In this document: positions 1-64,000 of the stretch, piece by piece | How positions within the stretch are numbered: the first letter of the stretch is position 1 | Layout of the letters: each line of letters opens with the position of its first letter | Origin: a virus | Direction: 5' to 3' (one strand) | Length of the DNA stretch: 64,000 nucleotides | Virus record (IMG/VR): IMGVR_UViG_3300046660_000385 | Span: 53,859 to 117,858 of that record | Made by a program: the position numbers and the translations under genes | Notes under the pieces: model-generated | Databases searched by the model: none | The model's input: the letters and a program-made list of their open reading frames with translations, nothing else | Told to the model about the DNA's origin: nothing

Positions 1-2
1 TC

Positions 3-140
3 CCGTGCCACCGCCTGCATTATGGATCAGCATACTGCACCACTGACGCGGCCACCGGCGCGGCCCAGTGCCAGGTCGACATCAGCGCGGCCGCGATCTT
101 CGAGGCGATCAAGACCGTCTACGACGACTGGAAGGAGTGA
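3..140 (+). CDS. 3' end of a gene cut by the window edge; resembles the Cys-rich C-terminus of glycosyltransferase family 9 proteins
   Basis: Frame from nt 3 reads PCHRLHYGSAYCTTDAATGAAQCQVDISAAAIFEAIKTVYDDWKE* (TGA 138-140); the PC..C..C..I pattern recalls GT9 C-termini. Confidence 0.5.
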   Translation, partial: PCHRLHYGSAYCTTDAATGAAQCQVDISAAAIFEAIKTVYDDWKE

Positions 141-144
141 ACCC

Positions 145-801
145 ATGACCCTGCAGGACCTCATCACCCTGTTTCGCAACGAGGCCGACGACGCCACCGA
201 ACCGTACCTGTGGAGCGACGACGAAGTCACCGAGTTCGCCAACGACGCCGAGAACGAGGCCTGCCGGCGTGCGCGCCTGATCGTCGATTCCGGCTCTGCC
301 GTGACCCAGCTGCTGGTCGACCCGATCCAGGGCGGCCTGGTGCGGCTCGACCCGGCCGTGATCTTCGTGCGCCGCGCCAAGATCGACGGCGGCCGTCCGC
401 TGCACCGCATGGCGCTGCGCGACATGGATGCGCACAACCCGTACTGGCAGAACGCGCAGCCCGGCCGGCCGCTGGCCTTCATCCCCGACCTCGATACCGG
501 CGCGCTGCAGCTGCACCCGGCGCCCGCCGAGGAGGGCCTGCTGCGCCTGACCGTGATACGCACGCCGCTGGTCGAGATGAAGGGCATGGAGGACAGCCCG
601 GAGATCGCCCCGCGCTTCCACCGCGCGCTGCGCTACTGGATGCTGTACCGCGCGTACAGCAAGCAGGACGCCCAGGCCAACGACCCGAAAAAGGCCGCCG
701 ATTCGCTGGCCCTGTTCGAGCAGGAGTTCGGCAAGAAGTCCTCGGCGATCGACGAGACCTGGATCGCGCGCGAGCAGCTCGACCACGACGGCACCTATTA
801 A
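145..801 (+). CDS. phage head-tail adaptor-like virion protein (218 aa)
   Basis: SD AAGGAG 132-137, ATG 145; YLWSDDEV...ANDA..EACRRA and FH.AL.YWMLYRAYSKQD motifs of podophage adaptor-type proteins; first gene of tail block. Confidence 0.7.
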   Translation: MTLQDLITLFRNEADDATEPYLWSDDEVTEFANDAENEACRRARLIVDSGSAVTQLLVDPIQGGLVRLDPAVIFVRRAKIDGGRPLHRMALRDMDAHNPYWQNAQPGRPLAFIPDLDTGALQLHPAPAEEGLLRLTVIRTPLVEMKGMEDSPEIAPRFHRALRYWMLYRAYSKQDAQANDPKKAADSLALFEQEFGKKSSAIDETWIAREQLDHDGTY

Positions 802-818
802 CCCACCCGGAGGCAATC

Positions 819-920
819 ATGCAGGCAAGACTGAGACCGAACAAGAAATGCGGCTGCACCCTGGAACAGGCCGTGTTCCTCATCCTGCTGTGGAACGCCT
901 GTGTACGCGCGGCTCGCTAA
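819..920 (+). CDS. small hypothetical peptide (33 aa)
   Basis: SD GGAGG 809-813, ATG 819, MQARLRPNKKCGCTLEQAVFLILLWNACVRAAR*. Confidence 0.4.
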   Translation: MQARLRPNKKCGCTLEQAVFLILLWNACVRAAR

Positions 921-1068
921 GGCCTGGGCCGCGGCCGTCGACCGCACCCTCGACCTGCTCTGGGACGTGACGCTGCCGGTGTCGACCCGCTGCCCGGTGT
1001 GCGCGTTCTGGCGCGGCGTCGCCCTCGGCGGCGTGTCGATGCTCGTGATCGAAGGGATCGCCCGGTGA
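901..1068 (+). CDS. small CxxC membrane protein (55 aa)
   Basis: GTG 901, GC3-rich codons, RCPVCAFWRG followed by hydrophobic helix; TGA overlaps GTG of next gene (GTGA). Confidence 0.55.
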   Translation: MYARLAKAWAAAVDRTLDLLWDVTLPVSTRCPVCAFWRGVALGGVSMLVIEGIAR

Positions 1069-2270
1069 AACCGATCCAGATCAAGGGTTTCCGCGGGATC
1101 AACAACCTGCAGGGACCCGAGTCGATCCAGGCGGTCCCGGGCCGCGACGATCCGCTGGTCGAGCTGGCCGACGCCGTCAACGTCGACATCGACGACCGCG
1201 GCGGCCTGCGCCGGCGCCTCGGCCAGTCGCTCCTGATCCCGGGCGAAGCCCATTCGCTGTACGCGGACGGCGAGCACTGCGTGTATATCCAGGGCGACAT
1301 GATGTATTCGCTCGACCGCTCGATGGTGCCGACCGCCGTGGCGATGGGCCTCGACCCACTGCCGATGGCGTACGTCACGGTCGGCAACCGGGTCTACCAC
1401 ACCAACGGCAGCGACTCGGCCGTGTTCGAGGACGGCTACGTGCGCAGCTGGGGCATCCCGCTCGCCGCGACCGCCGTCGCCGCGTCCGCCACCCTCGGGC
1501 ACCTGCCGGCCGGCGCCTACCTGTTCGCCATGACCCTGCTGCGCGAGGATGGCCAGGAGTCCGGCACCGGCATGGCCGGCCGCATCGACCTGCCCGACAA
1601 CAGCGGCCTGGTGTTTTCGTGGGACGTCCCGCGCGACCCCGGGATCATGCGCGCCGTGCTGTACCTGTCGCAGGCCGACGCCGAGACCCTGTTCCTGGCG
1701 GCCGAGGCTGATGCCGGCGCCGGCCAGTATACGTATACAGGCGGGCCGCGCTCGATCCCGCTGGCCACCCAGTGGCTGGACCAGCCACCCGCCGGCCGCG
1801 CGCTGGCGTTCTACAAGGGCCGGATCTACATCGCCCGCGGCGAATTCCTCTACGCCACCACGGCCCTGTCCTATGAGCACTGCGACCTGCGCGACTACCG
1901 CGCGATCGACGGCAGCGCGATCCTGCTGCTGGCCGCCGTGGAGTCCGGCCTGTTCGTCTCGACCTCCCACGCCGTGTACTTCCTGTCCGGCAGCAGCTTC
2001 GGCGAGGGCGCGCTGGTCAAGAAGCTCGACGTGCCGGCCGTGGCCGGCTCGATGGTCCACGGCGACGCCGGCGAGATCCTCGGCAACCCGCAGCTGGCCG
2101 GCCAGGTGGCCGCCATGTTCGCCACCAGCCTCGGGATCGTGCTCGGCCTGCCCGACGGCACCATCCTGAACCTGACCGGCGAGCGCTACCAGCTGCCGCC
2201 CGTGCGCAGCGGCGCCGCCCTGCTGCGCCCCGGCCCCGACCACCACTACCTGCTCGCGCTCGACGCCTAG
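1065..2270 (+). CDS. putative tail nozzle / tail tubular protein B-like virion protein
   Basis: GTG 1065; FRGINN and AVNVDIDDRGGLRRRLG N-terminal motifs, beta-rich body, follows adaptor. Confidence 0.6.
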   Translation: MKPIQIKGFRGINNLQGPESIQAVPGRDDPLVELADAVNVDIDDRGGLRRRLGQSLLIPGEAHSLYADGEHCVYIQGDMMYSLDRSMVPTAVAMGLDPLPMAYVTVGNRVYHTNGSDSAVFEDGYVRSWGIPLAATAVAASATLGHLPAGAYLFAMTLLREDGQESGTGMAGRIDLPDNSGLVFSWDVPRDPGIMRAVLYLSQADAETLFLAAEADAGAGQYTYTGGPRSIPLATQWLDQPPAGRALAFYKGRIYIARGEFLYATTALSYEHCDLRDYRAIDGSAILLLAAVESGLFVSTSHAVYFLSGSSFGEGALVKKLDVPAVAGSMVHGDAGEILGNPQLAGQVAAMFATSLGIVLGLPDGTILNLTGERYQLPPVRSGAALLRPGPDHHYLLALDA

Positions 2271-2348
2271 CACAGCGTTCAACGCTGTCAAGTCCTGAAT
2301 TCGGTACTGAACTGGCTTCGTACCGAATTCAGTTCGCTTTCCCCAAGC

Positions 2349-2377
2349 AGCCCCGCATCCAGCGGGGCTTTTTTTTT
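2349..2377 (+). terminator. Rho-independent terminator inside the late operon
   Basis: AGCCCCGC-ATCCA-GCGGGGCT hairpin followed by T run. Confidence 0.8.
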
Positions 2378-2412
2378 GCCCCGCTGACGGGGTTGACCCA
2401 AGGAGATTCACC

Positions 2413-3183
2413 ATGACGCTGCGCCTCTCGACCGCCGCCCGCGACTACATCAATAGCGCCGGTTCCCTGAAAGCCGCCTTCCAGGACGGCCAGATCCAGA
2501 TCTATTCCGGCTCGCAGCCGCCCAGCGCGGACGCCGCGCCCACCGGCACCCTGCTGTGCACCGTCACCGCCAGCTCGGCCGCCCGCACCGCCGAGGTGCT
2601 GGCCACCGGCACCGTAACCCTGTCCGGCAGCGCCGGCTCGGTCAACAGCGTCACCGTCGACGGCGTCTCGGTCATGGACGTGGCCGTGCCGTTCACCACC
2701 GACCTGACCACCACCGCCGCGCTGGTGGCCGCCGCGATCAATGCCGCGCGCTCGGTGCCGGACTACACGGCGACGTCGGCCGGCGCGGTTGTCACGATTT
2801 CCGCCCCGCGTGGCATGGGCCTGGCCGCCAACGGCCTGGTCGTGGCCGCCGACGCCACCACCATGACCGCCACCGTGGCACCGATGTCCGGCGGCGTCAC
2901 CGCCGCCAACGGCCTGAAATTCAGCGCGTCCAGCGGCGGCGTAGTCTCGAAACTGGACAGCCAGGCCTGGTCCGGCGTGGCGGTGGCAAGCGGCACTGCC
3001 GGCTGGTTCCGCTTCACCGGCTCGGTGGCCGACTCGGGCGCGGTCGACTCCACCGCCAGCCAGGTCCGCATGGACGGCGCGATCTCGACCTCGGGCGCGC
3101 AGCTGAACATGTCGAGCACCCTGCTCACCTCGGGCGCCACGCAGACCATCGCCAGCTTCCCGATCACCCTGCCGAGCGCATAA
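2413..3183 (+). CDS. phage virion structural / tail protein
   Basis: SD AAGGAG; LRLST...IQIYSGSQP.SADAA.TGTLL and GTAGWFR...RMDG motifs seen in phage tail-region proteins; Ala/Ser/Thr rich. Confidence 0.7.
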   Translation: MTLRLSTAARDYINSAGSLKAAFQDGQIQIYSGSQPPSADAAPTGTLLCTVTASSAARTAEVLATGTVTLSGSAGSVNSVTVDGVSVMDVAVPFTTDLTTTAALVAAAINAARSVPDYTATSAGAVVTISAPRGMGLAANGLVVAADATTMTATVAPMSGGVTAANGLKFSASSGGVVSKLDSQAWSGVAVASGTAGWFRFTGSVADSGAVDSTASQVRMDGAISTSGAQLNMSSTLLTSGATQTIASFPITLPSA

Positions 3184-3195
3184 GGGGAGGCGCGC

Positions 3196-4470
3196 ATGGC
3201 GACCGACGGCAACATCAACCTGGGCGACCTGAGCGGGAAGGTCACGCCGTTCCTGCTGGCAGGGTCGCTTGAGTCGGCGCTGCCGTTGCCGCCGTTCGCG
3301 CTCGACGCCACCGGCGAGACCGGCCAGGCGTTCGAGGGGTTCGCGCCGGCCCTGCAGCTGGCGGCGTTCAGCGGCGACGGCGGCATGGCCGACGGCATGG
3401 TGCTGCGCGCGCCGCGCCTGCAGGCGCTGGCGGTCGCCGGTGCCAGCATCAACGCGATCCTCGCCCTGCCGGCCTTTGGCGCGGCCGGCTCGCTCGACGG
3501 GCCACTGGCCCTGCCGCCCCTGGCCCTCTCGGCCAGCGGCGCCGCCGGCGCCACCGCCCAGGGCGCGCTGGCGCTGTCCGCGTTCCAGCTGGCGGCGCAG
3601 GCGATCGACCACGCCGCCCTCGCGCTGCCGCCGTTCGATCTGGCCGGCGCGATGCTGGCGGGACAGCTGGCGCGCGGGCAAAGCCAGCTGGCCGGCTGGA
3701 TTCTGGACGCCGAGGCCTGGCGTGACACCCTTGCCAGCGGCCAGGCCCAGCTGCCGCTGCTGCAGTTGCAGGCGGTCGGGCGCGCCGACAGCGCGATCGA
3801 CGCCGTCATCACCCTGAGCGCCCCGGAACTGGCCGCCGCCGCCGTCAGCGGCAGCGTGGCCACCGCTTCCCTGACCGTGCCGCTGTATGCCAGCGCGGCG
3901 GACGGCGAGGGCGGCCCCGGCGCCATCGCCGAGATCATCGGCAGCGCGACCGTGCTGCTGCCGGCGTTCGGCGCCAGCGCCGTCACCGTGCACCTGGCCC
4001 GCCCGGCCGCCGCCGCCGTGCTGCTCAACACGCGCATCAAGGGCGTCACCCGCTACGAGGGCCTGGCCGCCAACAGTTTCGCCACCTTCGCCGGGGTCCA
4101 GCTGGCCGCCACCCCCGACGGGATCGTCGCGCTGATGGGCGAGACCGATCTCGGATTCCCGATAACGGCCAGCATCACGGCCGGCACCAGCGACTTCGGC
4201 GCTGCCGAGAGGAAGCGGATCGAGGCCGGCTACGTCGGCTACCGGGCCGGCGGCGACATGGAACTGACGCTTATCACCGACGAACACCACGAATACACCT
4301 ACCGGCTCGCCGCGCGCCAGATGGCCGATGCGATTCACGGCAATCGCGTGAAATTCGGCCGTGGCGTGGACGGCCGCTACTGGCAGTGGAAGCTGGCCAA
4401 CACGGGCGGCGGCGCGTTCGAGCTGGCCAGCGTGCAGCTGGACGTGGTTCCCCTGTCGCGCAGCGTATGA
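3196..4470 (+). CDS. virion structural protein with repetitive N-terminal half
   Basis: SD GGAGG; recurring L.LP.F.L.A.G units; C-terminal globular part with SDFG..RKR and GRG..GRYWQ motifs. Confidence 0.65.
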   Translation: MATDGNINLGDLSGKVTPFLLAGSLESALPLPPFALDATGETGQAFEGFAPALQLAAFSGDGGMADGMVLRAPRLQALAVAGASINAILALPAFGAAGSLDGPLALPPLALSASGAAGATAQGALALSAFQLAAQAIDHAALALPPFDLAGAMLAGQLARGQSQLAGWILDAEAWRDTLASGQAQLPLLQLQAVGRADSAIDAVITLSAPELAAAAVSGSVATASLTVPLYASAADGEGGPGAIAEIIGSATVLLPAFGASAVTVHLARPAAAAVLLNTRIKGVTRYEGLAANSFATFAGVQLAATPDGIVALMGETDLGFPITASITAGTSDFGAAERKRIEAGYVGYRAGGDMELTLITDEHHEYTYRLAARQMADAIHGNRVKFGRGVDGRYWQWKLANTGGGAFELASVQLDVVPLSRSV

Positions 4471-6530
4471 GCGGCAACGACGGCAAGATCGACGATGTCC
4501 GGCCGTATGGCGGCCTGGTGCAGGTGCAGACGGCCGGCGACCCCGAGCTGGCCATGTCGTACCGCCTGGACGGCCTGCGCCTGCTGGGCAAGCTGCTGAA
4601 CACGACCGCGCTGACCTCGCGCCAGGACGACGGTCCGGGCGGCTTCCACCAGCTGGTGCGCATGCAGCCGGACGGCACCCGCCTGAGCGCGATCACCAAC
4701 AACGGCCATCACATCGTGCGCATCGAAACCCCCGAGGCGCTGCGCGAAAGCGAGGCCGGCACCCACAGCGCCCACGTCTCGACGCCGCCCCAGTCCGAGC
4801 ACCAGCGCCACAACGTCGAGGGCGGCTTCAAGGACCCGCCGCTGCCGTGGCCGCCGATGCCGCAGCACAAGCACGAGGACGAGGAAGAAGAAGAAAAGAA
4901 GGACGGCTACGAGTACATGTGGGTCGGCGCCCGCTACACGAGCCAGAACGTGCCGTTCGACGTGCTGGCCGCCATGATGATCGAGCCGGACAGCGCCCCC
5001 TTGTTCCGCGACAGCGAGCTGCCCAAGCGCGGCATCGTCGACAACATCAACTGGTGGGGGATCAATGCGCTGGCCGTCAAGCAGGGCGACGACGGCGAAT
5101 GGAGCCTGGACACCGAGCCTTATGGCGTGTTCCCGGACGTCGACAGCGCGATCCAGGACCTGTACGACAGCTGGTACGGCAACTTCGGCGGCCCCGGCGG
5201 CGAGTTCGACCGCGCCGAGAACCACATCGTGCTCGGCACCCACGCGATCGAGGTCGAGGTCAACAACGACGACGACGGCAGGTTCCTCATTTCGGCCAAC
5301 GGCCTGCGCTGCGAGTCGATCTACCAGTGGCAGCCCGGGATGAACGACCAGTGGGTCGGCTACGACCCCTACGCCACCGACCAGACCGGCGCCGCGGTGC
5401 GCAACGTCGGCGACCGCCAGCTGGGCGATTATTTCAGGGACGCCCCGAACGTGCTGTGGGACGTGGTGTTCACGCTCGACCCCTACGAGGACCTGCAGGA
5501 CACGCCCTGCGACGACCGCCCGGCCATGCTGGGCGCGCGCCGCGCGCTGGAACGCGAGGCCGGCATGGTCACGCAGATCCTGCCGGGCGACTACATCCTG
5601 GCCCTGCATGCGATGGACACCATGCCGCAGCTGCGCTCAAACCGCGCCGGCCAGCAGATCCCGCTGTACCAGAGCGACCAGAGCGGCCTGGCGTACCGCA
5701 GCACGTTCTCCGACTACGACGAGTACATGAAGCCGGTCGACACCACGACCAACCTGGGCGTCGAGATCGAGGTCCGGCTGGGCAAGGGCAACCGCGAGAC
5801 CGTCTACAACTTCTCGACCACGATCCCCGAGTCGAGCTACGACAACTGGGTCAACTATCCGTACGGCATGGACTGGTGGGAGCCGTGCGACCCGGACGGC
5901 GGCCCGAACCCGGCCGGCCTGAACTTCGCGCCGCAGTATCTCGCCATCAACCCGCTGGCCGGCACCGCGGAGTGGGTCAACCACGACAAGGTCGACCTGT
6001 ACCCGATCCTCGGCGGCGGCCACTACAGCCACCCCGGCGACACCCGCGTGCCCCTGTTCATCTACATCCACGTCGTGCCGTGGTCCCAGCCGTCCGACGA
6101 GCACTGGGCCGAGAACGCCGGCCGCGCGCTGTTCAAGGTGCTGGAAGCGGCCACCGCCGGCGTGTACGGCGCCTCGATGATGAGCGACCCCGGCGGCGAA
6201 GGCGGCTGCGTCGCCATCTTCGAGGGCACCAGCAAGTCGATGCTGTGGAAGTACAACGCGATGTCCCAGGCGCTGGAAGCGGTGCCGGTGGTGAGCGAAG
6301 TCGACGACTATCCGTACGGCTGGCAGGAGGACCCGAACAGCCCCAACGGCGGCTTCCAGAGTCCCTACGAAATGACGATGTACTGGTACTACCCGTACAA
6401 GTACATCGAGCGCAACAACTGCAACAACAGCATCGGCATCGCCATCACGGCCGTCTACGACTCGTTCAGCTTCGACCACGGCCAGCACCGCTATTTCGCC
6501 GACCCGCCCGACACCGGCGACTGCTGCTGA
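4467..6530 (+). CDS. acidic, aromatic-rich virion protein, possible receptor-binding/tail component (687 aa)
   Basis: ATGA overlap with upstream stop; GC3-rich codons; position in tail block. Confidence 0.6.
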   Translation: MSGNDGKIDDVRPYGGLVQVQTAGDPELAMSYRLDGLRLLGKLLNTTALTSRQDDGPGGFHQLVRMQPDGTRLSAITNNGHHIVRIETPEALRESEAGTHSAHVSTPPQSEHQRHNVEGGFKDPPLPWPPMPQHKHEDEEEEEKKDGYEYMWVGARYTSQNVPFDVLAAMMIEPDSAPLFRDSELPKRGIVDNINWWGINALAVKQGDDGEWSLDTEPYGVFPDVDSAIQDLYDSWYGNFGGPGGEFDRAENHIVLGTHAIEVEVNNDDDGRFLISANGLRCESIYQWQPGMNDQWVGYDPYATDQTGAAVRNVGDRQLGDYFRDAPNVLWDVVFTLDPYEDLQDTPCDDRPAMLGARRALEREAGMVTQILPGDYILALHAMDTMPQLRSNRAGQQIPLYQSDQSGLAYRSTFSDYDEYMKPVDTTTNLGVEIEVRLGKGNRETVYNFSTTIPESSYDNWVNYPYGMDWWEPCDPDGGPNPAGLNFAPQYLAINPLAGTAEWVNHDKVDLYPILGGGHYSHPGDTRVPLFIYIHVVPWSQPSDEHWAENAGRALFKVLEAATAGVYGASMMSDPGGEGGCVAIFEGTSKSMLWKYNAMSQALEAVPVVSEVDDYPYGWQEDPNSPNGGFQSPYEMTMYWYYPYKYIERNNCNNSIGIAITAVYDSFSFDHGQHRYFADPPDTGDCC

Positions 6531-6551
6531 TCCCCTTTCCCGGAGCGCCCC

Positions 6552-8903
6552 ATGAGCCTGAAAGACTTCGACCCGAGCGACCTCGACCCGGACAACCCGC
6601 CCGATCCGCCACTGCCGATCCCGCTGCCGGCGCCGATGCCGCTGGCGCCGCTGCCCACCCTGCCGCCGCCGCCGCTGCTGTCGAGCATGCCGATGTTCCC
6701 GCCACCGGCGGAAACCGGCTCGTTGGGTGGCGGCGGCCCGGCCGTGGTCGACCCGGTCGGCGTCGATCCGCACGACCCGGCGACATGGAACATCCTGGAC
6801 GACGGCAACGACGTCGCCCGCATCGTCCAGAGCTTCCTCACCGCCTCCGACGACGCCCAGAGCGCCGCGTTCGAGGCGCTGTCGAACCTGTACTCGGTGA
6901 TGACGGGCTTTACCCCGCTGAACCAGCCGAGCCTGGCGTCCGGCCAGCTGGCCCAGCCGACACTGGCGCCGCCCCCGCCTGACCCCGGCCCCGGCGACAA
7001 CCAGTTCCCGTCGCTGCCGCCGATGCCGCCGATCGGCCGGGTCGACACCTTCGAGCCGCCGCCGCCGCCGCTGTTCGACGTCGCCGCCCCCGCCATTGCC
7101 GACCTCGAACTGCCCGACCCGATCGACGTCACGATGCCGGACGAGCCGGTGCTGCTGGACGTGGTCGCGCCGCCGCCGCCCGACTTCGTGCTGCCGCCAA
7201 GCCCGACCCTGATCGAACTGGCGATCCCCGAGCCGCCGGCGATCGAGCTGCCGCTGTTCGACGCCAGCCTCGGCGCCCGCCCCGAGCTGCCCGCGACCGC
7301 GCTGGTCTACCACGAGGTCGAATACAACTCGGCGCTGCTGAACGCCGCCAACGCGCGCCTGGGCCAGCTGCTGCTGGACGAGCGTGCCACCGGCATCCTG
7401 CCGGAACACGAGCAGGCACTGTGGGAGCGGGCCGCCGCGCGCGAAGCGCAGCTGACCCGCCGCGCCGTGGGCGAGGCCCAGCGCATGCTGCGCGCCCGCG
7501 GCTTCGCCATGCCGGACGACACGCTCGCGCGCGTGGTGCAGCAGGCCCTGCACGCCGGCATGGCGCGCTCGAACGCGCTGGCGCGCGCGGTCGCGGTCGA
7601 ACGCGCCAACCTGGCCCAGCAGAACCTGCGCTTTGCGATCGAGGGCACGATCTCGGCCGAGGCGCGCATGCTCGACAAGCACAACGCCGTGCAGCAGCGC
7701 GCCCTCGAAGCGGCCAAGGCCGTCATCGCCACCGAGATCCAGCTGTTCAACGCCCAGGTCAACCTGATGCGCGCCGACGTCGCCGCCTTTTCGATGAAGG
7801 CCGAGGTGTTCAAGGCCAGGCTGCAGCAGGCGCTGGCTTCTGTTGCCGTCTACCGCGCCCAGATCGAGGCCGCGATCGTGCGCGGCGAGGTCAACGGCCA
7901 GATGCTGGCGATCTACCAGGCGCAGATCAACGGCGTGCGCGTGGTCGCCGACACCTATAAAACCCAGGTCGAGGCGGCCCAGCAGATGGCCGACGCCAAC
8001 AAGGCGCGCGCCGACCAGTACAAGGCCCGGATCGAGGCCTACCAGGCGCAGGTGTCGGCCATGCAGAGCGACTACGAGCGCTACGCCGCCGCCGTGCGCG
8101 GCCAGACCGAGCGCGCATCCCTGTTCGAGAAGCAGGTCGGCGCGTTCCGCGCCCGCGTCGGCGGCTTCGAGGCGCTGGTCAAGGCCAAGACCGGCCTGAT
8201 CGACCTGGCCGTCAAGGCCGAGGTCGAATTCCCGCTCGAAGAATACCGTGCCCGCACCGACGCCTACCGCGCCAGTTCCGAGGTGGCGGTCGAGCAGGTG
8301 AGGGCGCTGGCCAGCCAGTACGGCGCGCGCGTGCGCGCGTTCGCTACCGCCGAGGGCGTGGCGATGGAGAACGCCGAGGTCGGCGTGAAGGTGGCCCAGG
8401 TCGTGGCCGAGGCCGCGATCAGCGCAGCCAGCCTCGGCGTCGAGACCGCCCGCGAGAACCTGGCCGCGACCCAGATCCGCACCCAGATGACGGAGCAGGC
8501 CGCACGCTCGGCCGCGCAGATCGCCGGCCAGATCGGCGCCGCCGCCGCCTCGATGACGACCACCCACACCATGACCAGCAATGCCAGCTCGTCCTCGACC
8601 AGCAACAGCGACACCACGTCGAGCAGCTTTGTCAACAGCACGACCGCGGTCAACTCGACCAGCAACAACGTGAGCATGAACCACAGCGACAGCACCATTT
8701 CCGGCAACACCACGAACAAGACCGTCAGCAACGTGACCGGGCGCCACAACAACCGCGGCACCAGCAACACCTACAGCAATGCGACCAGCGTCAACTACAG
8801 CGACTCGCATTCGGTCGCAATGAGCAACACGAACAGCATGACCAACAACTTCACGTTCGCTTCGTCGTTCGAGCGCGTCGACCGTACCGTGCACAAGGAT
8901 TGA
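6552..8903 (+). CDS. virion protein: Pro-rich N-terminus, coiled coil, Ser/Thr/Asn tail (paralog 1)
   Basis: 783 aa; shares ARGFxxP and KAEVFKARL with the next gene. Confidence 0.75.
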   Translation: MSLKDFDPSDLDPDNPPDPPLPIPLPAPMPLAPLPTLPPPPLLSSMPMFPPPAETGSLGGGGPAVVDPVGVDPHDPATWNILDDGNDVARIVQSFLTASDDAQSAAFEALSNLYSVMTGFTPLNQPSLASGQLAQPTLAPPPPDPGPGDNQFPSLPPMPPIGRVDTFEPPPPPLFDVAAPAIADLELPDPIDVTMPDEPVLLDVVAPPPPDFVLPPSPTLIELAIPEPPAIELPLFDASLGARPELPATALVYHEVEYNSALLNAANARLGQLLLDERATGILPEHEQALWERAAAREAQLTRRAVGEAQRMLRARGFAMPDDTLARVVQQALHAGMARSNALARAVAVERANLAQQNLRFAIEGTISAEARMLDKHNAVQQRALEAAKAVIATEIQLFNAQVNLMRADVAAFSMKAEVFKARLQQALASVAVYRAQIEAAIVRGEVNGQMLAIYQAQINGVRVVADTYKTQVEAAQQMADANKARADQYKARIEAYQAQVSAMQSDYERYAAAVRGQTERASLFEKQVGAFRARVGGFEALVKAKTGLIDLAVKAEVEFPLEEYRARTDAYRASSEVAVEQVRALASQYGARVRAFATAEGVAMENAEVGVKVAQVVAEAAISAASLGVETARENLAATQIRTQMTEQAARSAAQIAGQIGAAAASMTTTHTMTSNASSSSTSNSDTTSSSFVNSTTAVNSTSNNVSMNHSDSTISGNTTNKTVSNVTGRHNNRGTSNTYSNATSVNYSDSHSVAMSNTNSMTNNFTFASSFERVDRTVHKD

Positions 8904-8913
8904 GGAGGACCCG

Positions 8914-11151
8914 ATGGCTGACCCGACCACCCCGCTTGACGCGACCGACGTGACCGAAGCGGCGCCGACCATCCCGACGGTGCCCTCGCCGGTCAGCCAG
9001 CTGCCGCCGCCGCCGGCGTTCGATCCACCGCCGCCGCCGGCGCAGAAAGCCACCGTCGACGCCCTCAGCGCCGCCCTGACCTACATTTCCGGCAACCTGT
9101 CGGGTAACGCGATGGCGCTCGGCCAGGCCGCGATCGAGGCGCTGGCGTCGATCGACCTGCAGCTGCCCGAGATCGTGTCGCCCTCGCTCGACATCCCGAC
9201 CGTCACCCTCGCCGGCACGCCCGGCCCGGACGCCCCGAGCGACCTGTCGGTCGTGCTGCCCGAGGCGCCCGTCGCACCAAGCCTGCCCGAGCCGCGTTCA
9301 CTGGGCGACCTGGACGTCCCGCAATACGACCTGAGCGCGCCGCTGCTCATCGACGTGCCGCTGCCGGACCCGTTCGACCTCCTGGTGCCCGGCCCGCCCG
9401 AACTGGGCGACGTCAGCGCCCCGGTCGAGCCGGATTTCACGCTGCCGGCCGTGCCGGACCTGGTCGCGCTGGCGCTGCCGGACGCCCCCAGCTTCGACGT
9501 GCCCACCTTTACCGACGAGGCCCCGGCGCCGATCCTGCCGCCCGAGCTGGAATTCACCTGGGCCGAGGTCGAGTACCAGTCGGACCTGCTGGCCGACGTC
9601 AACAGCCGCCTGCTCGCGCTGGTACAGGGCGCCTGGTCGGCGCTGCCGGTCGAGGTCGAGCAGCGGATCTGGGATAAAAGCGTGGACGAGGCGGCCCCCG
9701 CGACCGCCCGCAGCGTCGACGAGGCCGCGCAGCAGGTCGCCGCGCGCGGGTTTGCCCTGCCCGGCGGCGAGATGGTGCGGCTGGTGCAGGGCGCGGTCAA
9801 CGCCGGCATCGACCACGACCGCGACGCCAGCCGCGAGCTGATGACCGCGCAGGCCCGCATGCAGGTGGCGAACTTCGCGTTCGCGTTCTCCAACGCCATG
9901 CAGCTTGAGGGCCAGCTGATCGCCCTGTACAACCAGGTCCAGCAGCGCGCGCTGGATGGCGCCCGCTACCGGGTCGAGGCCGCCATGCAGCTGTTCGACG
10001 CGCGCGTGAACCTGTACCAGGCCGAGGTGCAGGCGTTCGGCGCCAAGGCCGAGGTGTTCAAGGCGCGCCTCACGGCTGTCCTCAGCCGCCTGGATCTCTA
10101 CAAGGCCGAGCTGGAAGCGGTCAAGGCGAAAGGCCAGCTGAACGTCCAGCTGGCCCAGCAGTACACGGCGCAGGTGGAAGGGGTCAAGGCGATCGCCGAC
10201 GTCTACCGGGCACGCGTGTCCGCCGTCTCGCTGGCCGTGGCCAACAACAAGAACCGCACCGAACTATATAAGAGCCAGGTCGACGGCGCCGCCGCCCGCG
10301 CCAAGGGTGCGGCGTTCGGTGTGCAGGCGTACCTGGCGCAGCTGCAGAACGAGCACGCCAAGGCCGACCTGTTCAATGCGCAGGTGGCCGGCTACACCTC
10401 GCAAATCGAGGCCTACCGCGCGCTGGTCGAGGGCAAGCTGGCCGACGCCGGCCTGCAGTTCCGCCAGCAGCAGCAGTTCCCGCTGGAACTGTACAAGAGC
10501 CAGATCGCGCAGGCGATGGCGCAGACCCGCGCCGAGGCCGCCGAGATCGCGGCCAGGGCCGAGGTGCTGGTGGCCAGCACCGACAAGTACGCCGCCACCC
10601 AGCGCATGGTCGACAAGATCGTCGCCGTGGGGGCGGACGTCGAGGGCATCCAGATCAAGGCCCACACCGCGCTGGCCCAGGCCGTGATCGCCGGCAGCGG
10701 CATCGCCGAGCGCGCCTCGCTGATGGCCGCGCAGGCGACCCAGGCCGCGGCGCTGGCGCGCGCCCAGTCCGACGCGCAGATCGCCGCCGCCCGCATCAGT
10801 TCCGTGCACGTCTCGACCTCGTTCTCGCACAGCAACAGCAACTCGAACAGCACCGCCCTCAGCCAGAACAAGATCACCTCGACCACCAACAGCATATCGC
10901 AGTCGAACTCGGCCTCGAACAACATCTCGACGTCGTTCTCGAATACCACCGGCGGCACCAGTTCGTACAACGAGAGCCAGACCTACAGCGAAAACGAGAC
11001 CAACAGCGACACCGCCAACAACTCGATCTCGAACATCCACTCGCAGACCTTCTCGAACGACTCCCGCAACGAGACGCGCAACACCAATTCGGCGAATTCG
11101 TCGCTGCGCATGGAAGTTACCAACCAGCACATCTACAACCACAAGGCGTAA
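8914..11151 (+). CDS. virion protein: Pro-rich N-terminus, coiled coil, Ser/Thr/Asn tail (paralog 2)
   Basis: SD GAGGAGG; 745 aa; same architecture as 6552..8903. Confidence 0.75.
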   Translation: MADPTTPLDATDVTEAAPTIPTVPSPVSQLPPPPAFDPPPPPAQKATVDALSAALTYISGNLSGNAMALGQAAIEALASIDLQLPEIVSPSLDIPTVTLAGTPGPDAPSDLSVVLPEAPVAPSLPEPRSLGDLDVPQYDLSAPLLIDVPLPDPFDLLVPGPPELGDVSAPVEPDFTLPAVPDLVALALPDAPSFDVPTFTDEAPAPILPPELEFTWAEVEYQSDLLADVNSRLLALVQGAWSALPVEVEQRIWDKSVDEAAPATARSVDEAAQQVAARGFALPGGEMVRLVQGAVNAGIDHDRDASRELMTAQARMQVANFAFAFSNAMQLEGQLIALYNQVQQRALDGARYRVEAAMQLFDARVNLYQAEVQAFGAKAEVFKARLTAVLSRLDLYKAELEAVKAKGQLNVQLAQQYTAQVEGVKAIADVYRARVSAVSLAVANNKNRTELYKSQVDGAAARAKGAAFGVQAYLAQLQNEHAKADLFNAQVAGYTSQIEAYRALVEGKLADAGLQFRQQQQFPLELYKSQIAQAMAQTRAEAAEIAARAEVLVASTDKYAATQRMVDKIVAVGADVEGIQIKAHTALAQAVIAGSGIAERASLMAAQATQAAALARAQSDAQIAAARISSVHVSTSFSHSNSNSNSTALSQNKITSTTNSISQSNSASNNISTSFSNTTGGTSSYNESQTYSENETNSDTANNSISNIHSQTFSNDSRNETRNTNSANSSLRMEVTNQHIYNHKA

Positions 11152-11162
11152 AGGACCCGACC

Positions 11163-14100
11163 ATGCCGAACCCCGACGATCTGATCGAACCGAGCAGCCA
11201 GGGCAACCTGCGCGAGCGTATCAATGCAGGCGAAGCACAGCGCCAGGCCAGCGCCGGCCAGGTGCGTGAGCGCATCGCCGACGTCGCCGCGCGTCAGGCC
11301 CCGGAACCGGGCAACCTGCGCCAGCAAATCACCAATGCAGCGCCGATGCAGCAGGAGCAGGCGCGCGCCGTGCAGGAACGCATGGCACAGGCGCCGAACC
11401 TGCGCCAGCAGCTGACCAACGCCGCCCCGCAGCAGGCCGCCGACGCTCGCGCGGTGGCCCAGCGTCTGAATCCGCCCACGCTGACCGACGTCGTCAAGCC
11501 CGGCAACATCAACCCGTCCCTGCGCGACGACCTGATTAAAAACTCGGTGCAGGCCCAGAACGATGCGAAAGCCGTGCAGTCGCGCCTGCAGGCCGGCGCC
11601 GCACAGCCCGCGCCCGAGCCGAACCTGCGCCAGCAGATCCTGGACGCCGCGCCGCGCCAGCAGATGGAAGCCCAGCAGGTGGCGCAGCGCCTGAACGCGG
11701 GCGCACCGCCCGCCACGCCGCAGCCGGACCTGCGCGCCCAGATCAACGCCGCCGCGCCGCAGGCCCAGGCTGACGCGCAAGCGGTTCAGCAGCGCCTGCA
11801 GGCGGGCGCCCCGCCAGCCGAGCCAGGCATGCGCGAGCGCCTGCTGGCCCGCGCACAAGCCGCCCCGAGCGCCGCCGACCAGGCCCTGCGCGCGCGCCTG
11901 AACCCGCCCGGTTCAATCGCCCAGGCCGCCAGCCAGGCCGTCGCCCCGGCCGCGCCGGCCGCCGATCTTGGCCGCATGGGCGCCGGTGTCGCCGGTGCCG
12001 CCGGCCGCAACCCCGCCGCCGCCCCGGCTGCACGTCCTGCCGCGCCCGCCGCCAGCCCTGCCGCGCCAGCAGCTGGCCCGGCAGCCCCGCCCACCGCCGG
12101 CGTCACGGACGCCAGCGGCCGCCCGATCCCGACCCGCGTGCCGGGTGCGACCGGCGGCATGACCCCGTCGCCGTCGGCCGGCACCGTGCGTCCCGACGTC
12201 GGCGCGATGCGCGCCACGATGGGCCTGCCGCCGACCCCACCGGGCGCCGCCCCGGCCGCCGGCGCCGCCGCTGGCGCTGCCGGTATCGCCGCCGCTGGCC
12301 GCGCTGCAGGCGCCGCACCCGCGGCCGCCGCCGCTGCCCCTGCAGCTGCCCCCGCCGCAGGCGCCGCCGCCGATGCCGCCGCCCGCGCACGCACGGCCGC
12401 CGGTGTCGCCGGTGCCGCCGGCCGCGCAGCTGGTGCGGGTGCCCCGGCCGCTGCCGCTGCCGCCCCGGCCGCCGAAGCGGGCGCCGGCGCCAATGCCACG
12501 CGCCTGGCGCGCACCTCCTACAACGTCGGCAAGTTCGTCGGCAACAACCGGGCAATCCTCGGGAAAGCCGGCGTTGCCGGCGCCGGCGCCCAGGTGATCT
12601 CGCATTTCAACGACTACAAGCTGAACGAGCCGGACGTCGACTCGTCGGCCGGCGGCACCCTGAAAGCCCTGTTCACCGGCGACCTTTCCGGCGCCGGCAA
12701 GAGCGCCCTCAAGGGCCTCAAGGAAGCGGCGATGGACGTCGGTTCGGCCGCCGCCAACGCTGCCGACTACGTCATCCCGGGCAATGCCCCGGTCTCGCGC
12801 GCCTACGACCAGATGCTGCATGAGAAGCTGGGCGACAAGCTGGTGCCGGACAAGTCCGTGATCGCCGACATGGCGCGCGGCCAGCCCGCCCCCGCCGCCA
12901 AGCCGGTCCCGGCCGCCGCACCCGAGGCCGCGAAACCCGTCGAGAAACCGGCCGCACCCGAGGCCGCGAAACCGGCCGCGAAGGAGGGCGCCAAGCCCGC
13001 CGCCGCTCAGGCGCCGCAGCCGAACCTGTCCAACATGGCCGCCAACGCCCGCGACGAGGCGCTCGGCGCGATCGACAACGAGGAAGCGGCCGACCCGCGC
13101 GCCGTCTACTACGAGACCGTCAACCACAAGGACGGCACCACGACCTACGAGACGCGCGACCGTGGCCAGATCGTGGTCAAGGAAGGCGCCCAGCTCAGCC
13201 CCGAGGACCAGCAGCGCATCGAAACCTATAAGGGTCGTCAGTCCCAGCGCGACGGGATCGAGCAGCGTTACCAGCAGATGCTGCAGCACCTGCAGGGCGG
13301 CGGCGACGGCATGGTCCCGGCCAGCCCGGTCGCCAACGCCGCGCGCAGCGCTGGCCAGGCCCCGAGCAATCCGAAGTTCGAGCAGGCCCTGGGTGCGGAA
13401 GGCGCCGACGGTGACTTCGCCGCCTTTGCGCGCTCGCTGATCGGGCAGGAAAGCAGCAACGGCAGGAACACCAAGACCAGCAACCGCGGCGCGGTCGGGC
13501 CGATGCAGGTCCGCCCCGGCACCTTCGGCGACATGGCCGACAAGGGCTGGGACATCAACAACGAGGACCACAACATGCGTGCCGGCATCCGCTACGCCAG
13601 GATGATGTGGGAAAAGGCCGGTGGCGATCCGGCCCTGGCCGCGGCCGGCTACTACGGCGGTCCGAGCGGGCTGGAAAAGGCCCGCGCCGGCCATGCCGTG
13701 CGCGATCCGAAGAACCCGAACGCCCCGGACACCCTGCAGTACGGCCAGCAGGTGGCCGCGCGCATGGGCGCTGGCGGCGCAGCAGCAGCCCCGGCCCAGG
13801 TGGCCGCGCCGGCGGCAGCTGCCCCGGCCTACGGCGCGCGCGACTTCCGCAACCCGCTGGACGGCGCCGTCGAGGTCATCAACATGGGCGGCAACGCCGA
13901 ACGGTCGATGTACCTCCCGGGCAAGGGCGGCGACGTCCGCTCGGGCCTGACGCCCGAGGCGTACAGCACGCTGCAGACCGCCATACGCAACAACCCGGCG
14001 CTGGCCGAGCGCATGGTGGTGAACAACAGCGGCGTGGCTGTCGACGGCCTGGCGATGCCGCTGAACGTCATCGCCGGCGGCGACGGCATGATGGCGCAGT

Positions 14101-14489
14101 ACGCGCGCAGCACCGCGCAAGGCCAGCGCATCGCGGCCAACCCGACCGCCGGCAAGCTCGCCGAGCACGCGCTGCAGGGCGAATACACCAACCGCGGGCA
14201 CCAGATCCAGGGCGAGTCGAACGAACGCGTCGCCAAGACCCAGGCCGAGGCACAGATGGAAGCGCACCGTATACACACTGCGGGCGGTGGTGTCAACCAG
14301 GAGACTGGACAGCCAATGCCGACTAACATCTTCGACCAGAAGAAGAACGAATGGATCACTCCCCCTCGTAGTGTTCCGCCCAAGGCCGTGGCGATCCAGC
14401 AGGCGCGCGAATCGCTCAAGCGCGGCAGCAAGCTCGAGGACGTCAACGCAATTCTGCATGGTTACGGCTACGAGCCGATCACCCAGTAA
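11163..14489 (+). CDS. internal virion (ejection) protein with soluble lytic transglycosylase domain
   Basis: QESS catalytic Glu, GAVGPMQ, N..AG.RY and AAGYYGGP SLT motifs at about 13430-13770; N-terminal NLRQQ repeats; Ala/Pro linkers. Confidence 0.8.
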   Translation: MPNPDDLIEPSSQGNLRERINAGEAQRQASAGQVRERIADVAARQAPEPGNLRQQITNAAPMQQEQARAVQERMAQAPNLRQQLTNAAPQQAADARAVAQRLNPPTLTDVVKPGNINPSLRDDLIKNSVQAQNDAKAVQSRLQAGAAQPAPEPNLRQQILDAAPRQQMEAQQVAQRLNAGAPPATPQPDLRAQINAAAPQAQADAQAVQQRLQAGAPPAEPGMRERLLARAQAAPSAADQALRARLNPPGSIAQAASQAVAPAAPAADLGRMGAGVAGAAGRNPAAAPAARPAAPAASPAAPAAGPAAPPTAGVTDASGRPIPTRVPGATGGMTPSPSAGTVRPDVGAMRATMGLPPTPPGAAPAAGAAAGAAGIAAAGRAAGAAPAAAAAAPAAAPAAGAAADAAARARTAAGVAGAAGRAAGAGAPAAAAAAPAAEAGAGANATRLARTSYNVGKFVGNNRAILGKAGVAGAGAQVISHFNDYKLNEPDVDSSAGGTLKALFTGDLSGAGKSALKGLKEAAMDVGSAAANAADYVIPGNAPVSRAYDQMLHEKLGDKLVPDKSVIADMARGQPAPAAKPVPAAAPEAAKPVEKPAAPEAAKPAAKEGAKPAAAQAPQPNLSNMAANARDEALGAIDNEEAADPRAVYYETVNHKDGTTTYETRDRGQIVVKEGAQLSPEDQQRIETYKGRQSQRDGIEQRYQQMLQHLQGGGDGMVPASPVANAARSAGQAPSNPKFEQALGAEGADGDFAAFARSLIGQESSNGRNTKTSNRGAVGPMQVRPGTFGDMADKGWDINNEDHNMRAGIRYARMMWEKAGGDPALAAAGYYGGPSGLEKARAGHAVRDPKNPNAPDTLQYGQQVAARMGAGGAAAAPAQVAAPAAAAPAYGARDFRNPLDGAVEVINMGGNAERSMYLPGKGGDVRSGLTPEAYSTLQTAIRNNPALAERMVVNNSGVAVDGLAMPLNVIAGGDGMMAQYARSTAQGQRIAANPTAGKLAEHALQGEYTNRGHQIQGESNERVAKTQAEAQMEAHRIHTAGGGVNQETGQPMPTNIFDQKKNEWITPPRSVPPKAVAIQQARESLKRGSKLEDVNAILHGYGYEPITQ

Positions 14490-14501
14490 GGACCGGACGC
14501 T

Positions 14502-17500
14502 ATGGCAAACGACAACAAGGATCTGGGCGACTTCGCCGCGATCACCCCTGGCACGCAACCCGACCTGGGCGAGTTCGCCAAGATCACGCCCAACGGCGGC
14601 AAGCCGCGCAGCGCGATCGGCGAGATCGGCAACCAGCTCAAGGCCGGTATGCTGGTCGACCTGCCGAAGATGGCGGGCCAGGCGATCCAGTACACGTCCG
14701 ATCCTGGTCGTCCTGTCTATGAGTTCGGCAAGAGCATCGCCGACTACGCGCGCGAGCAGGAAGCGCGCCCCGACCTGCAGCCGCAGGAATACGACCACAA
14801 CATCGTCACAAACACGCTCGCCGCCGGCGCCCGCATGATCCCGCAGTCGATCATCCCGGCCGCCGGTGTCGGCCTGGTCGCGTCCGGCGTCGGCGCTGGC
14901 GCTGGCGGCGCGCTGCTGGCCGGTTCCGTGCTGGGCGCGGCCCCGGCCGGCATGGCGCAGGCCGAGGACACGCTGGAAAAGGCCCGCGCCAAGGGCGACA
15001 TTTCCGAGCACGATGCGCTGGTGGCCGCCCGCAAGACCGGCCTGATCGAGTGGGGCGGCGAGACCGTCGGCAACTACCTCGGCGGCAAGATGTTCGGCCT
15101 GGCCGGGCGCGCGATCGGCAAGACCACCGGCACCGCCGCCGAGCGTGCGCTGCAGGAAGCGACCAACACGCAGGTGCTCAAGCCGTGGATGCGCCAGCTG
15201 CCCGAGACCATCATCGGCGAAGTCGGCACGGAAATGGGCCAGAACGCGGGCGAAGCCTACGTCGAGCAGCAGGCCGGGATCGACAACCACGCGCCGTGGG
15301 ACGCCGCCAAGGAAGCGATTCTGCCGACCATCGGCATGACCGCGCTGCTGGCCCCGTTCGGCCTGGCCGGCATGGGCGTGAACGCGCACCGCCAGCAGCA
15401 ACGTAACGACGTCCTGACCTCGCCGGATGCCGACCAGAACTCGCGCACCCGCATCGCCGCCGAGATCGCGCCCGAAATCGAGAAGGTCGACCGCCAGGCC
15501 GCGGCGAATTTCCGCGTCAACGCAGCCCGCGCCATTTCGTCGAACCAGCCGCTGACGCTGGACTCGTCGCTGTTCGCCGACCCGGCGGCCGCCCCGCCCG
15601 CGCCAAGCGCCCCCGCCGCCCAGCCGGCCATCAACCCGGCCGACGCGCCGGACGCCGGCACCGACGTGGTGCCGCAGAACGCGATGACGGCCGCTGCCAG
15701 CCTGGTGCAGCCGATGCTGCCGATGCGCCAGGAGGGCGCCCAGAAGCAGGCCGAGGAACGCACCCGCACCACCGGCATCCCGCACGAGGTCGTGCCGCAC
15801 CCGAGCGCGGCCGGCATGTTCGGCGTGCGCGCGGTCCAGGACCCGGCGCTCGAACAGGGCGCAGCCCCGGCCGCCGAGGCGCCGCCGCTCGATCCTGCCG
15901 CGCCGGCGACCCCGGCCGCCCCGGTCGGCCTGCAGATCGGCGAGACCGTGCAGGCGACGATCAACGGCGAGGACGTGTTCCCGGAGGGCACCCGCATCAC
16001 CGGGTTCTCGCCGAACGGCAAGTTCGTGCTGGTCGAAGGTTCGACCGCCGGCATCCCGATCGAGAACATCACCCGCCTCGACCCGGCCGCCGCCGCCGCG
16101 ATCGAGCTTGGTGCGCACGAGGCCGCCACCAGCCCGCAGAACGACCGCCCGGAGCCGTCCGAGGCCCAGAAACACGCCGGCAACTACAAGAAAGGCCCGG
16201 CCGAGCTGCAGGGCCTGCCGCTGATGATCGAGAACCCGGTCGGCTCGACCCGCACCGGCACCGACCCGGACGGCACGCCGTGGTCGACCACCATGAGCGA
16301 CCACTACGGCTACATCCGTGGCACCAAGGGGTCCGACGGCAAGGAGCTGGACATCTACGTCGGCCCGAACCCGGCCAGCCACCATGTGTTCGTGGTCGAC
16401 CAGATGAACCAGGACACCGGCGAATACGACGAGCACAAGATCATGCTCGGCTACAACTCGCCCGAGCAGGCCCAGCGCGCCTACGAGGCGCACTACACGC
16501 AGGGCTGGCAGGGCGGCGAGAACGTCACCGCCACCACCGTCGACGGCCTCAAGGAGTGGCTCAAGGGCGACACCACCCAGCCGTTCAATCCGGCCTACTA
16601 CCCGGACATGCAGATCCCGGCCGGACCGGACCTGTTCAACACCGAGCAGGCCGCGCCGCCAGCCGTCACCACCGAGGCCCCGGCCGCGCCGCAGCAGCCG
16701 CAAGACAGGGAGCAGATCGCCCGCGACACGCTGCGCGAGCTGGGCCAGATCTCGAACGATCACTTCGGCGGCAACCACCCGAACGCGATCGACTTCGGCA
16801 CCGCCGACGGCACGTTCGCCGGCCTGGGCACCCTGAACATGGACGAGCAGGGCAACATCGTCCTGCGCCGCTTTGCCTACAACGAGGACCATGTCCTCAA
16901 GAACGGCAAGCCCGCCAGCCTGCAGGAAATGATGGATGCTTCGCTGTTTTCCGGCTCGACCCCGGACGCCGGCGCGGTGCCGACCTCGGGCCTGGCTTCG
17001 TTCCATGACGCCTACAGCAAGCGTGCGTACGACGCGATTTTCCGCATCCAGCCGCAGGAACTGGTCGAGCTGGCCAGGCAGGGCAAGGCGGTGCTCGGCA
17101 ACCTGAGCGAGGGCGAGGTCCTGCTGTCCGGCGACATCGCGGGCAAGTACCTGAGCGAACTGAACGGCAAGCCGGTCACGCCGGAAGAACTTCAGCGCCT
17201 GACCAAGCCGGCCGGGCGGATGCAGGGCGCGGCGCTGACCGAGGACGAGCTGAACGCCGCGTTCGACCAGGCCGAAAACGAGCTGGCGCAGGAGCAGAAG
17301 CCGCCCGCGCAGGAGCCGCAGGCCCAGGAACCGTCCGCACGCTGGGACAACGCTACGCCGGACGAGCGGATCGACATGCTGACCAAGGCCGGCCGAGGCG
17401 ACGTCGCCGAGGACTTCGCCCATGTGGGCTGGGACGACCTGTCGCCCCGCGCCCAGGAAGCGCTGTCCAGGCCCGCCCAGCAGCCGCAGAGCGCCTACGA

Positions 17501-20500
17501 GCGCTACAAGGAGATCATGACGCGCGGCGGCAGCGGCACGGCCAAGCTGGTCGACGAGATCCGCCGCAGCGACGAGCTGACCGACGCCCAGGTGCAGGAG
17601 CTGGTCGGGCTGCCGAAGATCGACAAGGCCGCCGAGGAGAAAAGCCGCGCCGACAGCGCCGCGTTCGGCCAGCGCGCCGCCGAGATCCTGTCGACCCTGA
17701 AAGGCCTGAAAACCCCGGACGCCATCGCCAGCGCCCAGCAGACCCTGTCCACGCTGGCCGACGACATGGACGCGGTGAACGACCGCTTCCGCAACCTGGT
17801 GCGCAAGGCCGCCGACGAGATCCCGGCGTGGATGCCGCACAACCTCGGCCAGGCCGGTGACGCCGAGCGCCAGGCCGCCAACCGCGTCAAGAACACGCTC
17901 GAAGGCGTGGCCAACTTCGGCAAGAACGTCACCGCGCCGGAACACGCCGGCAACGAATTCAAGGAATACGACCCGAACAACAGGTTCGAGCCGACCGCCT
18001 CGCCCGAGGACGCGATCGGCGAGGCCGAGATCGACGAGCGCGTGATCCCGCTCACGATGGACGCGAGCGACTTCAAGGAAGTCACCGACGAGTGGGCGTC
18101 GCTGTTCGCCGCCCCCGGCCAGAAGGTCATCACCGAGCAGCGCGCCAAGCAGGCCGGCGTCATGTCGCAGGAAGAAGCGGCCGCCCAGCTGGCCAAGTGG
18201 AAGGAACACGTCGCCAAGCAGGCCGAGGAGCACCGCGGCGAGAACTCCCAGCGCACGATCCTGTCGCTGTTCGACCTGTCGGGCGAGTGGTCCAAGCCGT
18301 GGCGCGAAGCCGGCTACAACGTCGTCACCTTCGACATCCAGACCGGCCAGGACGTGAACGACTTCTCGGTCGAATACTTCACCGACGAGTGGGACCTGAG
18401 CGACGTCTACGGCATCCTGGCCGCCGCGCCGTGCACGGATTTCACGCACGCCGCCTCGCGCCTGTGGGCCGTGAAGGACGCCGACGGCCGCACCGAGGCC
18501 TCGAAGGAGCTGGTGCTGCAGACCCTGCGCACCATCGAATATTTCCGTCCGAAGTTCTGGGCGCTGGAAAACCCGAGCGGCGGCCGGATCGAGAAAGTCA
18601 CCGGCCTGCCGTCGCCGCGCCTGTCGTTCCAGCCGCACCACTTCGGCAACCCGGAGACCAAGCCGACCGCGCTGTTCGGCAAGTTCAACCCGGAGCTGCC
18701 GCTGGCGAACGTCGCCCCGACCGGCAGCAAGACCGACAAGGTCGGCGGCAAGAGCATCGAGACCAAGAACGAGCGCTCGGAGACCCCGGAAGGGTTCGCC
18801 TATGCGTTCTTCATGGCCAACAACTACATCGACCAGACCCCCGAGCAGCGCCTGGTCGGCGACTTCCCCGAGCTGTCCGGCGCCGTCAAGGGCGCGCTCA
18901 AGGCCGGCATGGACGAAGAAGCGATCCGCGACGTCGTCACCCGCACCTACGAGGACGGCGACCCGGATGCGGCCCGCAACGAGCTGGTGCAGGCCGTGGC
19001 CGACCACGTCAAGGAGAACGGCGCCCCGGCCAAGCCGGCCGGGGTCGACTACCCGAACCGCCGCCTGGGTTTCCAGAAGGCGGCCACGGACGAGGCCGAC
19101 GCCTACAACGACCACGCCTGGGCCAACATCGCCGCGGCCAACATGAAGGTCGGCGACAAGTTCGAGCTGGGCGGCAAGCAGCAGAGCGTCGAGTCGATCA
19201 GCGACAAGACCCTGAAACTCAAGGATGCGGACGGCAAGACCCGCACCCTGAACCCGGACGGCGTGGCGTGGGACCAGTTCAAGCGCGACCTGGCCGGCCA
19301 GCTGGTGGTCGAGAACCTGCAGGCCAACAACATCATGAAGCCGGCGCGCCCGCTGATCGACATCCTGCGCCGCGATCCGGCCGCGCACGTCGACAGCAAG
19401 GGGTCCGTCTACCTGCGCGACGGCGGCCTGGTGCCGGCGGCAAAGCAGGAAGATGAGGAACAGGCGACCGCCTGGGCTGACGTCGAGACCGGCGACCGGA
19501 TGGACGTCGTCGCCTATCGCGCCCGTCCGTTCGGCGCGAAGGAGGATGGGCACCCGAAGGGCGGCGTGTTCTACGCCGAGACCGAGGACGGCACCGCCGG
19601 GTACGGCGGTACGGCTGCCGAAGTCGTCAAGGAAAAGCTGTCGCTCACGAACGTCCTGGTGGTGGACAACAAGCAGGCGGCATTGACGAAGCTGTTCGGC
19701 AAGAACAGCGACGAGCTGGGCAAGTATTTCGATGCCCGCGACGACGAGTCCAAGAACGCCGAGAGCGTGGCGGACGAGCTGATCGGCCCGGCGGCGAAGG
19801 CAGCCGGCTACGACGCCGTTCTCTACAAGCAGGACACCGACCTGTACGGCAACGCCACCCGCTCGCTGCAGGTGGTGCGCAATGTCGACAGCCAGGCCGA
19901 GCAGGCCAAGCCAGAGGCGCCCGCGCCGGCCGCGACCGAGGACGAAGCCAAGCCCGGCAAGATCCGCTCGTTCAGCGAGGACGAGAAGCGCGCGATCGCC
20001 GGGATCTCGCTCGGCACCGGCACCCTGGTCAACCGCGAACTCGAACTGGGGCTGGGCAACTTCATCCGTCCGAACACGATCAAGGCGCTGCGCGAGAAAC
20101 TGCTGGGAATGGACCCGGACAAGGTGCGGCCGTACATCGACGGCGCCGTGCGGCGCTACGAGCGCGAGCGTGCGGAAAAAGAGCCGGTCGTGCAGAACCA
20201 GCAGAAGATCCACGTCTACGACGAGAAGGAAGCCAAGCCGCTCCTGATTATCGCCTGCACCGAGGAAAAGCTGGCGGGCCGCCACGCCGTGATCGACCTG
20301 TACCAAGGGGCGATGTTCGACGTGCTGCGCAAGTGGCTGCCGAAGGGCGCGATCGACGTCTACGTCCTGTCGGCCAAGTACGGCCTGGTGCGCGCCGAAG
20401 CCGTCCTGCAGAGCTACGACGAGAAGATGACGGCCTCGCGCCAGAAGGAGCTGATCGCCGAGGGATTGGTCCCGAGCGACTTCAAGGGCAAGAATTTCAG

Positions 20501-23500
20501 CGAGGTCTACATCGCCGGCGGCCAGCTGTACGCCCCGGTGGCGCAGGTCTACGCCGAGCAGCTGCGCGCGGCCGGCTTCGTCGGCCCCGAGGCCGAGGTC
20601 AAGGGCACGGTCGGCTTCATCGGCCAGCAGCGCGGCCAGCTGGGCGAATACCTGCGCACCGTGCACGAGCGCCTGGGCACCCTGCCGGAACGTCCGGCGC
20701 CGCTCGAGGTGGGCGTGCGCGTGCGCATCAAGCGCCTGACCAAGGCCCCGGTCGCGGGCGTGTCGCTGAAAGACGCCAACCGCTTCGCCGGCCGCATGGG
20801 CACGGTCGAGCGCGAAATGATCGTCGGCGAGAACCGATATTTCATCGTCAACCTGGACGACACCCCGGAAAAGGTCGAGCGCCAGCAGGAATTCCACAGC
20901 GGTTTCCTCGACGTCCTGACCCCGGCCGAGCAGGCCGCGCCGGGCGAGCTGGCCGACGACGTCGAGAAGCGCAAGGCGCAGATCCGCGAGCAGGTCGAAG
21001 CCACGCTGGGCGCCGACAAGCAGCTGGTGGCGCAGGCTGACCTGGTCGGCACCGGCAACCGCTTCGTCGACTTCAAGGACAGCTACAAGGCCGCGTTCGA
21101 GAGGACGCTGGCCCAGATGGCCAAGGACGGGAAGATCGAGGCGCGCGACGTCCAGATGTTCACCGACAGCCTCGACAAGCTGCCCGGCTATCTTGACCGC
21201 GCCGCGCGCCAGTTCATCAACGACCACCACGGCCCGGACAACCAGGAACTGTCCTCGCTCAAGCACAAGTGGGGTTATACCGACGAGAACGTACCGAAGG
21301 ACGGCCGCTTCCCGGACTACGAGACCGCGCTGAAATTCGACAACAAGCGCACCGGCAAGGAACAGTTCTCGTTCGAGATCCAGGTGGCGCAGGGACCGAA
21401 CGGCCGCTGGGCCGTCTCGTCCGGCTACCAGCAGGGCGGCCAGACCGGCAACGCCACCGGCATCGGGATGATCCCGCCGGCGCTGACCTCGGAAGCGCAC
21501 CGCACCCGCATGCTGGCCGTCGAGGCCGGCGGCGAGGCGATCCGCCAGCACCTGGCCGCGAACGGCAAGGAATCGCTGCGCACGACCGGCAATATCCTGA
21601 CCGCGATCACCAAGCTGAAACTGCTGGGCGAGCTGCGCGACAAGGCGGCCGCGCTGGCCGCGCGCGCCGAGGCCGCCGGCGCAGAGAAGCTGGCCGGCCA
21701 GATCCGCGAGGTCGGCCGCGACATGCAGCCCAACGACGTCAACCTGACCCGCAAGCGCGTCGACGAGACGATCGCCGGGCGCGAGAAACTGGTCCGCGCC
21801 GCCGAAAAGCGCGCGGAAAAGAAAGCCGCCGAGAAAGCCGCCAAGGCCGAACCGAAGGCCGACCCGAAACCGGAGCCGGTCGCGCCCGAAGCGCCGCAGC
21901 CGAAGCAGGACGCGCCAGGCACCCGCCGCTTCCCGAAGTCCGTGCGCACCGCGATCGCCACGCGCCTGCAGCAGGTGCTGGACGGTTTCAGCGCCGACCG
22001 CAACACCCGCGAAGGTCGCGCCCGGTCGATCATGCGCAGCGCGATCGAGGAGCTGGGCAAGGAAAAGACCGTCATCGACGTGGCCGACCAGCTGCGCGAT
22101 GCGTCCAGCGACCTGTTCAAGCAGTTCAAGGTGCAGGCCGACGTGCTCGACGAGATCGCCGACCAGCTCGACGCGGCCGAGAACCAGCAGGAGCAGGAAG
22201 TCCCGGCCGCGGTCGCGGAACCGGCCAGCCCGGCGAAATTCGACATCGGCACCCCGCCCACGCTGGACTACCGCCTGCAGACGCGCGGCGGCACGCTGTA
22301 CCTGATCCCGCCGGTCGGCAAAGGTTTTACGAAGGAAACCCGCGACGCCCTGCGCGACTGGCTCAGGAGCGCAGGCTACTTCTCCAACGCGACCGGCGAC
22401 CACATGGTATCGGCCAGCCAGATCACCGGCGGTCCGTCCACCGACCTGATCCCTGACGGCGTCGAGGAACAGAAATACGGCAGGCTCGTCGCCAAGGAAA
22501 AGGCAAAGGACGACGGCGCCCTGGCCGGCTCGCGCCCGATGTCGCCCAAGCAGTTCGAGACCGACCTGAAAGATCACGGCAAGCTGCGCTTCGGCGAAGC
22601 GACCTACGAGGTCAAGCCGGCCGGCCGCGGCGGCTTCGGCCGCATCCAGGCCGACACCTATATTGTCGAAGTCAGCTATCCGCACAGCAACAAGCAGATC
22701 GGGTTCCAGCAGAACCTGTCGCTGCAGCAGGCGGTCGAGGCCGCCCGCGTTGACGCGTTCGACTGGTGGGACAACCGCCGCGTCAAGGAAGCCGAGTTCG
22801 CCAAGAAGCGCGAGAAGCTGGTGCGCGCCGGCCAGCGCGAGCTGTTCGGGCTGTTCTCGAAGGACCCGGATCTGATGAGGATCGCGGCCGACGCCGGCCT
22901 GCCGGTCGAGGTCGACGCCGCCGCGCGCCGCGCGATCGTGGACTGGGTCGCCGCCGAAAAGGCCGTTGCCGACCTCGATCCCGACCGCAAGCTGATGCTG
23001 GACAACATCGTCATCGGCGGCCGCGTGACGTTCCCGTCCGAGTGGTTCGACTCGCTGCGCAAGTACCTGAAACGCGCGGTCAAGCGCGCCGAGAAGGAGC
23101 TGGACCGCGACCCGGCCGTGTACCAGGCCGAGCTGATCCGCTCGGCGCAGCTGGTCGGCCTGCCGCCCGAGAGCGTGGGCGTGTTCAAGCTGGGGTTCGA
23201 CCACGCGCTGGCCGGCAAGACCAAGTCGACCCTGCCGCCGTCGACCATGATGGCGCAGGGCTATGACGCCGGCGCCGCGTGGATGAAATCGGACGAGGGC
23301 CAAGCCTGGTTCACCGGCCGCCGTGGCAAGAAGCTGGAAAACACCGGCGCCGACCTGCGCCGCTGGTTCGACGAATCCAAGCGCAAGATCAAGGAAGTCA
23401 CGGCCGACAACCTGACCGCGTCCTACGAGATCATCAAGGGCCAGGCCTCGCGCGTGGAGGCGTTCGCCAACGTCGCCGGCCCCGGCGCCACGCCCGGCAC

Positions 23501-26500
23501 CAAGCGCTACATCACGGCCGTGCGCGACAGCCTGCGTCCGTTCCAGGAATGGCTGCTCGAAAACGGCCCGCTGCAGACCCTGTACGGCGAGACCGGCTAC
23601 CGCGAGAGCGAGTCGTTCAGGATCACCCGCTTCCTCGACGGCCGCGCCTACCCGATGACGTACGACGCCACCGGCAAGCGCGTCAGCATGGAGGACGCCA
23701 CGGCGCAGGAACGCCTCGAGCTGCTGCAGGAGGCGGCCGCCACCTACAACGCCCGCCTGCAGGGGCTGGCCGAGGCGATGAGCGGCGCGACCACGGTCGA
23801 GGAGGCCGCCCGCGCCTACCAGGGCTACCTCGTCAAGAACAAGGACGAGTACGTCTACAGCAGCACCCGCCTGACCGAGGCCGGCAAGGAAATCGACCGC
23901 CTGGTGCGCGGCCGCGTCCACGACCTGGAACCGGACACCCGCGAGGTCGAGAACCTCATCAAGACGCAGAACGAGCCGGACGGCCCGAGCAACCGCAAGC
24001 AGGCGCTGATGGTGCCGAAACTCGACCACGTCGTGCGCGAGGGCGAGAAGCTGCAGGATTACCGCAAGGGCGAGAACGTCACGCCGCAGCAGATGAAGGA
24101 CACGTTCGGCTTCGCCGACGTCGGTTTCGGCAAGTGGGTCGGCGCCAAGCAGGACCAGGACCACCTGAACTACGCCTATGACGCGTTCATGGACCTGGCC
24201 AAGCTGCTCGGGATCGACCCCAAGCACATCGGCCTGGGCGGTTCGCTGCACTTCACGATCGGCGCACTCGGCCACGGCCGCCACGCTGCGCACTTCCAGG
24301 CCAGGCAGCCGCACCCGCACGGCGGCACCGTGCCGGTCATCAACGTCACCAACACCAAGGGCGACGGCACCGTGGCGCACGAGTGGTTCCACGCGCTCGA
24401 CCACGCGCTGAGCGAGCAGTGGCACGGCAGCAGCTGGGTCCAGCATGAGGCCGTGCAGCGCGTCGTCCGACTGCTGTCGACCAGCCGCGACATCGAGTTC
24501 TTGGTGAAGAAGCTGCCGCTGGCCGTCAGCGGCCAGTCGTTCATGCGCTATGGCCGCCGCAACACGCCGATCCACAACCTCAAGACCGAGGCCGGCCTGA
24601 TCGAGAACGCCGAGGCGGTCCTGCGCTACGACGCCGGCCGCCAGGGCGGCCGCCCGACCGACTACAAGAAGAACGCCGACGCGATGGGCGAGGACTACTG
24701 GGGCAACCCGAAGGAGCTGCTGGCGCGCGCCGCCGAGGCCTGGGTCCACGACACCCTGGGCGGCACCTCGAACTACCTGGTCAACCCGGCATGGGTCGGC
24801 GAGGGCAAGGTCAAGGCGCCGCAGTACAAGGGCGCGCCGTATCCGATGGGCGAGGAAAGGAAACTGTTCAACGATGCGCTCGGCGCGCTGGTGAAGGCGC
24901 TGCGCTTCAACGACAAGGGCGTCACCCTCGACAAGGAAACGTTCGACAAGGAATTCCCGGACCTCGACCGCCAGTTCAAGGAAGCCTACGAATCCCTCAA
25001 GGCCCAGATCCCGTCGATGGTGCGCGCGCACCTGGCCGAGAAGGAAGCGCGCAAGGTGGCCCAGAAGTACGCCAAGGACGAGGCCGAGCGCGCCAAGCAG
25101 GCCGAGGCGCTGGCGGCCCAGAAGGCGAAAGAGCAGGCCGAGCGCGATGCCGCGGAGGCACGCCTGCGCGAGGAGCTGGAAAAGCAGCAGCAGCAGCCGG
25201 TCGAGCCGCCTAGCGGTCCGCTCTCCGAGGGCGACCTGGAAGCGCTGTTCGACCAGGCCGAAAGCGAGCTGGCCGAGGAGCAGCAGGAGCAGCCCGAGGC
25301 GAAAGACCCGGGCGAAGCCACCCAGGCCGACCACTGGACGCAGGAGGATTATCAGCACCTGCTCAAACTGATCGACGACGGCCAGGTGTTCCTGCTGGCC
25401 GATCCGTCGCGCGGCCTGTCGATCATCCACGACATGCCGGGCCAGTACACCGAGCACAAGGGTTTCGGCCTGTTCCACACCAAGACCCCCGAGTACGACG
25501 TCACCTGGGACGGCGGCGGCGAAATGCGCCAGACCCCGGGCGGCAAGTCGTACACGCTGGTGTCGATCAAGGAAGGGCGCGAAGCGTTCCTCAAGGCGAT
25601 CAACTGGGACCAGGCCAAGACGAAGCTGCAGGCGAAACTGATCGTCAAGACCGGCCCGAAAGCCGCGCCGACCCTGTCGGCCGAGCAGGAAAAGAGCGCC
25701 AAGCAGCTGATCGGCGAGGCCGCCAAACTCGGCGTCACCGGCATCGAGGAGTCGCTGAAAGGCCTGATCCAGCTGTTCGGTGGCAACGCCCTGAAATCGT
25801 TCCCGGCCGGCTTCGACGAGGAGTCCTACAAAGCCGCGAAGCCGCACTTCGAGAAGGCGCTGGCCGCGTTCCAGGCCGCCGGCAAGACGCTGGTCGACCT
25901 GTTCAAGATGCTGATCCAGCACTTCGGCCCCGGCATCCGCCCGTACGCGATCCAGTTCGCCAAGGAGCAGGGCCTGTCGGCCAACCTGGCCCCGCCAGTG
26001 TCGGCGACCGAGAAGATCGCCAAGTGGGTCGAGCAGCGCCTGCAGGCGAAGGAGACGTTCGGCTCGGCGCCGCTGTTCAAGGTCGCCGACGAAGCGTTCG
26101 GCGGCACCCAGGCCGAGGGCAAGTACAGCGTCAAGGACGCCTACGACGCGATGGAAGCGGGCATGAACCGCCACATCATGGCCCAGGGCATCACCCCGGA
26201 TGGCGCCGCGACCGACGCCGTGCACAAGATCGAGGAGCTGGACGGCTGGACCCAGCGCCTGGCGACCCAGACCCGCCGCACCGAGGAAATGGACGAGTAC
26301 CAGCAGTTCTCGACCCCGCCGTCGGAAGCGTTCGCCGCGGCCTGGCTGGCCAACATCCGCCCCGGCGAAGTCGTGCTCGAGCCGTCGGCCGGCACCGGCA
26401 GCCTGGCGATCTACGCCAAGCTGGCTGGCGCCGACGTCGTCGTCAACGAGCTGTCGTCGCGCCGCGCCGAGGTCCTGAAAACCGTGCTGCCCGAGGCGCG

Positions 26501-29500
26501 CCTGTTCCAGGAGAACGCCGAGCAGCTGCACAACATCCTGCCGGCCGACGTCAAGCCGAGCGTGATCCTGATGAACCCGCCGTTCTCGGCGACCGCCGGG
26601 CGCATGCAGGGCGCGCGCGACACCAACAACGGCGCCACCCACATCGAACAGGCCCTCAAACGCCTGCAGGAAGGCGGGCGCCTGGTGGCGATCGTCGGCA
26701 GCGGCATGGCCGCCGACCGTCCGGCGTTCAAGAGCTGGTGGACCAAGATCCGCCAGGACTATAATGTACGCGTCAACATCACCGTCGACGGCAGCAACTA
26801 TGCCAAGTACGGCACGACGTTCGACAACCAGATCCTGGTCATCGACAAGACCGGCCCGACCACGGCCGCGGTCGTCACCGGCGAGGTGAAAACGCTGGCC
26901 GAACTGCCGGCACTGCTGGAAGGTATCCGCAATGAACGAAAAGCTGCTGAAGGTACGGATGGCGCGCACCCTTCTGGTCAACCAGATGCCGATCAACAGG
27001 GCGGCGATCGAGTTCCTGCCGGGCAAGAAGCCGCTGGCGACCGAGCCGGCGGTGCTGACGCTGATCCGGTGGGGACTGGACAACGGGATCAATCCGATTC
27101 CGGTGGCGCCGGGCTACCCGGACATCGACAGGATGGAAGCGCAGGTGGACGCGATGGCGAACAGGTGGGAGCCGAGGCGGGCGGTGAGGTTTCTGACCAA
27201 CCCGGAAAGCCAGGACCCGCTGGACGTGGTGCTAACGGCCGAGGAACTGGCGGCCTCGGCAACACCCGAGGACGCAGCGGAACTGCTGATCGAGAATCTG
27301 TACCACGCGATGGTGGCCAACAGCCCGTAACCGGCGAAGTCACGGTCGAAGCGTCCGACCAGGCCGCCGCCACCGGCGAGCTGTCGGACGCGATCTTCGA
27401 GAACTACACCCCGCAGCGCTTGTCGATCCCGGGCGCCAAGCCGCACCCGGGCAAGCTGGTCCAGTCCGCCGCCATGTCGGCCGTGCTGCCCCCAAGCCCG
27501 TCCTACGCCCCGAACCTGCCGAAAGCCGTGATCGAGAAGGGCCTGCTGTCACTGGCCCAGCTCGAGGCGGTGGTCTACGCCGGCCAGGCGCACCAGCAGA
27601 TGCTGCCGGGCGGCGAGGTGCGCCGCGGCTTCTTCATCGGCGACGGTACGGGTGTTGGTAAAGGCCGCGAGATCGCCGGCATCCTGCTGGACAACCAGCG
27701 GCAAGGCCGCAAGAAAGCGGTCTGGCTGTCGGCCAAGCAGGGCCTGCTGCGCGATGCGAAGCGCGACTTCGCGGGCGTCTCGGGCAACCCCGACCACATC
27801 CTGGCGCACAACAAGGTCAAGGCCGGCGAGAAGATCGACGCCGACAGCGGCATCCTGTTCACGACCTATGACACGCTGCGGATGGGCAGCGACATCAAGA
27901 ACAACGCCCCGGGCCTGGCCGGCCCCGGCACCATGAGCGCCGAGCAGCTCAAGGCCACCTACCCGAAAGGCACGCCGATCGAGTGGCGCGGCCGCAGCGG
28001 CACCCTCGAATCGTGGGATACGCGCGGCCACAAGGCCAAGATCTCCCTGCCCAACGGCGTGCAGACGACCGTGCGCTTCGACGAGCTGAAGGTGAACGGC
28101 CAGAGCGGCTGGGGCGGGATCGACCACGTCAAGAACGACAAGAAACTCGATTCCAAGTCGCGCCTGAACCAGATCGTCGAGTGGCTGGGCAAGGACTTCG
28201 ACGGCGTGATCGCGTTCGACGAAGCCCACAAGATGGGCAACGTGCTCGAACGCAAGGGCAAGCGCGGCAAGACCAAGCCGTCGGCCACGGCGCTGGCCGG
28301 CGTGGCGCTGCAGGAAGCGCTGCCGAAGGCGCGCATCGTCTACGTCTCGGCGACCGGCGCCACCGAAGTGCACAACCTGGCCTACGCGACCCGCCTGGGC
28401 CTGTGGGGCGAGGGCAGCGCGTTCGCCAAGGTGACGGACTTCGTCGGCGGCATCGAATCCGGCGGCGTGGCGGCGATGGAACTGGTCTCGCGCGACATGA
28501 AGGCACAGGGTTCGTACCTGGCCAGGTCCCTGTCGTTCGACGGCGTCACCTACGACCGCCTCGAGCACCAGCTGACCCCGCTGCAGAACGACATCTACAA
28601 CGAGCTGGCGCGCGCCTGGCAGGGCGTGCTGCAGAACGTCAACGCCGCGTTGGAGGCCACGCTGCAGAACAAGGACCCGAAGGCGAAAAGCAACGCCCTG
28701 TCCGCGTTCTGGGGCAACCACCAGCGCTTCTTCAGCCACATCATCACGGCCATGCAGATGCCGACGATCATCGAGGCCGCCCAGCGCGACCTGGACAACG
28801 GCCACGCGGTCGTGATGCAGCTGGTGAACACCAACCAGGCCGAGCAGGACCGCCAGGCCGCCAAGATGGCCAACGACGACGAGGCGATCCCCGAGGACTT
28901 CGACTTCACCCCGCGCGACACGCTGCTGAACTATGTGCGCCACTCGTTCCCGGTGCAGCAGCACGAGGAGTACACCGACGAGGAGGGCAACAAGCACACC
29001 CGCCCGGTCGTCGACTCCAAGGGCAACCCGGTGTTCAACCAGGAAATGGTGGCCAAGCGCGACGCGCTGGTGAAGAACCTCGAACAGATCCGCGTGCCGG
29101 ACAACCCGCTCGACATGATCGTGCGCGCGTTCGGCGTCAGCAACGTGGCCGAGATCACCGGCCGCTCGCGCCGCTTCATCCAGGAGCAGGACCCGAAAAC
29201 GGGCGGCTTCAAGGTCGTCGAGCAGAAGCGCCCGGCGTCCGCCGTGCCGGCCGATGCCGACGCGTTCATGGACGACAAGAAGCGCGTGCTGGTGTTCTCC
29301 GACGCCGGCGGCACCGGCTATTCGTTCCAGTCCGACCTGGGGGCGAAGAACCAGCGCCGCCGCATGCACTACCTGGTGCAGCCGGGCTGGCGCGCCAACA
29401 ACGCGGTGCAGGGCTTCGGCCGCACGCACCGCTCGAACGAGGCCAATCAACCGCACTACGTGCTGCCGACCACGAACCTGAAAGCGCAGAAGCGTTTTAT

Positions 29501-32500
29501 CTCGTCGATCGCACGGCGCCTGGACCAGCTGGGCGCACTGACCAAGGGCCAGCGCGAGACCGGCGGCCAGGGCCTGTTCGCGGCCACCGACAACCTCGAA
29601 TCGCAGCACGCCGCGGACGCCGTGCAGGCGTTCTTCGTCGACATGTACAACGGCACGGCGAAACTCAACTTCGCCGAGACCACGGCCGCGCTGGGCCTGA
29701 ACGGCCTGATCGACGAGAGCACCGGCGCGCTGATCTACGGCAAGCTGCCGGAAGTGCCGAAGTTCCTGAACCGCCTGATGTCGCTGGAAACCCACCGCCA
29801 GGACGAGGTGTTCGAGGAGTTCTTCAACCGCCTGACGGAAGTGATCGAGCGCGCCAAGGCCAACGGCACCTTCGACGCCGGCATGGAGACCCTGCGCGCC
29901 GACAAGGTGACGAAGCTGCGCGACGAGGTCGTCTACGAGGACAAGCGCACTGGCGCCAACACCCGCTATGTCGAGCTGGAACTGACCCACCCGACGCACT
30001 TCAACTCGTTCGACCAGGCCCAGTCCGAGATCGTCCGCTGGGGCGACAAGTTCCTCGGCTTCTTCCGCAACGAGAGGACCGGCAAGGTGTTCGCGCTGAT
30101 GCGCACCGGCACCTCGACCGACGCCAAATCCGGCAACGTGGTCACGCGCGGCGCGCAGCTGCGCACGACCGGCGGCTACCGCTACGGCGACGAGGTCGAC
30201 AAGATCATCAAGGGCGCGCGCGGCGAAAAGACGGTCAAGAAAACCGTGGTGCCGATGCTGTACTCGCCGCCGACCAACGAGGTGCTGACCGAGACCTACA
30301 CCAACACGAACGACAAGCAAATGACGGTGTCCTCGCACCGCCTGGCCGACCTGCTGATCCAGCGCGGCCTGGAACGGGTCGAGCAGACCATCCTGGCCGG
30401 CCCGTCCGGTTCGGAGCGGGACGCGTTCATCCGCCTGCTGGACAAGATGCGCCCGCACCTGGTGGCGCAGAAGGAGACCGAGCGCCAGGTGCCGGCGTTC
30501 GTGCGCCTGACCGCTGACGCGGCGCGCTCCGAGTGGGATGCCGAGGTCGCCGCCACCCCGACGACCTACACCAGCAAGACGCACCTCTTGACCGGGATGC
30601 TGCTGCCGATCTGGGACCGCCTGCCGGGCGACCCGCGCGTGGTGCGCACCCAGACCGAGGACGGCGAGCGCCTGCTGGGCCGCGTGGTATCCGAGCGCAA
30701 CCTGGACCAGACCCTGAAAAACCTCGGGGTCGGCTCGAACCTGTCGAAGGTCGCACCGAGCACCGTGCTGCAGCGCCTGATGGATGGCCAGCGCGGCATC
30801 CTGGCCAACGGCTGGCTGCTGCAGAAGGTGCGCGTCTCGAACGACAGCCGGATCGAGATCAGCGGCCAGTCGCTGGCGTACAACCGCGCCGAGCGCGAGC
30901 TGCTGACCAACAACGGCGCGTTCGTCGAGCGCATCAACTGGCAGGAGCGCGTGTTCATCCCGACCGGGGAGCAGGGCGTCAAGCTGCTCGAGAAGCTGCT
31001 GGAATACAAGCCGCTGGTCGAGCTGGGCAAGCCGGCCGAGGCCCAGACCGAGGACGAGGACGCCGAGTTCTCGCGCGGACGAAGCGACACCGGCATGTCC
31101 AGGGGCGACGTGCAGAACGTGGTCGCGCCGATCGTGAAGGGCTGGCTGAACGGCCCGAAAGTAACTGTCGTCCAGAGCGTGGCCGACCTGCCGTTCAAGG
31201 CACCTAGCGACACCCGCGGCGCGACCTACCAGGGACAGGTCTGGATAGTGGCGGACAACCTCGGACACGCCGGCGAAGTGCAGTTCGTGCTGGCGCACGA
31301 GGCGCTGGGCCACATCGGCCTGCAGGCCCTGCTGGGCAAGGAAGCGCTGACCCGCGAGCTGAACCGCCTGCGCCTCATCAACCCGGAGCTGGCCAAGGCC
31401 GCGCGCGAGCAGGCCGCCACCTTCGGCTACGACCTGAACCTGGCCACCGAGGAAGCGCTGGCGGATCTGGCCGGCACCGGCAAGACCATCAACGGCTGGC
31501 AGAAGTTCGCCGCGCTGGTGCAGAAAGCCCTGCGTCAGCTGGGCCTGGACCGGGTCGCCGACTGGATGGAGGGCAAGACCCAGGCCGAGACCATGTCCTT
31601 GCTGGCCCGCGCCAGGGAGGCGGTCGAGGGTTCGCGCGCCGCGCGCACCTTCGGCAACATGGAGACCGCCCGGTTCTCGGACGGCATGAAGTCGCCCTGG
31701 TTCTCGCAGCTGGCGCGCCAGATCGAGCGCCTGCCGCAGAAGTCGGCCACCGCCCTGCAGTGGGGCGAGACCATGATGGGCAGCGGCTTCGCCCAGAAGG
31801 GCGTCAAGCAGGACGAGATCTACTGGACCGGCGTGATGGACTGGCTGCTGATGCAGGGCGAGAACACCAAGGTCACGAAGGCCGCGCTGCTGGACTACCT
31901 GGCCGAGAATGGCGTGCGCGTCACGGAAACGATGCACAGCGAGGAAGTGCCCGAGCCGACCCCGGAAGGCCTGGCCAAGCGCGAAGCGGTGCTCGCCAAG
32001 TACAACGAGCGCCTGGACGACCTGCAGGAGCGCATCCTGGACAGCGACGAGACGCCCGAGCGCCTGGCGCTGCAGGAGGAGTGGTCGAACCTGATCGACC
32101 AGCGCAACATCGAGGCCGACCTGGCCTACCGGCTGCCGTCCAACCGCTTCCAGCGTCCGCGCTACGCCAGCTACACGCTGCCGGGCGGCGAGAACAACCG
32201 CGAGCTGCTGCTGACCCTGCCCGCGCGCGAGCCGTCCTTCAAGCTGGACGACTACATCGGCGAGCTGAGCGACAAGTACGGCTGGGAGGTCCAGGGCAAC
32301 ATGCGCCGCCCGGGGTGGACCGAGGACGACCTGGCGCCGGACGAGCGCACCAGGCTGCACGCGCTGCAGGAAGAATCGCTGCAGGAGGACAACGAGCGCA
32401 CCCGCAATACCTTCCAGTCGAGCCACTGGGACCAGAAGAACGTGCTGGCGCACGTCCGCTTCAACGACCGCACCGACAGCGAGGGCAAGCGCGTACTCCA

Positions 32501-35500
32501 CGTCGAGGAACTGCAGAGCGACTGGGGGCAGATCGGCAAGCGTGACGGCTTCAAGGGCGACCCGGTCCCGCCGGCGGAACTGGACGCGGCCGCCAAGGCC
32601 GCGCGCCAGGTGCTGAACAGGAACGACAACCTCGGCTTCGACTACACGATCGAGGCGATGAGCGCGATCGAGCACCACAACGACTGGAAACACCGCTGGG
32701 AGCTGGACACGCCGTCGGACTATGCCGTGGTCGACCACTACCGGCAACTGTACATGTTGAACGCGCTGGCCAATGCCGGCGTGCCGCAGGCGCCGTTCGT
32801 CGGCAAGACCGAGGCCTGGCTGAACCTGGCTTTGAAGCGCGTGATGGTCTACGCCGCCGAGAAGGGCTACGACCGTGTCTCGTTCGTCACCGGCGACCAG
32901 GCCGTCAACCGCTTCAACCTGTCGCAGCAGGTCAAGGCGGTCGAGGTCGAGAAGGCGGTCGGCGAGCCGGGCTACCGCGTCAACATCACGCTGCTGGACG
33001 GCGAGCCGCACGAGACCTGGGCCAACGATGACCACGACCTGGTCAACCTGATGGGCAAGGAGCTGGCCAGCAAGGCGATCGACCAGATCAAGGCCGATCC
33101 GTTCAGCGCCGCCCGCTTCACCGGCGACAACCTGAACCTGGGCGGCCACGGCATGCGCACGTTCTACGACAAGATCGTGCCGAACGCGGTGAACAACCTG
33201 ATGAAGGGGCTGGGCGGCGGCCGCGTGTACGAGGGCGACGTCATCCACAAGGAGCCGTACGACCCGAAGCCGGGCACGACCAACTACGTCGACGAGGACG
33301 GCCGCCTGGCCTACGCCAACCACGGCGTCACCGGCGACCCGGACTTCGGCGCCAACAACTACTACCCGTACAAGGGGTGGAGCAGCCAGCCGGTGATCGA
33401 CATCACCGACACCATGCGCGAGAAGGTACAAGGCGGCCTGCCGCTGTTCTCGCGCAACGTCGAGGACACCGGCCCGCTGCCGGCGGCGAGGGACGAGGCC
33501 AGCGTGCGCCTGTCGCGCGCCACCCCGCAGCAGCTGGCGCGCCAGGTCGGCGACACGCTGAAAACCAACACGGTGACGAAGCTGGGCCGCACGCTGTCGC
33601 ACTACCGCTCGATCGGCCTGCAGTTCCTGGGCCGCCTGCAGCTGACCGAGATCTACGGCAAGCTGTTCCCGCAGGGCGACCGGCCAAACATGCTGCAGTT
33701 CTACAGCGAACTGGCCGCGTTCATGGACGCCGAAAAGACCGAGGGCGGCAGCAAGGCCGACGCCATCGTCGACCGCTGGGCCAAGCTCAAGCGCGCCGAC
33801 GAGCTGGCCAGCCTGATGCACGACAGCACCCGCCGCGAGATCGACCCGTCCGAGGCCTACGTCACCGGCGACAACTACACGCACTGGAAGGAACTGAACG
33901 CGCGCTACGAGGCCCTCAAGAAGGCCGAGCCGGAAGCGATCAAGATCTTCCACGAGGCGGCGCAGATGTACCAGACCCACTACGCCAACGTGCGCCAGGC
34001 CGTGAAGGACCGGATCGACCGCACCCTGACGGCGCACCCCAACCGCAAGAGCCTGATGCGCCGGATGGAGCAGGAGTTCTTCGGGCGCGGCATCAAGGGC
34101 GTGTACTTCCCGCTGGCGCGCTTCGGCGACTACGTCGTCACCGTGCGCTGGGTCGGCAAGGACCCGAAACCGGGGCAAAGCGTGGTGCGCGAGGCCGTCA
34201 TCTTCGCCGAGACCCTGAACCAGGCCGAGGACGAACGCCGGCGCCTGCTGGCCGAGTACCCGGCGTCCAAGGGCTACCAGGTGATGCCGGTGACGAAGCG
34301 CGCCGAGTTCAACGCGGCCAGGGATTCCGTCTCGCGCGGCTTCCTGAAAAAGCTGTACGCCGCACTGGACGACGCGGGCCTGCAGGACCCGTCGCTGCAG
34401 GACACGATCAACCAGCTGTATCTGACCAGCCTGCCGGACCTGTCCTGGGCCAAGAGCGGCATCCACCGCACCGGCATGCCGGGCTTCAGCCAGGATGCGC
34501 GCCGCGCGTTCGCCCACCACATGTTCCACGGCGTGTCCTACCTGGCCAAGCTGAACTACTCGGACCGGCTGGCCGAGGTGCTCGAGGGCATGCAGAAGTT
34601 CGCCAACGCCAACGCCGCCAACCCGGACTACGACCACGTCAAGGCGCAGCAGGTCATCGACGAGATGCACAAGCGCCACGACAACTACATGAACCCGAAG
34701 GGCAACCAGCTGTCGACGAAGCTGACCTCGTTCGGTTTTGTCTGGTTCCTGGGTGCGTCGCCGGCCTCGGCGCTGACCAACCTGCTGCAGACCCCGACGG
34801 TGGCGCTGCCGATCCTCGGCGGCCGCTTCGGCTACTCCAAGGCGACGTCGGCGCTGATCGAGGCGTCCGGGCTGGCGATGCGCGGCCACAACGACATGGG
34901 CAAGATCCTCAAGGGCGACGAGAAGCGCGCCTGGGAGGAGTGGCTGCGCATCGGCCTGGTCGACCTGACGATGGTGCACGATCTGGTCGGCGTGGCCTCG
35001 GGCCGCGACAACCAGCTGCACGGCAACATGCGCAAGGTGATGAAGGTGGCATCCTTCATGTTCCACCACGCCGAGCGCTTCAACCGCCAGGCGACGGCGC
35101 TGGCGGCCTACCGGCTGGCGCGCAAGGACGGCATGAACCACGACGACGCGTTCCGCGCCTCGGTCGAACTGACCAAGGCCTCGCATTTCGATTATGCCTC
35201 GTCAAATCGCCCGCGCTTCATGCAGGGGTCGGCGGCGCAGGTCGTGTTCCTGTTCAAGCAGTACAGCCAGAACCTGATCTACACCTTCGCGCGCAACGCG
35301 AAACTCGCGTTCCAGGGCGACCGGCAAGCGCAAAAGACGCTGGCCGGCCTGCTCGTCACCCACGCGATCGCGGCCGGCATCATCGGCCTGCCGGCGGTGT
35401 CGACGCTGCTGGCGGCCGCGTCGATGCTGGGCGGCAGCGACGACGATCCGTGGGACGCCGAGGTGGCGCTGCGGCGCCTGCTGGCCGACCTGTTCGGCGA

Positions 35501-36191
35501 GACGGCCGGCCAGGTGCTGGCGCACGGCATCACGCGCCCGACCCCGTTCGACATGTCCGGCCGGGTCGGCGCCGACCACCTGATCTTCCCGGACATCCAG
35601 GAAGGACTGCAGGGCGAGCGCTCGTTCGACGCGTTCCTGGCCGGCCTGCTCGGCCCGGTCGTCGGCATCGGCGCCAACTGGGCCAGGGCCTTGCAGCAGT
35701 GGGGCCGCGGCGACAGCGCGCGCGCGATCGAGACCGCGCTGCCGTCGGTGGCCAAGGGACCGTGGCGCTCGATCCGCTACGCCGAGGAGGACGGCGCCAA
35801 GGACCGCAACGGCATCGTGGTGGCCGATGACATCACCGGCACCGAGCACGCGGCCTCGTGGCTGGGGTTCTCGAACGGCCGCGTGCGCGAGGCGCAGGAA
35901 GCCAAGGCCGCGATCTACGGGCGCGACCAGGCCCTGCAGCGCCGCCGCCAGCAGCTGATGGACGAGTACGCCCGCAAGCGCATCAAGCACGAGGACGTGG
36001 GCGACCAGATGGCCGCGATCCGGGAGTTCAACCGCGCGCACCCGAACCGGATCATCGGCGGGCTGCATCTGGCCCAGTCGGTGCGCAACCGCATGAAGCA
36101 CAACCAGCAGGCCAAACAGGGCCTGTACCTGCCGGCCAAGCGCGCGAAGGATGCGCGCTCGGCCGGCGATTTCGCAGACGGGGAGGACTAA
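14502..36191 (+). CDS. giant DarB-like polyvalent virion protein (7229 aa)
   Basis: Uninterrupted 21.7-kb ORF with strong GC3 bias; multiple recognisable enzyme domains; lies between ejection protein and lysis genes. Confidence 0.9.
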   Translation: MANDNKDLGDFAAITPGTQPDLGEFAKITPNGGKPRSAIGEIGNQLKAGMLVDLPKMAGQAIQYTSDPGRPVYEFGKSIADYAREQEARPDLQPQEYDHNIVTNTLAAGARMIPQSIIPAAGVGLVASGVGAGAGGALLAGSVLGAAPAGMAQAEDTLEKARAKGDISEHDALVAARKTGLIEWGGETVGNYLGGKMFGLAGRAIGKTTGTAAERALQEATNTQVLKPWMRQLPETIIGEVGTEMGQNAGEAYVEQQAGIDNHAPWDAAKEAILPTIGMTALLAPFGLAGMGVNAHRQQQRNDVLTSPDADQNSRTRIAAEIAPEIEKVDRQAAANFRVNAARAISSNQPLTLDSSLFADPAAAPPAPSAPAAQPAINPADAPDAGTDVVPQNAMTAAASLVQPMLPMRQEGAQKQAEERTRTTGIPHEVVPHPSAAGMFGVRAVQDPALEQGAAPAAEAPPLDPAAPATPAAPVGLQIGETVQATINGEDVFPEGTRITGFSPNGKFVLVEGSTAGIPIENITRLDPAAAAAIELGAHEAATSPQNDRPEPSEAQKHAGNYKKGPAELQGLPLMIENPVGSTRTGTDPDGTPWSTTMSDHYGYIRGTKGSDGKELDIYVGPNPASHHVFVVDQMNQDTGEYDEHKIMLGYNSPEQAQRAYEAHYTQGWQGGENVTATTVDGLKEWLKGDTTQPFNPAYYPDMQIPAGPDLFNTEQAAPPAVTTEAPAAPQQPQDREQIARDTLRELGQISNDHFGGNHPNAIDFGTADGTFAGLGTLNMDEQGNIVLRRFAYNEDHVLKNGKPASLQEMMDASLFSGSTPDAGAVPTSGLASFHDAYSKRAYDAIFRIQPQELVELARQGKAVLGNLSEGEVLLSGDIAGKYLSELNGKPVTPEELQRLTKPAGRMQGAALTEDELNAAFDQAENELAQEQKPPAQEPQAQEPSARWDNATPDERIDMLTKAGRGDVAEDFAHVGWDDLSPRAQEALSRPAQQPQSAYERYKEIMTRGGSGTAKLVDEIRRSDELTDAQVQELVGLPKIDKAAEEKSRADSAAFGQRAAEILSTLKGLKTPDAIASAQQTLSTLADDMDAVNDRFRNLVRKAADEIPAWMPHNLGQAGDAERQAANRVKNTLEGVANFGKNVTAPEHAGNEFKEYDPNNRFEPTASPEDAIGEAEIDERVIPLTMDASDFKEVTDEWASLFAAPGQKVITEQRAKQAGVMSQEEAAAQLAKWKEHVAKQAEEHRGENSQRTILSLFDLSGEWSKPWREAGYNVVTFDIQTGQDVNDFSVEYFTDEWDLSDVYGILAAAPCTDFTHAASRLWAVKDADGRTEASKELVLQTLRTIEYFRPKFWALENPSGGRIEKVTGLPSPRLSFQPHHFGNPETKPTALFGKFNPELPLANVAPTGSKTDKVGGKSIETKNERSETPEGFAYAFFMANNYIDQTPEQRLVGDFPELSGAVKGALKAGMDEEAIRDVVTRTYEDGDPDAARNELVQAVADHVKENGAPAKPAGVDYPNRRLGFQKAATDEADAYNDHAWANIAAANMKVGDKFELGGKQQSVESISDKTLKLKDADGKTRTLNPDGVAWDQFKRDLAGQLVVENLQANNIMKPARPLIDILRRDPAAHVDSKGSVYLRDGGLVPAAKQEDEEQATAWADVETGDRMDVVAYRARPFGAKEDGHPKGGVFYAETEDGTAGYGGTAAEVVKEKLSLTNVLVVDNKQAALTKLFGKNSDELGKYFDARDDESKNAESVADELIGPAAKAAGYDAVLYKQDTDLYGNATRSLQVVRNVDSQAEQAKPEAPAPAATEDEAKPGKIRSFSEDEKRAIAGISLGTGTLVNRELELGLGNFIRPNTIKALREKLLGMDPDKVRPYIDGAVRRYERERAEKEPVVQNQQKIHVYDEKEAKPLLIIACTEEKLAGRHAVIDLYQGAMFDVLRKWLPKGAIDVYVLSAKYGLVRAEAVLQSYDEKMTASRQKELIAEGLVPSDFKGKNFSEVYIAGGQLYAPVAQVYAEQLRAAGFVGPEAEVKGTVGFIGQQRGQLGEYLRTVHERLGTLPERPAPLEVGVRVRIKRLTKAPVAGVSLKDANRFAGRMGTVEREMIVGENRYFIVNLDDTPEKVERQQEFHSGFLDVLTPAEQAAPGELADDVEKRKAQIREQVEATLGADKQLVAQADLVGTGNRFVDFKDSYKAAFERTLAQMAKDGKIEARDVQMFTDSLDKLPGYLDRAARQFINDHHGPDNQELSSLKHKWGYTDENVPKDGRFPDYETALKFDNKRTGKEQFSFEIQVAQGPNGRWAVSSGYQQGGQTGNATGIGMIPPALTSEAHRTRMLAVEAGGEAIRQHLAANGKESLRTTGNILTAITKLKLLGELRDKAAALAARAEAAGAEKLAGQIREVGRDMQPNDVNLTRKRVDETIAGREKLVRAAEKRAEKKAAEKAAKAEPKADPKPEPVAPEAPQPKQDAPGTRRFPKSVRTAIATRLQQVLDGFSADRNTREGRARSIMRSAIEELGKEKTVIDVADQLRDASSDLFKQFKVQADVLDEIADQLDAAENQQEQEVPAAVAEPASPAKFDIGTPPTLDYRLQTRGGTLYLIPPVGKGFTKETRDALRDWLRSAGYFSNATGDHMVSASQITGGPSTDLIPDGVEEQKYGRLVAKEKAKDDGALAGSRPMSPKQFETDLKDHGKLRFGEATYEVKPAGRGGFGRIQADTYIVEVSYPHSNKQIGFQQNLSLQQAVEAARVDAFDWWDNRRVKEAEFAKKREKLVRAGQRELFGLFSKDPDLMRIAADAGLPVEVDAAARRAIVDWVAAEKAVADLDPDRKLMLDNIVIGGRVTFPSEWFDSLRKYLKRAVKRAEKELDRDPAVYQAELIRSAQLVGLPPESVGVFKLGFDHALAGKTKSTLPPSTMMAQGYDAGAAWMKSDEGQAWFTGRRGKKLENTGADLRRWFDESKRKIKEVTADNLTASYEIIKGQASRVEAFANVAGPGATPGTKRYITAVRDSLRPFQEWLLENGPLQTLYGETGYRESESFRITRFLDGRAYPMTYDATGKRVSMEDATAQERLELLQEAAATYNARLQGLAEAMSGATTVEEAARAYQGYLVKNKDEYVYSSTRLTEAGKEIDRLVRGRVHDLEPDTREVENLIKTQNEPDGPSNRKQALMVPKLDHVVREGEKLQDYRKGENVTPQQMKDTFGFADVGFGKWVGAKQDQDHLNYAYDAFMDLAKLLGIDPKHIGLGGSLHFTIGALGHGRHAAHFQARQPHPHGGTVPVINVTNTKGDGTVAHEWFHALDHALSEQWHGSSWVQHEAVQRVVRLLSTSRDIEFLVKKLPLAVSGQSFMRYGRRNTPIHNLKTEAGLIENAEAVLRYDAGRQGGRPTDYKKNADAMGEDYWGNPKELLARAAEAWVHDTLGGTSNYLVNPAWVGEGKVKAPQYKGAPYPMGEERKLFNDALGALVKALRFNDKGVTLDKETFDKEFPDLDRQFKEAYESLKAQIPSMVRAHLAEKEARKVAQKYAKDEAERAKQAEALAAQKAKEQAERDAAEARLREELEKQQQQPVEPPSGPLSEGDLEALFDQAESELAEEQQEQPEAKDPGEATQADHWTQEDYQHLLKLIDDGQVFLLADPSRGLSIIHDMPGQYTEHKGFGLFHTKTPEYDVTWDGGGEMRQTPGGKSYTLVSIKEGREAFLKAINWDQAKTKLQAKLIVKTGPKAAPTLSAEQEKSAKQLIGEAAKLGVTGIEESLKGLIQLFGGNALKSFPAGFDEESYKAAKPHFEKALAAFQAAGKTLVDLFKMLIQHFGPGIRPYAIQFAKEQGLSANLAPPVSATEKIAKWVEQRLQAKETFGSAPLFKVADEAFGGTQAEGKYSVKDAYDAMEAGMNRHIMAQGITPDGAATDAVHKIEELDGWTQRLATQTRRTEEMDEYQQFSTPPSEAFAAAWLANIRPGEVVLEPSAGTGSLAIYAKLAGADVVVNELSSRRAEVLKTVLPEARLFQENAEQLHNILPADVKPSVILMNPPFSATAGRMQGARDTNNGATHIEQALKRLQEGGRLVAIVGSGMAADRPAFKSWWTKIRQDYNVRVNITVDGSNYAKYGTTFDNQILVIDKTGPTTAAVVTGEVKTLAELPALLEGIRNERKAAEGTDGAHPSGQPDADQQGGDRVPAGQEAAGDRAGGADADPVGTGQRDQSDSGGAGLPGHRQDGSAGGRDGEQVGAEAGGEVSDQPGKPGPAGRGANGRGTGGLGNTRGRSGTADRESVPRDGGQQPVTGEVTVEASDQAAATGELSDAIFENYTPQRLSIPGAKPHPGKLVQSAAMSAVLPPSPSYAPNLPKAVIEKGLLSLAQLEAVVYAGQAHQQMLPGGEVRRGFFIGDGTGVGKGREIAGILLDNQRQGRKKAVWLSAKQGLLRDAKRDFAGVSGNPDHILAHNKVKAGEKIDADSGILFTTYDTLRMGSDIKNNAPGLAGPGTMSAEQLKATYPKGTPIEWRGRSGTLESWDTRGHKAKISLPNGVQTTVRFDELKVNGQSGWGGIDHVKNDKKLDSKSRLNQIVEWLGKDFDGVIAFDEAHKMGNVLERKGKRGKTKPSATALAGVALQEALPKARIVYVSATGATEVHNLAYATRLGLWGEGSAFAKVTDFVGGIESGGVAAMELVSRDMKAQGSYLARSLSFDGVTYDRLEHQLTPLQNDIYNELARAWQGVLQNVNAALEATLQNKDPKAKSNALSAFWGNHQRFFSHIITAMQMPTIIEAAQRDLDNGHAVVMQLVNTNQAEQDRQAAKMANDDEAIPEDFDFTPRDTLLNYVRHSFPVQQHEEYTDEEGNKHTRPVVDSKGNPVFNQEMVAKRDALVKNLEQIRVPDNPLDMIVRAFGVSNVAEITGRSRRFIQEQDPKTGGFKVVEQKRPASAVPADADAFMDDKKRVLVFSDAGGTGYSFQSDLGAKNQRRRMHYLVQPGWRANNAVQGFGRTHRSNEANQPHYVLPTTNLKAQKRFISSIARRLDQLGALTKGQRETGGQGLFAATDNLESQHAADAVQAFFVDMYNGTAKLNFAETTAALGLNGLIDESTGALIYGKLPEVPKFLNRLMSLETHRQDEVFEEFFNRLTEVIERAKANGTFDAGMETLRADKVTKLRDEVVYEDKRTGANTRYVELELTHPTHFNSFDQAQSEIVRWGDKFLGFFRNERTGKVFALMRTGTSTDAKSGNVVTRGAQLRTTGGYRYGDEVDKIIKGARGEKTVKKTVVPMLYSPPTNEVLTETYTNTNDKQMTVSSHRLADLLIQRGLERVEQTILAGPSGSERDAFIRLLDKMRPHLVAQKETERQVPAFVRLTADAARSEWDAEVAATPTTYTSKTHLLTGMLLPIWDRLPGDPRVVRTQTEDGERLLGRVVSERNLDQTLKNLGVGSNLSKVAPSTVLQRLMDGQRGILANGWLLQKVRVSNDSRIEISGQSLAYNRAERELLTNNGAFVERINWQERVFIPTGEQGVKLLEKLLEYKPLVELGKPAEAQTEDEDAEFSRGRSDTGMSRGDVQNVVAPIVKGWLNGPKVTVVQSVADLPFKAPSDTRGATYQGQVWIVADNLGHAGEVQFVLAHEALGHIGLQALLGKEALTRELNRLRLINPELAKAAREQAATFGYDLNLATEEALADLAGTGKTINGWQKFAALVQKALRQLGLDRVADWMEGKTQAETMSLLARAREAVEGSRAARTFGNMETARFSDGMKSPWFSQLARQIERLPQKSATALQWGETMMGSGFAQKGVKQDEIYWTGVMDWLLMQGENTKVTKAALLDYLAENGVRVTETMHSEEVPEPTPEGLAKREAVLAKYNERLDDLQERILDSDETPERLALQEEWSNLIDQRNIEADLAYRLPSNRFQRPRYASYTLPGGENNRELLLTLPAREPSFKLDDYIGELSDKYGWEVQGNMRRPGWTEDDLAPDERTRLHALQEESLQEDNERTRNTFQSSHWDQKNVLAHVRFNDRTDSEGKRVLHVEELQSDWGQIGKRDGFKGDPVPPAELDAAAKAARQVLNRNDNLGFDYTIEAMSAIEHHNDWKHRWELDTPSDYAVVDHYRQLYMLNALANAGVPQAPFVGKTEAWLNLALKRVMVYAAEKGYDRVSFVTGDQAVNRFNLSQQVKAVEVEKAVGEPGYRVNITLLDGEPHETWANDDHDLVNLMGKELASKAIDQIKADPFSAARFTGDNLNLGGHGMRTFYDKIVPNAVNNLMKGLGGGRVYEGDVIHKEPYDPKPGTTNYVDEDGRLAYANHGVTGDPDFGANNYYPYKGWSSQPVIDITDTMREKVQGGLPLFSRNVEDTGPLPAARDEASVRLSRATPQQLARQVGDTLKTNTVTKLGRTLSHYRSIGLQFLGRLQLTEIYGKLFPQGDRPNMLQFYSELAAFMDAEKTEGGSKADAIVDRWAKLKRADELASLMHDSTRREIDPSEAYVTGDNYTHWKELNARYEALKKAEPEAIKIFHEAAQMYQTHYANVRQAVKDRIDRTLTAHPNRKSLMRRMEQEFFGRGIKGVYFPLARFGDYVVTVRWVGKDPKPGQSVVREAVIFAETLNQAEDERRRLLAEYPASKGYQVMPVTKRAEFNAARDSVSRGFLKKLYAALDDAGLQDPSLQDTINQLYLTSLPDLSWAKSGIHRTGMPGFSQDARRAFAHHMFHGVSYLAKLNYSDRLAEVLEGMQKFANANAANPDYDHVKAQQVIDEMHKRHDNYMNPKGNQLSTKLTSFGFVWFLGASPASALTNLLQTPTVALPILGGRFGYSKATSALIEASGLAMRGHNDMGKILKGDEKRAWEEWLRIGLVDLTMVHDLVGVASGRDNQLHGNMRKVMKVASFMFHHAERFNRQATALAAYRLARKDGMNHDDAFRASVELTKASHFDYASSNRPRFMQGSAAQVVFLFKQYSQNLIYTFARNAKLAFQGDRQAQKTLAGLLVTHAIAAGIIGLPAVSTLLAAASMLGGSDDDPWDAEVALRRLLADLFGETAGQVLAHGITRPTPFDMSGRVGADHLIFPDIQEGLQGERSFDAFLAGLLGPVVGIGANWARALQQWGRGDSARAIETALPSVAKGPWRSIRYAEEDGAKDRNGIVVADDITGTEHAASWLGFSNGRVREAQEAKAAIYGRDQALQRRRQQLMDEYARKRIKHEDVGDQMAAIREFNRAHPNRIIGGLHLAQSVRNRMKHNQQAKQGLYLPAKRAKDARSAGDFADGED
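16110..16585 (+). other. domain of giant protein: inorganic pyrophosphatase-like (polyvalent type)
   Basis: AGNYKKG...IENP.GS.R.G...HYGYIRGT.G.DG..LDIYVG...DEHK.MLG. Confidence 0.75.
18250..18830 (+). other. domain of giant protein: C5-cytosine DNA methyltransferase-like
   Basis: ILSLFDLSG (motif I-like), APCTDF (catalytic PC), WALENP (motif VI). Confidence 0.7.
19500..19880 (+). other. domain of giant protein: degenerate ADP-ribosyltransferase-like fold
   Basis: VAYRA...GGVFYA...AGYG...L.L.NVL...AGYDAVLY follows the polyvalent ART pattern loosely. Confidence 0.4.
20240..20660 (+). other. domain of giant protein: DUF6884/YaaA-like
   Basis: IIAC...K...DLYQG..F...VLSAKYGL......YD..M...GG..Y...IGQQ. 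Confidence 0.65.
24050..24910 (+). other. domain of giant protein: LPD1-type region with HEWFH zinc-binding motif
   Basis: FGF..V.FGKWV, AYDAFMDLA, AHEWFHALD, YW....ELLARA.EAWV, PYP.GEER. Confidence 0.65.
26280..26880 (+). other. domain of giant protein: N6-adenine DNA methyltransferase
   Basis: QQFSTP, VLEPSAGTG (motif I), MNPPFS (motif IV). Confidence 0.85.
26932..27330 (+). CDS. nested gene in the +1 frame of the giant ORF (132 aa, unknown function)
   Basis: SD-like GGAAGG just upstream, ATG 26932, TAA 27328-30; GC3 bias switches from the host frame to this frame over exactly this interval. Confidence 0.75.
   Translation: MNEKLLKVRMARTLLVNQMPINRAAIEFLPGKKPLATEPAVLTLIRWGLDNGINPIPVAPGYPDIDRMEAQVDAMANRWEPRRAVRFLTNPESQDPLDVVLTAEELAASATPEDAAELLIENLYHAMVANSP
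27380..29900 (+). other. domain of giant protein: Strawberry-notch-type SF2 helicase (N- and C-terminal lobes)
   Basis: LSLAQLEAV, GFFIGDGTGVGKGR, FDEAH, YVSATGA, SDAGGTG, QGFGRTHRSN. Confidence 0.9.
31090..31620 (+). other. domain of giant protein: zincin-like metallopeptidase (MPTase type)
   Basis: VLAHEALGHIGL followed by EEALADLA. Confidence 0.7.
33600..36191 (+). other. C-terminal PLxRFG-containing region of giant protein
   Basis: VYFPLARFGDY motif near 34100, then helical/hydrophobic C-terminus. Confidence 0.75.
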
Positions 36192-36258
36192 TGTTCCGTA
36201 AGTACCCCGTCGGGCGGGCGGGGATTGTTGTACCACTATAAAACTAGGGATAACAACC

Positions 36259-36441
36259 ATGCCTTCGCAAGAAACGCACCTGGCGCTCGCCGAACAGCGC
36301 ATCGCCGCACTGGAAGATAAGGTCGCCAAGCTCACGGCCGACCGCGACCAGGCTTTGAAATGGGGAATCGTGACGTTGGGATCGGCCGTCGTCGGCCTGA
36401 TCTCGTGGATCGTCACCTATTTCAAGGAACACATCAAATGA
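36259..36441 (+). CDS. small coiled-coil plus single-TM protein, holin/antiholin-like
   Basis: 60 aa; heptad N-terminus, WGIVTLGSAVVGLISWIVTYF helix, first gene of lysis block. Confidence 0.6.
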   Translation: MPSQETHLALAEQRIAALEDKVAKLTADRDQALKWGIVTLGSAVVGLISWIVTYFKEHIK

Positions 36442-36545
36442 CCAGCCGCAGGATACAGATGCGGGTGTGCCACACCCTCGCCGTCATTGCCGCCACGCTG
36501 GCGACCGTGGTCCTGATCTTGACCCTGCGCTCGGTGTTCGTCTAA
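36438..36545 (+). CDS. 35-aa single-TM peptide in lysis block
   Basis: ATGA overlap, SD AAGGA; MTSRRIQMRVCHTLAVIAATLATVVLILTLRSVFV. Confidence 0.5.
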   Translation: MTSRRIQMRVCHTLAVIAATLATVVLILTLRSVFV

Positions 36546-36570
36546 CGCCGCGCCCAACCGGGAGACCATC

Positions 36571-37053
36571 TTGATTCTTTCGCTCCTTTCTTTACTGGGC
36601 GGCGGGCTGATGCGCCTGCTGCCCGAGATCTTCGCCATGCTCAAGCAGCGTGGCGACAACCAGCACGAGCTGGCCCTGCTCGACAAGCAGATCGCGCTGG
36701 AACAGACCCGCAGCGCCATGCGCCAGGACGAGATCCGCACGCAGGGCGAAGCCGACCTGAACCTGGCCGAAATGAGTGCGCTCACCGAGGCGCTCAAGGG
36801 TCAAATGCAACTAACCCACGTAGGGTGGGTCGACGCCCTGAACTTCGCGGTCAGGCCGGTGGCCACCGGATACCTGCTGGCGCTGTACGGGCTGGCAAAG
36901 CTGGCCATGTACCAGGTGGCGCTGGCGCACGGTGTCGGCGGCTGGGAAGCGATTCTCAAGGTGTACGACAGCGAGGACCGCGCGATCCTGTCCGGCATCC
37001 TGGGCTTCTGGTTCCTCAACCGCACGATCTCGAAAGCGAACGGCCAGCGATGA
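36571..37053 (+). CDS. putative holin
   Basis: SD GGAG, TTG start; N-terminal hydrophobic segment, VRP motif, further TM segments, LGFWF.NR end; directly upstream of endolysin. Confidence 0.65.
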   Translation: MILSLLSLLGGGLMRLLPEIFAMLKQRGDNQHELALLDKQIALEQTRSAMRQDEIRTQGEADLNLAEMSALTEALKGQMQLTHVGWVDALNFAVRPVATGYLLALYGLAKLAMYQVALAHGVGGWEAILKVYDSEDRAILSGILGFWFLNRTISKANGQR

Positions 37054-37487
37054 TGGGGCAGGCGCTCGAACTGGCCCTGCGCCTGATCCGCACGTTTGAA
37101 GGGTGCCGGCTGCGCGCGTACCGCGACGTGGTCGGGATTCTGACGATCTGCTGGGGATCGACCAGGGGCGTGAAGGAAGGGGAGGTGCGCACGCAGACCC
37201 AGTGCGACATGCTGCTGGCCAGCGAGGCGGGCGGCTTCATGCTCAAGGTCCTGCAGCTGTGCCCGGAGCTGGCGCCGTACCCGGCCCGGCTCGCGGCCGT
37301 GACCAGCTTTGCGTACAATTTGGGCCTCGGGTCGCTCTCGGCCAGCACGCTCAGGCGCAAAATACGGCGCCTGGACTGGGATGGCGCGGCCGCGGAGTTC
37401 CCGAAGTGGCGCTTCGCCGGCGGGCGCGCGATCCGCGGCCTGGTGATCCGCCGCGCGTTGGAGAGGAAAACGTTCGAGGGGGCGTGA
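37050..37487 (+). CDS. endolysin, GH24 lysozyme
   Basis: FEGCRLRAYRDVVGILTICWGST (E-8-D-5-T triad), SFAYNLG, GLVIRR..E. Confidence 0.92.
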   Translation: MMGQALELALRLIRTFEGCRLRAYRDVVGILTICWGSTRGVKEGEVRTQTQCDMLLASEAGGFMLKVLQLCPELAPYPARLAAVTSFAYNLGLGSLSASTLRRKIRRLDWDGAAAEFPKWRFAGGRAIRGLVIRRALERKTFEGA

Positions 37488-37499
37488 TACTATCACGCC
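37481..37499. repeat. palindrome copy 1 (variant), candidate parS
   Basis: GGCGTGAT-ACT-ATCACGCC; symmetric T>C / A>G variant of the three par-locus copies. Confidence 0.55.
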
Positions 37500-37506
37500 G
37501 CAATAC

Positions 37507-37541
37507 AAGCCCGTCCACCTTCGCGGTGGGCGGGCTTTTTT
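37507..37541 (+). terminator. terminator at the convergence of late and early arms
   Basis: AAGCCCGTCCACC-TTCGC-GGTGGGCGGGCTT stem then T run. Confidence 0.85.
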
Positions 37542-37545
37542 ACGT

Positions 37546-37776
37546 TTACGGGGTCAGCGTGGCCGGGGCGTTCTCGGCCAGGTCGCGGTAGATGCCGTCG
37601 TCGTCCATCAGCAGCGGGATCGAGTTAATCATCAGGCCGCCACTGGGCGTGCGCAGGGCGCCGTCAAAGTACAGCATCAGGCTGCGGCTGTTGCCGGACG
37701 CCAGGGCGATGAGCGCTTCCTTCTCCTGGCCGTGATAGGAGAGGGTGACGGGCTGGCCGGTGGTGTAGGTCGTCAT
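37546..37776 (-). CDS. hypothetical protein (76 aa)
   Basis: ATG 37776 overlapping upstream TGA; MTTYTTGQPVTL... Confidence 0.65.
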   Translation of the reverse strand: MTTYTTGQPVTLSYHGQEKEALIALASGNSRSLMLYFDGALRTPSGGLMINSIPLLMDDDGIYRDLAENAPATLTP

Positions 37777-38096
37777 GGCATCACGTATTCGCGGCCGTCC
37801 GGGTCGCGGCGCCGGCCGCTGTCCGGGTGCCTGTGCCAAGCCGACGGCTCCGTGCCGTCCTCGCCGCTCCAGGCATCGAGCGCGGCCTTCGCCTTCTCGT
37901 AGCTGCCGTAGCACCAGCGGTCGTTGCGCCCGTAGCCCCACGGCGTCAGGTCGGCAAGGATCGCCCAGGTGTACATGAATTTCTGGATGCCGCAGATGCG
38001 GCCGTGCTTGACGGTGATGTCGAGCAGGTACGGGTCCCAGTTGGCGCGCACGGCGGCCAGCTCCTGGGCAAGGAGGTCGGGAGAGTCGAGGTTCAT
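37773..38096 (-). CDS. hypothetical protein (107 aa)
   Basis: Protein-like composition (DRWCY, WHRHP); TATAAT lies 8 nt upstream of ATG. Confidence 0.7.
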   Translation of the reverse strand: MNLDSPDLLAQELAAVRANWDPYLLDITVKHGRICGIQKFMYTWAILADLTPWGYGRNDRWCYGSYEKAKAALDAWSGEDGTEPSAWHRHPDSGRRRDPDGREYVMP

Positions 38097-38165
38097 GGGC
38101 GCGGATTATACGGGCATTTTACGGATCGCCCGAATTGTGCTGCAAACAGGTGCCTCACATCTTGG

Positions 38166-38528
38166 TTAGTTGCAAATTGGGGTTTCCGGCACGCGCCAGA
38201 CCGGCACGCGGGCGCGCTCGGCCTTCGCCACCATGTCGGCCGTCCCGGTTCCGCCCTTGAACGCGACCACCGCCTCGGGTTTGAACTCGGCCAGCATCTG
38301 GCTGTTGCGGATGCCGCCGGCGGCGTTGCCGTAGCGGTCCCAGTCGGCCTCGCACGTTTCATGTGGAACCCGGCGCAGCTTGGCCCAGTCGCGGGCCAGG
38401 CGGTCGGCGCCGCGCGCGCCGCCCTCGATCAGCAAGCTGATGCCGTGCTTGGCGTGCACCGCGTCGAGCGCGGAGTAGACCCGCGCGCGGTTGGCGTACT
38501 TGCGCCCGCCGGTGACGAGAACGCGCAC
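38166..38528 (-). CDS. DUF2493 / YspA-like SLOG family protein
   Basis: RVLVTGGR.Y, IEGGARGAD, AG.IRN.QML, AF.GG.GTADMV. Confidence 0.85.
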   Translation of the reverse strand: MRVLVTGGRKYANRARVYSALDAVHAKHGISLLIEGGARGADRLARDWAKLRRVPHETCEADWDRYGNAAGGIRNSQMLAEFKPEAVVAFKGGTGTADMVAKAERARVPVWRVPETPICN

Positions 38529-39079
38529 TACTTCTTGTTCCAGGCGCTCTCGTCCAGTGGCTTCTCGGGCGCGAACCAGCCGGCAAAGCGCCCGCCGAAG
38601 TTTATGTGGGTGAGGTCGTCGACGACCGGCTCGGACAGCGTGACGGCGCGGCCCTTGCGGTGGATCTCGGACCTGGCCAGCCAGCCGCTGCCGTCGCGGC
38701 ACTCGACGTTCACCATCAGGCCCTCGACCCGCTCGGGCATGCGCGAGATTGCGCCGTACTTGTCCATCAGCGCGATCTTGCGCTCGGTCGACATCGACTC
38801 GGGCAGGGTCCACATTTCATGGATGTGCACCACCGTGTGGGCGTTGTTCATCTGGACCAGCTCGCGCACGCTGAACGCGAGGGCGTTCTTCTCGCGCTCG
38901 TTGGCGACATTGGCGTCGACCACCAGGGTCTCGTCGCCATAGATCAGGACGGCGGCGTCGGACTCGCCGACCTCCACGATCTGGCTGCGCGCGCCCTTGA
39001 GGGCCTGCTTGATGTGGCCCTGGATCGCCGGCGGCAGGTCGGCCAGCGTCAGGTGCTCGACTTTTTCTTTGTCCGTCAT
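38528..39079 (-). CDS. hypothetical protein (183 aa)
   Basis: SD AAGGAGG; GC3-rich codons. Confidence 0.75.
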   Translation of the reverse strand: MTDKEKVEHLTLADLPPAIQGHIKQALKGARSQIVEVGESDAAVLIYGDETLVVDANVANEREKNALAFSVRELVQMNNAHTVVHIHEMWTLPESMSTERKIALMDKYGAISRMPERVEGLMVNVECRDGSGWLARSEIHRKGRAVTLSEPVVDDLTHINFGGRFAGWFAPEKPLDESAWNKK

Positions 39080-39113
39080 GGTTCGCCTCCTTTAGATTGG
39101 CACAAATGGATTT

Positions 39114-39142
39114 AACATAATGCTAATTATGCGCGCGGGCAA
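39114..39142 (-). promoter_or_regulatory. sigma70-like promoter
   Basis: TTGCCC-17 bp-TATGTT on minus strand in an AT-rich gap. Confidence 0.5.
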
Positions 39143-39145
39143 CGG

Positions 39146-39418
39146 TTATGGATTGGCGGCAGGTTTCTGCCGGTCCAGCAGCCGCATCAGTTTCAGGTCC
39201 TCGGCCAGCATCTTGCGCAGCACCTTGGCCGCGCCTTTACTCATCAGCTTGATCTGTGCCTTGATCGACTCCACCGCACCTGGCCGGCGCAACAACGCCA
39301 CGCGCGCATGGCGCACCCGGGTCATCGTGGCCAGCAGTTCCAGCTCGGCGTCGGACGGCGGCGTCCAGGCCGCCAGCGGGCGCGCCACCAGGGCGCGCTT
39401 CTTGTCTCGCATATTCAT
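39146..39418 (-). CDS. basic hypothetical protein (90 aa)
   Basis: SD GAGG, ATGA overlap. Confidence 0.6.
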   Translation of the reverse strand: MNMRDKKRALVARPLAAWTPPSDAELELLATMTRVRHARVALLRRPGAVESIKAQIKLMSKGAAKVLRKMLAEDLKLMRLLDRQKPAANP

Positions 39419-39780
39419 GTGTCGTTCCTCAGATAGGTCTTGCACGAACCGCAGTAGCGGTTCCTGATGTCCTCGCGCGAGTGGCTGGTCAGCCCGCAGC
39501 GGCAGCAGTAAATGCCGCCGTCGGTCAGCAGGTACTCCTGGCGCGGCTTGACCTCGGGCGTGAGGCCCAGCTGCTGGCGCCACGCGAGGCAGGCCCGCGG
39601 CGTGCCCATCACCATGTTGCACTTCAAATGCTGGGCCAGCACGCTGTCGACGATCCAGGCATCGCCGTCGCGGTGGTTCTCGTTCCATTCGCGCGTCAGC
39701 GCGACCAGGTCGGTGACGGGAATCCAGCCCTCGATCACGACACAGTCGTTCTCGCGCCGCACCCTGTAGCCGTCGCTCAC
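39415..39780 (-). CDS. hypothetical protein with C-terminal zinc ribbon
   Basis: GTGA overlap; CCRCG...RYCGSCK. Confidence 0.65.
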   Translation of the reverse strand: MSDGYRVRRENDCVVIEGWIPVTDLVALTREWNENHRDGDAWIVDSVLAQHLKCNMVMGTPRACLAWRQQLGLTPEVKPRQEYLLTDGGIYCCRCGLTSHSREDIRNRYCGSCKTYLRNDT

Positions 39781-39995
39781 GACGCGCGGCCTTTCAGGTC
39801 GCGGCGGATCTCGGCCGCCATCGTCTCGAGCATGCCCGGCAGCGTGAACAGCACCTCGGGCGGGGCCTGCACGGAAAAGCCGTGGCCCTTGTTGCCGCTC
39901 AGGACAATCACGACGGCGCCGAGCGCTTCGGCTTTCGCGCGCACCTCCGTGCACAGGTCGTCGTACTTGCCGGGGTTCTTTTCGGTATGGATCAT
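39777..39995 (-). CDS. hypothetical protein (72 aa)
   Basis: ATGA overlap; PGKYDDLCT...GFSVQ. Confidence 0.65.
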   Translation of the reverse strand: MIHTEKNPGKYDDLCTEVRAKAEALGAVVIVLSGNKGHGFSVQAPPEVLFTLPGMLETMAAEIRRDLKGRAS

Positions 39996-40618
39996 TTTGT
40001 CTTGTCCGGTTTCGGTGGGAAAAATTCGCGGATGTCGGCGTACTTCATTTCCAGCGGGCCGCCCCACGCCATCGAGATCGCCCAGTCGAATTCGCGGGTG
40101 TCGATCATCGGCAGGCGGATCTTCTGGCCGGGCACGATCTCGCACAGCGTGTTATCGACGTCGACCACGACGTGGATGCGGCAGGCCAGCGGGCGCTGGG
40201 CGTAGATCGAGCAGGCGCCGTTGACGAGGAAGCGGCACGCGACCCCGTCGTACCTGGCGCGGATCTTGTCGACGTACTGCAGGTCGACGTTGAACGCCTT
40301 GGGCGTGACCATCTTCGCCCCGGTGGCGGCGGCAATCGCCTTCGCTTCGTCCAGGTGGATCATGGTCGCCATGTGACAGCAGTGGCTACAGCCTTTGCGG
40401 CACGGCACCAGGCCTTTCGCGGCCTCGCCGAACTTGTCGGCCGCTTTCTGCAGCAGGATCACTTTCGCCTTGGGGCTTTTCGCCGCCCTGGCCTGGTTGG
40501 CCAGCGCGTTCATGCTGGCCAGGTCGAGGCGCCGGTTGATCTCCTGCGTCACCCGGACCGCGTGTTCATGCCGCGCCGGATCGTTCTCGGCGGCGCGGAT
40601 TTTCTCAAGGTCTGCCAT
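39992..40618 (-). CDS. YkgJ-family (CxxCxxCC) Fe-S/Zn cluster protein
   Basis: CRKGCSHCC, CRFL...CSIYAQRPLACR. Confidence 0.85.
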   Translation of the reverse strand: MADLEKIRAAENDPARHEHAVRVTQEINRRLDLASMNALANQARAAKSPKAKVILLQKAADKFGEAAKGLVPCRKGCSHCCHMATMIHLDEAKAIAAATGAKMVTPKAFNVDLQYVDKIRARYDGVACRFLVNGACSIYAQRPLACRIHVVVDVDNTLCEIVPGQKIRLPMIDTREFDWAISMAWGGPLEMKYADIREFFPPKPDKTK

Positions 40619-40638
40619 AGTGGATCTGCTCCCATTGG

Positions 40639-40872
40639 TCAGGCATGACTGCCTCCAATGGTCGATTGTAGGATGGCGAAATAGCGCAGGCCGCGCGGCA
40701 GGAACTCGACGGCCCAGTTGCCGAAGTCGTCGGCCTCCTGAAAGCTGTTGAAGCAGGTGGCCAGGCGCACGTTGCGGACGATCGTAAAGCGTACCTGGTC
40801 CTCAGGTGACGACTGCTCGTCGTCCAGCTGCACGAAGCCGTTGCACAGCGCGACAAAGTACGGCGCGCTCAT
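40639..40872 (-). CDS. hypothetical protein (77 aa)
   Basis: ATGA overlap; MSAPYFVALCNG... Confidence 0.6.
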   Translation of the reverse strand: MSAPYFVALCNGFVQLDDEQSSPEDQVRFTIVRNVRLATCFNSFQEADDFGNWAVEFLPRGLRYFAILQSTIGGSHA

Positions 40873-41246
40873 GCGTTGGCCCTTGCGCGCCGGACCATGA
40901 ACCGCCCTTCGCGGGCGTTGCGGCTGGTCGAGGAGAGGCTGGCTTTGCGCAGCAGCTGGTCGACGTGGTACACGGCCCTCCTGTGGCCGCGTTCGGCCTC
41001 CTCGATGGTGCAGTAGCGCTCCATGTATTCGCGCGGGCGGTGCCGCTCGAAGATCATGGTCTCGAACAGCACCGGCGGCCCGCCGGTGAAGCTGTGGTCC
41101 AGCCCGAGGAACACGGTCGAGACGACGGCGCGGCCGACCACGGTGCGCGCGATCTGGTTGCTGGTCGTGCCCCAGGCGATCGCCCACTCCTGCAGGTCGG
41201 CGCAGGCAACCACCTGGCGGTCCTTGGTCAGAATGTAGTGCATCAT
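40869..41246 (-). CDS. conserved phage hypothetical protein
   Basis: VSTVFLGLDH...PPVLFETMIF...RY.T.EEA..GH motif familiar from phage early regions. Confidence 0.7.
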   Translation of the reverse strand: MMHYILTKDRQVVACADLQEWAIAWGTTSNQIARTVVGRAVVSTVFLGLDHSFTGGPPVLFETMIFERHRPREYMERYCTIEEAERGHRRAVYHVDQLLRKASLSSTSRNAREGRFMVRRARANA

Positions 41247-43507
41247 GCCACCTGCCCCAGCTGGATACCCTGCGAGGCCAGCCACATGCTGATGATGCGC
41301 TTGAGTTCGCTCATGGCGCCGTTGCACGCCACGTAGCGGTCGCCGACCAGCTTCTTGATCTTGCCGGTCGTGGTGTGATTCACGAAGCGTTCCATGCCGA
41401 TCATCCTGTCGACGTTGACGAAGCGCTCCAGCGACCCCTTCTCGTCGCAGTGCGCGAGCCGGATCTCGACCATCGGGAAGGTGCGTTCCAGCTCGTCCTT
41501 GTACTGCTTCTCGCGGTTGACCAGGATGCCCACCACCAGGCGCCGGGTTTTCTCGACGCGCGGCTTTTCGTCACCGTAGTTCTTCGGCGGCGCGCTGGCC
41601 GCCACCAGGTGCGGCGCCGCGAAGCCCGGTGCTGCGGCCACGTTCACGACCGGCGCCGGCAGCTTCGCCACTGCCTGCTCGACCATCGTCTGGATCATCG
41701 GGCCGAGGTGCTTGGCGACCTCCGCGCCCAGCAGGGCCATCAGCGGGGCAAAAGCGGCCTCGTACGGGTTCACGGCGGGCACCGATGCCGGAATGGCGGC
41801 AACGGGGGCGACCGGCGGCGCGGTCTCCACCACCGCGGCGGGCGCGGGCGCGGCGGCCGGCACCAGGACGCACGCCGGCGGCTTGCCTTCGAGAACCGCG
41901 TGCAGGTCGGCAAAGGCGCGTTCGAGCGGCGCGCGCAGGGTCGAGAACGACACCACTTTCAGGTGCCGGCGCTGGCGTTCCAGCGGCAGCACGCGTTGCT
42001 GCGCGAAAGCGACGTCGTCGGTGTCCAGCCCGATCAGGCTCTGGCCGTAGGGGTAGTTATGGGCCGGGAACAGCTTGTGCAGCTCCTCGGCGATCAGGAG
42101 CCACTCCTGGCGGGTCCATTCGATCTTGACGAACAGCTTGTCGGCCTTCTCGTTCGACGGCGCCGGGGCCGGGGTCGGCTCGGCCGCTGCTGCAGGTAGG
42201 GGTTCGGGCTGCGCACTGCCCGCGGCCTGCTTGACGCGCGCCACGGCCGGTTCCAGGTGTTTCAGGGTGGCGGCCACCGAGAAGAAGCGGCGCGGGCGCT
42301 CCATGCGCTGGGCCGTGTCGTTGAGCATGCTCAGCGTCAGGTCGCGGAAGCGTGCCTCGACCTGCGGATACTTCGCGTACAGCAGGCGGATCAGCGTGTC
42401 CCACTCCGCGGCCGACCAGAACACGCGCGGGCCGGACCGGAAGTCCTGCACCGGGTCCGGCGCGGGCGCCGGGGCCGGCTCCACGGCTGGCGGGGCCACG
42501 GCAGCGACGGGGGCCTGGGTTGCTTCCTCATGCTGTTTGAACTGCTCGGCGGTCCAGATCGGTTTGCCGGCCAGCGCGTCGCGCAGGCGGTTGCCGAACG
42601 AGCGGATATGGGCCTGGTTGGCCATGCGGCGCTGGCGTTCCGGCGGCAGTGCCTTGCGGATCGCAATGTTCAGGTCGGTGATGTTCAGGCCCGGCAGGAA
42701 GCCGTCCTCGAGCGCGCGCGGCCAGGTGCTGCGCAGTTCGGCGGCGATCGCCTTGTATTCGTCGGCGGTCCAGTAGATCTGGGGCCGCACGGGCGCAGGG
42801 AGGACCGGCGGCGGGGCGTCAGGCAGCTTCTCCGGGGCCGCTGCAGTCTCGGGTGTCTCGGCCAGCTGCGCGGCCTGTGGCGGCTCCTCGGGGGTTGCCT
42901 GCGGGGCGACGGCGGCATCGGTGTCGGCCGTCTCGTCCGGGGTGTCGCCCTGTTCGGGCCGGCCAAAGTAGAACGGGTCGCGGCTTTCTCGTGCCTGCTT
43001 GTAGACCTGGGCCAGCCGGTCGGTGGCGTCGGCCAGGCGCTTGAACTTGCGCTGCCGGCCCTGCTCCATCGCCGAGGCGGCCAGATTGAGTTGATGCAGC
43101 GTGACTTTCGAGAGGTCCGGGGCGTTCACCAGGTCCAGCTCCGGGCACATCGTGTGCAGGGCCAGCGCACAGAACCGCCAGTCATCCTGTCCCCACCGCA
43201 CGCGGGCAGTGCCTGCTCCTTCCTCGCCCTGCCCCTGCGCTGTCTGCTCCGTGCTCTGCGCAGGGACCGCCACCCTGTCGAACGCTTTCACCAGGTCGCG
43301 CTTGATCCGGCTGAGCTTCGGACGCACGCCGTGCCGTTCTGGCGGCAGACAGGCCTGGAGAACTGGCGTGAACTCGACGTCGGACAGGTTGATGTCGTAC
43401 GGTTGCTTGACAGAGGCGAAGCCGCGCTCCGGGTAACGCTCCATGAGATTCCACGCGAGGCAGTCCAGCTCAGTGTCAGTCCAGTTCTTTTTGGTCATGG
43501 GAAGCAT
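41243..43507 (-). CDS. 754-aa protein with five W-x3-E/D helical repeats and a C-terminal alpha/beta domain
   Basis: KNWTDTEL, VRWGQDDW, IYWTADEY, VFWSAAEW, IEWTRQEW units separated by Pro/Ala linkers. Confidence 0.75.
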   Translation of the reverse strand: MLPMTKKNWTDTELDCLAWNLMERYPERGFASVKQPYDINLSDVEFTPVLQACLPPERHGVRPKLSRIKRDLVKAFDRVAVPAQSTEQTAQGQGEEGAGTARVRWGQDDWRFCALALHTMCPELDLVNAPDLSKVTLHQLNLAASAMEQGRQRKFKRLADATDRLAQVYKQARESRDPFYFGRPEQGDTPDETADTDAAVAPQATPEEPPQAAQLAETPETAAAPEKLPDAPPPVLPAPVRPQIYWTADEYKAIAAELRSTWPRALEDGFLPGLNITDLNIAIRKALPPERQRRMANQAHIRSFGNRLRDALAGKPIWTAEQFKQHEEATQAPVAAVAPPAVEPAPAPAPDPVQDFRSGPRVFWSAAEWDTLIRLLYAKYPQVEARFRDLTLSMLNDTAQRMERPRRFFSVAATLKHLEPAVARVKQAAGSAQPEPLPAAAAEPTPAPAPSNEKADKLFVKIEWTRQEWLLIAEELHKLFPAHNYPYGQSLIGLDTDDVAFAQQRVLPLERQRRHLKVVSFSTLRAPLERAFADLHAVLEGKPPACVLVPAAAPAPAAVVETAPPVAPVAAIPASVPAVNPYEAAFAPLMALLGAEVAKHLGPMIQTMVEQAVAKLPAPVVNVAAAPGFAAPHLVAASAPPKNYGDEKPRVEKTRRLVVGILVNREKQYKDELERTFPMVEIRLAHCDEKGSLERFVNVDRMIGMERFVNHTTTGKIKKLVGDRYVACNGAMSELKRIISMWLASQGIQLGQVA

Positions 43508-43749
43508 GGTTATTTACTGTTTGGAATTCCACTGTAGCGAAAAGTGTCCTGGATTCCAACGCATTTGTTCTTTTTTTTTAAGTCGACCTATAAACCCGGT
43601 GTTGCAGATTGTAAACATCATTCACTGCACGCTCGGGGTTGATTTTGTTTTTCAAATCAAAAATTTAGCGACGGAAACGATTTTGAACAGCTGTTACATT
43701 TCGTGAGTTTTTGTAGGTTCGTTCCTACAAGGTCGTGAGACTTCCACGA

Positions 43750-44087
43750 AGGTGTGTCGTTTGCCTAAAGTTTCAGTTAACGATTCCTTAAAGGCGACTT
43801 TAATGAATCTTGCATACTGTGCATGCTTGAGAGCACCATTTGTGGATAACTACCCCCTTGGGTTTATAAGAAGGTTCAAAAGAAGGTTTATGGGGGTGTG
43901 GATAAGTCGCGTAAACTGTTGATATGTAGCAGCTTATCAACATGGCCCGGTGGGTCGTTTACCGTAAACGGTGTGTCGTTTACCCAAAACGGTGTGTCGT
44001 TTGCGCTGCCCGGTGTGTCGTTTACCCTTGAGGACCCTGCTCCGGTGTGTCGTTTACCCTGCCCGGTGGGTCGTTTACTGTGGATAA
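43750..44087. other. oriV: iteron-type plasmid replication origin
   Basis: Iterons, TGTGGATAA DnaA boxes at 43841, 43897 and 44079, IHF consensus 43912-43924, GGTT 12-mers 43861-43896; abuts rep gene. Confidence 0.85.
43948..44078 (+). repeat. six iterons CGGTG(T/G)GTCGTTT(A/G)C
   Basis: Starts 43948, 43969, 43990, 44011, 44043, 44064 (spacing 21,21,21,32,21); near-identical isolated copy at 43750. Confidence 0.92.
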
Positions 44088-44096
44088 ACTGACTGC

Positions 44097-45128
44097 TCAC
44101 GCCGCTTTTCCCTCGGCCGGCGCGTCGTTCCGGTCGCCGTTGCCGTCCCATTTCGCGCGCTCGACGTGCACCAGTTCGCCGTCCTTGCCCTGGCTGAACC
44201 AGAACCGCACCAGCACCTTGTGCTCGACCAGCTCCTGCAGGCGCTGCTTGACGATGCGTTTCTGCTCCTTGGGCGAGCAGGTCAGCTGCAGCAGCTTGGC
44301 CAGTGTGGCCACGTAGACGTCGTTCGGGTTCTTGTGGCTGCCGTAGTAGGCCTGCAGGATGCCGGCCCCGGTCGACATCTCGCTTTGCGCGCTCTCCGAC
44401 ACCAGCGTCAGCCACTCCTTGGCGAACAGCAGGATCATGTTCGGGTCCATCGGGATCTCCCACTCGAGGTCGCCCTGCGGGACGTCGTCGACCGGGGTCT
44501 TGCCGCCGGTGAAGCGCACGCCGCTGTCGACCATGCGCAGCTGCATGCCCGAGACGTCGGTGGCGGCCAGGTCCTGCTCCTCGATCGCGCGGATCTCGTC
44601 GTACATGGCGGCCAGCATTTCGACCGAGCCGACGGCGGCGCGCGCCTTTTCGTAGGCGCGCATCTTGGTCAGGCGGCGCGAGTAGATCATCAGCGACACG
44701 CCCGACAGCCGCAGGATCGAGTTGTAGATCTCGGTGTAGTAGACCTGGCGGGTCTGCCATTTGTTGAGCTTGCAGATGGTCGAGCTTTTCACCCGCACCA
44801 CCAGGCCGCCCAGCTTGTGCTCGCGCGCCAGGTGCGCCAGCGTGAGAAACACCTTCCAGTCCTGGCCGCGGATCTCCTCGCCGGTCATGGTGACGGCCGC
44901 GTCGTCGCCGCCGAGCGTGAACAGCCGCTCGTTGTGGTAGTAGCGGCGCGGGGCGCCGCCCGTCTTGGTCGAGATCAGGGCGCAGCGGGTCAGCTCGTTG
45001 GCGATCGCGCGCACCTCGTCGTGCCAGTACGGCAGCTGGACGGGCGCGAACTTCCGCAGTTCGGCCTCCATCGTCCTGGCCTTGGTCAGCTGGTCGCGCG
45101 CGCGATCCTGCGGGGTGGAATCGGTCAT
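44097..45128 (-). CDS. trfA: TrfA-family plasmid replication initiator
   Basis: VQLPYW....RAIANELTRCALI and TGEEIRGQDWKVFL.L.HLAR match the TrfA family pattern; adjacent iterons. Confidence 0.75.
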   Translation of the reverse strand: MTDSTPQDRARDQLTKARTMEAELRKFAPVQLPYWHDEVRAIANELTRCALISTKTGGAPRRYYHNERLFTLGGDDAAVTMTGEEIRGQDWKVFLTLAHLAREHKLGGLVVRVKSSTICKLNKWQTRQVYYTEIYNSILRLSGVSLMIYSRRLTKMRAYEKARAAVGSVEMLAAMYDEIRAIEEQDLAATDVSGMQLRMVDSGVRFTGGKTPVDDVPQGDLEWEIPMDPNMILLFAKEWLTLVSESAQSEMSTGAGILQAYYGSHKNPNDVYVATLAKLLQLTCSPKEQKRIVKQRLQELVEHKVLVRFWFSQGKDGELVHVERAKWDGNGDRNDAPAEGKAA

Positions 45129-45182
45129 GGTCCGTCCTGTTGTTGGATCGTGAGCCGGGCCTGGACGTGGCCCGGCGATGGC

Positions 45183-45659
45183 TTAGCTTGTCTGGCGCGG
45201 ATCTGGCCACGCGGCGGCCGGCTGCGGCATGCTGCCCGAGACCATGTTGGCCACGGCCTGGCTGGCCTCCTGCGCCGGCGACACCGGGCCAGGGTCGCGC
45301 TCGACCACCAGCACCGGCTTCTCGATCAGGAAGTCCTCCATCGGCTGGCCGATCAGCCAGTTCGGCACCCGGCCGCTGCCGGTCCAGGTGGCGCCGCTGA
45401 CGGGGTCGCGGTACTTCGGCGCGCCCTTGACCGAGCGGTCGCGCCGCTTCTCGGGCTTGCGCTCGCGCTTGGGCGGCGCCGGCGGCGCCGTATAGCCGAG
45501 TTCTTCGGCGGTCAGGTCGTAGGCCGAGATCAGCGCCTTGATGTCGCCGATCGCGGCGTTGCGGCCCTCCATCATCAGCAGGGTCGCCTTCTCCTGCAGC
45601 GCCTTGATCTGCGCCTGCAGCTCTTGATAGGCCTGGAAATTCCGGTGCAGGTCGCTCAT
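45183..45659 (-). CDS. hns: H-NS family protein (paralog 1)
   Basis: N-terminal coiled coil, PKYRDPVSGATWTGSGRVPNWL...FLI. Confidence 0.85.
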   Translation of the reverse strand: MSDLHRNFQAYQELQAQIKALQEKATLLMMEGRNAAIGDIKALISAYDLTAEELGYTAPPAPPKRERKPEKRRDRSVKGAPKYRDPVSGATWTGSGRVPNWLIGQPMEDFLIEKPVLVVERDPGPVSPAQEASQAVANMVSGSMPQPAAAWPDPRQTS

Positions 45660-46015
45660 GCCCTACCCTCGATCAGGAACTGTTCCCGATTCTTGCCCTT
45701 GATCCAGCCGGGCACGGTGCCCAGGCCGCTCCAGGTCTTGCCCGAGGCCGGATCGAGGTAGCGCGGCGTCGACGGCTTGCGGTTGTTTGGCCCGCGCGGG
45801 CAGAACAGCGCCCCTTCCACCAGTTCCTCTGGGGTCAGGCCGACGTTGCGGGCGATCTGCAGGATCTTCGCGCGCGCCTCGGTAACGACTTCGATGCGGC
45901 GCTTGCTGATGTGCTCGGCCAGCAGTTGTTGCAGGGATTCCAGGTAGGGCAGTTCCAGCTTGTCGATCAGCTGGAGGACATCGGCCAGTGCGGCCGCGTG
46001 GGGGGTGCGGGTCAT
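45656..46015 (-). CDS. hns: H-NS family protein (paralog 2)
   Basis: PRYLDPASGKTWSGLGTVPGWI...FLI. Confidence 0.8.
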   Translation of the reverse strand: MTRTPHAAALADVLQLIDKLELPYLESLQQLLAEHISKRRIEVVTEARAKILQIARNVGLTPEELVEGALFCPRGPNNRKPSTPRYLDPASGKTWSGLGTVPGWIKGKNREQFLIEGRA

Positions 46016-46284
46016 GTTTTCGTAGGTCGTTGGTTGGTGAAAGTGGTGGGCACGGTGCCCAGGTGGAAATACAGGGCCGCCGCCATCGCGGCCTGGCGGC
46101 GCGTCAGGCCGGGCGGGTCCTCTTCGTCCCCGCCGAAGCAGAAGCAGCGCTGTTTCTGGTGGCCGACCGAGCCGACGGCGGCGCGCAGGCCGCACTCGTA
46201 ATGGGTCGGCTGGGCGTAGTTCGGGGCGCGCCGGTCGTCGCCCATGACGGGTTCGTCGCACCAGACGCAGGTCGGGGCGGTCAT
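46012..46284 (-). CDS. Cys/His-rich hypothetical protein
   Basis: CVWC...HYEC...CFC; ATGA overlaps. Confidence 0.6.
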   Translation of the reverse strand: MTAPTCVWCDEPVMGDDRRAPNYAQPTHYECGLRAAVGSVGHQKQRCFCFGGDEEDPPGLTRRQAAMAAALYFHLGTVPTTFTNQRPTKT

Positions 46285-46460
46285 GGACAGGACGGCCCCG
46301 GCGTTGCCGGGCGCGGGTTCTTCTCGCGCCAGGCAGCGCCTGAGTAAAAGGCGTTCATCACATCGGACTTGATGCACTCGCGGTCGTCGTCGTCATAGGC
46401 GCTCGCGCAGGCCTCGGCGGCGTCGATCAGGGCGTTGGTGTCGTCGTCGGTGTCGTTCAT
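46281..46460 (-). CDS. small acidic protein (59 aa)
   Basis: SD AAGGAG; MNDTDDDTNALIDAAEACASAYDDDDREC...; below ORF-track cutoff. Confidence 0.6.
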   Translation of the reverse strand: MNDTDDDTNALIDAAEACASAYDDDDRECIKSDVMNAFYSGAAWREKNPRPATPGPSCP

Positions 46461-46461
46461 G

Positions 46462-46782
46462 TCACTCCTTCTCGGAAAACAGGTCGGGGTTGTTGCGCCA
46501 GGCGATCATCTGGTTGGCCTGCAGCAGGGTGTCGGCGCGCACCGCGCGCCAGGCGTCGGCGGCGTCGCGCAGCCGTTCAAAGTCGTACTCGTCGGCCCCC
46601 ACGATGATCGAGGCCAGGTAGGCGTTGGCCAGCGCCGCCGCCTTGTTTGCCAGCTCGGCGCAATCGTGGGTCGACCAGGAACAGTCGTCGGGCGGGCCGC
46701 CGCGCAGCGCGTTGACGCTGTCCTCGAGGATCTGGCCCATCTCGATGATGCTGCGCTGCAGGCGTTCGATCTCGTCGTTCAT
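46462..46782 (-). CDS. hypothetical protein (106 aa)
   Basis: ATGA overlap, GC3-rich codons. Confidence 0.65.
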   Translation of the reverse strand: MNDEIERLQRSIIEMGQILEDSVNALRGGPPDDCSWSTHDCAELANKAAALANAYLASIIVGADEYDFERLRDAADAWRAVRADTLLQANQMIAWRNNPDLFSEKE

Positions 46783-47012
46783 ATCCAGCTCTCGACAATG
46801 ACGGGGTCATCCCCAGGGCTGCGTGCGATCGGCACCAGGTCGCGCGGCAGCTTGGCGCGCACCTCCTCCAGGGTCGGCGCGAACACGGCGTCGGACGTGG
46901 CAACGGTCGTGCCGCCGGCCAGCACCTCGTGCCGGCGCGCGACGAAACCGCCAGGATGGTCGCGCGGGTGGTCGTATACGGTCCAGACCGACAGCAGTGC
47001 AACGCGGCTCAT
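46779..47012 (-). CDS. conserved hypothetical protein (77 aa)
   Basis: WTVYDHP.D.P..FVARR...DDPVIVESW. Confidence 0.7.
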   Translation of the reverse strand: MSRVALLSVWTVYDHPRDHPGGFVARRHEVLAGGTTVATSDAVFAPTLEEVRAKLPRDLVPIARSPGDDPVIVESWI

Positions 47013-47188
47013 GTGGTGGCCCTTCGCACGATGCGGGTGATGCGGGCGCAGGCCATGCCGGCGCACAGCGCGCCGCCATATGTCACCACCGGCGCGATCC
47101 AGCCGTGCCAGCCCCAGGCCGAGGTCGAGAGCGTCGAGCCGGCCAGGATCACCACCAGCAGCAGTGTGGTTTCGTTGACTGGTTTCAT
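47009..47188 (-). CDS. small two-TM membrane protein (59 aa)
   Basis: MKPVNETTLLLVVILAG...WIAPVVTYGGALCAGMAC; fills gap with stop/start overlap. Confidence 0.55.
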   Translation of the reverse strand: MKPVNETTLLLVVILAGSTLSTSAWGWHGWIAPVVTYGGALCAGMACARITRIVRRATT

Positions 47189-47190
47189 GT

Positions 47191-47688
47191 TCAGTAGTCG
47201 TCCTCGGTCAGGAAAATCGGCCCGCCGCTCAGGTTGAAGGTGACGGACATCTTGCCGTCCAGCTCGCCTGCAAGGTCGCCGACAAAGGCGATGCGGTCGC
47301 CCGGCTCGGCGGCAAGGACAGCGTTGATGACTTTCTCGCGCAGCGGCGTCTTGCCGATCGACAGGCCGCGGACCACCATGCGGCCCTTGTCGGCCAGGCG
47401 GTCGTCCATGCAGGCCGGCAGGCGCGCCAGGGCGTCGATCGCGGCGCGCCCGGCCAGCGTCAGCGACACGCTGCCCAGCTTCTGCCAGCCTTCATTGTCG
47501 ACCTTGCCGCCGGCCCAGCAGCACAGCACCCGGCGGGTGTGCTCGCCGCGCGAGACCGTGGTCTCGAACACGTTCATGTTGACCTGCACGTCCTCGTCCA
47601 CGCCGGTGGCCCCGCGCAGCTGCTTGACCAGGTCGGGGTGGAACTGCGCGCCCAGGATCATGCGCGAGACAATGGTTTCATCGTTCAT
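47191..47688 (-). CDS. hypothetical protein
   Basis: SD GAGGA; GC3-rich. Confidence 0.7.
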   Translation of the reverse strand: MNDETIVSRMILGAQFHPDLVKQLRGATGVDEDVQVNMNVFETTVSRGEHTRRVLCCWAGGKVDNEGWQKLGSVSLTLAGRAAIDALARLPACMDDRLADKGRMVVRGLSIGKTPLREKVINAVLAAEPGDRIAFVGDLAGELDGKMSVTFNLSGGPIFLTEDDY

Positions 47689-47696
47689 GTCTGTCC

Positions 47697-48014
47697 TCAC
47701 TGTAGAGGGGTGTCGGAGTTCTGCTGGTCGAACTGGGCCTTGACCTGCTCGGCCAGCTCGCCCTGCATCTCGACGAAGCCGCCTTTCACGCCCAGGCCGT
47801 CGGTGAAGGCCTGCAGGACCATCATCGTGAACTGGTCCTTGTTCGCACCATTGTCGACCTCGTAGTCAACGATGCTGCGCGCAAAGTAGCCGAACATGAT
47901 GATGGCCAGCTTCGGCGCAATGTCGTGACGCACCATGGCGGCGTGGACCGCGTCCAGGAACTTCTTCGAGGCCATCGCGGTGTCGTCGGTGCTGCGTTCT
48001 TTCTTCTTGGTCAT
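47697..48014 (-). CDS. hypothetical protein (105 aa)
   Basis: ATGA overlap. Confidence 0.65.
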   Translation of the reverse strand: MTKKKERSTDDTAMASKKFLDAVHAAMVRHDIAPKLAIIMFGYFARSIVDYEVDNGANKDQFTMMVLQAFTDGLGVKGGFVEMQGELAEQVKAQFDQQNSDTPLQ

Positions 48015-48436
48015 TGGCGCCACTTTCCTTGTTTGGCAATACGGTAGGGAGGGATGCGCCACAGCGCGCAGATGAGGAGCGCGACCAGCGACGCCGCGGC
48101 GAAGCCCCAGCGCTCGGTCAGCGCGTAGTTGACCAGCGAGCTGGCGTTCCAGATGCCGACCACCCACTGGCCGTACCACCACACCAGCGGGTGCCCGACC
48201 AGCCCTCTGGTGCGGATCGGCGGGAGCGGCGTGAACGGCTCGCCCATCAGGCGGTGGATCTCGCCGCGCACGGCGTCGGCCTGGAACAGCAGGCGCTTGC
48301 CGCGTTTGTTCTCCAGCAGCTGCCAGAGCACGAACCGGCCCGGCTTGTAGATCCGGTCCAGCTCGTCCATCAGCACGGCCATGACGCCGTGCAGGTAAGC
48401 CAGCCGGTGCTCGCGGTCGAGTCGGTCGTCGTTCAT
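48011..48436 (-). CDS. hypothetical membrane protein
   Basis: SD GGAGG; C-terminal hydrophobic segments. Confidence 0.6.
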   Translation of the reverse strand: MNDDRLDREHRLAYLHGVMAVLMDELDRIYKPGRFVLWQLLENKRGKRLLFQADAVRGEIHRLMGEPFTPLPPIRTRGLVGHPLVWWYGQWVVGIWNASSLVNYALTERWGFAAASLVALLICALWRIPPYRIAKQGKWRQ

Positions 48437-48582
48437 GCGCGCCTCCGGGCCAGGTCCTCGCCCAGCGCCTCGACCACCAGCTCCTCGAGCGAGCAGCTGC
48501 GGATGCGCGCCCTGCAGGCCAGTGCGCAGATGGTTGGCCACGGTAGGCGCACCGGCATGTCGATGTCGGGTTCGGGAATCAT
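48433..48582 (-). CDS. 49-aa ribbon-helix-helix-like protein
   Basis: SD AGGAGG; MPVRLP....AL..RA.....SLEELVVEAL fits an Arc/CopG-type pattern. Confidence 0.45.
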   Translation of the reverse strand: MIPEPDIDMPVRLPWPTICALACRARIRSCSLEELVVEALGEDLARRRA

Positions 48583-48905
48583 CAGTGCCTCCTGACCGGC
48601 AACACGATCGTCTGCGGGGTCTCGTCATCGCCGGCCTTCATGGTGCGCACCAGCTCGGCCGGCAGGCTCATCACCTCGATGAACTGCAGCGTCATCGCCC
48701 GGCGCGCGTCGTCGAGCTTGATGGCCGGGTTTTCCCTCATCACCACGGCAGCCACGCCGCGGCAGGCGACGGCGGCAGCCAACACCATGTTCAGCCAGGT
48801 GAGGTCGGGATTGGCGCGCCCGGCCGCCGTCATCGCGTCGGTCAGGGTAGCGGCCAGCTGCATCATCGCCTCGGCATGCGCCGGGTCCATTTGGTCGTCA
48901 TTCAT
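48582..48905 (-). CDS. hypothetical protein (107 aa)
   Basis: ATGA overlap. Confidence 0.65.
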   Translation of the reverse strand: MNDDQMDPAHAEAMMQLAATLTDAMTAAGRANPDLTWLNMVLAAAVACRGVAAVVMRENPAIKLDDARRAMTLQFIEVMSLPAELVRTMKAGDDETPQTIVLPVRRH

Positions 48906-49273
48906 TTGAGGGTCCCCAGGCTGGCGATGCCAACGAAGATGTCCGGCGGGCGCGGGATCTCGAGGTCCAGCGGACGCCACATATGTAAACAGTTCGGGTG
49001 GTTGGAAATCCAGGATGAGCGCGGGACGTGCAGCTGCATCACCGTGTCCTCATGATCCCAGAACAATTCTTTCACGGCGCACATTTCGTCCCACAGCGGA
49101 CAGCGATCCTGACGCGAGACGGACACATGCTCCCAGCCGAGCTTGTCGGAACAGATCACGCGCAGGGTCTGGTTGCGCGCCAGCTTGACCATGAACAGGC
49201 CGTTGTTGCCGGCTTCCGGCGTGGTGCCGTACATGCCGCTGGTAACGCGAAAACGTTCTGGGGCTTTCATCAT
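48902..49273 (-). CDS. conserved phage protein (WEHVSVS family)
   Basis: GWEHVSVS...RCP.WDEMC.VKELFW...HPNCLH.WRP. Confidence 0.75.
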   Translation of the reverse strand: MMKAPERFRVTSGMYGTTPEAGNNGLFMVKLARNQTLRVICSDKLGWEHVSVSRQDRCPLWDEMCAVKELFWDHEDTVMQLHVPRSSWISNHPNCLHMWRPLDLEIPRPPDIFVGIASLGTLK

Positions 49274-49425
49274 GGGTCGGGTAATTGTCGGTAAGGAACA
49301 GCCTACGATATTAGGGTAGACCTGTCCCAAGTGGCAACTTTTTTTGCCAAGTGTAAGGGGTTCGCCACCGGCGTGGAGCACGCCTGTTCCGCATCTTCCG
49401 CAGTGTGAGAATGTGTGAGTTTTGG

Positions 49426-50331
49426 TCAGCTTTTCAGCAGCAGGGCCAGGTTGTCCTCGACCAGCCGGTGCAGGGCGTCGTAGTTGATATTGCCGGACAC
49501 GCGAGCGCCGTCGCCGGTCAGCACCAGGCGCACGCCGCCGCCCAGCTCGATGTCCTTGCTGGGCTTCTTCGCGCGCGGGTTGACCTGGTCCTCGATCCAG
49601 CGCGGCACCCCGCCCTGCGTCAGCAATTCCTTGGCGAGCAGGCACAGCGCATCGAACACGGCCAGTTCGTGCTGCGGGCAGTAGGGCTTGAGCTTCTTGG
49701 CCAGGTTGTAGCCGACCAGACCCGGGTGGTCGTCGAGCAGCTGGTGGACGCTTTGCGGCAGTGCGCCGAAGGTGTCCAGGTGCTGGATGATAGTACGGTC
49801 GATGTTGAGCAGGCGCGCCAGGTCGATGTTGCTCTTGACGGCGCCCGCCTCGCGCAGCATCTGCATGTGCTTGTACAGTTCCCAGTCGCCGAGGTTCTTG
49901 CGCGTGGTGTTTTCCGACGTCAGCGCGCGCGCCGCTTCGATGTCCGACAGGTTTCGCACGAAGGCCGGGATCTCGGGCCGCCCCAGGCGCCGGAACGCTT
50001 CGACCCGGTGGTGGCCGGCGACCAGCTCGAACCGGGGTGTGATTTTATCACACCCCCCCTCGGTCCCCGGCGGCAGCGGGCGCACGATGACCGGGTCGTG
50101 CAGGGTGTCCTCGCGCACGCTCTCGACCAGGACCTCCATGTAGGCTTCGTCGACCTTCCCCCGGCGCTGGTAGCGCGAAGGCGCGATCGCGTCCAGCGGC
50201 AGCAGTTGCGGCGGCGCGACTTCGTTGCCCATGCTGCCGAAGATCGTGGAGGCGACGTCGCTGCGGCCGGCGGCTGGCGGCGCGCGCCGGCTGGCCGCTT
50301 CGGCCAGCTGCTTTTCGAGCTTACTCGACAT
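49426..50331 (-). CDS. parB: ParB/Spo0J-family partition protein
   Basis: YQRR, PVIVRP, ELVAGHHR..A, EN..R..L, HTH; directly downstream of parA. Confidence 0.9.
   Translation of the reverse strand: MSSKLEKQLAEAASRRAPPAAGRSDVASTIFGSMGNEVAPPQLLPLDAIAPSRYQRRGKVDEAYMEVLVESVREDTLHDPVIVRPLPPGTEGGCDKITPRFELVAGHHRVEAFRRLGRPEIPAFVRNLSDIEAARALTSENTTRKNLGDWELYKHMQMLREAGAVKSNIDLARLLNIDRTIIQHLDTFGALPQSVHQLLDDHPGLVGYNLAKKLKPYCPQHELAVFDALCLLAKELLTQGGVPRWIEDQVNPRAKKPSKDIELGGGVRLVLTGDGARVSGNINYDALHRLVEDNLALLLKS
50034..50056. repeat. palindrome copy 2, candidate parS (inside parB)
   Basis: GGGGTGTGAT-TTT-ATCACACCCC. Confidence 0.75.
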
Positions 50332-51115
50332 CGGCCAGTTCCTTCGCCTGCAGGCCCAGCTTGGCCATCACTTCGCGCGACAGGTCGAACACGGCGCGGG
50401 TGACGGTATGGTCCTTGTCGAACTGCAGGATGGTCTGGCCGAGGATCTGGCCCTTCTGCACATCGGTGCTGGCCGGGATCGTCGCGGCGAATACATCGTA
50501 GTATTCGCGCACGCTGTTGGCGATGATCCGGCACACGGTCTTGCGGCCGTCGTGCCTGGTCAGCACCGCGCCGCCCAGCTGCAGGCGCGGGTTGACGATG
50601 CGCGCCTCGTTGATGAAGTTCAGGGTGTCGTCGCTGCCGGTGAGCGACAGCTTCGAGCCGGATTCGACCGGCACGATCACCATGTCGGCCGCGGCCAGGG
50701 CGTTCGCGGTCAGGCTGCCCAGCGACGGCGGGCAGTCCAGGATGATGATGTCGTAGACCTCGGCCACGCTCCTGAGCTTTTCCGCCACCAGGCGGGTCGA
50801 GGTGAACGGGTTGTTCTGCAGGCTCCGTTCGAGGTTGGCCAGCTTGATGGTCGAGCCGAGCACATGCACGCCGGGGATGCGCGTTTCCGTGATGATGGCC
50901 TCGGCCATCGTGACGTCGCCGGCCAGCAGCTTCTCGATCGGCGCCGGCGGCGCCGCCTCGAACGAATAGGCCAGCTTGGTGGCGTTGGCCTGCGGGTCCA
51001 GGTCGACCAGCAGCACGCTCTGGCCTTCGCGGCTCATCGCATCGGCCATGTTGACACAGCAGAACGTCTTGCAGACGCCGCCCTTGTGGTTCACTACCGC
51101 GAGTATCTTTGCCAT
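50321..51115 (-). CDS. parA: ParA/Soj-family ATPase
   Basis: NHKGGVCKT deviant Walker A, VDLDPQAN, DCPPSLG. Confidence 0.93.
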   Translation of the reverse strand: MAKILAVVNHKGGVCKTFCCVNMADAMSREGQSVLLVDLDPQANATKLAYSFEAAPPAPIEKLLAGDVTMAEAIITETRIPGVHVLGSTIKLANLERSLQNNPFTSTRLVAEKLRSVAEVYDIIILDCPPSLGSLTANALAAADMVIVPVESGSKLSLTGSDDTLNFINEARIVNPRLQLGGAVLTRHDGRKTVCRIIANSVREYYDVFAATIPASTDVQKGQILGQTILQFDKDHTVTRAVFDLSREVMAKLGLQAKELADVE

Positions 51116-51184
51116 GTGGACGCCTCTTCTCTTTGGAAGAGGAAATTATCGCACAGGGTGGCGGGAATTACCAGTTTGAAACAA

Positions 51185-51207
51185 GGGGTGTGATACGATC
51201 ACACCCC
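51185..51207. repeat. palindrome copy 3, candidate parS / parAB operator
   Basis: GGGGTGTGAT-ACG-ATCACACCCC upstream of parA. Confidence 0.75.
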
Positions 51208-51227
51208 CCGTTTGCGGACCGGCTCGC

Positions 51228-51872
51228 TCAGGCGGCGCTGGACAGGTACATCGCGGTCAGTGCATCGCGCAGGGCGTCGAGGTCGCCGTTGATCTGCAGC
51301 GGTTCCTGGCCGATTCCGCGCAGGATCTGCACGGTCTTGCCGTTGGCGCGGCGGGCCATGACGATCACCTTGTGGTAGGCGCGCAGCGATTCGAGCTTGT
51401 TCATCGAGTCGGCCGCGTCCAGCAGCAGCAGCTTGAACTCCTTGCCGAACTCGTTCTCGATGGTGCGGTGGTGGATCTGCGGCAGCGCGATCACGGCCAC
51501 GCGGCGGCGGAACGCCAGCGGCTGCTTGTCGGCCGGGGCCGGCGCGCGCTGCATCGGGGCCGGGACCAGCTGCACCGGCGCGGGCACCTCGACCGGGGCC
51601 GCTGCCGGAACCGCCAGCAATGGCGGCACCGCGGGCGGGGCTTCCTCCCCGCGCACGCCGGCCAGCCAGCCGGGATAGCCGCCCAGGCGCCACAGGTCCC
51701 ACTTCGCAATCAGGTTGCCCATCGTGCTGTCGGCATCGGTGATGCCCTGCTGGGTCATGAAGTCCTTGATGTCCTTGCGCAGCGCCAGGCCATAGTCGGA
51801 CCACTCGGCCTCCTCCTGGCTGCGGTGCACCTGGCCGTCCTCGGACAGGTATGCGGTGATCGGCTTTGCCAA
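51228..51872 (-). CDS. hypothetical protein with C-terminal alpha/beta domain
   Basis: SD GAAGGAG, TTG start; C-terminus resembles that of 41243..43507. Confidence 0.7.
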   Translation of the reverse strand: MAKPITAYLSEDGQVHRSQEEAEWSDYGLALRKDIKDFMTQQGITDADSTMGNLIAKWDLWRLGGYPGWLAGVRGEEAPPAVPPLLAVPAAAPVEVPAPVQLVPAPMQRAPAPADKQPLAFRRRVAVIALPQIHHRTIENEFGKEFKLLLLDAADSMNKLESLRAYHKVIVMARRANGKTVQILRGIGQEPLQINGDLDALRDALTAMYLSSAA

Positions 51873-51998
51873 AGTCTCTCCTTCATGCGGGGCGATGGTC
51901 GCGCCAGCCCTGCCCGCTGCGGGCATGTCGCGTTTTCACTGGAGCAAAAACACTAACTCGAAGGACCATAGTATTGCAAATATGGAACTTTGGGCAGG

Positions 51999-52021
51999 GG
52001 GGTGTGATAGTATCACACCCC
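51999..52021. repeat. palindrome copy 4, candidate parS
   Basis: GGGGTGTGAT-AGT-ATCACACCCC. Confidence 0.75.
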
Positions 52022-52525
52022 TTTTTCTGCGCGGTGGGCAGCGCGGATGGCCCGCAGGTGCGCCATCCACTCGGCGCGGTCGCCCCCGACCTGGTACTCG
52101 AGGACCTGCGACCCCACGCGGACGCGGCGTACGCGGGCGGCCAGGCGTTCGTCGCTGGCTTCGCGCGCCGCGATCCGCTCGGCCCGGCGGACCTCGGCGG
52201 CGGCCATGCGCGCGGCCAGCTGCTCGGCCTGCCGGGCGGCATCGGCAGCGCGGCGGGCGCGGCGTTCCGCCTCGGCCTCGTACTGCCTGGCGATGCGGAC
52301 GGCCTTGCGTTCGGCCGCCAGCTGGTCGCGCTTGGTGGCAGCGGCGGCCTTCATGCGCGCCACCAGTTCGGCGACCTCGGCCGACGTCGCGCCGCTGGCC
52401 CGGCTGGCGGCGATCAGGGCCTGTGCCGTGCCCTTCGGCGGCTTGCGGCGGCGCGGGCGGTTCGCCTTCGCTTCCCGGTAGGCCGCCAGTTCCGCCGCCA
52501 GCTTCGGACTGATCCGGGCTGTCAT
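52013..52525 (-). CDS. Ala/Arg-rich coiled-coil protein
   Basis: TGATG overlap with upstream gene; fills gap. Confidence 0.55.
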   Translation of the reverse strand: MTARISPKLAAELAAYREAKANRPRRRKPPKGTAQALIAASRASGATSAEVAELVARMKAAAATKRDQLAAERKAVRIARQYEAEAERRARRAADAARQAEQLAARMAAAEVRRAERIAAREASDERLAARVRRVRVGSQVLEYQVGGDRAEWMAHLRAIRAAHRAEKGV

Positions 52526-52773
52526 CAGGCCGGCAGCGGTGCGTACAGCAGCGCGCGCAGGTCGTTGATCGACAGGCCGGTGGCGTCGTGCGCCTTGATG
52601 AGGAACGCCGGCGAGACCGGGTTCACGCCGTGGCGCATCTTGCTGATGACCGGCGGCGCGATCTCCAGCAGGCGGCACATGGCGGCGTCGTTCTTGCAGG
52701 CCAGGACCTCGAGCAGCTTGTCGAGCAGCTCGTTCGGGTTCTGGGTGTGCGGGTCGGGTTTCTTGCGTGGCAT
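52525..52773 (-). CDS. small XRE-like HTH protein
   Basis: SD AAGGAGG; NPN.LLD.L...KNDAA..R.LEIAPPVISK.RH. Confidence 0.75.
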   Translation of the reverse strand: MPRKKPDPHTQNPNELLDKLLEVLACKNDAAMCRLLEIAPPVISKMRHGVNPVSPAFLIKAHDATGLSINDLRALLYAPLPA

Positions 52774-52789
52774 GGTGCCTCCTTGGTGG

Positions 52790-53182
52790 TTATGTGAACT
52801 GCACGCCCAGCTCCTGAGCGGCATGGACTTCGACGGCCTGCATGAACTGGCTGAACTCCTCGACCGAGAGGTCGGTCGAGGACATCGCCATCGTGGCGCC
52901 GCCCGGCAGGTCGACCACGCCGATGAACTGGCGTTTGAATTCTTCGTGCCACACGGCCTTGCTGTAGCGGCGCCCGCCGACCCAGGCCTGCTCGGCGATC
53001 GCGCCCAGCACGGCCGGGCCGAAGTAGCGGCGGTTCTGTTCGAGCGAGCGCTTGCTGCGATAAAACGTGACCGTCACGGCAAGGAACCGTCCCTCGGCGG
53101 CGAACTGCTGCCAGTTCGCCGTCAGGAACGCGACCAGGCTGGCCAGGTGCATCGCCTCGCGCAGCACGAACAGGCGCTGCAT
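52790..53182 (-). CDS. ninB: NinB/YbcN-family recombination protein
   Basis: KRSLEQNRRY, W...FK, SSTDLSVEEFSQFM..VE..AA..LGV. Confidence 0.75.
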   Translation of the reverse strand: MQRLFVLREAMHLASLVAFLTANWQQFAAEGRFLAVTVTFYRSKRSLEQNRRYFGPAVLGAIAEQAWVGGRRYSKAVWHEEFKRQFIGVVDLPGGATMAMSSTDLSVEEFSQFMQAVEVHAAQELGVQFT

Positions 53183-53586
53183 CAGAGGACCGGCTCCACG
53201 CCCTCCGCGGCCAGATCCTCGCTCGAGCGCTTGATCGCCTGGCTCAGGCGGTCGACGAAGATCGGCACCGTGTGCTCCGGGTTGCTGAGCGCGCGCGCCA
53301 TGACCCAGGCCAGCGCGTCGGCCAGGTAGCCCAGACTGGCGCCGATCCGCAGCACGTACGCGATCACGTCCGGCTCCAGCTCGCTGGTGTCGACCTTCGA
53401 CATGTCCAGCGTCTCCATCGGCATGGCCTCGAACATCGCCTCGAAGAAGCAGGCAAAGCAGGGCACGCCGTTGCGGTCGCGCTCGATCACGGTCAGGCCC
53501 TCGGCGGGCGCCTTGTCGTCGTGGTCGTGGGCGACGAAGAAGCCGGTGTGGAAACCGGGCATGCTCGGGATCAGGTCAGTGGACAT
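53182..53586 (-). CDS. acidic CxxC protein (paralog A)
   Basis: GVPCFACFFEAMFEA. Confidence 0.7.
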   Translation of the reverse strand: MSTDLIPSMPGFHTGFFVAHDHDDKAPAEGLTVIERDRNGVPCFACFFEAMFEAMPMETLDMSKVDTSELEPDVIAYVLRIGASLGYLADALAWVMARALSNPEHTVPIFVDRLSQAIKRSSEDLAAEGVEPVL

Positions 53587-53926
53587 GGGCACCTTCCGGG
53601 GCGTTGAGCAGCTGCACCGTGTTGTCGATGCGTTCGTGGAACGCTTCCAGCATTTCCTCGGCGCCTTCGCCGGCGATCTGCACCGCCAGCCGGGCGATGG
53701 CATCGGCCACCAGGGTGAAGGTCCCGCCGACGCGGCGCGCGTACTCGACCGCTTCCGGGTCGACGTCCTCGACGTCTTCCGGGTCCAGCACGACCGTCAC
53801 CAGGTCGTCCTCGGACAGGGCGTCGAACACCGCGCCGAAGTAGCAGCCGAAGCACGGCAGGCCGCCGTCCTCGGGGTGGAACACGGTGTCGTATTCCGGG
53901 CCTTGCGCGTCGTCATGCTCACTCAT
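53576..53926 (-). CDS. acidic CxxC protein (paralog B)
   Basis: SD AAGGAGG; GLPCFGCYFGAVFDA. Confidence 0.7.
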   Translation of the reverse strand: MSEHDDAQGPEYDTVFHPEDGGLPCFGCYFGAVFDALSEDDLVTVVLDPEDVEDVDPEAVEYARRVGGTFTLVADAIARLAVQIAGEGAEEMLEAFHERIDNTVQLLNAPEGAHVH

Positions 53927-54545
53927 AGGGTGGTCCCTCCTTGGGCAGTTTCAGGGTGGCGCGCAGGCTCTGGTACTCGCCGCGCTTGGGGAAGCTGATG
54001 CCGCGCTCCCAGCGCGAGATCTGGGCGCCGCTGACGCCGACCTCGCGGCCCAGCTGGTCCGGCGTCATGCCCTCGTTCAGGCGCGCCTCGGCGATGTCCT
54101 GGCCTTCCAGGAACACGTCGGGGCAGTCGGTCCCGCGCAGCGCCTTGAACGTGACCACGCGGGTACGGCGCTTCTTGACCGGGGCCGGGGGCGGGGCCGT
54201 GACCAGCTCGACCGGCTCCTCGAGCGGACCCAGGTGCTGCTGGACCCATTCCAGGTGCTGCTCGGGCGGCGGCAGGTTCGGCACCGGCGGCGCCGGCGGC
54301 GACAGGCGCACCTCCTGCGGCACGCCGGCGTCGACCGCGGCCAGCTTCATGTAGAACTCGTTGAAGAAACGCAGCTTGCGGCCCGGCGGCGCCGACTCGC
54401 CCAGCACCAGGGCGACCGCGCGTGCGACCTCCTCCATGAAGTGGCCGGTGGCGATGTCGTACATGAACGGGTCCGGGTTGGCGACCGACAGGGCCGCCAG
54501 GCGTTCGGACAGGAACTTCTCGGTGGGGTTCAGATCGCGGCTCAT
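53919..54545 (-). CDS. protein with C-terminal XRE HTH
   Basis: IAEARLNEGMTPDQLGREVGVSGAQISRWERG...P. Confidence 0.8.
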   Translation of the reverse strand: MSRDLNPTEKFLSERLAALSVANPDPFMYDIATGHFMEEVARAVALVLGESAPPGRKLRFFNEFYMKLAAVDAGVPQEVRLSPPAPPVPNLPPPEQHLEWVQQHLGPLEEPVELVTAPPPAPVKKRRTRVVTFKALRGTDCPDVFLEGQDIAEARLNEGMTPDQLGREVGVSGAQISRWERGISFPKRGEYQSLRATLKLPKEGPPYE

Positions 54546-54554
54546 ACTTGCCTC

Positions 54555-54992
54555 TCAGAACGGGACATCGTCCATGCTTGCCGGCTGCGCCGGGCGCGCG
54601 GCCTGGGCCGGGCGGCTGTTCTGCTGGCCCTGGTAGCCGCCGCCGCTGGCGCCGTCGGGGCGTCCGCCCAGCATCTGCATGGTCTCGGCCACGATGTCGG
54701 TGGCGTACTTCTCGACGCCGTCCTTGTCGGTGTACTTGCGGGTCTGCAGGCGGCCCTCGACGTAGACCGAGCTGCCCTTCTTGAGGTACTGGCCGACGAT
54801 CTCGGCCAGCTTGCCGAAGAAGGAGATACGGTGCCATTCGGTCAGCTCGGTCTGCTCGCCGGTGTTCGGGTCCTTCTTCTTGAACGAGGTGGCCACGGCG
54901 ATGTTGGCGATCGGGTCGCCGCTGGGCATGTAGCGCATTTCTGGGTCGCGGCCGAGGTTGCCGACGATGATGACTTTATTGACAGATGCCAT
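54555..54992 (-). CDS. ssb: single-stranded DNA-binding protein
   Basis: [37 protein letters not shown] tail. Confidence 0.97.
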
Positions 54993-55007
54993 GTTGATTC
55001 CTTTCGT

Positions 55008-55328
55008 TCAGGGATGGGTGGGGGTACGGCGGTGCTTCATGCCCAGCGTCAGGCCGCGCTCGCGCAGCGCGTTCTCGATTTCGTACAGCGAACGGCCACC
55101 CAGGTTCGGTATGTACAGCAGCTCACGGCTGGTGTAGCAGACCAGTTCCTCGACGGTCGTGATGCCCTCGCTGGCCAGGCAGTTGTAGGCCCGGGTACTC
55201 AGTTCCAGCTCGGCGAGCGTGGATTCTTTTGTCGCCGGGGCCGGGCCGTGCAGGCGGATGTAGTTGGCCAGGATCTCGAGGGCCTGCTGGGCCTGGTCGA
55301 CGTTGGAGACGGAGAGGGTCAGGTTCAT
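55008..55328 (-). CDS. stand-alone RNA polymerase alpha C-terminal-domain protein
   Basis: LELSTRAYNCL..EGI.TV.EL...ELL.IPNLG.RSL.EI...L..RGL.LGM. Confidence 0.88.
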   Translation of the reverse strand: MNLTLSVSNVDQAQQALEILANYIRLHGPAPATKESTLAELELSTRAYNCLASEGITTVEELVCYTSRELLYIPNLGGRSLYEIENALRERGLTLGMKHRRTPTHP

Positions 55329-56059
55329 TGGTAGAGGTGGGCGAGTTGGACACGCTCGATGCGCTGGGCCAGGTAGCGGCGCGCGGCTTCGACGCGGCGG
55401 ATGATGCGGGCCTCCTTGGCGCGGTCGCGCTCGTACTCGACGATCGTGATCCGCATGTTCAGCGGCAGCTGGTCCATCACATGCAGCTCGGGGTTCTCGT
55501 AGCCGATCAGTTCGTCGGGGGTGTCGACCAGGCAGTAGGCGACCTTCGCGCGCTCGCGGTTCCACAGCATCATGTAGCCGCGCACCTGCCACTCGTAGTC
55601 GTTCTTGTGGCCGTCCTCGGGCAGCTCGGGGAACGTCACCTTCGACCAGCTGGACTTGACGTCGATGATCTCGGTGCCAGTGTCGATGTCGCACTCGCCG
55701 GTCAGCCAGGCGTTGGTCTTGCGCTCGGTGTTCTTCTGGTAGTTCGTGAAGAACAGCTCGTTGTACAGCCGGATCGACTCGTCCTCGACGATCAGGCCCT
55801 TCTCGGTGTACTTGCTCGAGACGATGTTGTTGTAGCTGTACAGGTACTCCTTGACGATCCCGTCCAGGTGCGTCATGGCGCCGACCGACAGGCTGCTGTC
55901 GAACAGCGGCGCCAGGATCGCCTTGTCCTCGTCGGTCTTGACCTTCTTGGCGGCGAGCGCGACCAGCTCGGGGGTGTCGAGCAGGGCCGGGTCGATCGAC
56001 TTGGGGTCGGCCATGATCGTCGCCAGCGACGAGCAGCGGAACAGGAAGCCCTCGATCAC
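55325..56059 (-). CDS. YqaJ / lambda-exonuclease family protein
   Basis: RCSSL, KGL..E, TGECD...IIDVKSSW, YEWQVRGYM. Confidence 0.8.
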   Translation of the reverse strand: MIEGFLFRCSSLATIMADPKSIDPALLDTPELVALAAKKVKTDEDKAILAPLFDSSLSVGAMTHLDGIVKEYLYSYNNIVSSKYTEKGLIVEDESIRLYNELFFTNYQKNTERKTNAWLTGECDIDTGTEIIDVKSSWSKVTFPELPEDGHKNDYEWQVRGYMMLWNRERAKVAYCLVDTPDELIGYENPELHVMDQLPLNMRITIVEYERDRAKEARIIRRVEAARRYLAQRIERVQLAHLYQ

Positions 56060-56622
56060 GCGGCCTCCGGGTCGACGCCGGGTTCGCCGGCAGCGGCCTG
56101 GTCGGGTTCCTGCACCGGCGCGGCCAGCTCGGCCTCGACCGCGGCCAGGCGCGCCAGCTGGTCGGGGGTGAGGGCGTAGTCGCCGCGCAGCTTGTCGGCC
56201 GTGAAGGTGCCCTTCGTCACCGCGGCCAGCGCGGCCACCATGCGCGCTTCCGGCAGGACCGGCTTGGTGTCGCTCGGCAGCTTGGGGCGGATGCGCAGGC
56301 AGTCGACCATCTTCGGGCCGAGCTTGGTCCTGCTGGCGTACAGCGTGAAGCGGCGCCCGACCCATTCCTCGACCCAGTTGGTCTTGAACAGCTCGGCCAG
56401 CGTCTCGCGGTTGGTGATGTTCAGGATCATCGGCTTGCACTCGGCCAGGTGCGCCACGCACAGGTCCTCCTTCTTGCCGCCGCCCATCTGCACATTGAGC
56501 TGTTCCTCGATGCGCACGATGGTGACGGTCATGTCCTCGCCGTTGGGCAGCGAGTGGGCGCCGATGTAGCGGTCGTCGTGCGCCAGGCTTTTCCAGTGGG
56601 TCTTGATCGCCGGCGCGTTCAT
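56056..56622 (-). CDS. conserved phage protein, putative ssDNA-binding/annealing partner of the exonuclease
   Basis: THWK....YIGA..L, KPMILN.TN, W.G....LY, CLRIRP; occupies the recombinase slot. Confidence 0.55.
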   Translation of the reverse strand: MNAPAIKTHWKSLAHDDRYIGAHSLPNGEDMTVTIVRIEEQLNVQMGGGKKEDLCVAHLAECKPMILNITNRETLAELFKTNWVEEWVGRRFTLYASRTKLGPKMVDCLRIRPKLPSDTKPVLPEARMVAALAAVTKGTFTADKLRGDYALTPDQLARLAAVEAELAAPVQEPDQAAAGEPGVDPEAA

Positions 56623-57032
56623 TGCAGCGCTCCGAAGTCGATGAACTGCTTGATGACGGCCTCGTCGGCCTTGGCCTCGTCGCGGCTGGCGCGGCGGGCC
56701 TCGATCAGGCCGGCCTCGATCCGGGCCAGGGTCTCGAATGTCAGGCGGTTGTAGATGTCGGCGCCGCTGGTGACGACCACCTGGATCGCCTTGTCGGCGG
56801 TCTCGGCCACCACCTGGTGGGTGGCGATGACGTGCTTGAAGTCGAAGAACTCGGGGCTGCCTTCCTCGCCCGCATCGTCCAGGCTGGGGGCGCGGGCCGG
56901 GTAGCCGCGGTCGTAGGTGAACTCGACGTTCAGCGTGACCGTGCCGGGATAGTAGGCCGGCTCGCTGTCGTGCTCACGCGGGCCGACGCCCAGCGTCAGG
57001 CCGAACAGGGTGTAGGGGGCAGAGGATTCCAA
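56619..57032 (-). CDS. hypothetical protein, first gene of the leftward early operon
   Basis: SD AGGAG, TTG start. Confidence 0.65.
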   Translation of the reverse strand: MESSAPYTLFGLTLGVGPREHDSEPAYYPGTVTLNVEFTYDRGYPARAPSLDDAGEEGSPEFFDFKHVIATHQVVAETADKAIQVVVTSGADIYNRLTFETLARIEAGLIEARRASRDEAKADEAVIKQFIDFGALQ

Positions 57033-57067
57033 CGGGCGGCTCCTGTTTGTCGGTGGGAAACAGGAAC

Positions 57068-57110
57068 CAGTCTATTAAAGTTTCGCTTTAATTTACAAGG
57101 GAAAGTTAGA
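57068..57110 (-). promoter_or_regulatory. PL-like promoter with operator(s)
   Basis: TTGTAA-18-TAGACT on minus strand; perfect palindrome ATTAAAG-TTTCG-CTTTAAT 57074-57092 in the spacer; weaker site 19 bp further. Confidence 0.65.
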
Positions 57111-57226
57111 GCCTTTCAGCAAGACTTTAGATTACATCCTCGAAATCTTGTTGCGCGCGTGCAATGCAATGTAAATACAAATATCTCCATGCGACACAGA
57201 GCGCCTGCATGAGAGGAAACGAGACG

Positions 57227-57252
57227 AAAAAAAGGCCGGCGCATGGCCGGCC
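57227..57252 (-). terminator. terminator downstream of repressor gene
   Basis: GGCCGGC-CATGC-GCCGGCC then T7 on minus strand. Confidence 0.8.
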
Positions 57253-57277
57253 CTTCGATGGCGTGCGGAGAGCGGCG

Positions 57278-57907
57278 CTAGAGCGCTCCCTGCTGGGCCA
57301 CCACTCTGCCTATCAGTTTGACGGCGCTGGCCGGGACCAGCTGCTCGGGCACGTTGGCGCGGTCTGCGCACACGCGCACCATGCCGTCGATCTGGATGAA
57401 CAGGCGGCGCACCTTGAGGCCGGCCGGGGTGTCGAGCAGAAACACCTTGTCGTCCTGCAGCTCGGTCTGTTTCAGGTCGATCAGCAGCTGGCTGCCCAGC
57501 GTCATGCTGTCGTCCTGGTTGATGTATACGCGGCAGTATTCGGGCGCTACGCCCAGCGTGCGCAGGAAGTCCCTGCGGTAGGCAAAGCTGTTGTGGTCGT
57601 CGGCCAGACTGCCGACTTCGTGGTGATGTTGCACTGCTATGCCTCCTTCCTTGTCCGTCCCCAGCAATCTTACCAAAGTGTATTTTTCCGCTAATGGAAC
57701 ATTAACATCAATTCCGGCTGACAAGTATTCCGTTGTTGTTTTTAGAACTTCGGCAATTGTTTTTAACCGATGGAACGACGGCATCGCACTGAGTTCTTCC
57801 CACCCATACACCGCCTGCTGGGTGACGCCACACTTTTCCGCAAGCTGGACACGACTCAGTCCTCCCTTCTCTCTGCAGCGCTTGATGCGGTCATGAATTG
57901 TTGGCAC
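57278..57907 (-). CDS. cI: CI-like repressor (XRE HTH plus degenerate S24 domain)
   Basis: SD GAGGAGG, GTG 57907; RIKRCRE..GLS..QLAEKCGVTQQAVYGWE; DDSM...VRRL; divergent from cro-like gene. Confidence 0.85.
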   Translation of the reverse strand: MPTIHDRIKRCREKGGLSRVQLAEKCGVTQQAVYGWEELSAMPSFHRLKTIAEVLKTTTEYLSAGIDVNVPLAEKYTLVRLLGTDKEGGIAVQHHHEVGSLADDHNSFAYRRDFLRTLGVAPEYCRVYINQDDSMTLGSQLLIDLKQTELQDDKVFLLDTPAGLKVRRLFIQIDGMVRVCADRANVPEQLVPASAVKLIGRVVAQQGAL

Positions 57908-57966
57908 GACGACCTCCTCATTATGGTGTGGTTGATTTACAAGGCGCAACATATCACAGCGTTACT

Positions 57967-58025
57967 ATAAGCGGCGCTTGATTCCACAAAGTTTCACTTG
58001 ATATTTAAAGTGTTGCTTGTAGAAT
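57967..58025. promoter_or_regulatory. OR-like triple operator and PR promoter
   Basis: AAG-N5-CTTG at 57969, 57989, 58008; TTGATA-16-TAGAAT ending 7 nt before ATG 58033. Confidence 0.7.
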
Positions 58026-58032
58026 AAAGTGC

Positions 58033-58605
58033 ATGAAAAAAATTTCCGCACGGATGCGCGCCGCCCGCCGGCGCCGCGAACAGGAGTCCCTGGCGATCGC
58101 CGCCGCCGAGGCCGGCTCGTACAGCGCGCTGGCGCGCCAGATCGGCGTCTCCCCGCAGGCCGTGCAGCAGTGGGCCAAAAAACGGGTCCCGGTGCGGCGC
58201 TGCAGCGGGATCGAGCGCGCCAGCTGCGGCGCGGTCCAGTGTGAGCAGCTCAACGAGGACTACAACCTGGTCGAGGACCGGCCCTACCGCCGCCCCGCGC
58301 CGACCGACGCGGTCTACATTTCCGGTCCGATGACCGGCAAGCCGGACCTGAATTTTCCGTCATTCAACGCCGAAGCGGCCCGCCTGCGCAACCTCGGTTT
58401 GCGCGTGGTCAACCCGGCCGAGATCCAGCTGCCGCCCGAGACGTCCTGGGCCGGCTTCCTGCGCTACGACATCATCGCCATGCTGAGCCACTGCGACACG
58501 GTCGTCGTGCTGCCGGGCTGGAACCGCTCGAAGGGCGCCCAGCTCGAGGTCTACCTGGCGCGCCAGCTGGAGATGCGCGTGGTCAAGGCCGGGTCGCTCC
58601 GATGA
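58033..58605 (+). CDS. Cro-like HTH fused to DUF4406 (nucleoside deoxyribosyltransferase-like) domain
   Basis: ALARQIGVSPQAVQQW...VP..RC..IE; VYISGPMTG...N.P.F, VVNPAE, LPGW..SKGA.LE. Confidence 0.8.
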   Translation: MKKISARMRAARRRREQESLAIAAAEAGSYSALARQIGVSPQAVQQWAKKRVPVRRCSGIERASCGAVQCEQLNEDYNLVEDRPYRRPAPTDAVYISGPMTGKPDLNFPSFNAEAARLRNLGLRVVNPAEIQLPPETSWAGFLRYDIIAMLSHCDTVVVLPGWNRSKGAQLEVYLARQLEMRVVKAGSLR

Positions 58606-59006
58606 AGCGCACCGCGATCCTCAAGCGCAGCGGGTTTTCGACCAGGGCGCGTGAAAAACAGCCGACCTCGCGCGCCAGGGCCGGCCTCAAAAGCCGCCAG
58701 CGCGCGGTCAGCGCGGTCGAGGCGGCCTACTGGGACCGCCTGGCCACCGAGGTCGGCTGCATCGCCTGCCGCGTGGCTGGCCTGGCGACCTCGGACTACG
58801 TCTCGATCCACCACGTCGACGGCCGGACCAAGCCGGGCTGCCACCTGAACGTTTTGCCCCTGTGCGCAGGACACCATCAACAGGGCACCGGCAACGACAA
58901 GAGCCTGGTCGCGGTGCACCCGAACAAAGCCCGCTTCGAGCAGCTGTACGGCACCCAGGCCGAGCTGCGCCTGCTCTGCAACCAGTACCTGGGGGTCAAC
59001 CCATGA
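58602..59006 (+). CDS. Ref-family (recombination enhancement) HNH nuclease
   Basis: Basic N-terminus, GCIAC, IHH.DGRT, VLPLC..HH, FE..YG. Confidence 0.8.
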   Translation: MKRTAILKRSGFSTRAREKQPTSRARAGLKSRQRAVSAVEAAYWDRLATEVGCIACRVAGLATSDYVSIHHVDGRTKPGCHLNVLPLCAGHHQQGTGNDKSLVAVHPNKARFEQLYGTQAELRLLCNQYLGVNP

Positions 59007-59434
59007 TGGACCGCAGCAAGGCCGCGCAGTATTTTATTGTCGCCTGGGTCAAGGACTGGTCCCTGCTGACCTACCTGCAGGTGCTGGGCGACGGTGGCCC
59101 GCGCATCCGGTTCAGCGAGGCACAGCAGTTCTACCCCTGGCTGCCCGGCATCCGGCCGTTCATCAAGAACCATCTGGTGCGCACCCACCTGGCCGAATCG
59201 AACCGCCCGCTGTCCGATGCGCTGTGGAATGCCCCCGACAACCGGGCGCGCCTGGCGCTGGCCCCGCAGGTCGAGGCGTTCGTGTTCACCAGGCGCATGG
59301 CCGGCTATATCTCCGAGGCCCGCCGGGAAACCTTCGCCGCACTGCGGGTGGCGGACAAGACCCGCCTGCTGATCGAGGCCGACGTCGAGGACCAGCGCCG
59401 CAATGCCGGCCACCACTGGAAGGTGTGCAAATGA
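59003..59434 (+). CDS. hypothetical protein
   Basis: ATGA overlaps on both sides. Confidence 0.65.
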   Translation: MMDRSKAAQYFIVAWVKDWSLLTYLQVLGDGGPRIRFSEAQQFYPWLPGIRPFIKNHLVRTHLAESNRPLSDALWNAPDNRARLALAPQVEAFVFTRRMAGYISEARRETFAALRVADKTRLLIEADVEDQRRNAGHHWKVCK

Positions 59435-59766
59435 GCGCGGTCGACGACGACCTGGGCGCGCCGAGCGCCGAGGAAATGATCGACCTGCTGCAGGAGGAGG
59501 TCGAGATCCTGACCGGCCAGCTCGACGCGCTGTCCAGCGGCCACCGCGGCGACCTGCTGGCGGCCGAGATCCGCGCGCGCTTCGGGATCAAGCGCCGCCT
59601 CGACCAGGAGCTGGCCCGCGTCAAGGACCTGGAGAAGGAGCGCAACCACTACAAGACCGAGCTGCTGCGCCAGCGCACCCTGGTGCGCGAGCTGGTGGCC
59701 CTGGTCGAGGCGCCCAGCGAACACGACCTGCTCGAGCGCGTGCGCAAACTGGTGCGGGGCGTGTGA
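59431..59766 (+). CDS. coiled-coil hypothetical protein
   Basis: ATGA overlap; heptad pattern. Confidence 0.65.
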   Translation: MSAVDDDLGAPSAEEMIDLLQEEVEILTGQLDALSSGHRGDLLAAEIRARFGIKRRLDQELARVKDLEKERNHYKTELLRQRTLVRELVALVEAPSEHDLLERVRKLVRGV

Positions 59767-61251
59767 ATGGAAAACTTCGGCGACCTGCGCGACTACCAGA
59801 TCGACGCCATCGAGCAGATCCGCAACGCGATCCGCGCCGGCTACCGCCGCATCTGCCTGGTGGCCCCGACCGGCTCCGGTAAAACCAAGATCGGCGCCTT
59901 CATGGTCAAGGAGACGGCAAAAAAGGGCAACCGCGCCGCCTTCGTCTGCGACCGCATCAACCTGATCGACCAGACCTCCCGCGTGTTCGACGCCGAGGGG
60001 ATCTCGCACGGCGTGGTGCAGGCCCAGCATCCGCGCGTGGCGCCGTGGGAGCGCGTCCAGGTGTGCTCCAGCCAGACCCTGGCGCGGCGCGTCTGGCCCT
60101 CCAGCGTGGTGGTCATGATCGACGAGTGCCACACGATCAGCCAGACCGTCAAGACCCGCATGGCGCAGGACGACGGCTCGACGATCTTCATCGGCCTCAC
60201 CGCCACCCCGTTTACACGCGGCCTCGACAAGATGTACGAGGTGCTCATCAATGTCGCCACCACCAACGACCTGATCCGGCGCGGGTTCCTCTCTCCGTTT
60301 CGGATCTTCGCCGCGCGCGAGCCGGACATGACCGGGGTGCCGATCGTGAACGGCGAGTTCGACATCGGCGAGACCAGTTCGCGTGCCCGTAAAGTGGTCG
60401 GCGATTGCGTGGCCGAGTACCTGCGCCTCGGCCAGGACCGCAAGTTCATCTGCTCGGCGGTCGACACCGCCCATGTCCAGGAGCTGGAGCGCCAGTTCCT
60501 GGCCGCCGGCGTGATGACCCGCGCCTACACCTACCGCGAGGACGACGTCGAGCGCGCCGAGGTGGTCGAGGAGTTCCGCCGGCCCGACTCCAGCATCCGC
60601 GGCCTGATTACCGTGACGGCGGCGAGCAAAGGTTTCGATGTGCCCGACATCGGCGTGGTCATCATGGCGCGCCCGCTGGCCAACTCGCTGGCCGAGTACA
60701 TCCAGCTGTTCGGGCGTGGCCTGCGCATCGCCGACGGCAAGGACACCTGCATCGTGCTGGACCACTCGGGCAACTCGGAGCGCTTCTGGGACGACTGGAC
60801 CCGCTTCTTCGCCGAGGGCGCGCTGGATTTCGTGCGCGGGCGCAGGAAGCAGGCCAGCAAGAACGCCGAGAAGGCCGAGGCGAAGCCGGTGAAATGCCCG
60901 GCCTGCAAGCACCTGCACCACCCGATGCCGTACTGCCCCAGCTGCGGCCATGTCTACCCGCCGAAGGAGGCCGTGCGCCACGAGCCGGGCAGCCTGGTCG
61001 AACTGCTGGCCGCCTACAGCCCCGCACAGGTGGCCGACGACCTGTACCCGCAGGTGGTGCACGAGGCGATCCGCCGCAACAAGACCGAGGCCTGGGCCAA
61101 GAACCGCTTCGTCCGCATGACCGGCTACCCGGCGCCGAGTACCCGCTTCGAGGACGTGGTGGCGGTGCCGGCCAAGGAGTACGTGCGCGGCAAGCTCAAG
61201 TCGATCGACATCGCGCTGGGCAAGAAGTTCGGTTTCAGGAAGGGCGCCTGA
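59767..61251 (+). CDS. SF2 DExH helicase with C-terminal zinc finger
   Basis: LRDYQ, APTGSGKT, IDECH, GLTATP, GFDVPD, QLFGRGLR, CPAC..CPSCG. Confidence 0.93.
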   Translation: MENFGDLRDYQIDAIEQIRNAIRAGYRRICLVAPTGSGKTKIGAFMVKETAKKGNRAAFVCDRINLIDQTSRVFDAEGISHGVVQAQHPRVAPWERVQVCSSQTLARRVWPSSVVVMIDECHTISQTVKTRMAQDDGSTIFIGLTATPFTRGLDKMYEVLINVATTNDLIRRGFLSPFRIFAAREPDMTGVPIVNGEFDIGETSSRARKVVGDCVAEYLRLGQDRKFICSAVDTAHVQELERQFLAAGVMTRAYTYREDDVERAEVVEEFRRPDSSIRGLITVTAASKGFDVPDIGVVIMARPLANSLAEYIQLFGRGLRIADGKDTCIVLDHSGNSERFWDDWTRFFAEGALDFVRGRRKQASKNAEKAEAKPVKCPACKHLHHPMPYCPSCGHVYPPKEAVRHEPGSLVELLAAYSPAQVADDLYPQVVHEAIRRNKTEAWAKNRFVRMTGYPAPSTRFEDVVAVPAKEYVRGKLKSIDIALGKKFGFRKGA

Positions 61252-62141
61252 TGGATTTCTATAACACCCTGCTGGCCGCCGGCCTGCTCCCGCGCGAGGT
61301 GACGCCGAACGGCAAGTGGTATCGCTGCGCCACCGCTGACAAGCCGAAGAAGAAGAACGGCGCCTACATGCTGCGCATCGACGGCCGCCGCGGCTACTAC
61401 AAGGATTACCAGGTCGACGAGGAATGGGTCGAGTGGCGCGACGAGACCCCGGTCTCGCCGATCGAGAGAAAGCGCATCCAGAAAGACCTGGCCGCGCTGC
61501 GCCGGCGCGAGTTCGAGAAGGCCGCGCGCGCCTACCGGGCGATGGTCATCTACTACCAGTCGCTGCCGCGCCTGGTCGACGGCCACCCCTACCTGACCCG
61601 CAAGGGCCTGACCATGCTCGGCGGCGACAAGCTGCGCCTGGACGGCGAGGTGCTGGTCTGGCCGCTGTTCAGGGACGGCCGCCTGGCCACCGTGCAGCGG
61701 ATCTGGCCGGACGGCACCAAGAGGAACTATACGGGCTGCTCCACGCGCGAGGTCTCGCTGGTCCTGCAGCGCCCCGGCGCCGTGCTGCACGCCTACACCG
61801 AGGGGTTCGCCACCGGCCTGGCGATCTTCCAGAACCTGCCGAATTCGCAGGTCGAGATCTGCCTGGACGCCGGGAACCTGGTCGCGGTGGCGAAACGCGC
61901 CAGGGTCGAGGGCCTGGCCGTGGTGTGCGGCGACAACGACTGGGAAACCTGCGCGCGCCGTGGCGTCAATCCGGGCATCGAGAAGGCCACCGAGGCGGCC
62001 GCGCTGCTCGGCTGCGGGATGGCGTACCCGGAAAACATCATCGGCACTGACTGGGCCGACGCGCTGATGGAATGGGGCGACGACGGTCCCCGGCGCCTGC
62101 GCATGGCCTTGATGCGGGCGGCGCGGCCGGTGTTCCGGTAG
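61251..62141 (+). CDS. TOPRIM-domain primase-like protein
   Basis: HPYL.RKG, TEGFATG, DAGNL, CGDND, TDWAD; TGATG coupling to helicase. Confidence 0.85.
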   Translation: MDFYNTLLAAGLLPREVTPNGKWYRCATADKPKKKNGAYMLRIDGRRGYYKDYQVDEEWVEWRDETPVSPIERKRIQKDLAALRRREFEKAARAYRAMVIYYQSLPRLVDGHPYLTRKGLTMLGGDKLRLDGEVLVWPLFRDGRLATVQRIWPDGTKRNYTGCSTREVSLVLQRPGAVLHAYTEGFATGLAIFQNLPNSQVEICLDAGNLVAVAKRARVEGLAVVCGDNDWETCARRGVNPGIEKATEAAALLGCGMAYPENIIGTDWADALMEWGDDGPRRLRMALMRAARPVFR

Positions 62142-62427
62142 CGCAGCAGGGTGGAGCGGACGACACCCTTATCAAACGAGACGGACCTGCATCGGTCCCC
62201 ACCGCAAAAAGACCGGCCCCTGCCCACCTTGCAGGCGAGCCGACGCGGCGTTGCTGAAGCGACCGCAGCAAGACCTGGTGCCAAGGGGGTGAGACAACGC
62301 CAGGTCGAGGGAAATTCAGACTCCAGCGAGTGGCGTGGTGGTCGGCGAAACAGCCGGACATGGCGCGGATGAGAGCGAAGTGGCGGTGCAACTGCCACCC
62401 CTCTCACCTTTGGACCCTGCTGGGCGC
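62141..62427 (+). ncRNA. candidate structured RNA or ssDNA origin element
   Basis: Non-coding gap closed by CAGCAGGGT/ACCCTGCTG and containing about six internal stems. Confidence 0.4.
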
Positions 62428-62459
62428 ACGGTTTTGTTGGTCAACCACGAAAGGGCATC

Positions 62460-63032
62460 ATGAACGTAGAAATCTTCAGCATCCTGGACAAGAGCGGCTC
62501 GATGTCGCACCTGCGCCACGACACCATTGCCGGCTACAACACCTTCCTGGGCGAGCAGCGCACCGTGCCGGGCAAGGCCCGCGCCACGCTGGTCCTGTTC
62601 AACGACCAGATCGAGACGCTGTACGAGGGCGTCAACATCGCCCACCTGGGCAACATGACCAGCGTGCACTACGAGCCTTCCGGCACCACGGCGGTGTGGG
62701 ACGCGATCGGCATGACGCTGACACGCCAGCTGGCGCGCATCGCCCGCGAAGCCTGGGCCGACAAGGTGATCGTCAACGTCGTCACCGACGACGGCGACAA
62801 CGCCAGCCGCGAGTTCACCGAGGAGAGCGCGCGCGCCCTGCGCCGCCAGGTCGAGCAGGAGCACGGCTGGATCGTGCGCTGGGACGCCTGCGGCAAGGCG
62901 GCGCTGGCCAGCGCCCACAACCTGGGGATCGACCTGGCCTTCGTGCGCTCCTACGAGCCGACCGCGCAGGGTGTGGCCGAGACCTACGCCACCATGAGCG
63001 CGTTCGCCACCAGCGTGCGTACCCAGGCCTGA
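62460..63032 (+). CDS. vWA domain protein
   Basis: ILDKSGSM MIDAS, TAVWDAIG, VTDD.DNAS. Confidence 0.85.
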   Translation: MNVEIFSILDKSGSMSHLRHDTIAGYNTFLGEQRTVPGKARATLVLFNDQIETLYEGVNIAHLGNMTSVHYEPSGTTAVWDAIGMTLTRQLARIAREAWADKVIVNVVTDDGDNASREFTEESARALRRQVEQEHGWIVRWDACGKAALASAHNLGIDLAFVRSYEPTAQGVAETYATMSAFATSVRTQA

Positions 63033-63457
63033 TGATCCGCGTGCCCCGCCCCCCGCGCCCGGTGGCGCCCGCGACCCGCAAGATCGGGGTCTCGCGCGAC
63101 TTCGTGCTCGACTTCAACAAGCTGGCCTGGTTCTACGACTGGGAGCTGGCCGACATCGAGTTCGAGAAGGTGCGCATCCGCATCAACCAGGCCGCGATGG
63201 ACGACGTCCCGCGCCTGGCGCGCGTGATCCGTGCACTGGAGCTGGTGGCGAGGCACTACGGCTGGACGCCCCACGACATGGGCCAGTGGCGCATCCCCCT
63301 GCGCCACCCCGGCCCGGACCGCGACTTCATCCTGAACCTGGCGCGTGCGATCGAGCACGGCTACCGCCAGACCCCTGACAACAACCATCAGCGCCTGGCG
63401 GCGTGGCTGGCAAGCCGCGGCCTGGACCCGGTGCATGCCGACGGAGAGCACGCATGA
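63032..63457 (+). CDS. hypothetical protein
   Basis: TGATG coupling; GC3-rich. Confidence 0.65.
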   Translation: MIRVPRPPRPVAPATRKIGVSRDFVLDFNKLAWFYDWELADIEFEKVRIRINQAAMDDVPRLARVIRALELVARHYGWTPHDMGQWRIPLRHPGPDRDFILNLARAIEHGYRQTPDNNHQRLAAWLASRGLDPVHADGEHA

Positions 63458-63861
63458 AGATGCCGAACACCAGCAGCAACCAGTACAAGATCATCAAGCT
63501 GCTGCTCAACGGGGAGGCGATCACGCCCGAGGAGGGCGTGGTCCTGCACGGCACGCTGCGCCTGACGCTGGCCGAGATCTCCGAGCTGTACCGCGACCTG
63601 GTGGTGCGCGGCTGCGCGGTCACGGTCGGGGACGCCGGCCCGCGCATCCGGGCCAGCGATGCGCTGCTGGAAAAGTACGGCCTGATCGAAACCCCGGTCG
63701 ACCCGTCGCGGCCCAAGGTGCCGCCGCGCGAAATGCCGCCGTTCAGGCCGCTGGCGCGCCAGAACATCCCGTCCTCGCGCGGCCGCCGCGAGGGCAGCAA
63801 CGACCTGCGCGACCTGCCCAGCCACTACGGCAACTGCGCCGGCGCCAAGGAGAAAGCATGA
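63454..63861 (+). CDS. hypothetical protein, possible winged-helix
   Basis: SD GGAG, ATGA overlap. Confidence 0.6.
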   Translation: MKMPNTSSNQYKIIKLLLNGEAITPEEGVVLHGTLRLTLAEISELYRDLVVRGCAVTVGDAGPRIRASDALLEKYGLIETPVDPSRPKVPPREMPPFRPLARQNIPSSRGRREGSNDLRDLPSHYGNCAGAKEKA

Positions 63862-64000
63862 GCGTCATCTACCTGCCCAAGGTGCGCGCCGCGCGCGCCG
63901 CCCTGAACCTGGCCGAATCCCTGTCCTCGGACCCGGTGCTGCGCGCCGCCGCCCGCGCACGCGCGCTGGGCGAGGTGATGCGCCGCGAGCGCCTCGCGCG
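63858..64000 (+). CDS. hypothetical protein, truncated by window end
   Basis: SD AAGGAG, ATGA overlap, open to the edge. Confidence 0.55.
   Translation, partial: MSVIYLPKVRAARAALNLAESLSSDPVLRAAARARALGEVMRRERLA

Follow-up and report, generated by a model that had tools for sequence, protein, structure and literature searches.

A 7229-residue polyvalent protein of an uncultured phage-plasmid-like virus: a constant terminal frame with a changeable enzyme load

The window analysed here is a 64,000 nt stretch of the IMG/VR record IMGVR_UViG_3300046660_000385 (positions 53,859 to 117,858). It carries an open reading frame of 7229 aa whose product consists of a constant N- and C-terminal frame and, between the two ends, a changeable load of enzymes. 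The frame is formed by the N-terminal 545–700 residues (Gly/Ala hydrophobic segments and an InPase domain) and the C-terminal 900 residues (LPD39 and PLxRFG). The load of ~5,600 residues contains C5 and N6 DNA methylases, a strawberry-notch helicase, two zincins, DUF6884, a possible GNAT-like module and a possible ART-like cassette (Table 1). The protein belongs to a known class, the PLxRFG or 'DarB-like' polyvalent virion proteins of short-tailed phages, and as a member of this class, with its constant frame and changeable load, it is probably an internal-virion (ejection) protein.

Table 1. Features of the polyvalent protein gene and its upstream neighbour (nt positions in the window; aa positions in the respective protein)
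Feature	Position (nt)	Strand	Remarks
SLT gene	11163..14489	+	1108 aa; SLT transglycosylase domain aa 756-843; 0 Cys
Whole gene, polyvalent protein	14502..36191	+	ORF, 7229 aa
N-terminal constant end, aa 1-545	14502..16136	+	moderately hydrophobic Gly/Ala segments aa 108-147, 268-286
InPase PF18823 (type I inorganic pyrophosphatase of polyvalent proteins), aa 554-688	16161..16565	+	E 1.9e-54
Stretch A, aa 701-1235	16602..18206	+	helical; only in near-identical G001; bears linker copy 1 (aa 917)
Linker motif copy 1, from aa 917	17250..17321	+	...EDELNAAFDQAENELAQEQ...
C5 cytosine DNA methyltransferase-like, aa 1243-1448	18228..18845	+	phrog_757 E 1.3e-42
ART-like cassette (putative), aa 1655-1808	19464..19925	+	ESM-Atlas features
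DUF6884 / phrog_5935, aa 1911-2055	20232..20666	+	DUF6884 aa 1915-1983, E 9e-13
Stretch B1, aa 2066-2440	20697..21821	+	no match in 50,697 phage records
Predicted four-helix bundle, aa 2477-2570	21930..22211	+	10-residue pLDDT blocks 76-93; generic fold
Small domain, aa 2570-2683	22209..22550	+	also stand-alone proteins, 114-158 aa, 42-57% identity
Helical 'pre-zincin' region, aa 2739-3189	22716..24068	+	pLDDT mostly >85; always joined to following zincin
Zincin 1, aa 3185-3468	24054..24905	+	HEWFHALD motif, CLCA_X-like; LPD1 = C-terminal part of same fold
Linker motif copy 2, from aa 3579	25236..25307	+	...EGDLEALFDQAESELAEEQQEQP...
N6-adenine DNA methyltransferase, aa 3920-4121	26259..26864	+	LEPSAGTG + NPPF (aa 4025); phrog_6263 E 3.5e-12
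Gly/Asp/Arg-rich low-complexity linker, aa 4136-4290	26907..27371	+	dN/dS ~1.4 (NG86), unconstrained
Strawberry-notch-type SF2 helicase	27489..29888	+	AAA_34 E 6e-114, Helicase_C_4 E 3.3e-83
Zincin 2, aa 5530-5611	31089..31334	+	HEALGH (aa 5599), HExxxH variant; predicted three strands then motif helix
EELQSDW module, aa 5804-6316	31911..33449	+	EELQSDW at aa 6002
LPD39, aa 6356-6537	33567..34112	+	E 1.9e-25
PLxRFG 'tail-700' domain NF032893, constant C-terminal end, aa 6533-7214	34098..36143	+	698.6 bits

The gene starts with an ATG that lies 12 nt past the stop of the SLT gene and has AAGGA 9 nt to its 5′ side. It runs without stops for 21.7 kb, makes up 22.0% of the ~98.6 kb genome unit and encodes a protein of 791.7 kDa (~792). 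GC3 is 0.93, similar to neighbouring genes. The genome is that of an uncultured phage-plasmid-like virus; it encodes ParA/ParB/TrfA, and the lineage is known solely from soil and rhizosphere metagenomes. A tRNA scan of the window found none. The gene is the final one of a + strand virion block that comprises, upstream, portal, SU10-type adaptor, Hc3, structural and SLT genes. The SLT-domain protein is itself a probable internal virion or ejection protein.

The open reading frame is real and is not an assembly fusion. The thought that a metagenome assembler joined separate genes or strain variants into one frame draws on three features of the contig: its final 19.2 kb is a second copy of the first 20 kb (75–88% identical), its identity to the relative G001 is mosaic (66–100% depending on the block), and the ART-like cassette is found in this contig alone. 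Such an artefact is nevertheless highly improbable. Unbroken homologous frames are present in three other IMG/VR records (7148 aa in G001, and at least 5431 aa in G003 and 5864 aa in G002, where the frames end at the contig end), and more remote relatives show frames of 6165, 6423 and 7075 aa. A Logan contig from a different study (X2, 17,710 nt) is colinear with positions 14400–30199, and a 604-nt Logan contig from run X1, possibly the sample of origin, spans both junctions of the ART-like cassette with 0 mismatches. GC3 is uniform. Thus the single 7229-aa frame described at the outset holds, and the fusion of separate genes named there as its refutation was not found. Within the gene there are only three short rows of tandem repeats, self-BLAST of the protein shows no internal domain repeats, and megablast of the whole gene against phages gives no match.

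The ends of the protein (aa 1–700 and aa 6300–7229) are conserved among relatives and the middle is exchanged. The N-terminal 545 residues share 37–99% identity with G001, G002, G005, G006 and G027, and ~60% with P0011, a 7235 aa protein that has just the two ends in common with the giant. The Pfam contents of five relatives differ. Hydrophobic segments are displayed at both ends in G005, G006, G012 and G027, while G008 is without a strong C-terminal one. Exchange of load blocks is sometimes seen between genomes that are 97–100% identical in the flanking blocks. G001, G002, G003, G005, G027 and the giant form a natural series with the same ends and exchanged load blocks, and this gives a ready map of module boundaries for single-domain tests. 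The size is near the top of the range but is not a record, as proteins of 7235 and 7271 aa with the same ends exist. The PLxRFG module is tied to phages: in PLSDB it occurs in 12 plasmid records, none conjugative and all 12 non-mobilizable. Of the plasmid records matched by the methylase-helicase load, 5 of 7 are conjugative.

Profile and motif searches recover ten of the eleven parts that had been named from the letters, and in the order given; the exception is the ART-like part. The earlier count of about ten enzymatic modules is too high. The firm enzymes number six: InPase, C5-MTase, zincin 1, N6-MTase, helicase, and zincin 2, which is identified by its motif together with its predicted topology. 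A further four (ART-like, DUF6884, EELQSDW/GNAT-like and LPD39) are no more than candidates.

The InPase domain also matches the C-terminal end of 9b41_L, a portal chain of known structure (E = 7.4e-28); phmmer with both protein halves against PDB sequences yields this match, one at E = 0.1 and nothing else. The C5-MTase-like domain shows PCTDF at aa 1310 and ENP at aa 1356, and scores 19.6 bits against Pfam PF00145, under the 22-bit cut-off. The N6-MTase scores 22.0 bits against Pfam MTS, under the cut-off of 23. The helicase displays GDGTGVGKG at aa 4380 and DEAH at aa 4573. LPD39 directly precedes PLxRFG, an order kept in 5/5 relatives scanned. The PLxRFG domain covers profile positions 1–679 of 681 with a score far over the cut-off of 100, has PLARFG at aa 6537, and contains one strong TM-like segment (aa 6955–6973, nt 35364–35420) plus three weaker hydrophobic segments. 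Both ends of the protein are matched by phrog_10089, annotated 'DarB-like antirestriction'.

The ART-like cassette remains putative. In ESM-Atlas features, 28 of the 30 nearest named clusters are ART-PolyVal (score 0.91), and this language-model lead is the only one, as three sequence-profile tests failed: PF18760 (ART-PolyVal) gives no match to the genome at E ≤ 10, an HMM built from the confirmed ART-PolyVal domains of three relatives finds nothing at aa 1655–1808, and hhalign of the region with ART-PolyVal gives a probability of 0.19%. A search for homologous proteins of 132–422 aa with this region found none. The cassette is unique to this genome, and an unrelated segment is present at its place in G001 (~225 aa), G002 and contig X2 (676 nt).

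The long unassigned stretches, which the preliminary description took as candidates for new anti-defence domains, are only partly new domains; several belong to the zincin module or the methylase-helicase part, or are linkers. Positions 701–1235 and 2066–2440 have no match in 50,697 phage records and remain without relatives outside this lineage; within the latter, positions 2256–2349 recur twice in P0011. A tblastn search with aa 2060–3183 against the same records gives no match. The small domain at aa 2570–2683 yields a poor structure model here. The module consisting of the pre-zincin region, zincin and LPD1 matches 30 of 51 representative proteins. No fold was assigned to the pre-zincin region; its structural match list is filled by the four-helix bundle and so gives no evidence of a new fold. 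Positions 3725–3834 form the N-terminal portion, helical and conserved, of the methylase-helicase unit, and positions 3507–3620 and 4136–4290 are linkers.

By NG86, which is unreliable at 93% GC3, the unassigned stretches show dN/dS of 0.34–0.93, thus parts of them may be weakly constrained spacers. These values, the ~1.4 of one linker and the scores under the family cut-offs for PF00145, MTS and CLCA_X could all be expected if the giant were mainly a structural ejectosome or channel protein, its 'enzymes' largely decayed passengers or spacers and the counter-defence toolkit overstated. Further, the same C-terminal module is found in frames as short as 953 aa (G013, a complete record), so that the load is dispensable for the frame. 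A mainly structural protein is quite unlikely, however. The catalytic motifs are intact (PC and ENV, NPPF, Walker A, DEAH, HExxH and HExxxH), and the firm enzyme domains, among them helicase, zincin 1, InPase and N6-MTase, show dN/dS of 0.04–0.48 by the same method, with its limit at this GC3. In G003 an intein interrupts the P-loop of the helicase, the kind of position that marks essential active sites.

The protein is almost free of cysteine, with 2 Cys in 7229 residues against 75 expected from the genome's other predicted proteins (237 Cys in 22,760 residues; P about 6e-30). The two that remain are C1311, in the PC motif of the C5-MTase, and C1919, a conserved position of DUF6884; their retention at these sites also argues against decayed enzymes. 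In G003, 7/7 Cys are inside the intein region. Cysteine is likewise lacking from the comparison proteins with known ejection or with an annotation as injection or virion protein: T7 gp15 (0/747), T7 gp16 (0/1318), N4 vRNAP (0/3500), N4 gp51 (0/644) and P1 Sit (0/1140). P1 DarB is not (9/2255), and cytoplasmic enzymes of N4 and P1 contain 1.1–1.2% Cys. The depletion would also be in keeping with mere residence in the virion. As an indicator of ejection, it is cheap to test and applicable well beyond this phage.

This depletion bears on whether the giant could be a cytoplasmic late protein that is never ejected, works in the producing cell and lies beside virion genes only through operon economy. 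Example activities of such a protein would be C5/N6 methylation of progeny DNA prior to packaging and pyrophosphate clearance. The methylases and helicase could work on replicating phage DNA, the genome encodes further DNA enzymes and, separately, a ParB-like protein, and the case for packaging of the giant is indirect. But a purely cytoplasmic role is unlikely, since the near-total loss of Cys is common to T7 gp15/gp16 and N4 vRNAP and not to cytoplasmic phage enzymes, family members are published virion proteins (PMC9144972; PMC4819975), the hydrophobic ends are conserved, and this type of InPase occurs fused to portals.

For the favoured internal-virion protein, the packaging, ejection, cleavage and anti-defence action that we infer would proceed as follows. 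The giant would be made late alongside the virion proteins and packed into the head. It would pass unfolded down the short tail, either together with the DNA or before it, like T7 gp15/gp16 and N4 vRNAP, and its hydrophobic ends may help form or cross an envelope channel. During the first minutes in the cytoplasm, the enzymes would methylate or remodel the DNA as it enters and put host restriction or other defences out of action. The zincins may divide the chain into separate units by cleavage at the conserved linker motifs. The size counts against this route, as no protein larger than N4 vRNAP has been shown to go through the tail of a podovirus and the 792-kDa giant is twice the size of N4 vRNAP. 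Among the 'first-strike' packages delivered by phages, giant polyvalent virion proteins are probably the largest single ones, and almost none have been studied at the bench.

Zincin 1 has a CLCA_X-like part at aa 3185–3309 (E = 2e-28; 99.5 bits, under the 260-bit subfamily cut-off) with HEWFH at position 3293, followed by LPD1 at aa 3395–3468. The HExxH is on a helix after a small beta sheet, and the fold is similar to the catalytic domains of anthrax lethal factor and Pro-Pro endopeptidase, as expected of a zincin metallopeptidase. Structural relatives of the zincin module in BFVD include a fusion with head-morphogenesis (MuF) protein. A linker motif, PLSxxDLxALFDQAxAEL..QEQP, is present in two copies in the giant, and it is found 60–100 aa past LPD1 in 24 of 30 representative giants that bear the zincin module. 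It may be a cleavage or docking site. Processing by internal peptidases, suggested in the preliminary description, agrees with a published proposal for the zincins of polyvalent proteins (PMC5512222), to which a candidate cleavage motif is added here; the cleavage itself we infer. As a possible processing site the motif is cheap to test and is relevant beyond this phage.

Zincin 2 and the EELQSDW module form a unit of ~750 residues. The predicted model of the EELQSDW module tentatively suggests a GNAT-like acyltransferase fold with large inserts. Among its fold matches are AcrVA5 and the TacT/AtaT toxins, acyltransferases that modify a host target. Pfam PF00583 and PF18818 give no match to the genome at E ≤ 10, an ESM Atlas search with aa 5720–6360 gives a best score of 0.83 to unnamed viral clusters and is uninformative, profiles of aa 2760–3520 and aa 5530–6345 against PDB sequences give nothing meaningful, and Foldseek of both predicted models against PDB gives no match at E ≤ 0.001. 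Foldseek matches to the T7 ejectosome tunnel and to the pre-ejectosome of cyanophage A4 (E = 0.7–1.1) are not significant and were left unused.

A bolder and doubtful reading combines these elements. The giant would be a polyprotein that cleaves itself and is adapted to travel through the tail unfolded, with the linker motif as the zincin cut site, the removal of cysteine, except at positions where the chemistry seems to require it, as a signature of the route, and the HExxxH + EELQSDW unit as a new family of GNAT-like acyltransferases that modify a target in the host. Cutting of the motif by the zincin would then separate the ejected chain into independent effector blocks, and loss of Cys could predict ejected proteins in any phage genome.

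The giant qualifies as a polyvalent protein as understood by Iyer et al. 2017, since one chain holds several unrelated effector domains (InPase, C5-MTase, N6-MTase, Sno helicase, two zincin motifs, LPD1 and LPD39) and the gene lies in a late/virion context with the virion genes upstream on the same strand. In PMC5512222 (Iyer, Burroughs, Anand, de Souza, Aravind 2017), polyvalent proteins have 2 to 15 domains and are 'often >2,000 aa'; InPase, LPD1, LPD39, MTases and SF2 helicase are shared with those described there, and the two zincins represent both of its motif variants, HExxH with Asp three residues on, and HExxxH. The main text of that paper contains neither 'transmembrane' nor 'PLxRFG'; to the features above, the present analysis adds the frame-and-load layout and the Cys purge.

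By tblastn, the C-terminus has matches in 73 of 50,697 phage records, including H66, F116, PBC5, douglas 12A4, PEp14, LASTA and Parlo; no Burkholderia phage is among the ten genera named in the matches listed. The closest known systems are the PLxRFG giants of podophages with genomes of 44–66 kb, namely Pseudomonas H66 (gp60) and F116, Erwinia PEp14, Klebsiella LASTA and SopranoGao, Serratia Parlo, Sinorhizobium PBC5, Ochrobactrum POI1126 and Vibrio douglas 12A4. They share the LPD39+PLxRFG C-terminus (24–36% identity, E = 1e-15 to 1e-103 in most of the matches listed), a gene that ends the virion block and a load of methylase and helicase; POI1126, PBC5, Atu_ph08 and douglas also have InPase near the N-terminus. 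The giant differs in being nearly twice as long (Parlo, 3,764 aa) and in belonging to a ~98.6-kb genome with ParA/ParB/TrfA.

The C-terminal module is thus that of proteins treated in the literature as internal virion (ejection) proteins, as the preliminary description had supposed for the giant. Hardies 2016 (PMC4819975) lists H66 gp60, F116 p60, PBC5 p23, douglas 00062 and BcepMigl gp69 as homologues of T7 IVP-D (gp16), bearing domains that act inside the cell like N4 gp50, and gives H66 gp60 as a structural protein. Bcep22-like (Lessievirus) giants, JC1 gp69 and BcepMigl gp69, are compared here by gene position, size and published class; BcepMigl gp69 is listed beside the F116 group (PMC4819975). 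JC1 gp69 (4515 aa) was detected with 51 peptides in CsCl-purified virions (PMC9144972); like the giant, it is the product of the last virion-module gene and takes up 22.1% of its genome, against 22.0% here.

T7 gp16 (internal virion protein D) and N4 gp50 (virion RNA polymerase) are head-packed, Cys-free and ejected via a short tail. N4 gp50 is an IVP-D homologue with an embedded cytoplasm-destined domain (PMC4819975). The giant is 2 to 5.5 times longer, and SLT activity is inside T7 gp16 but in the upstream gene here. With hhalign, the LPD39+PLxRFG profile against single sequences gives probabilities of 0.2% for the N4 gp50 C-terminus and 0.1% for T7 gp16; the link in PMC4819975 required joined family HMMs (E = 8e-19). 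The IVP-D link is therefore taken from that paper together with BLAST matches to the proteins listed in it.

P1 DarB, the earlier precedent for the giant, is an analogue and not a homologue. It is a head-packaged, functionally proven antirestriction protein with the same N6-methylase and SF2-helicase architecture, but BLASTP shows 29% identity over 111 aa (SAM + NPPF motifs; E = 6e-4) and nothing in the helicase, which is not alignable to the strawberry-notch type. DarB is also without PLxRFG and InPase. As the class, the likely delivery and the likely role are already in print, this is not a new kind of system. Added here are the frame-and-load layout, the Cys purge, the linker motif past the zincin and the tentative GNAT-like fold of the EELQSDW module.

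The giant polyvalent protein is encoded by a single ATG-started, stop-free frame of 7229 codons (window 14502–36191, + strand) with a GC3 of 0.93, equal to that of the neighbouring genes. The ATG follows the upstream gene's stop codon by 12 nt and an AAGGA sequence by 9 nt, and the predicted product is 791.7 kDa with a pI of 5.7. The preliminary description had raised an assembly fusion of separate genes as the alternative, but the same frame is found unbroken in three other IMG/VR records, which bears out the reading as one gene. In relative G001 the open frame is 7148 aa, or 7144 aa when counted from its first Met, and long aligned blocks are 93–97% identical to the giant; in G003 and G002 the frames reach at least 5431 and at least 5864 aa, where the contig ends cut them. 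Records that are less closely related but fall in the same genome size class show frames of 6165 (G005), 6423 (G006) and 7075 aa (G027). Logan contigs assembled from the runs of other studies bear this out as well. Run X2 gives one contig of 17,710 nt colinear with 14400–30199 and one of 6,042 nt over 30178–34399, run X5 gives one of 36,162 nt over 20311–34399, and run X1, possibly the source sample, gives one of 604 nt that covers 19412–20015 with 0 mismatches.

Ten of the eleven parts named in the preliminary description are present and in the order claimed; the ART-like part failed the profile tests. The C5- and N6-methylase calls are based on PHROG profiles and intact motifs, with Pfam scores slightly under cut-off. 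The HEWFH motif is found at aa 3293, approximately 100 residues upstream of LPD1 (aa 3395–3468), and the region matches NCBIfam CLCA_X with an E-value = 2e-28, below the subfamily cut-off. In the structure model, the HEWFH region and LPD1 form a single zincin fold. The second peptidase motif, earlier written HExxGH, is an HExxxH variant, and HEWFHALD is the variant with an Asp three residues on; both variants are described for the zincins of polyvalent proteins by Iyer et al. (PMC5512222). For the ART-like part (aa ~1655–1808), 28 of the 30 nearest named clusters in a language-model look-up are ART-PolyVal (score 0.91). However, the ART-PolyVal Pfam model shows no match anywhere in the genome at E ≤ 10, an HMM made from the relatives' confirmed ART-PolyVal domains shows no match at this part, and hhalign gives a probability of 0.19%. 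With a language-model lead on one side and three negative sequence-profile tests on the other, this is the weak item among the named domains. No relative of the cassette was found; at this position a helical segment unrelated to it is present in G001, G002 and the X2 contig.

Several stretches that had been left unassigned, and offered as candidates for new domains, now resolve into modules or linkers. A HMMER search of 1.84 billion representatives with aa 2060–3183 yields only 51 proteins at E ≤ 1e-3. Thirty of these (1,062–6,035 residues) have one module in common, corresponding to approximately aa 2770–3520. The AlphaFold2 model of aa 2440–3520, from a 33-row alignment, is good (mean pLDDT 79.8), and its predicted domains are listed in the table. 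The segment at aa 2570–2683 has its counterpart in stand-alone proteins of 114–158 aa, aa 3725–3834 makes up the conserved helical part at the head of the methylase-helicase unit, and aa 3507–3620 and 4136–4290 are linkers. The latter (window 26907–27371) consists of 155 low-complexity residues rich in Gly, Asp, Arg and Gln, situated between the N6-methylase and the helicase, and shows a dN/dS of approximately 1.4 versus G002 and G005. Two stretches, aa 701–1235 and aa 2066–2440, have no relatives found beyond the lineage.

A linker motif, L..[ALIVM]FD.A...[LIVMA], typically PLSxxDLxALFDQAxAEL..QEQP, is present at aa 917 and aa 3579 of the giant; the chance level is a mean of 0.0175 per shuffled sequence copy. 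Of the 51 representatives, 24 contain the motif; each of these belongs to the 30 with the zincin module and has the motif 60–100 residues past LPD1. The motif may be a zincin cut site or a docking helix.

A block-by-block map of eight relatives shows that aa 1–700 and 6300–7229 are conserved and the middle is variable. The giant thus has the appearance of a frame, formed by the two ends, and a load of exchangeable enzyme domains. P0011, a related protein of 7235 aa, has only aa 34–700 and 5517–7228 in common with the giant. The relatives differ in Pfam content: FtsK-gamma is found in G005, a SNF2 helicase and a true ART-PolyVal in G006 and G012, a DdrB-ParB in G012 as well, two copies of ART-PolyVal together with a GHKL ATPase in G027, and LPD37 in G008. 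The hydrophobic segments at both ends are also found in G005, G006, G012 and G027. The unit of HExxxH and EELQSDW (aa 5530–6345) is kept in G006 and G027 with 31–46% identity in BLAST pieces, and is found in P0011, the related protein P0019 and a Dolichospermum jumbo phage; its model is poor (mean pLDDT 48.2). Identity to G001 is mosaic, with 66% in the DUF6884 block and 97–100% in adjacent blocks, therefore recombination swaps blocks within the gene. In G003 the strawberry-notch helicase is split by an intein (PF14890, E-value = 2.5e-15; L011:6751–7959), with the insertion point exactly in the P-loop (GDG/C...); the giant gene of the window is without this intein.

Of 729 candidates scored in a search for larger relatives, 70 giants share the C-terminus at E ≤ 1e-10; the two greatest lengths are 7271 and 7235 aa. 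Among 72,556 PLSDB plasmid records, 12 contain the LPD39 and PLxRFG module. None of the 12 is mobilizable; nine are 55–87 kb, one is 425 kb, and two are Neisseria records of chromosome size. By contrast, conjugative plasmids make up five of the seven records matched by the methylase-helicase DNA.

The giant contains 2 Cys in 7229 residues, where 75 are expected (Poisson tail 6e-30) from the 237 Cys in 22,760 residues of the remaining predicted proteins of this genome. The two are C1311 in the PC motif of the C5-methylase and C1919, conserved in DUF6884. G002 and G005 retain only the DUF6884 Cys, G006 only the PC-motif Cys, and G008 has none, while in G003 (5431 aa) all seven lie inside the intein region. 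Representative giants of more than 3000 aa (n = 25) have a mean of 0.021% Cys, and the three proteins upstream of the giant (783, 745 and 1108 aa) have none. Cys is also absent from T7 gp15 and gp16, N4 vRNAP and gp51, and P1 Sit; N4 primase, N4 exonuclease and P1 Cre have 1.1–1.2%, and P1 DarB 0.4%. Such scarcity would suit a protein whose route takes it out of the cytoplasm in an unfolded state.

The IMG/VR record is 117,858 bp in full, of which the window covers bases 53859–117858, and its last 19.2 kb is a second copy, 75–88% identical, of its first 20 kb, therefore the true genome unit is approximately 98.6 kb. The record resembles a circular or permuted genome of this size whose assembly ran beyond the end and continued into a related strain, and the CheckV rating of "100% complete, 117,858 bp" is an overestimate of unit size. 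The G006 record, which has direct terminal repeats and is rated as complete, is 98,275 bp long. The giant gene is far from the duplicated part and makes up 22% of the ~98.6-kb unit.

Features of the giant protein model and of the surrounding genome
Feature	Position	Strand	Remarks
Four-helix bundle	aa 2477–2570		AlphaFold2 model
Small beta domain	aa 2682–2739		AlphaFold2 model
Long, confidently folded helical region	aa 2739–3189		AlphaFold2 model
Zincin	aa 3192–3468		AlphaFold2 model
MazG-like dATP/dGTP pyrophosphohydrolase	contig 48615–48890 (L014:14615–14890)	+	91 aa; phrog_801, E-value = 5e-45
Tandem paralogues	window 6552–8903, 8914–11151	+	783 and 745 aa; both phrog_10969 (unknown function); 0 Cys
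TrfA-like replication initiator	window 44097–45128	-	
Terminal duplication	window 44783–64000 = contig 98641–117858		versus contig 1–20002; 75–88% identity
H-NS-like protein	window 45183–45659	-	
ParB	window 49426–50331	-	
ParA	window 50321–51115	-	
SSB	window 54555–54992	-	
Cro/YdaS-like HTH fused to DUF4406 (nucleoside 2-deoxyribosyltransferase-like)	window 58033–58605	+	
Ref-like RecA-dependent nuclease	window 58602–59006	+	after the HTH-DUF4406 gene

With its TrfA-like, H-NS-like, ParB, ParA and SSB genes the virus looks like a phage-plasmid. The phrog_10969 paralogues, with the structural genes on one side and the SLT protein on the other, may be additional ejection or tail proteins. The MazG-like gene is upstream of the window, between a 1081-aa portal gene and a 341-aa open reading frame that is without a PHROG match and is taken as the capsid gene from position alone. 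The HTH-DUF4406/Ref-like locus has a diverged second copy at contig 14006–14578. The N-terminal 340 aa of the giant share a 51% identity with P0123, a 1095-aa hypothetical protein assigned by NCBI to Aquabacterium sp. This hints at a host in the Burkholderiales, in line with a GC content of 68% and with sequencing runs from soil and rhizosphere.

The polyvalent class was defined by Iyer et al. 2017 (PMC5512222), who proposed zincin-driven processing. Hardies et al. 2016 (PMC4819975) put the F116-group giants (H66 gp60, F116 p60, PBC5 p23, douglas 12A4 00062 and BcepMigl gp69) in the T7 IVP-D (gp16) family, describe them as hosting domains that need cytoplasmic action, like N4 gp50, and give H66 gp60 as a structural protein. 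By tblastn the C-terminus of the giant matches H66, F116, PBC5 and douglas 12A4; hhalign against single T7 gp16 and N4 gp50 sequences gives no match. JC1 gp69, of 4515 aa and 22.1% of its genome, is detected in purified virions (PMC9144972). Literature searches on this kind of protein yielded no functional study of any PLxRFG giant. The protein described here would be packaged, ejected, cleaved and active against host defences. It is real and belongs to a known class, in which it stands out as very large and rich in load; P1 DarB is an architectural analogue of it and nothing more.

Follow-up and report, generated by a model that had tools for sequence, protein, structure and literature searches.

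An open reading frame, very probably a separate gene, nested in the methyltransferase-helicase spacer of a giant polyvalent protein gene

Results

A second reading frame lies between two modules of a giant gene

The window that we analysed, a 64,000-nucleotide stretch of a virus record (IMGVR_UViG_3300046660_000385), carries a giant polyvalent protein gene that contains a much smaller open reading frame (ORF) on the same strand. The features concerned are the following:

14502..36191, plus strand: host polyvalent protein gene, 7229 aa, with InPase, DUF6884, LPD1, adenine methyltransferase motifs, Sno-type helicase and LPD39
25851..26930 (start approximate), plus strand: adenine-methyltransferase module, with LEPSAGTG and NPPF motifs read from the translation, ending in LLEGIRNER
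26918..26923, plus strand: Shine-Dalgarno-like GGAAGG, 8 nt 5' of the nested ATG, equal to the giant-frame codons L-E-G of LLEGIRNER
26931..27329, plus strand: giant-frame spacer on the same DNA as the nested gene, 133 residues, G/A/D/R-rich, 6% hydrophobic, linking methyltransferase to helicase
26932..27330, plus strand: nested gene (very probable), 132 codons plus TAA, in the +1 frame relative to the giant ORF; product P0001
27330..29888, plus strand: short rest of the spacer, then strawberry-notch-type helicase module (AAA_34 and Helicase_C_4)

The combination of InPase, DUF6884, LPD1, AAA_34, Helicase_C_4 and LPD39 with methyltransferase motifs in one chain of a viral record is that of a polyvalent protein. 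Its helicase part is matched in Pfam by AAA_34 (E 2.7e-114) and Helicase_C_4 (E 2.7e-83, residues 592-853 when counted from 27330), while no Pfam match to a methyltransferase was found in the giant protein at E <= 0.01, and this module was instead read from its SAM-binding motifs, LEPSAGTG and NPPF, which lie upstream of the nested ORF. An alignment of the methyltransferase module (A6) has a mean column identity of 59%, and its relatives found by tblastn are annotated as N-6 adenine methylase or as DarB-like, the latter likeness being a distant one (25-27% identity) to proteins annotated 'DarB-like' and not to P1 DarB itself. With these motifs on one side and AAA_34 and Helicase_C_4 on the other, the nested ORF lies between methyltransferase and helicase, as the initial annotation had placed it. 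Structural and tail-like genes lie before the giant gene and an endolysin gene comes after it, a position from which its product is putatively a virion protein. It also holds huge antisense shadow ORFs. In a 95%-identical relative, the giant ORF carries an intein with an antisense HNH endonuclease.

Third-position composition switches frame at the nested ORF

The nested ORF starts with an ATG at 26932 and ends with a TAA at 27328-27330, one base ahead of the giant frame, and both frames are open across the entire overlap. Its coordinates bear out the initial description of a 132-aa +1 ORF with GGAAGG, ATG and TAA. Upstream of the ATG, the +1 frame has 14 further open codons, which follow a stop at 26887-26889. 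Using 300-nt windows along the 21.7-kb giant ORF, we found that G+C at third positions (GC3) is highest in the giant frame in 140 of 143, and that the three exceptions (26802-27101, 26952-27251 and 27102-27401), in which the +1 frame has a GC3 of 0.77-0.90 and the giant frame one of 0.44-0.60, make the nested ORF region the sole place in the giant ORF where third-position GC switches frame. Within the ORF itself, the nested frame has a GC3 of 0.88 against 0.42 for the giant one, which reaches 0.94 in its flanks. A recount from 26931 gave the same 21 of the first 30 giant-frame codons ending in A/T that had been reported together with the GC3 bias of the giant frame elsewhere, and the composition of the 133 residues (G35, A17, D14, R12, Q11, P10) agrees with the G/D/A/R linker described there.

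An open +1 run of 133 codons is in itself unremarkable at 68% GC, with about 6.5 expected in the giant ORF, where the longest other +1 run has 223 codons. It is because of the composition switch and of the homologues described below, and not because of mere openness, that the nested ORF goes beyond chance. Contigs from two sequencing runs, one of which is possibly the source sample, reproduce the stretch; the 15 runs listed as containing it are all DNA contigs, with no RNA among them.

The nested product is predicted to be acidic and all-helical

AlphaFold models P0001 with seven helices (pLDDT 87.6, pTM 0.84), consistent with the globular product that had been proposed. The protein is acidic (pI 4.86, family median 4.8), with a net charge of -5. 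Searches of Pfam, PHROGs, NCBIfam and PADLOC returned no match for the family, the only exceptions being single fused members, one with an Xre-type HTH and one with DUF4124. A sequence-profile search of the PDB gave 0 matches at E <= 1, Foldseek found no fold relative (best E 1.4 in the PDB and 0.76 in BFVD), a wide VIA-align search peaked at a Z of 3.8 with none at 5 or above, and the ESM Atlas yielded nothing usable. No catalytic-type residues are conserved in the family. A predicted co-fold of the methyltransferase module, the N-terminal part of the helicase and the nested protein scored 0.00, which is no answer and counts as evidence neither way. By these predictions, the product would be an acidic all-helical protein of about 14 kDa without known fold relative.

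Homologues keep the same junction in phages and plasmids

Eight homologues of 120-130 aa with 61-82% identity have N- and C-termini in common, and start, stop and length are kept. A profile search of 1.84 billion representatives extended the family to 255 clusters at E <= 1e-3 (55 at E <= 1e-10), with sizes of 47-316 aa among the 150 profile matches listed. The nested ORF was found in the same place in all four close viral loci, and the arrangement recurs at L009, L024 and L025. When loci were reached through the helicase instead (GC 37-67%), a +1 ORF of 119-152 codons lay precisely in the linker in eight of eight. Both frames are open at all 17 nested loci examined, which come from phages, four plasmids and one bacterial MAG and span 37-68% GC. 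Nested proteins with only 23-35% mutual identity still occupy the same junction, in phages as well as in conjugative plasmids, and keep the conserved motifs. A local jackhmmer search from P0001 recovers L012 (7e-14), L013 (5e-15), L015, L018, L023, L009 and L026, and two of the positional ORFs have no demonstrable homology (none for L014; marginal for L017, hhalign P = 0.08). At low GC (37-48%), a +1 run of this length is expected 0.02-1.0 times per ORF part. The control L019, a plasmid methyltransferase-Sno protein without the motif, displays no frame switch and only junk in its +1 frame.

The start signals are conserved as well. At eight of the ten loci compared, GGAGG, GGAAGG or GGGGGA is followed by an ATG within R-N/D-D/E codons, and the remaining two have a GTG at the equivalent place, where the GGAGG is deduced. 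These signals coincide with codons of LLEGIRN(D/E)R, the conserved end of the methyltransferase, and since this motif coincides with the internal translation start signal, its conservation may partly reflect that signal. Further, a 6-nt indel among the relatives preserves both frames. The comparison thus finds what the nested-gene proposal had called for, namely relatives in which the same linker holds the ORF with start and stop conserved and the +1 frame open.

The nested gene is present on plasmids of Methylomonas LL1, of Methylotuvimicrobium alcaliphilum 20Z (plasmid MEALZ_p, host CDS WP_014133156.1) and of Thioflavicoccus mobilis, and in one Methylomirabilota MAG. P0001 as a query found no match among plasmids, and the L013 ORF found four, the fourth being that of Methylomonas AM2-LC. 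No match was obtained in cultured phages by tblastn with either P0001 or the L015 ORF. A first scan of genome contigs revealed no family member, and among 400 genomes from the class to which G001 belongs, the family occurs in one, the search centre itself. PLSDB's gene table, which is incomplete, does not list the gene for either plasmid record inspected (L018, L027), in keeping with the suggestion that gene callers miss it.

Selection appears to act on both frames

Over the same columns, dN/dS was 0.37-0.73 in the nested frame versus 0.59-1.65 in the giant frame (Nei-Gojobori, six pairs), and 0.29-0.51 in the giant flanks by the same method. Together with the homologues, these frame-specific values support purifying selection on the nested protein, as had been claimed from the letters of one genome. 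A nested-frame dN/dS of 0.37-0.73 is not very low. Downstream values for pairs with L002 (0.86-0.94) are unreliable because an intein is inserted there in L002.

We then computed P(open), the chance of an uninterrupted giant frame under the given nested protein and local codon usage. This probability was 8e-5 for L012, 5e-6 for L013, 1e-5 for L014, 7e-6 for L015 and 3e-5 for L018, and 0.009 and 0.047 for L009 and L017, with a Fisher combined p of 2e-18 over ten loci. Considering that P(open) is as low as 5e-6 to 8e-5 per low-GC locus, we conclude that selection maintains both readings; the giant frame itself is, by this calculation on relatives, held open by selection. In the window's own genome P(open) is 0.60, and selection on the giant frame is evident in the relatives only. 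Third-position T, at low-GC loci, makes up 2-9% in nested genes versus 28-34% in flanks. Since relatives keep both readings open, the locus qualifies as a true two-in-one coding stretch. Two points go beyond the initial annotation: this selection on the giant frame, and the placing of the ribosome-binding site and ATG within codons for a conserved giant-protein motif.

The family also has free-standing members

Members of the family also occur free-standing, in contexts without a visible giant gene: beside ParA and HEPN in L007, Endonuclease_NS and DUF5681 in L006, a DUF3987 primase in L020, and a terminase and UvrD helicase in L026. Two of these copies (L020 and L026) lie near methyltransferase and/or helicase genes. 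Free-standing homologues start at the same N-terminus as nested copies and have third positions of the nested type, G-rich and T-poor. The contexts without a visible giant gene weaken the idea of a dedicated partner. The family tree, in which 9 of 15 inner branches are open, cannot order the nested and the free state. Because of this tree and of the free-standing copies, birth de novo of an 'overprinted' gene is not established, and this word is unsupported as it stood. The initial observation is otherwise confirmed and its interpretation partly so: a real, selected protein in the same linker stands, whereas the overprinting does not.

Alternative explanations

Could the frame be open by chance, or through an assembly error of two compensating indels, with no separate product? 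The roughly 6.5 open +1 runs of such length expected per giant ORF at 68% GC, and the antisense shadow ORFs of the same gene, would fit, but the +1 frame has the codon-position composition of a normal gene, 255 homologous clusters exist, start and stop are conserved across independent assemblies and finished plasmid sequences, contigs of two runs (one maybe from the source sample) reproduce the stretch, and runs this long become scarce at 37-48% GC (0.02-1.0 expected per ORF part). Judged by these comparative data, this reading is already refuted, and we consider it highly improbable. Also very unlikely is entry into the ORF through programmed +1 ribosomal frameshifting, which would yield a truncated polyvalent protein that ends in the helical domain. 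Such a shift could exploit the 14 open codons ahead of the ATG, and one database protein (P0018) does join the C-terminal end of the methyltransferase to the nested frame; however, an ATG or GTG stands at the same place in ten of ten loci, with a Shine-Dalgarno-like run shown before the ATG in eight, free-standing homologues share the same N-terminal start, and neither a conserved slippery site nor a 0-frame stop was found in the 45-nt window. No long fusion was seen among the 150 profile matches listed, nor, as weak evidence, any in-frame fusion among longer proteins (306-2000 aa).

A more serious competitor, although we find it somewhat unlikely, is that of a hitch-hiker, an accessory gene or 'moron', for example anti-defence or host-directed, for which the spacer is simply a permissive landing site and whose function is unrelated to the methyltransferase-helicase pair. 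That free-standing homologues adjoin unrelated genes (L007, L006, L020 and L026) and that an Xre-type HTH and DUF4124 are each fused to one member speak for this, as does the intein with its antisense HNH endonuclease in the giant ORF of the 95%-identical relative, where only openness is needed: spacers of that ORF therefore do host unrelated genes. Against it, phages and conjugative plasmids alike retain the exact junction even where nested proteins are just 23-35% identical, the start signals are fused to a conserved methyltransferase motif, and the free-standing L020 and L026 are again found near methyltransferase and/or helicase genes.

Discussion

That 26932-27330 is a real, separately initiated gene is, on this comparative evidence, very probable. 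The reading that we prefer, and consider likely, is that of an independent same-strand +1 gene nested in the methyltransferase-helicase spacer of a DarB-like polyvalent protein, with a product that acts as a companion of the pair. Ribosomes translating the giant ORF would make a hydrophilic, featureless spacer from the stretch before continuing into the helicase, while others would initiate at the internal Shine-Dalgarno sequence and ATG and make the separate acidic, all-helical protein. The nested protein would then be under selection for its amino-acid sequence, and the giant frame for openness and hydrophilicity only. The companion, presumably non-enzymatic, would have to be a separate polypeptide, and the giant protein would have to stay one chain for its delivery to the next cell, through the virion or a conjugation channel. 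In the producing cell, the companion would most likely attach to the giant protein or to the DNA-modifying pair within it, serving as helper, holder or regulator. A functional partnership with this pair, a view argued from position and general reasoning, is quite possible but short of probable, and a chaperone or inhibitor role specifically, as first suggested, is an unlikely candidate. We also find it rather unlikely that giant polyvalent proteins destined for injection or transfer generally follow a 'gene-in-spacer' layout, in which the 130-aa protein would be an obligate methyltransferase-helicase helper (holder, inhibitor or specificity factor) with a new fold, made from the same mRNA, and the antisense HNH gene of the intein would be a second instance; under such a design, the giant chain must remain continuous, and helper or selfish genes with separate products therefore occupy another frame or the opposite strand of spacers for which openness is enough.

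Long, well-supported same-strand nested genes are rare in double-stranded DNA phages and plasmids, and annotation pipelines rule them out. Since this one is conserved over 37-68% GC with measurable selection in both frames, it offers a clean natural test case for dual coding, and its presence on plasmids of cultured methanotrophs makes it directly testable. It also defines a protein family of 255 clusters without family annotation or fold relative, and would add an unrecognised component to a widespread methyltransferase-helicase counter-defence module.

Comparison with known systems

DarB of phage P1, a virion antirestriction protein that is packaged, injected and shields DNA against type I restriction, is an experimental example of a polyvalent protein. 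In the main text of Iyer et al. 2017 (PMC5512222), the DNA methylase-helicase dyad of polyvalent proteins is described as fused or as neighbouring genes, and the giant protein resembles the proteins treated there in joining many effector domains in one chain, in its LPD domains and in coupling an adenine methyltransferase to a Sno-type SWI2/SNF2 ATPase. A term search of that main text found no mention of an other-frame gene between the two halves of the dyad. In the literature covered, largely main texts from journals without subscription, no account turned up of a gene nested within a polyvalent, DarB-like or strawberry-notch protein, nor of an antisense endonuclease inside an intein.

As in the overprinted genes of small viruses (review PMC8227390), two same-strand frames share one DNA stretch under asymmetric constraint; unlike there, the nested product is predicted to be well folded and is strongly conserved, and the 'old' frame is a spacer. 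Since free-standing homologues exist, birth de novo in place is not shown here, in contrast to small-virus overprinting.

VirE1, which serves VirE2, and the class I type III chaperones are small, acidic proteins for export whose genes lie next to that of the large substrate, which such chaperones bind in the producing cell. As a working analogy, the nested product shares with them a size of about 13-14 kDa, acidity, a lack of catalytic motifs and a position in cis to a very large, probably delivered protein; no similarity of sequence or fold was found. DNA-mimic antirestriction proteins such as Ocr and ArdA combine a very strong negative charge with a DNA-like shape, compared with a net charge of -5 for P0001 and a family median of -7 (range -16 to +2).

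The Rz/Rz1 spanin genes of phage lambda are the case in which a complete gene with its own start lies in the +1 frame of another and both products are made. The present locus, known from sequence alone, likewise has an embedded +1 same-strand gene with its own start in a double-stranded DNA phage. Unlike Rz/Rz1, its host is a 7229-aa multi-domain protein whose overlapped part is a spacer unconstrained in sequence, its nested product is predicted to be soluble and helical, and the arrangement is found on conjugative plasmids as well.

A frame switch within the giant polyvalent gene

The initial annotation had placed a small overprinted gene in the +1 frame of the giant virion protein, together with an SD-like sequence and a composition anomaly that starts and ends with it, and the ORF, the SD-like sequence and the anomaly were all recovered from the window, which belongs to a virus record of 117,858 bp that is complete according to CheckV.

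14502-36191, + strand: giant ORF, 7229 codons
26932-27330, + strand: nested ORF, 132 codons, ATG at 26932, TAA at 27328-27330, shifted by +1 base relative to the giant frame, with GGAAGG 8 nt 5' of the ATG
11913-27092, - strand: antisense shadow ORF inside the giant gene, 5059 codons
27549-35186, - strand: antisense shadow ORF inside the giant gene, 2545 codons

Of 143 windows of 300 nt taken along the giant ORF, 140 show their maximum third-position GC in the giant frame. The three exceptions cover exactly the nested ORF, where the codon positions, read in the +1 frame, resemble an ordinary gene's: nested-frame GC3 is 0.88, and that of the giant frame, 0.94 in the giant flanks, falls to 0.42. 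The giant-frame translation of the overlap is G/A/D/R-rich, with 6% hydrophobic residues. At 68% GC, a +1 open frame of such length would not by itself stand out. Both antisense shadow ORFs are a by-product of the extreme GC3 of the giant gene, and the gap between them coincides with the nested gene, an independent mark consistent with the coding frame changing locally.

The nested frame specifies a conserved small protein

Eight metagenomic homologues of 120-130 aa share both ends with the nested product (P0001) at 61-82% identity, and a profile run against 1.84 billion cluster representatives returned 255 clusters at E <= 1e-3 (55 at E <= 1e-10), ranging from 47 to 316 aa among the 150 clusters listed. 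A word-based search of longer proteins gave no match to the family, which is weak evidence. Selection on the nested protein had been proposed at the outset, and frame-specific dN/dS values in the window and three relatives agree with it: nested-frame values are 0.37-0.73, giant-frame values over identical columns 0.59-1.65, and values for the giant flanks 0.29-0.51, where downstream pairs involving the close viral locus L002 are unreliable because of an insertion there. An AlphaFold2 model (15-row alignment) confidently predicts seven helices (pLDDT 87.6, pTM 0.84). Judged from sequence, the product of the nested frame is a real protein. This protein is mildly acidic (pI 4.86; median 4.8 for 125 family members of 100-145 aa), and the near-invariant positions of the family are Pro, Asn, Ala, Leu and Trp, suggesting a binding or structural role more than an enzymatic one. 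No matching family, fold or structure was found in Pfam, PHROGs, NCBIfam, PADLOC, PDB or Foldseek searches.

The nested arrangement is found in viruses and plasmids

Counting the window, we distinguished 17 nested loci, and both frames were open, with the nested one shifted by +1 base, in every one examined. These include four close viral loci; L009, L024 and L025, whose products are 31-35% identical to the window's nested protein; all eight loci retrieved via the N-terminal part of the helicase (GC 37-67%; two share contigs with L001 and L002); one Methylomirabilota MAG; and plasmids of three cultured bacteria (Methylomonas LL1, M. alcaliphilum 20Z and Thioflavicoccus mobilis). Starting from the window's protein, local jackhmmer recovered the divergent nested ORFs of L009, L012, L013, L015, L018 and L023; similarity was marginal for L017 and undetectable for L014. 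The control L019, a plasmid MTase-Sno protein of the common conjugative type, has neither a frame switch nor a meaningful +1 reading. Separately, in a predicted 183-aa database protein (P0018), the methyltransferase C-terminal end as translated in the giant frame is followed by nested-frame sequence; either its contig carries an indel or it is a natural frameshift variant.

In 8 of 10 loci, the nested ATG lies inside the giant-frame codons R-N/D-D/E of a conserved motif, LLEGIRN(D/E)R, with GGAGG, GGAAGG or GGGGGA about 7-10 nt 5' of it, formed by upstream Leu/Glu/Gly-type codons (L-E-G in most loci); the other two have GTG at the equivalent place. The plasmid locus L027 shows this layout too. 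Since the layout is conserved and free-standing homologues share the N-terminus of nested copies, internal initiation is favoured over frameshifting. At the methyltransferase end, peptide motif and translation-initiation signal thus fall together, and the signal may partly explain why the motif is conserved.

Selection on the giant frame

We fixed the nested protein, drew codons according to local usage in the giant flanks and calculated exactly how probable a stop-free giant frame is: 0.60 in the window, 0.44 in L003, 0.35 in L004, 0.047 in L017, 0.009 in L009 and 5e-6 to 8e-5 in L012, L013, L014, L015 and L018 (Fisher combined p = 2e-18, 10 loci). A more conservative test, shuffling each gene's own synonymous codons, gave 0.014-0.72 per locus. 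Third-position T is 2-9% in nested genes versus 28-34% in the flanks of low-GC loci, and third-position G is 0.37-0.60 everywhere, hence the Gly/Asp/Ala/Ser-rich spacer in the giant frame. On these figures, selection maintains the continuity and hydrophilicity of the giant chain, not its sequence.

In L011, which lies on the same contig as L002 in a 95%-identical relative, an intein splits the helicase Walker-A motif; the window has FFIGDGTGVGKG uninterrupted near 27630, without this intein.

L011:1975-3015 (approximate): intein, Pfam Intein_splicing, E 3.9e-15
L011:2171-2878, opposite strand: HTH-HNH endonuclease, 235 aa, HNH_3, E 9.8e-10

Read in the giant frame, which is still open (GC3 0.44), the intein centre is P/S/A/R junk. 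This looks like an intein with an antisense-encoded homing endonuclease, and it is a second hidden gene where the giant ORF only has to stay open; the parts of the literature consulted contained no description of such an arrangement.

Host gene and free-standing copies

Pfam matches are InPase, DUF6884 and LPD1 upstream of the nested gene and AAA_34, Helicase_C_4 and LPD39 downstream. The part directly upstream carries SAM-binding and NPPF motifs and matches proteins annotated as adenine methylases, DarB-like or strawberry-notch. The host belongs to the polyvalent proteins and contains the methylase-helicase dyad of Iyer et al. 2017 (PMC5512222). Since its gene comes after structural and tail-like genes and is itself followed by an endolysin, a virion or ejection role is plausible.

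Just 5' of the giant gene lies a gene for a 1108-aa protein, part of which is lytic-tail-protein-like; it is preceded by two adjacent paralogous ORFs (6552-8903, 783 aa; 8914-11151, 745 aa), both matching phrog_10969, of unknown function. Relative to L004, L009, L012, L015, L017 and L023, the 430-residue stretch at 27330-28619 ends at an earlier point of the helicase in the window, L003 and L013, and the AAA_34 match in the window is split in two, suggesting an insertion in the first ATPase domain.

Five copies of the nested gene (L006, L007, L008, L020 and L026) stand on their own as ordinary small genes within mobile-element contexts, and two further copies retain short giant-flank remnants.

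L006: free-standing; neighbours Endonuclease_NS and DUF5681
L007: free-standing; neighbours ParA and HEPN
L020: free-standing; DUF3987 primase, with Eco57I-type methylase and T5orf172-ResIII helicase downstream
L026: free-standing; terminase, with UvrD helicase downstream
L021:5054-5758, Rugamonas fusca: with remnants; giant-like frame open for only 281 codons; beside a serine recombinase with reverse transcriptase
L022:4955-6100, Aromatoleum MAG: with remnants; giant-like frame open for only 416 codons; beside an MmeI-type enzyme

The last two resemble pieces of polyvalent genes within bacterial chromosomes. Third positions of free-standing copies are G-rich and T-poor, as in nested copies, and the tree supports neither order of the two states. 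The family is rare, occurring in 1 of 400 sampled bacterial genomes, that one being the centre of the sample.

Possible role and comparison with known systems

Our literature search found no description of a conserved gene in the methylase-helicase spacer of polyvalent proteins with both frames selected across phages and plasmids, and no such nested gene was found in the accessible portion of Iyer et al. 2017 (PMC5512222). The nested gene is also absent from the PLSDB gene table, itself incomplete, for the plasmid records L018 and L027.

By inference, the nested protein would act as a companion to the methylase-helicase pair and be produced from the same message: the giant protein would have to stay one chain for delivery, and the nested product would have to be a separate chain. 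The main rival is that an unrelated gene hitch-hikes in a permissive spacer. The kind of arrangement is already known, since fully embedded +1-frame genes occur in phages, for example lambda Rz/Rz1.

Follow-up and report, generated by a model that had tools for sequence, protein, structure and literature searches.

In the window (the whole 64,000-nucleotide stretch analysed, part of a 117,858-bp viral record), a trfA gene, an iteron origin and a parAB pair lie in the leftward arm of a phage early region, and a cI/Cro switch is followed by a rightward helicase and primase gene (Table 1). The range 43750-51115, which the sequence-only reading had singled out, has the first iteron and the start of parA as its exact limits; the switch lies outside it. 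That reading had named a TrfA-like initiator, an iteron origin, parAB, a cI/cro switch and a helicase-primase pair and had seen no integrase in the window. All of these held up, and the lack of an integrase extends to the whole record.

Table 1. Features of the early region, in window coordinates.
Feature	Position	Strand	Evidence or remark
Variant palindrome GGCGTGAT-N3-ATCACGCC, possible distal ParB site	37481..37499	.	L004 has it too
p754, 754-aa protein beyond the origin	41243..43507	-	conserved position
oriV	43508..44096	-	iterons, three TGTGGATAA boxes, palindrome, AT-rich presumed DUE
trfA, TrfA-family replication initiator, 343 aa	44097..45128	-	PF07042, tblastn, AlphaFold model
H-NS-like DNA-binding protein, immediately 5' of trfA	45183..45659	-	PF00816
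Second H-NS-like ORF	45656 to about 46000	-	PF00816
About ten small, tightly packed genes, no function assigned	46012..49220	-	GC3 frame plot
Promoter-like site	49308..49337	-	9/12 consensus match, weak
parB, Spo0J/Noc-type ParB, 301 aa	49426..50331	-	ParB_N E 3.5e-12
Candidate parS/operator palindrome GGTGTGAT-N3-ATCACACC, inside parB	50036..50054	.	
parA, short Walker-type partition ATPase, 264 aa	50321..51115	-	AAA_31 E 1.2e-42; phrog_164 ParA-like E 8e-57
Candidate parS/operator palindrome, upstream of parA	51187..51205	.	
Candidate parS/operator palindrome, upstream of 232-aa gene (51228-51926)	52001..52019	.	
Leftward recombination genes	52790..56461	-	Pfam/PHROG matches
NinB/Orf	52790-53182	-	
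HTH protein	53919-54545	-	
SSB	54555-54992	-	
Exonuclease	within 55325-56461	-	
Operator-like site AAAGTTTCGCTT, in a PL-like position within the AT-rich gap to the left of cI	57077..57088	.	
Intrinsic terminator, directly 3' of cI	57230..57256	-	11-bp stem + T run
cI-like repressor, 224 aa	57278..57952	-	HTH_3 E 1.2e-13; phrog_4 E 5.8e-23, residues 18-221
Two operator-like sites (57988-57999, 58007-58018) and sigma-70-like promoter	57988..58025	+	
Cro/YdaS-type HTH fused to DUF4406	58033..58605	+	PF15943 E 4e-16, PF14549 E 1.7e-9, PF14359 E 5e-26
Ref-like RecA-dependent nuclease	58602..59006	+	PF16786 E 1e-24
SF2 (ResIII/Helicase_C) DNA helicase	59767..61251	+	phrog_16 E 5e-77
Toprim-domain primase-like protein	61251..62141	+	Toprim_3 31.5 bits (cut-off 27.2); frame plot

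The initiator matches Pfam PF07042 with 45.4 bits (cut-off 22, E 7e-12), the match spanning only positions 37-163 of the 282 in the profile, less than half of it; no NCBIfam model matched at E <= 0.001. With tblastn it finds annotated trfA genes in 138 plasmid records, 123 of which align to 80% or more of the query, and a search of 50,697 phage records gave no match. The best plasmid match (39.4% identity, E 4e-58), which is the closest annotated TrfA, lies on the 89-kb Herbaspirillum huttiense plasmid NZ_CP103873.1 (Oxalobacteraceae, Burkholderiales in its taxonomy line). Like the phage, this plasmid has the order parA-parB-small gene-trfA, here followed by a recombinase; unlike the phage, it carries F-type conjugation genes and has no match to the phage portal, and the sequence downstream of its trfA showed no iteron array of exact repeats. 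The best PDB matches of the AlphaFold model (pLDDT 80.5, pTM 0.76) are iteron initiators, headed by RctB domains 2-3 (E 2.6e-8), with RepE54, a Rep-DUE complex and pi next in order; the model has the same fold as the iteron initiators RctB, RepE and pi. The sequence-only reading had named TrfA as the initiator family of IncP-1. The phage protein belongs to PF07042 but is distant from the plasmid TrfAs, to which its identity is 25-39% among the matches listed, and the element itself falls outside the IncP-1 plasmids.

Downstream of trfA, the iteron GGTGKGTCGTTTRC occurs seven times between 43751 and 44078 in a single orientation, where 0.03 copies are expected; none of 100 shuffled sequences attained seven. 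Six iterons are clustered (43949-44078) and one is isolated (43751-43764), with a spacing of 21 bp inside arrays. Reading the sequence places the three TGTGGATAA boxes, which are of the DnaA type, at 43841-43849, 43897-43905 and 44079-44087. A palindrome, TGTTGATA..TATCAACA, lies at about 43919-43944 and the presumed DUE at about 43500-43940, with a GC content of 0.39-0.41 in 200-bp windows whose starts range from 43493 to 43743; the deepest AT-rich trough of the contig lies in this origin. The related sequence L005 keeps all seven iterons and all three boxes despite divergence over much of the AT-rich spacer. The contig contains no second iteron array or AT-rich trough, and no second initiator was recognised in Pfam or PHROGs. 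The iterons of RK2 are laid out as 5+3+1, and the phage origin likewise has an array and an isolated iteron. The RK2 oriV, as described in PMC4980987, is composed of DnaA boxes, iterons and a DUE; as in RK2/RP4 (IncP-1), the phage has a PF07042 initiator, DnaA-type boxes, an AT-rich DUE and directly repeated iterons at intervals of roughly two helical turns. The phage differs from the RK2/RP4 system in several ways: its TrfA is only 25-27% identical to TrfAs of Pseudomonas, Alcaligenes and Burkholderia plasmids among the matches listed, the origin follows trfA on one strand inside a phage early arm, and the phage has neither the KorA/KorB/IncC regulon nor Tra genes; its ParB has no KorB domain at E <= 0.01.

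The parA and parB genes adjoin each other on the minus strand, and ParB scores 65.5 bits against TIGR00180 (cut-off 58.45) and matches Noc/Spo0J structures in the PDB (E 2e-10). The candidate parS palindrome is present on the contig in five exact copies and one near copy, at equivalent positions across all variants, L005 showing a symmetric change. In variant B, L004 and L005, the copy inside parB is at the same position, and the one at 52001..52019 has equivalents. The sole non-coding gap between parB and the trfA-ward genes (about 49220-49425) contains the promoter-like site; the small genes, of which the parB-proximal one encodes a DUF7694 protein (E 9e-24), the H-NS genes (PF00816 E-values 6.9e-9 and 2.5e-7) and trfA possibly form one operon. 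The arrangement is found elsewhere: of 13 further viral loci with a TrfA gene, six share the order NinB-ParA-ParB-(DUF7694)-H-NS-TrfA-iterons-p754, at TrfA identities of 39-50%, and the H-NS-like gene beside trfA is kept in relatives. An array with at least four copies of an exact 11-mer lies downstream of trfA in seven of the 13, and the repeat sequence varies with TrfA divergence across these loci. Homologues of p754, a protein without a Pfam, PHROG or NCBIfam family (best Atlas score 0.78), adjoin the iterons in eight of the 13 and in L004 and L005.

The repressor consists of an HTH, an Ala-Gly linker and, at the C-terminus, an S24-like domain that contains a DSM motif and is sub-threshold in Pfam (E 0.027). 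Three operator-like matches were found against 0.07 expected, and all flank cI; two of them overlap the promoter TTGATA-16-TAGAAT, which faces cro. Variant B carries both cro-side sites unchanged, and its site left of cI is palindromic. Homologues of the SF2 helicase occur in 1731 phage records. The start codon of the Toprim gene overlaps the helicase stop, and the Toprim protein matches phrog_2249 'DNA primase' (E 4.6e-33), with homologues that carry a DNA primase annotation. Of the two replication systems that the sequence-only reading had proposed, the helicase-primase pair is present; a second system did not emerge, one origin and one initiator having been found. The helicase and primase may act on that origin or serve recombination-dependent replication.

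The full plasmid-style origin and the partition system, together with the absence of an integrase, make it most likely that the lysogenic phage persists as a low-copy plasmid, in line with the plasmid state proposed earlier; the TrfA/iteron/DnaA-box origin, ParAB with candidate parS sites, a small resolvase, the cI/Cro switch and a virion module all agree with a phage-plasmid. An exact 127-mer repeat (contig bases 1-127 and 98641-98767) closes a 98,640-bp circle, and no host-type genes occur among the gene families scanned across its full period. Past the closure, the record continues into the early region of a second strain, to whose branch the right part of the window (44910-64000) belongs. 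The contig is a chimeric path via two strains, and in an independent run a 9.2-kb contig joins p754-oriV-trfA to the other early-region variant. Since permuted or terminally redundant virion DNA also assembles as a circle, circularity is no proof of a plasmid prophage.

An alternative explanation is that TrfA and oriV are the phage's own origin after infection or induction, analogous to lambda O on the ori-lambda repeats, with ParAB serving a transient carrier state or another role and no stably partitioned plasmid state. Lytic replication must use something, and the contig has one recognisable origin and initiator; trfA is the end of a leftward gene array that starts beside cI, and a circular assembly is equally expected from permuted virion DNA. 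However, the synteny of ParA, ParB and the palindromes with trfA in six of the 13 loci is difficult to account for unless the phage is kept as a plasmid. A cI/Cro immunity region in a genome that lacks an integrase implies non-integrative lysogeny, and the closest cellular TrfA (39%) is on a plasmid with F-type conjugation genes and the same parA-parB-x-trfA order. We consider this explanation unlikely as a replacement for plasmid maintenance; the two are compatible, as oriV may serve both states.

The whole record has no match to PF00589 (tyrosine integrase), PF07508 (large serine recombinase), PF00665 (DDE transposase) or PF16684 (protelomerase), and neither host-gene flanks nor an integrase outside the window, which would have pointed to integration, were found in it. 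The sole recombinase of these kinds is a 205-aa resolvase/invertase (contig 37429-38046; Resolvase and HTH_7, best PHROG match 'DNA invertase'). PF00589 has no match in G001 and G002 or in 11 of 13 further records, including all five with SU10 portal matches, and PF07508 has none in ten of ten relatives; as the relatives are 22-85% complete, a missing integrase there is weak evidence. An integrating prophage, with an unrecognised integrase or the small serine recombinase as its enzyme and with the plasmid genes as cargo or a remnant, is a very unlikely alternative. The recombinase is also present in the three closest relatives, and four related records (G006-G009) are labelled 'provirus' in IMG/VR. 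However, the record closes on itself without host DNA, the integrase and transposase families gave no matches, and the recombinase is built like a resolvase/invertase and not like a large serine integrase. Records L022 and L023, both classed as 'provirus', end about 3 kb beyond trfA, inside or just past p754, and these ends look like trimmed plasmid-like genes, not a true att boundary. The co-variation of iterons and TrfA, too, argues for a replicon in use.

Pfam and PHROGs recognise TerL, an SU10-type portal and adaptor, a head closure protein and virion proteins. Portal and adaptor match Pfam families built from SU10 (PF23899, E 2.6e-30, and PF24175, E 4e-22), so that the element, a temperate phage of about 98.6 kb, is probably podovirus-like. 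SU10, a C3-type podovirus of Escherichia, is lytic. The likeness to it is at the profile level only, and, unlike SU10, the phage has a genome of about 98.6 kb, lysogeny and plasmid modules and a portal of 1081 aa with a C-terminal extension. That a plasmid captured a defective or domesticated prophage and that virions are no longer made is the least probable explanation. Neither Pfam nor PHROGs recognises the major capsid protein, a lysis cassette did not turn up, and the element is known from sequence alone. However, the plasmid-type genes occupy about 8 kb within the early-left arm, between the recombination genes and p754, the scans found no conjugation or mobilisation genes, and long ORFs are intact, including one of 7229 aa. 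Furthermore, a second record, which comes from a different data set, shares the portal at 100% identity, and CheckV estimates the 117,858-bp record to be 100% complete as a virus.

If the phage is indeed a phage-plasmid, cI would in the lysogen repress the rightward promoter that diverges from it, which serves cro, Ref nuclease, helicase, primase and onward, and probably also a leftward promoter (exonuclease, SSB, NinB). TrfA monomers on the iterons and host DnaA on the adjacent boxes would open the AT-rich region, and host DnaB, DnaG and Pol III would carry out theta replication, with the isolated seventh iteron and the array perhaps restraining copy number through handcuffing. ParB on the palindromes would, with ParA, segregate the copies and probably autoregulate the par promoters. 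The 205-aa recombinase may resolve dimers, which is a guess since its best PHROG match is an invertase. Induction, possibly via RecA-stimulated self-cleavage of cI, would let the phage helicase, primase and recombination genes take over DNA synthesis; as no second origin is visible, this synthesis would start from the same oriV or be recombination-dependent.

P1 is a myovirus in which RepA (Rep_3-type) acts at oriR and lytic growth has a replicon of its own, oriL/RepL. As a temperate phage that is kept as a plasmid at low copy number, it has an initiator that binds iterons, ParA/ParB/parS, a site-specific recombinase that acts on dimers and the large antirestriction protein DarB, in agreement with PMC7969092. 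The phage described here resembles it in having an iteron initiator, ParA/ParB with palindromes, a recombinase and a giant ORF that matches a DarB-like PHROG; it differs in its TrfA-type initiator, SU10-like virion genes and the lack of a detectable second replicon. No sequence relationship to P1 was detected, TrfA being without a match in the phage records searched. Pfeifer et al. define phage-plasmids, in the introduction of PMC7969092, by phage structural/packaging genes together with plasmid replication/partition genes, an integrase not being required. The element falls within this working definition, alongside P1, N15, SSU5, AB, pMT1, cp32, the F116 community and others. Unlike the catalogued groups, it has a portal and a TerL with only distant relatives among deposited phages (portal 41.5% identity over half its length; TerL 22-28% among the 25 records listed). 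The lifestyle is known; the combination of parts is unreported. Database and literature searches are consistent with the suggestion of a possibly undescribed group: no TrfA-type phage-plasmid was found in the papers searched, and TrfA is mentioned neither in the main text of PMC7969092 or the tyPPing preprint nor in six supplementary files of PMC10879196.

The source runs are rhizosphere or soil metagenomes in seven of seven among the runs listed, and the phage looks tail-less.

The element we investigated carries virion and packaging genes, plasmid replication and partition genes and lysogeny control, the traits expected of a phage-plasmid. This gene content suggests that it is quite likely a temperate phage that is maintained as a plasmid. 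The features on which this assessment draws are collected in the table.

Features of the element (positions are those of the window unless marked otherwise)
Feature	Position	Strand	Description
Paralogue pair	6552-8903; 8914-11151	+	783 aa; 745 aa
Giant ORF	14502-36191	+	7229 aa
Virion genes in the window			SU10 adaptor, head-closure protein Hc3, virion proteins, SLT-domain protein
Near-copy of palindrome	37481
p754 gene	41243-43507	-	754-aa protein
Three TGTGGATAA boxes	43841-43849, 43897-43905, 44079-44087		sequence reading
trfA	44097-45128	-	343-aa protein, PF07042
H-NS-like genes	45183-45659; 45656 to about 46000	-	tandem pair
parB	49426-50331		Spo0J/Noc type, N-terminal ParB domain and HTH
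parA	50321-51115		Walker-type ParA
Palindrome GGTGTGAT-N3-ATCACACC	50036; 51187; 52001		inside parB; upstream of parA; upstream of next gene
HTH protein gene	53919-54545	-
Leftward genes			exonuclease, SSB, HTH protein, NinB/Orf
Terminator	57256-57230		strong, directly after cI
cI	57278-57952	-	HTH_3, E 1.2e-13
Sigma-70 match	57998-58025		10/12, faces cro
HTH-DUF4406 fusion	58033-58605	+	Cro/YdaS-type HTH
Rightward genes			Cro-DUF4406 fusion, Ref-like nuclease, SF2 helicase, Toprim primase-like protein
HicB-like gene	L001:1754-2719 (variant B)	-	antitoxin domain protein
TerL	contig 35543-37159 (outside window)		phrog_38, E 2e-45
205-aa recombinase	contig 37429-38046 (outside window)		Resolvase and HTH_7
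SU10-type portal	contig 44790-48035 (outside window)		1081 aa
91-aa protein	contig 48615-48890 (L003:12615-12890)	+	among head genes

The record IMGVR_UViG_3300046660_000385 is a single contig of 117,858 bp (the window being its bases 53859-117858), which CheckV rates as a 100% complete virus; its topology label in IMG/VR is 'linear'. Because spurious ORFs are abundant at the contig's GC content of 67%, genes were called by codon-position GC along the contig. In the window they lie on the plus strand at 1-36191 and 58033-64000 and on the minus strand from about 37.5 to 57.95 kb, and no tRNAs or Rfam families were found there. Self-comparison reveals that contig bases 1-20002 are a diverged direct copy of 98641-117848 (71-88% nucleotide identity by segment), and that bases 1-127 recur exactly at 98641-98767; 127 is a common maximum k-mer of de Bruijn assemblers. 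We read the contig as a 98,640-bp circle that was closed by the assembler and continued into the early region of a second strain. The mapping of public contigs supports this reading. Run X1, possibly the source sample, contains one shared unitig (43783-45041; depth 31.4) that forks at about 45012 into a branch identical to the window (depth 15.2) and a diverged branch (depth 24.6). The column depth given for the two branches together, 39.9, agrees with the sum of their depths. In run X2, from a different study, one 9.2-kb contig links p754, oriV and trfA to a similarly diverged variant. Window 44910-64000 is therefore one strain version of the early region (variant A), whereas the circle's own early region is the other (variant B, contig 1-20 kb). 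An alternative explanation, that the 20-kb direct repeat is a real tandem of two prophages, was rejected given the exact 127-nt head repeat and the additive branch depths. Variant B and L004, a locus of the close relative G001, give equal identity values for ParA, ParB, a 232-aa gene and NinB.

The sequence-only reading had proposed a TrfA-like initiator, and this is confirmed by a match to PF07042 and by matches to annotated plasmid trfA genes. The Pfam match (45.4 bits against a cut-off of 22, E 7e-12) is limited to profile positions 37-163 of 282, and the family is present in all 15 of the 15 TrfA homologues found. Annotated trfA genes match in 138 plasmid records, 123 of which cover at least 80% of the query, with a best match of 39.4% identity (E 4e-58). 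No NCBIfam family matched at E ≤ 0.001, and sequence and profile searches for PDB relatives gave nothing meaningful. Iteron initiators have a tandem winged-helix fold. An AlphaFold model made from 15 homologues (pLDDT 80.5, pTM 0.76) finds domains 2-3 of RctB as its top Foldseek match (E 2.6e-8, TM 0.51/0.60), followed by RepE54, a plasmid Rep-DUE complex and R6K pi, with probabilities of 0.94-1.00 for the top matches; the predicted structure thus has the fold of an iteron initiator. IncP-1 plasmids have a KorA/KorB/IncC central control region and Tra1/Tra2 conjugation genes, whereas Pfam scans of the called genes recovered neither a KorB domain nor conjugation families; judged by its gene content, this element does not belong to the IncP-1 plasmids.

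The iteron origin, also proposed earlier, is borne out by seven copies of GGTGKGTCGTTTRC directly downstream of trfA, all in a single orientation, where 0.03 would be expected by chance. Four of them follow one another at 21 bp; after a 32-bp step comes a pair, again with 21-bp spacing, and the seventh stands alone about 200 bp away. They are accompanied by three boxes of a sequence that we take to be the DnaA-box consensus, and nowhere else on the contig is there an AT-rich trough as long or as deep as that of the origin region (GC 0.39-0.41). This set of DnaA-type boxes, iterons and an AT-rich DUE beside trfA resembles RK2 oriV, for which passages of a review (PMC4980987) name the same elements. 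In an alignment with L005, a locus of the close relative G002, all iterons and boxes stand as conserved islands, whereas a good part of the AT-rich spacer has drifted, and across relatives the iteron sequence co-varies with TrfA.

Two tandem H-NS-like genes are located directly upstream of trfA and are kept there in relatives; their role may be one of 'stealth' or silencing, as on plasmids, or the regulation of trfA/oriV. Across the origin from trfA, the p754 gene is conserved in 8 of 13 additional loci as well as in L004 and L005. No family in Pfam, PHROG or NCBIfam matches p754, and its best atlas score of 0.78 is below the lead threshold of 0.9; it may be part of a maintenance or replication module.

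The parAB genes recognized in the sequence-only reading have clear ParA and ParB domain matches. The associated palindrome occurs on the contig in five exact copies and one near copy, at conserved positions. The equivalent positions are occupied in variant B and L004 too, and in the more diverged L005 both copies read GGTGTTAT..ATAACACC, a symmetric change. We take the palindromes as candidate parS/operator sites to which ParB would bind; with ParA and ParB they would form a type I ParABS system. TrfA, oriV and ParABS make up the set needed by a low-copy theta plasmid. Between variants (A compared with B, L004 and L005) whose TrfA proteins are 88-97% identical and whose iterons are the same, the identity of ParA and ParB is no higher than 64-69%; the pace of evolution differs strongly between the replicon and the partition module, unless these modules are swapped. 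Between the H-NS gene and parB, variant B encodes a protein with a HicB-like antitoxin domain; no HicB match was found among the variant A genes scanned.

Control of lysogeny appears to reside in a cI/cro region, and the switch postulated there is supported by an HTH repressor, a Cro-type HTH, operator-like sites, a promoter and a terminator. Self-cleaving repressors of the LexA/lambda-cI type have an N-terminal HTH, a C-terminal S24 peptidase with a Ser/Lys dyad and an Ala-Gly cleavage site. The cI protein matches the repressor family phrog_4 over nearly its full length (residues 18-221); its S24 match is below the cut-off (E 0.027), and the sequence contains Ala79-Gly80 after the HTH, a DSM motif and a nearby Lys in uncertain register. 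The motif AAAGTNTNNCTT has three copies in the window against 0.07 expected, two over the cro promoter and one in the AT-rich gap left of cI. In variant B both promoter copies are exact and a perfect palindrome occupies the third position. The operator-like AAAGTnTnnCTT is a candidate cI site, and judging by these elements the layout is a lambda-like PL-cI-PR arrangement.

The DUF4406 part of the HTH-DUF4406 fusion is nucleoside 2-deoxyribosyltransferase-like according to PHROG, and such an architecture is unusual in a gene that opens a lytic operon. In the leftward arm, the HTH protein is 33-42% identical between variants while its neighbors SSB and NinB are 95-98% and 82-85% identical, which makes it, by sequence comparison, a hypervariable regulator within an otherwise conserved arm.

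The absence of an integrase noted for the window extends to the whole record, in which Phage_integrase has no match, nor do Recombinase (large serine), rve (transposase) or ResT/TelK (protelomerase). The small 205-aa recombinase gene is not surrounded by convincing inverted repeats that would mark an invertible segment. Together with the self-closing circle, the lack of integrase, transposase and protelomerase genes would fit an extrachromosomal state. Circularity had been put forward earlier as a check on that state, and the circle does close via the exact 127-mer and has no host flanks; however, permuted virion DNA would assemble in the same way. Also against a plasmid state is the IMG/VR label 'provirus' on four relatives (G006-G009). 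Among the 'provirus' loci, L022 and L023 lie in records whose end falls about 3 kb beyond trfA, within p754 or shortly after it; we suspect that plasmid-like genes were trimmed there as 'host'. Among the 13 further records with TrfA relatives a tyrosine integrase is found in two (G005 and G015), both without the portal, and a large serine recombinase in none of ten relatives tested.

The notion of a plasmid-type replicon in a phage lineage can be followed through the relatives. L004/G001 has the same replicon, with a TrfA 97% and a portal 100% identical, as does L005/G002 with a TrfA 88% identical. A profile scan recovered 13 further viral contigs with TrfA relatives (25-50% identity); the order NinB-ParA-ParB-H-NS-TrfA-iterons-p754 is kept in six of these loci, and five have a match to the SU10 portal, four of them above the cut-off. 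In seven of the 13, an exact 11-mer occurs at least four times downstream of trfA; its sequence is lineage-specific, and the 21-bp spacing is kept in most. TrfA and an SU10-type portal match occur together in at least seven viral records. The conservation of the TrfA/oriV/ParABS set and the co-variation of iterons and TrfA over deep divergence argue that this set is in use. Four records (L019, L027, L028 and L030; G005, G013, G014 and G016) are 100% complete at 61-116 kb, two with direct terminal repeats, and have TrfA relatives and no SU10 portal match; the iteron arrays of L019 and L028 comprise seven and six copies. TrfA replicons may thus be present in other phage types too.

The sequence-only reading had further assigned the element two replication systems, one for each state. 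The components exist: TrfA/oriV is in place, and a helicase-primase pair is present in the rightward operon, the start of the primase-like gene overlapping the helicase stop. After the rightward genes, variant B encodes a VWA protein as well as a Holliday-junction-resolvase-like protein with DUF1064. The position of the pair on the Cro side makes a lytic role plausible. Helicase homologues occur in 1731 phage records, with adjacent helicase and primase genes in MW202426.1 and MW202545.1, and by this distribution the pair is a common phage module. However, no second origin was found on the contig, which has one iteron array and one AT trough; no second initiator was recognized, and scans detected no DNA polymerase family. 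Two separate systems are therefore not established; no less probable are a single origin that serves both states and recombination-dependent replication in the lytic state.

A tentative joint reading, which we regard as possible but rather doubtful as a whole, is that of an undescribed family-level phage-plasmid lineage from soil and rhizosphere that uses one TrfA/oriV in both states and swaps early modules. In the lysogen, under cI repression, theta replication from oriV would depend on host DnaB/DnaG; once the Cro-side operon is derepressed, phage helicase and primase would drive the same origin in the lytic state. This single origin would differ from P1, which has two separate replicons. 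Diversification would proceed by swapping ParAB (64-69%) and the HTH regulator (33-42%) around a conserved replicon (TrfA 88-97%), and the host would probably belong to the Oxalobacteraceae/Burkholderiales.

Outside this group of viral contigs, TrfA has no match in 50,697 phage records. A Herbaspirillum plasmid carries the nearest annotated TrfA; its gene order parA-parB-x-trfA is the same as here, but it also has F-type conjugation genes, none of which appeared in the Pfam scans of the element's called genes. Five long metagenome contigs share with the element only TrfA in their 20-kb flanks, plus ParA/ParB in one of them (L035). These contigs and the Herbaspirillum plasmid show that plasmids as well as this phage lineage carry members of the TrfA subfamily. 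The portal has one match in plasmid records, over 6% of its length. A scan of genome contigs with TrfA gave one match, a Massilia contig with 42% identity, from a genome that lacks the portal. Among 401 genomes of the same order, the portal has four matches at E ≤ 1e-10 (best 37% identity); TrfA relatives (profile A1) were not found in these four, in a kind of search where a blank shows little. The sequencing runs listed with the element are metagenomes, none of them RNA.

Most known phage-plasmids come from enterobacteria, Vibrio, Bacillus, mycobacteria and a small number of other groups, and their replicons are of the P1, N15 and SSU5 types. The portions of PMC12627491 and PMC12142739 that bear on phage-plasmids or TrfA do not link the two terms, though the former remarks that phage-plasmids may be among the soil 'plasmids' that bear phage genes. 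TrfA is not mentioned in main-text passages of PMC7969092 or of the tyPPing preprint, and is absent from six supplementary files of PMC10879196; titles in further literature searches named no TrfA-type phage-plasmid. If confirmed, the element would place a plasmid-family TrfA/iteron origin, with its nearest relatives on Burkholderiales plasmids, inside a phage, and would add a new virion type (SU10-like, probably podoviral) to the phage-plasmid lifestyle. It would represent a lineage rather than a one-off, with relatives in rhizosphere and soil metagenomes. It is an example of how plasmids and phages in soil exchange maintenance modules, and the compact oriV-trfA-parAB cassette is a potential vector backbone for Oxalobacteraceae.

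Among deposited phages, the relatives of the portal and of TerL are all distant. No major capsid protein was recognized in scans, and no sheath, tube or full tape-measure families were seen; the SU10-like genes, and the absence of the latter three from the scans, fit a virion that is probably podovirus-like, as had been suggested. The giant ORF encodes a polyvalent DarB-like protein, accounts for more than a fifth of the genome, and comprises InPase, DNA methyltransferase, DUF6884, LPD1, Strawberry-notch-type helicase (AAA_34 and Helicase_C_4) and LPD39 domains. The two adjacent paralogues match phrog_10969 (function unknown; E 6e-82 and 2e-70) and precede a 1108-aa SLT-domain protein; they may be ejection or internal virion proteins. 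The 91-aa protein encoded among the head genes matches PF18909 (E 1e-34), the N-terminal domain of a dATP/dGTP diphosphohydrolase.
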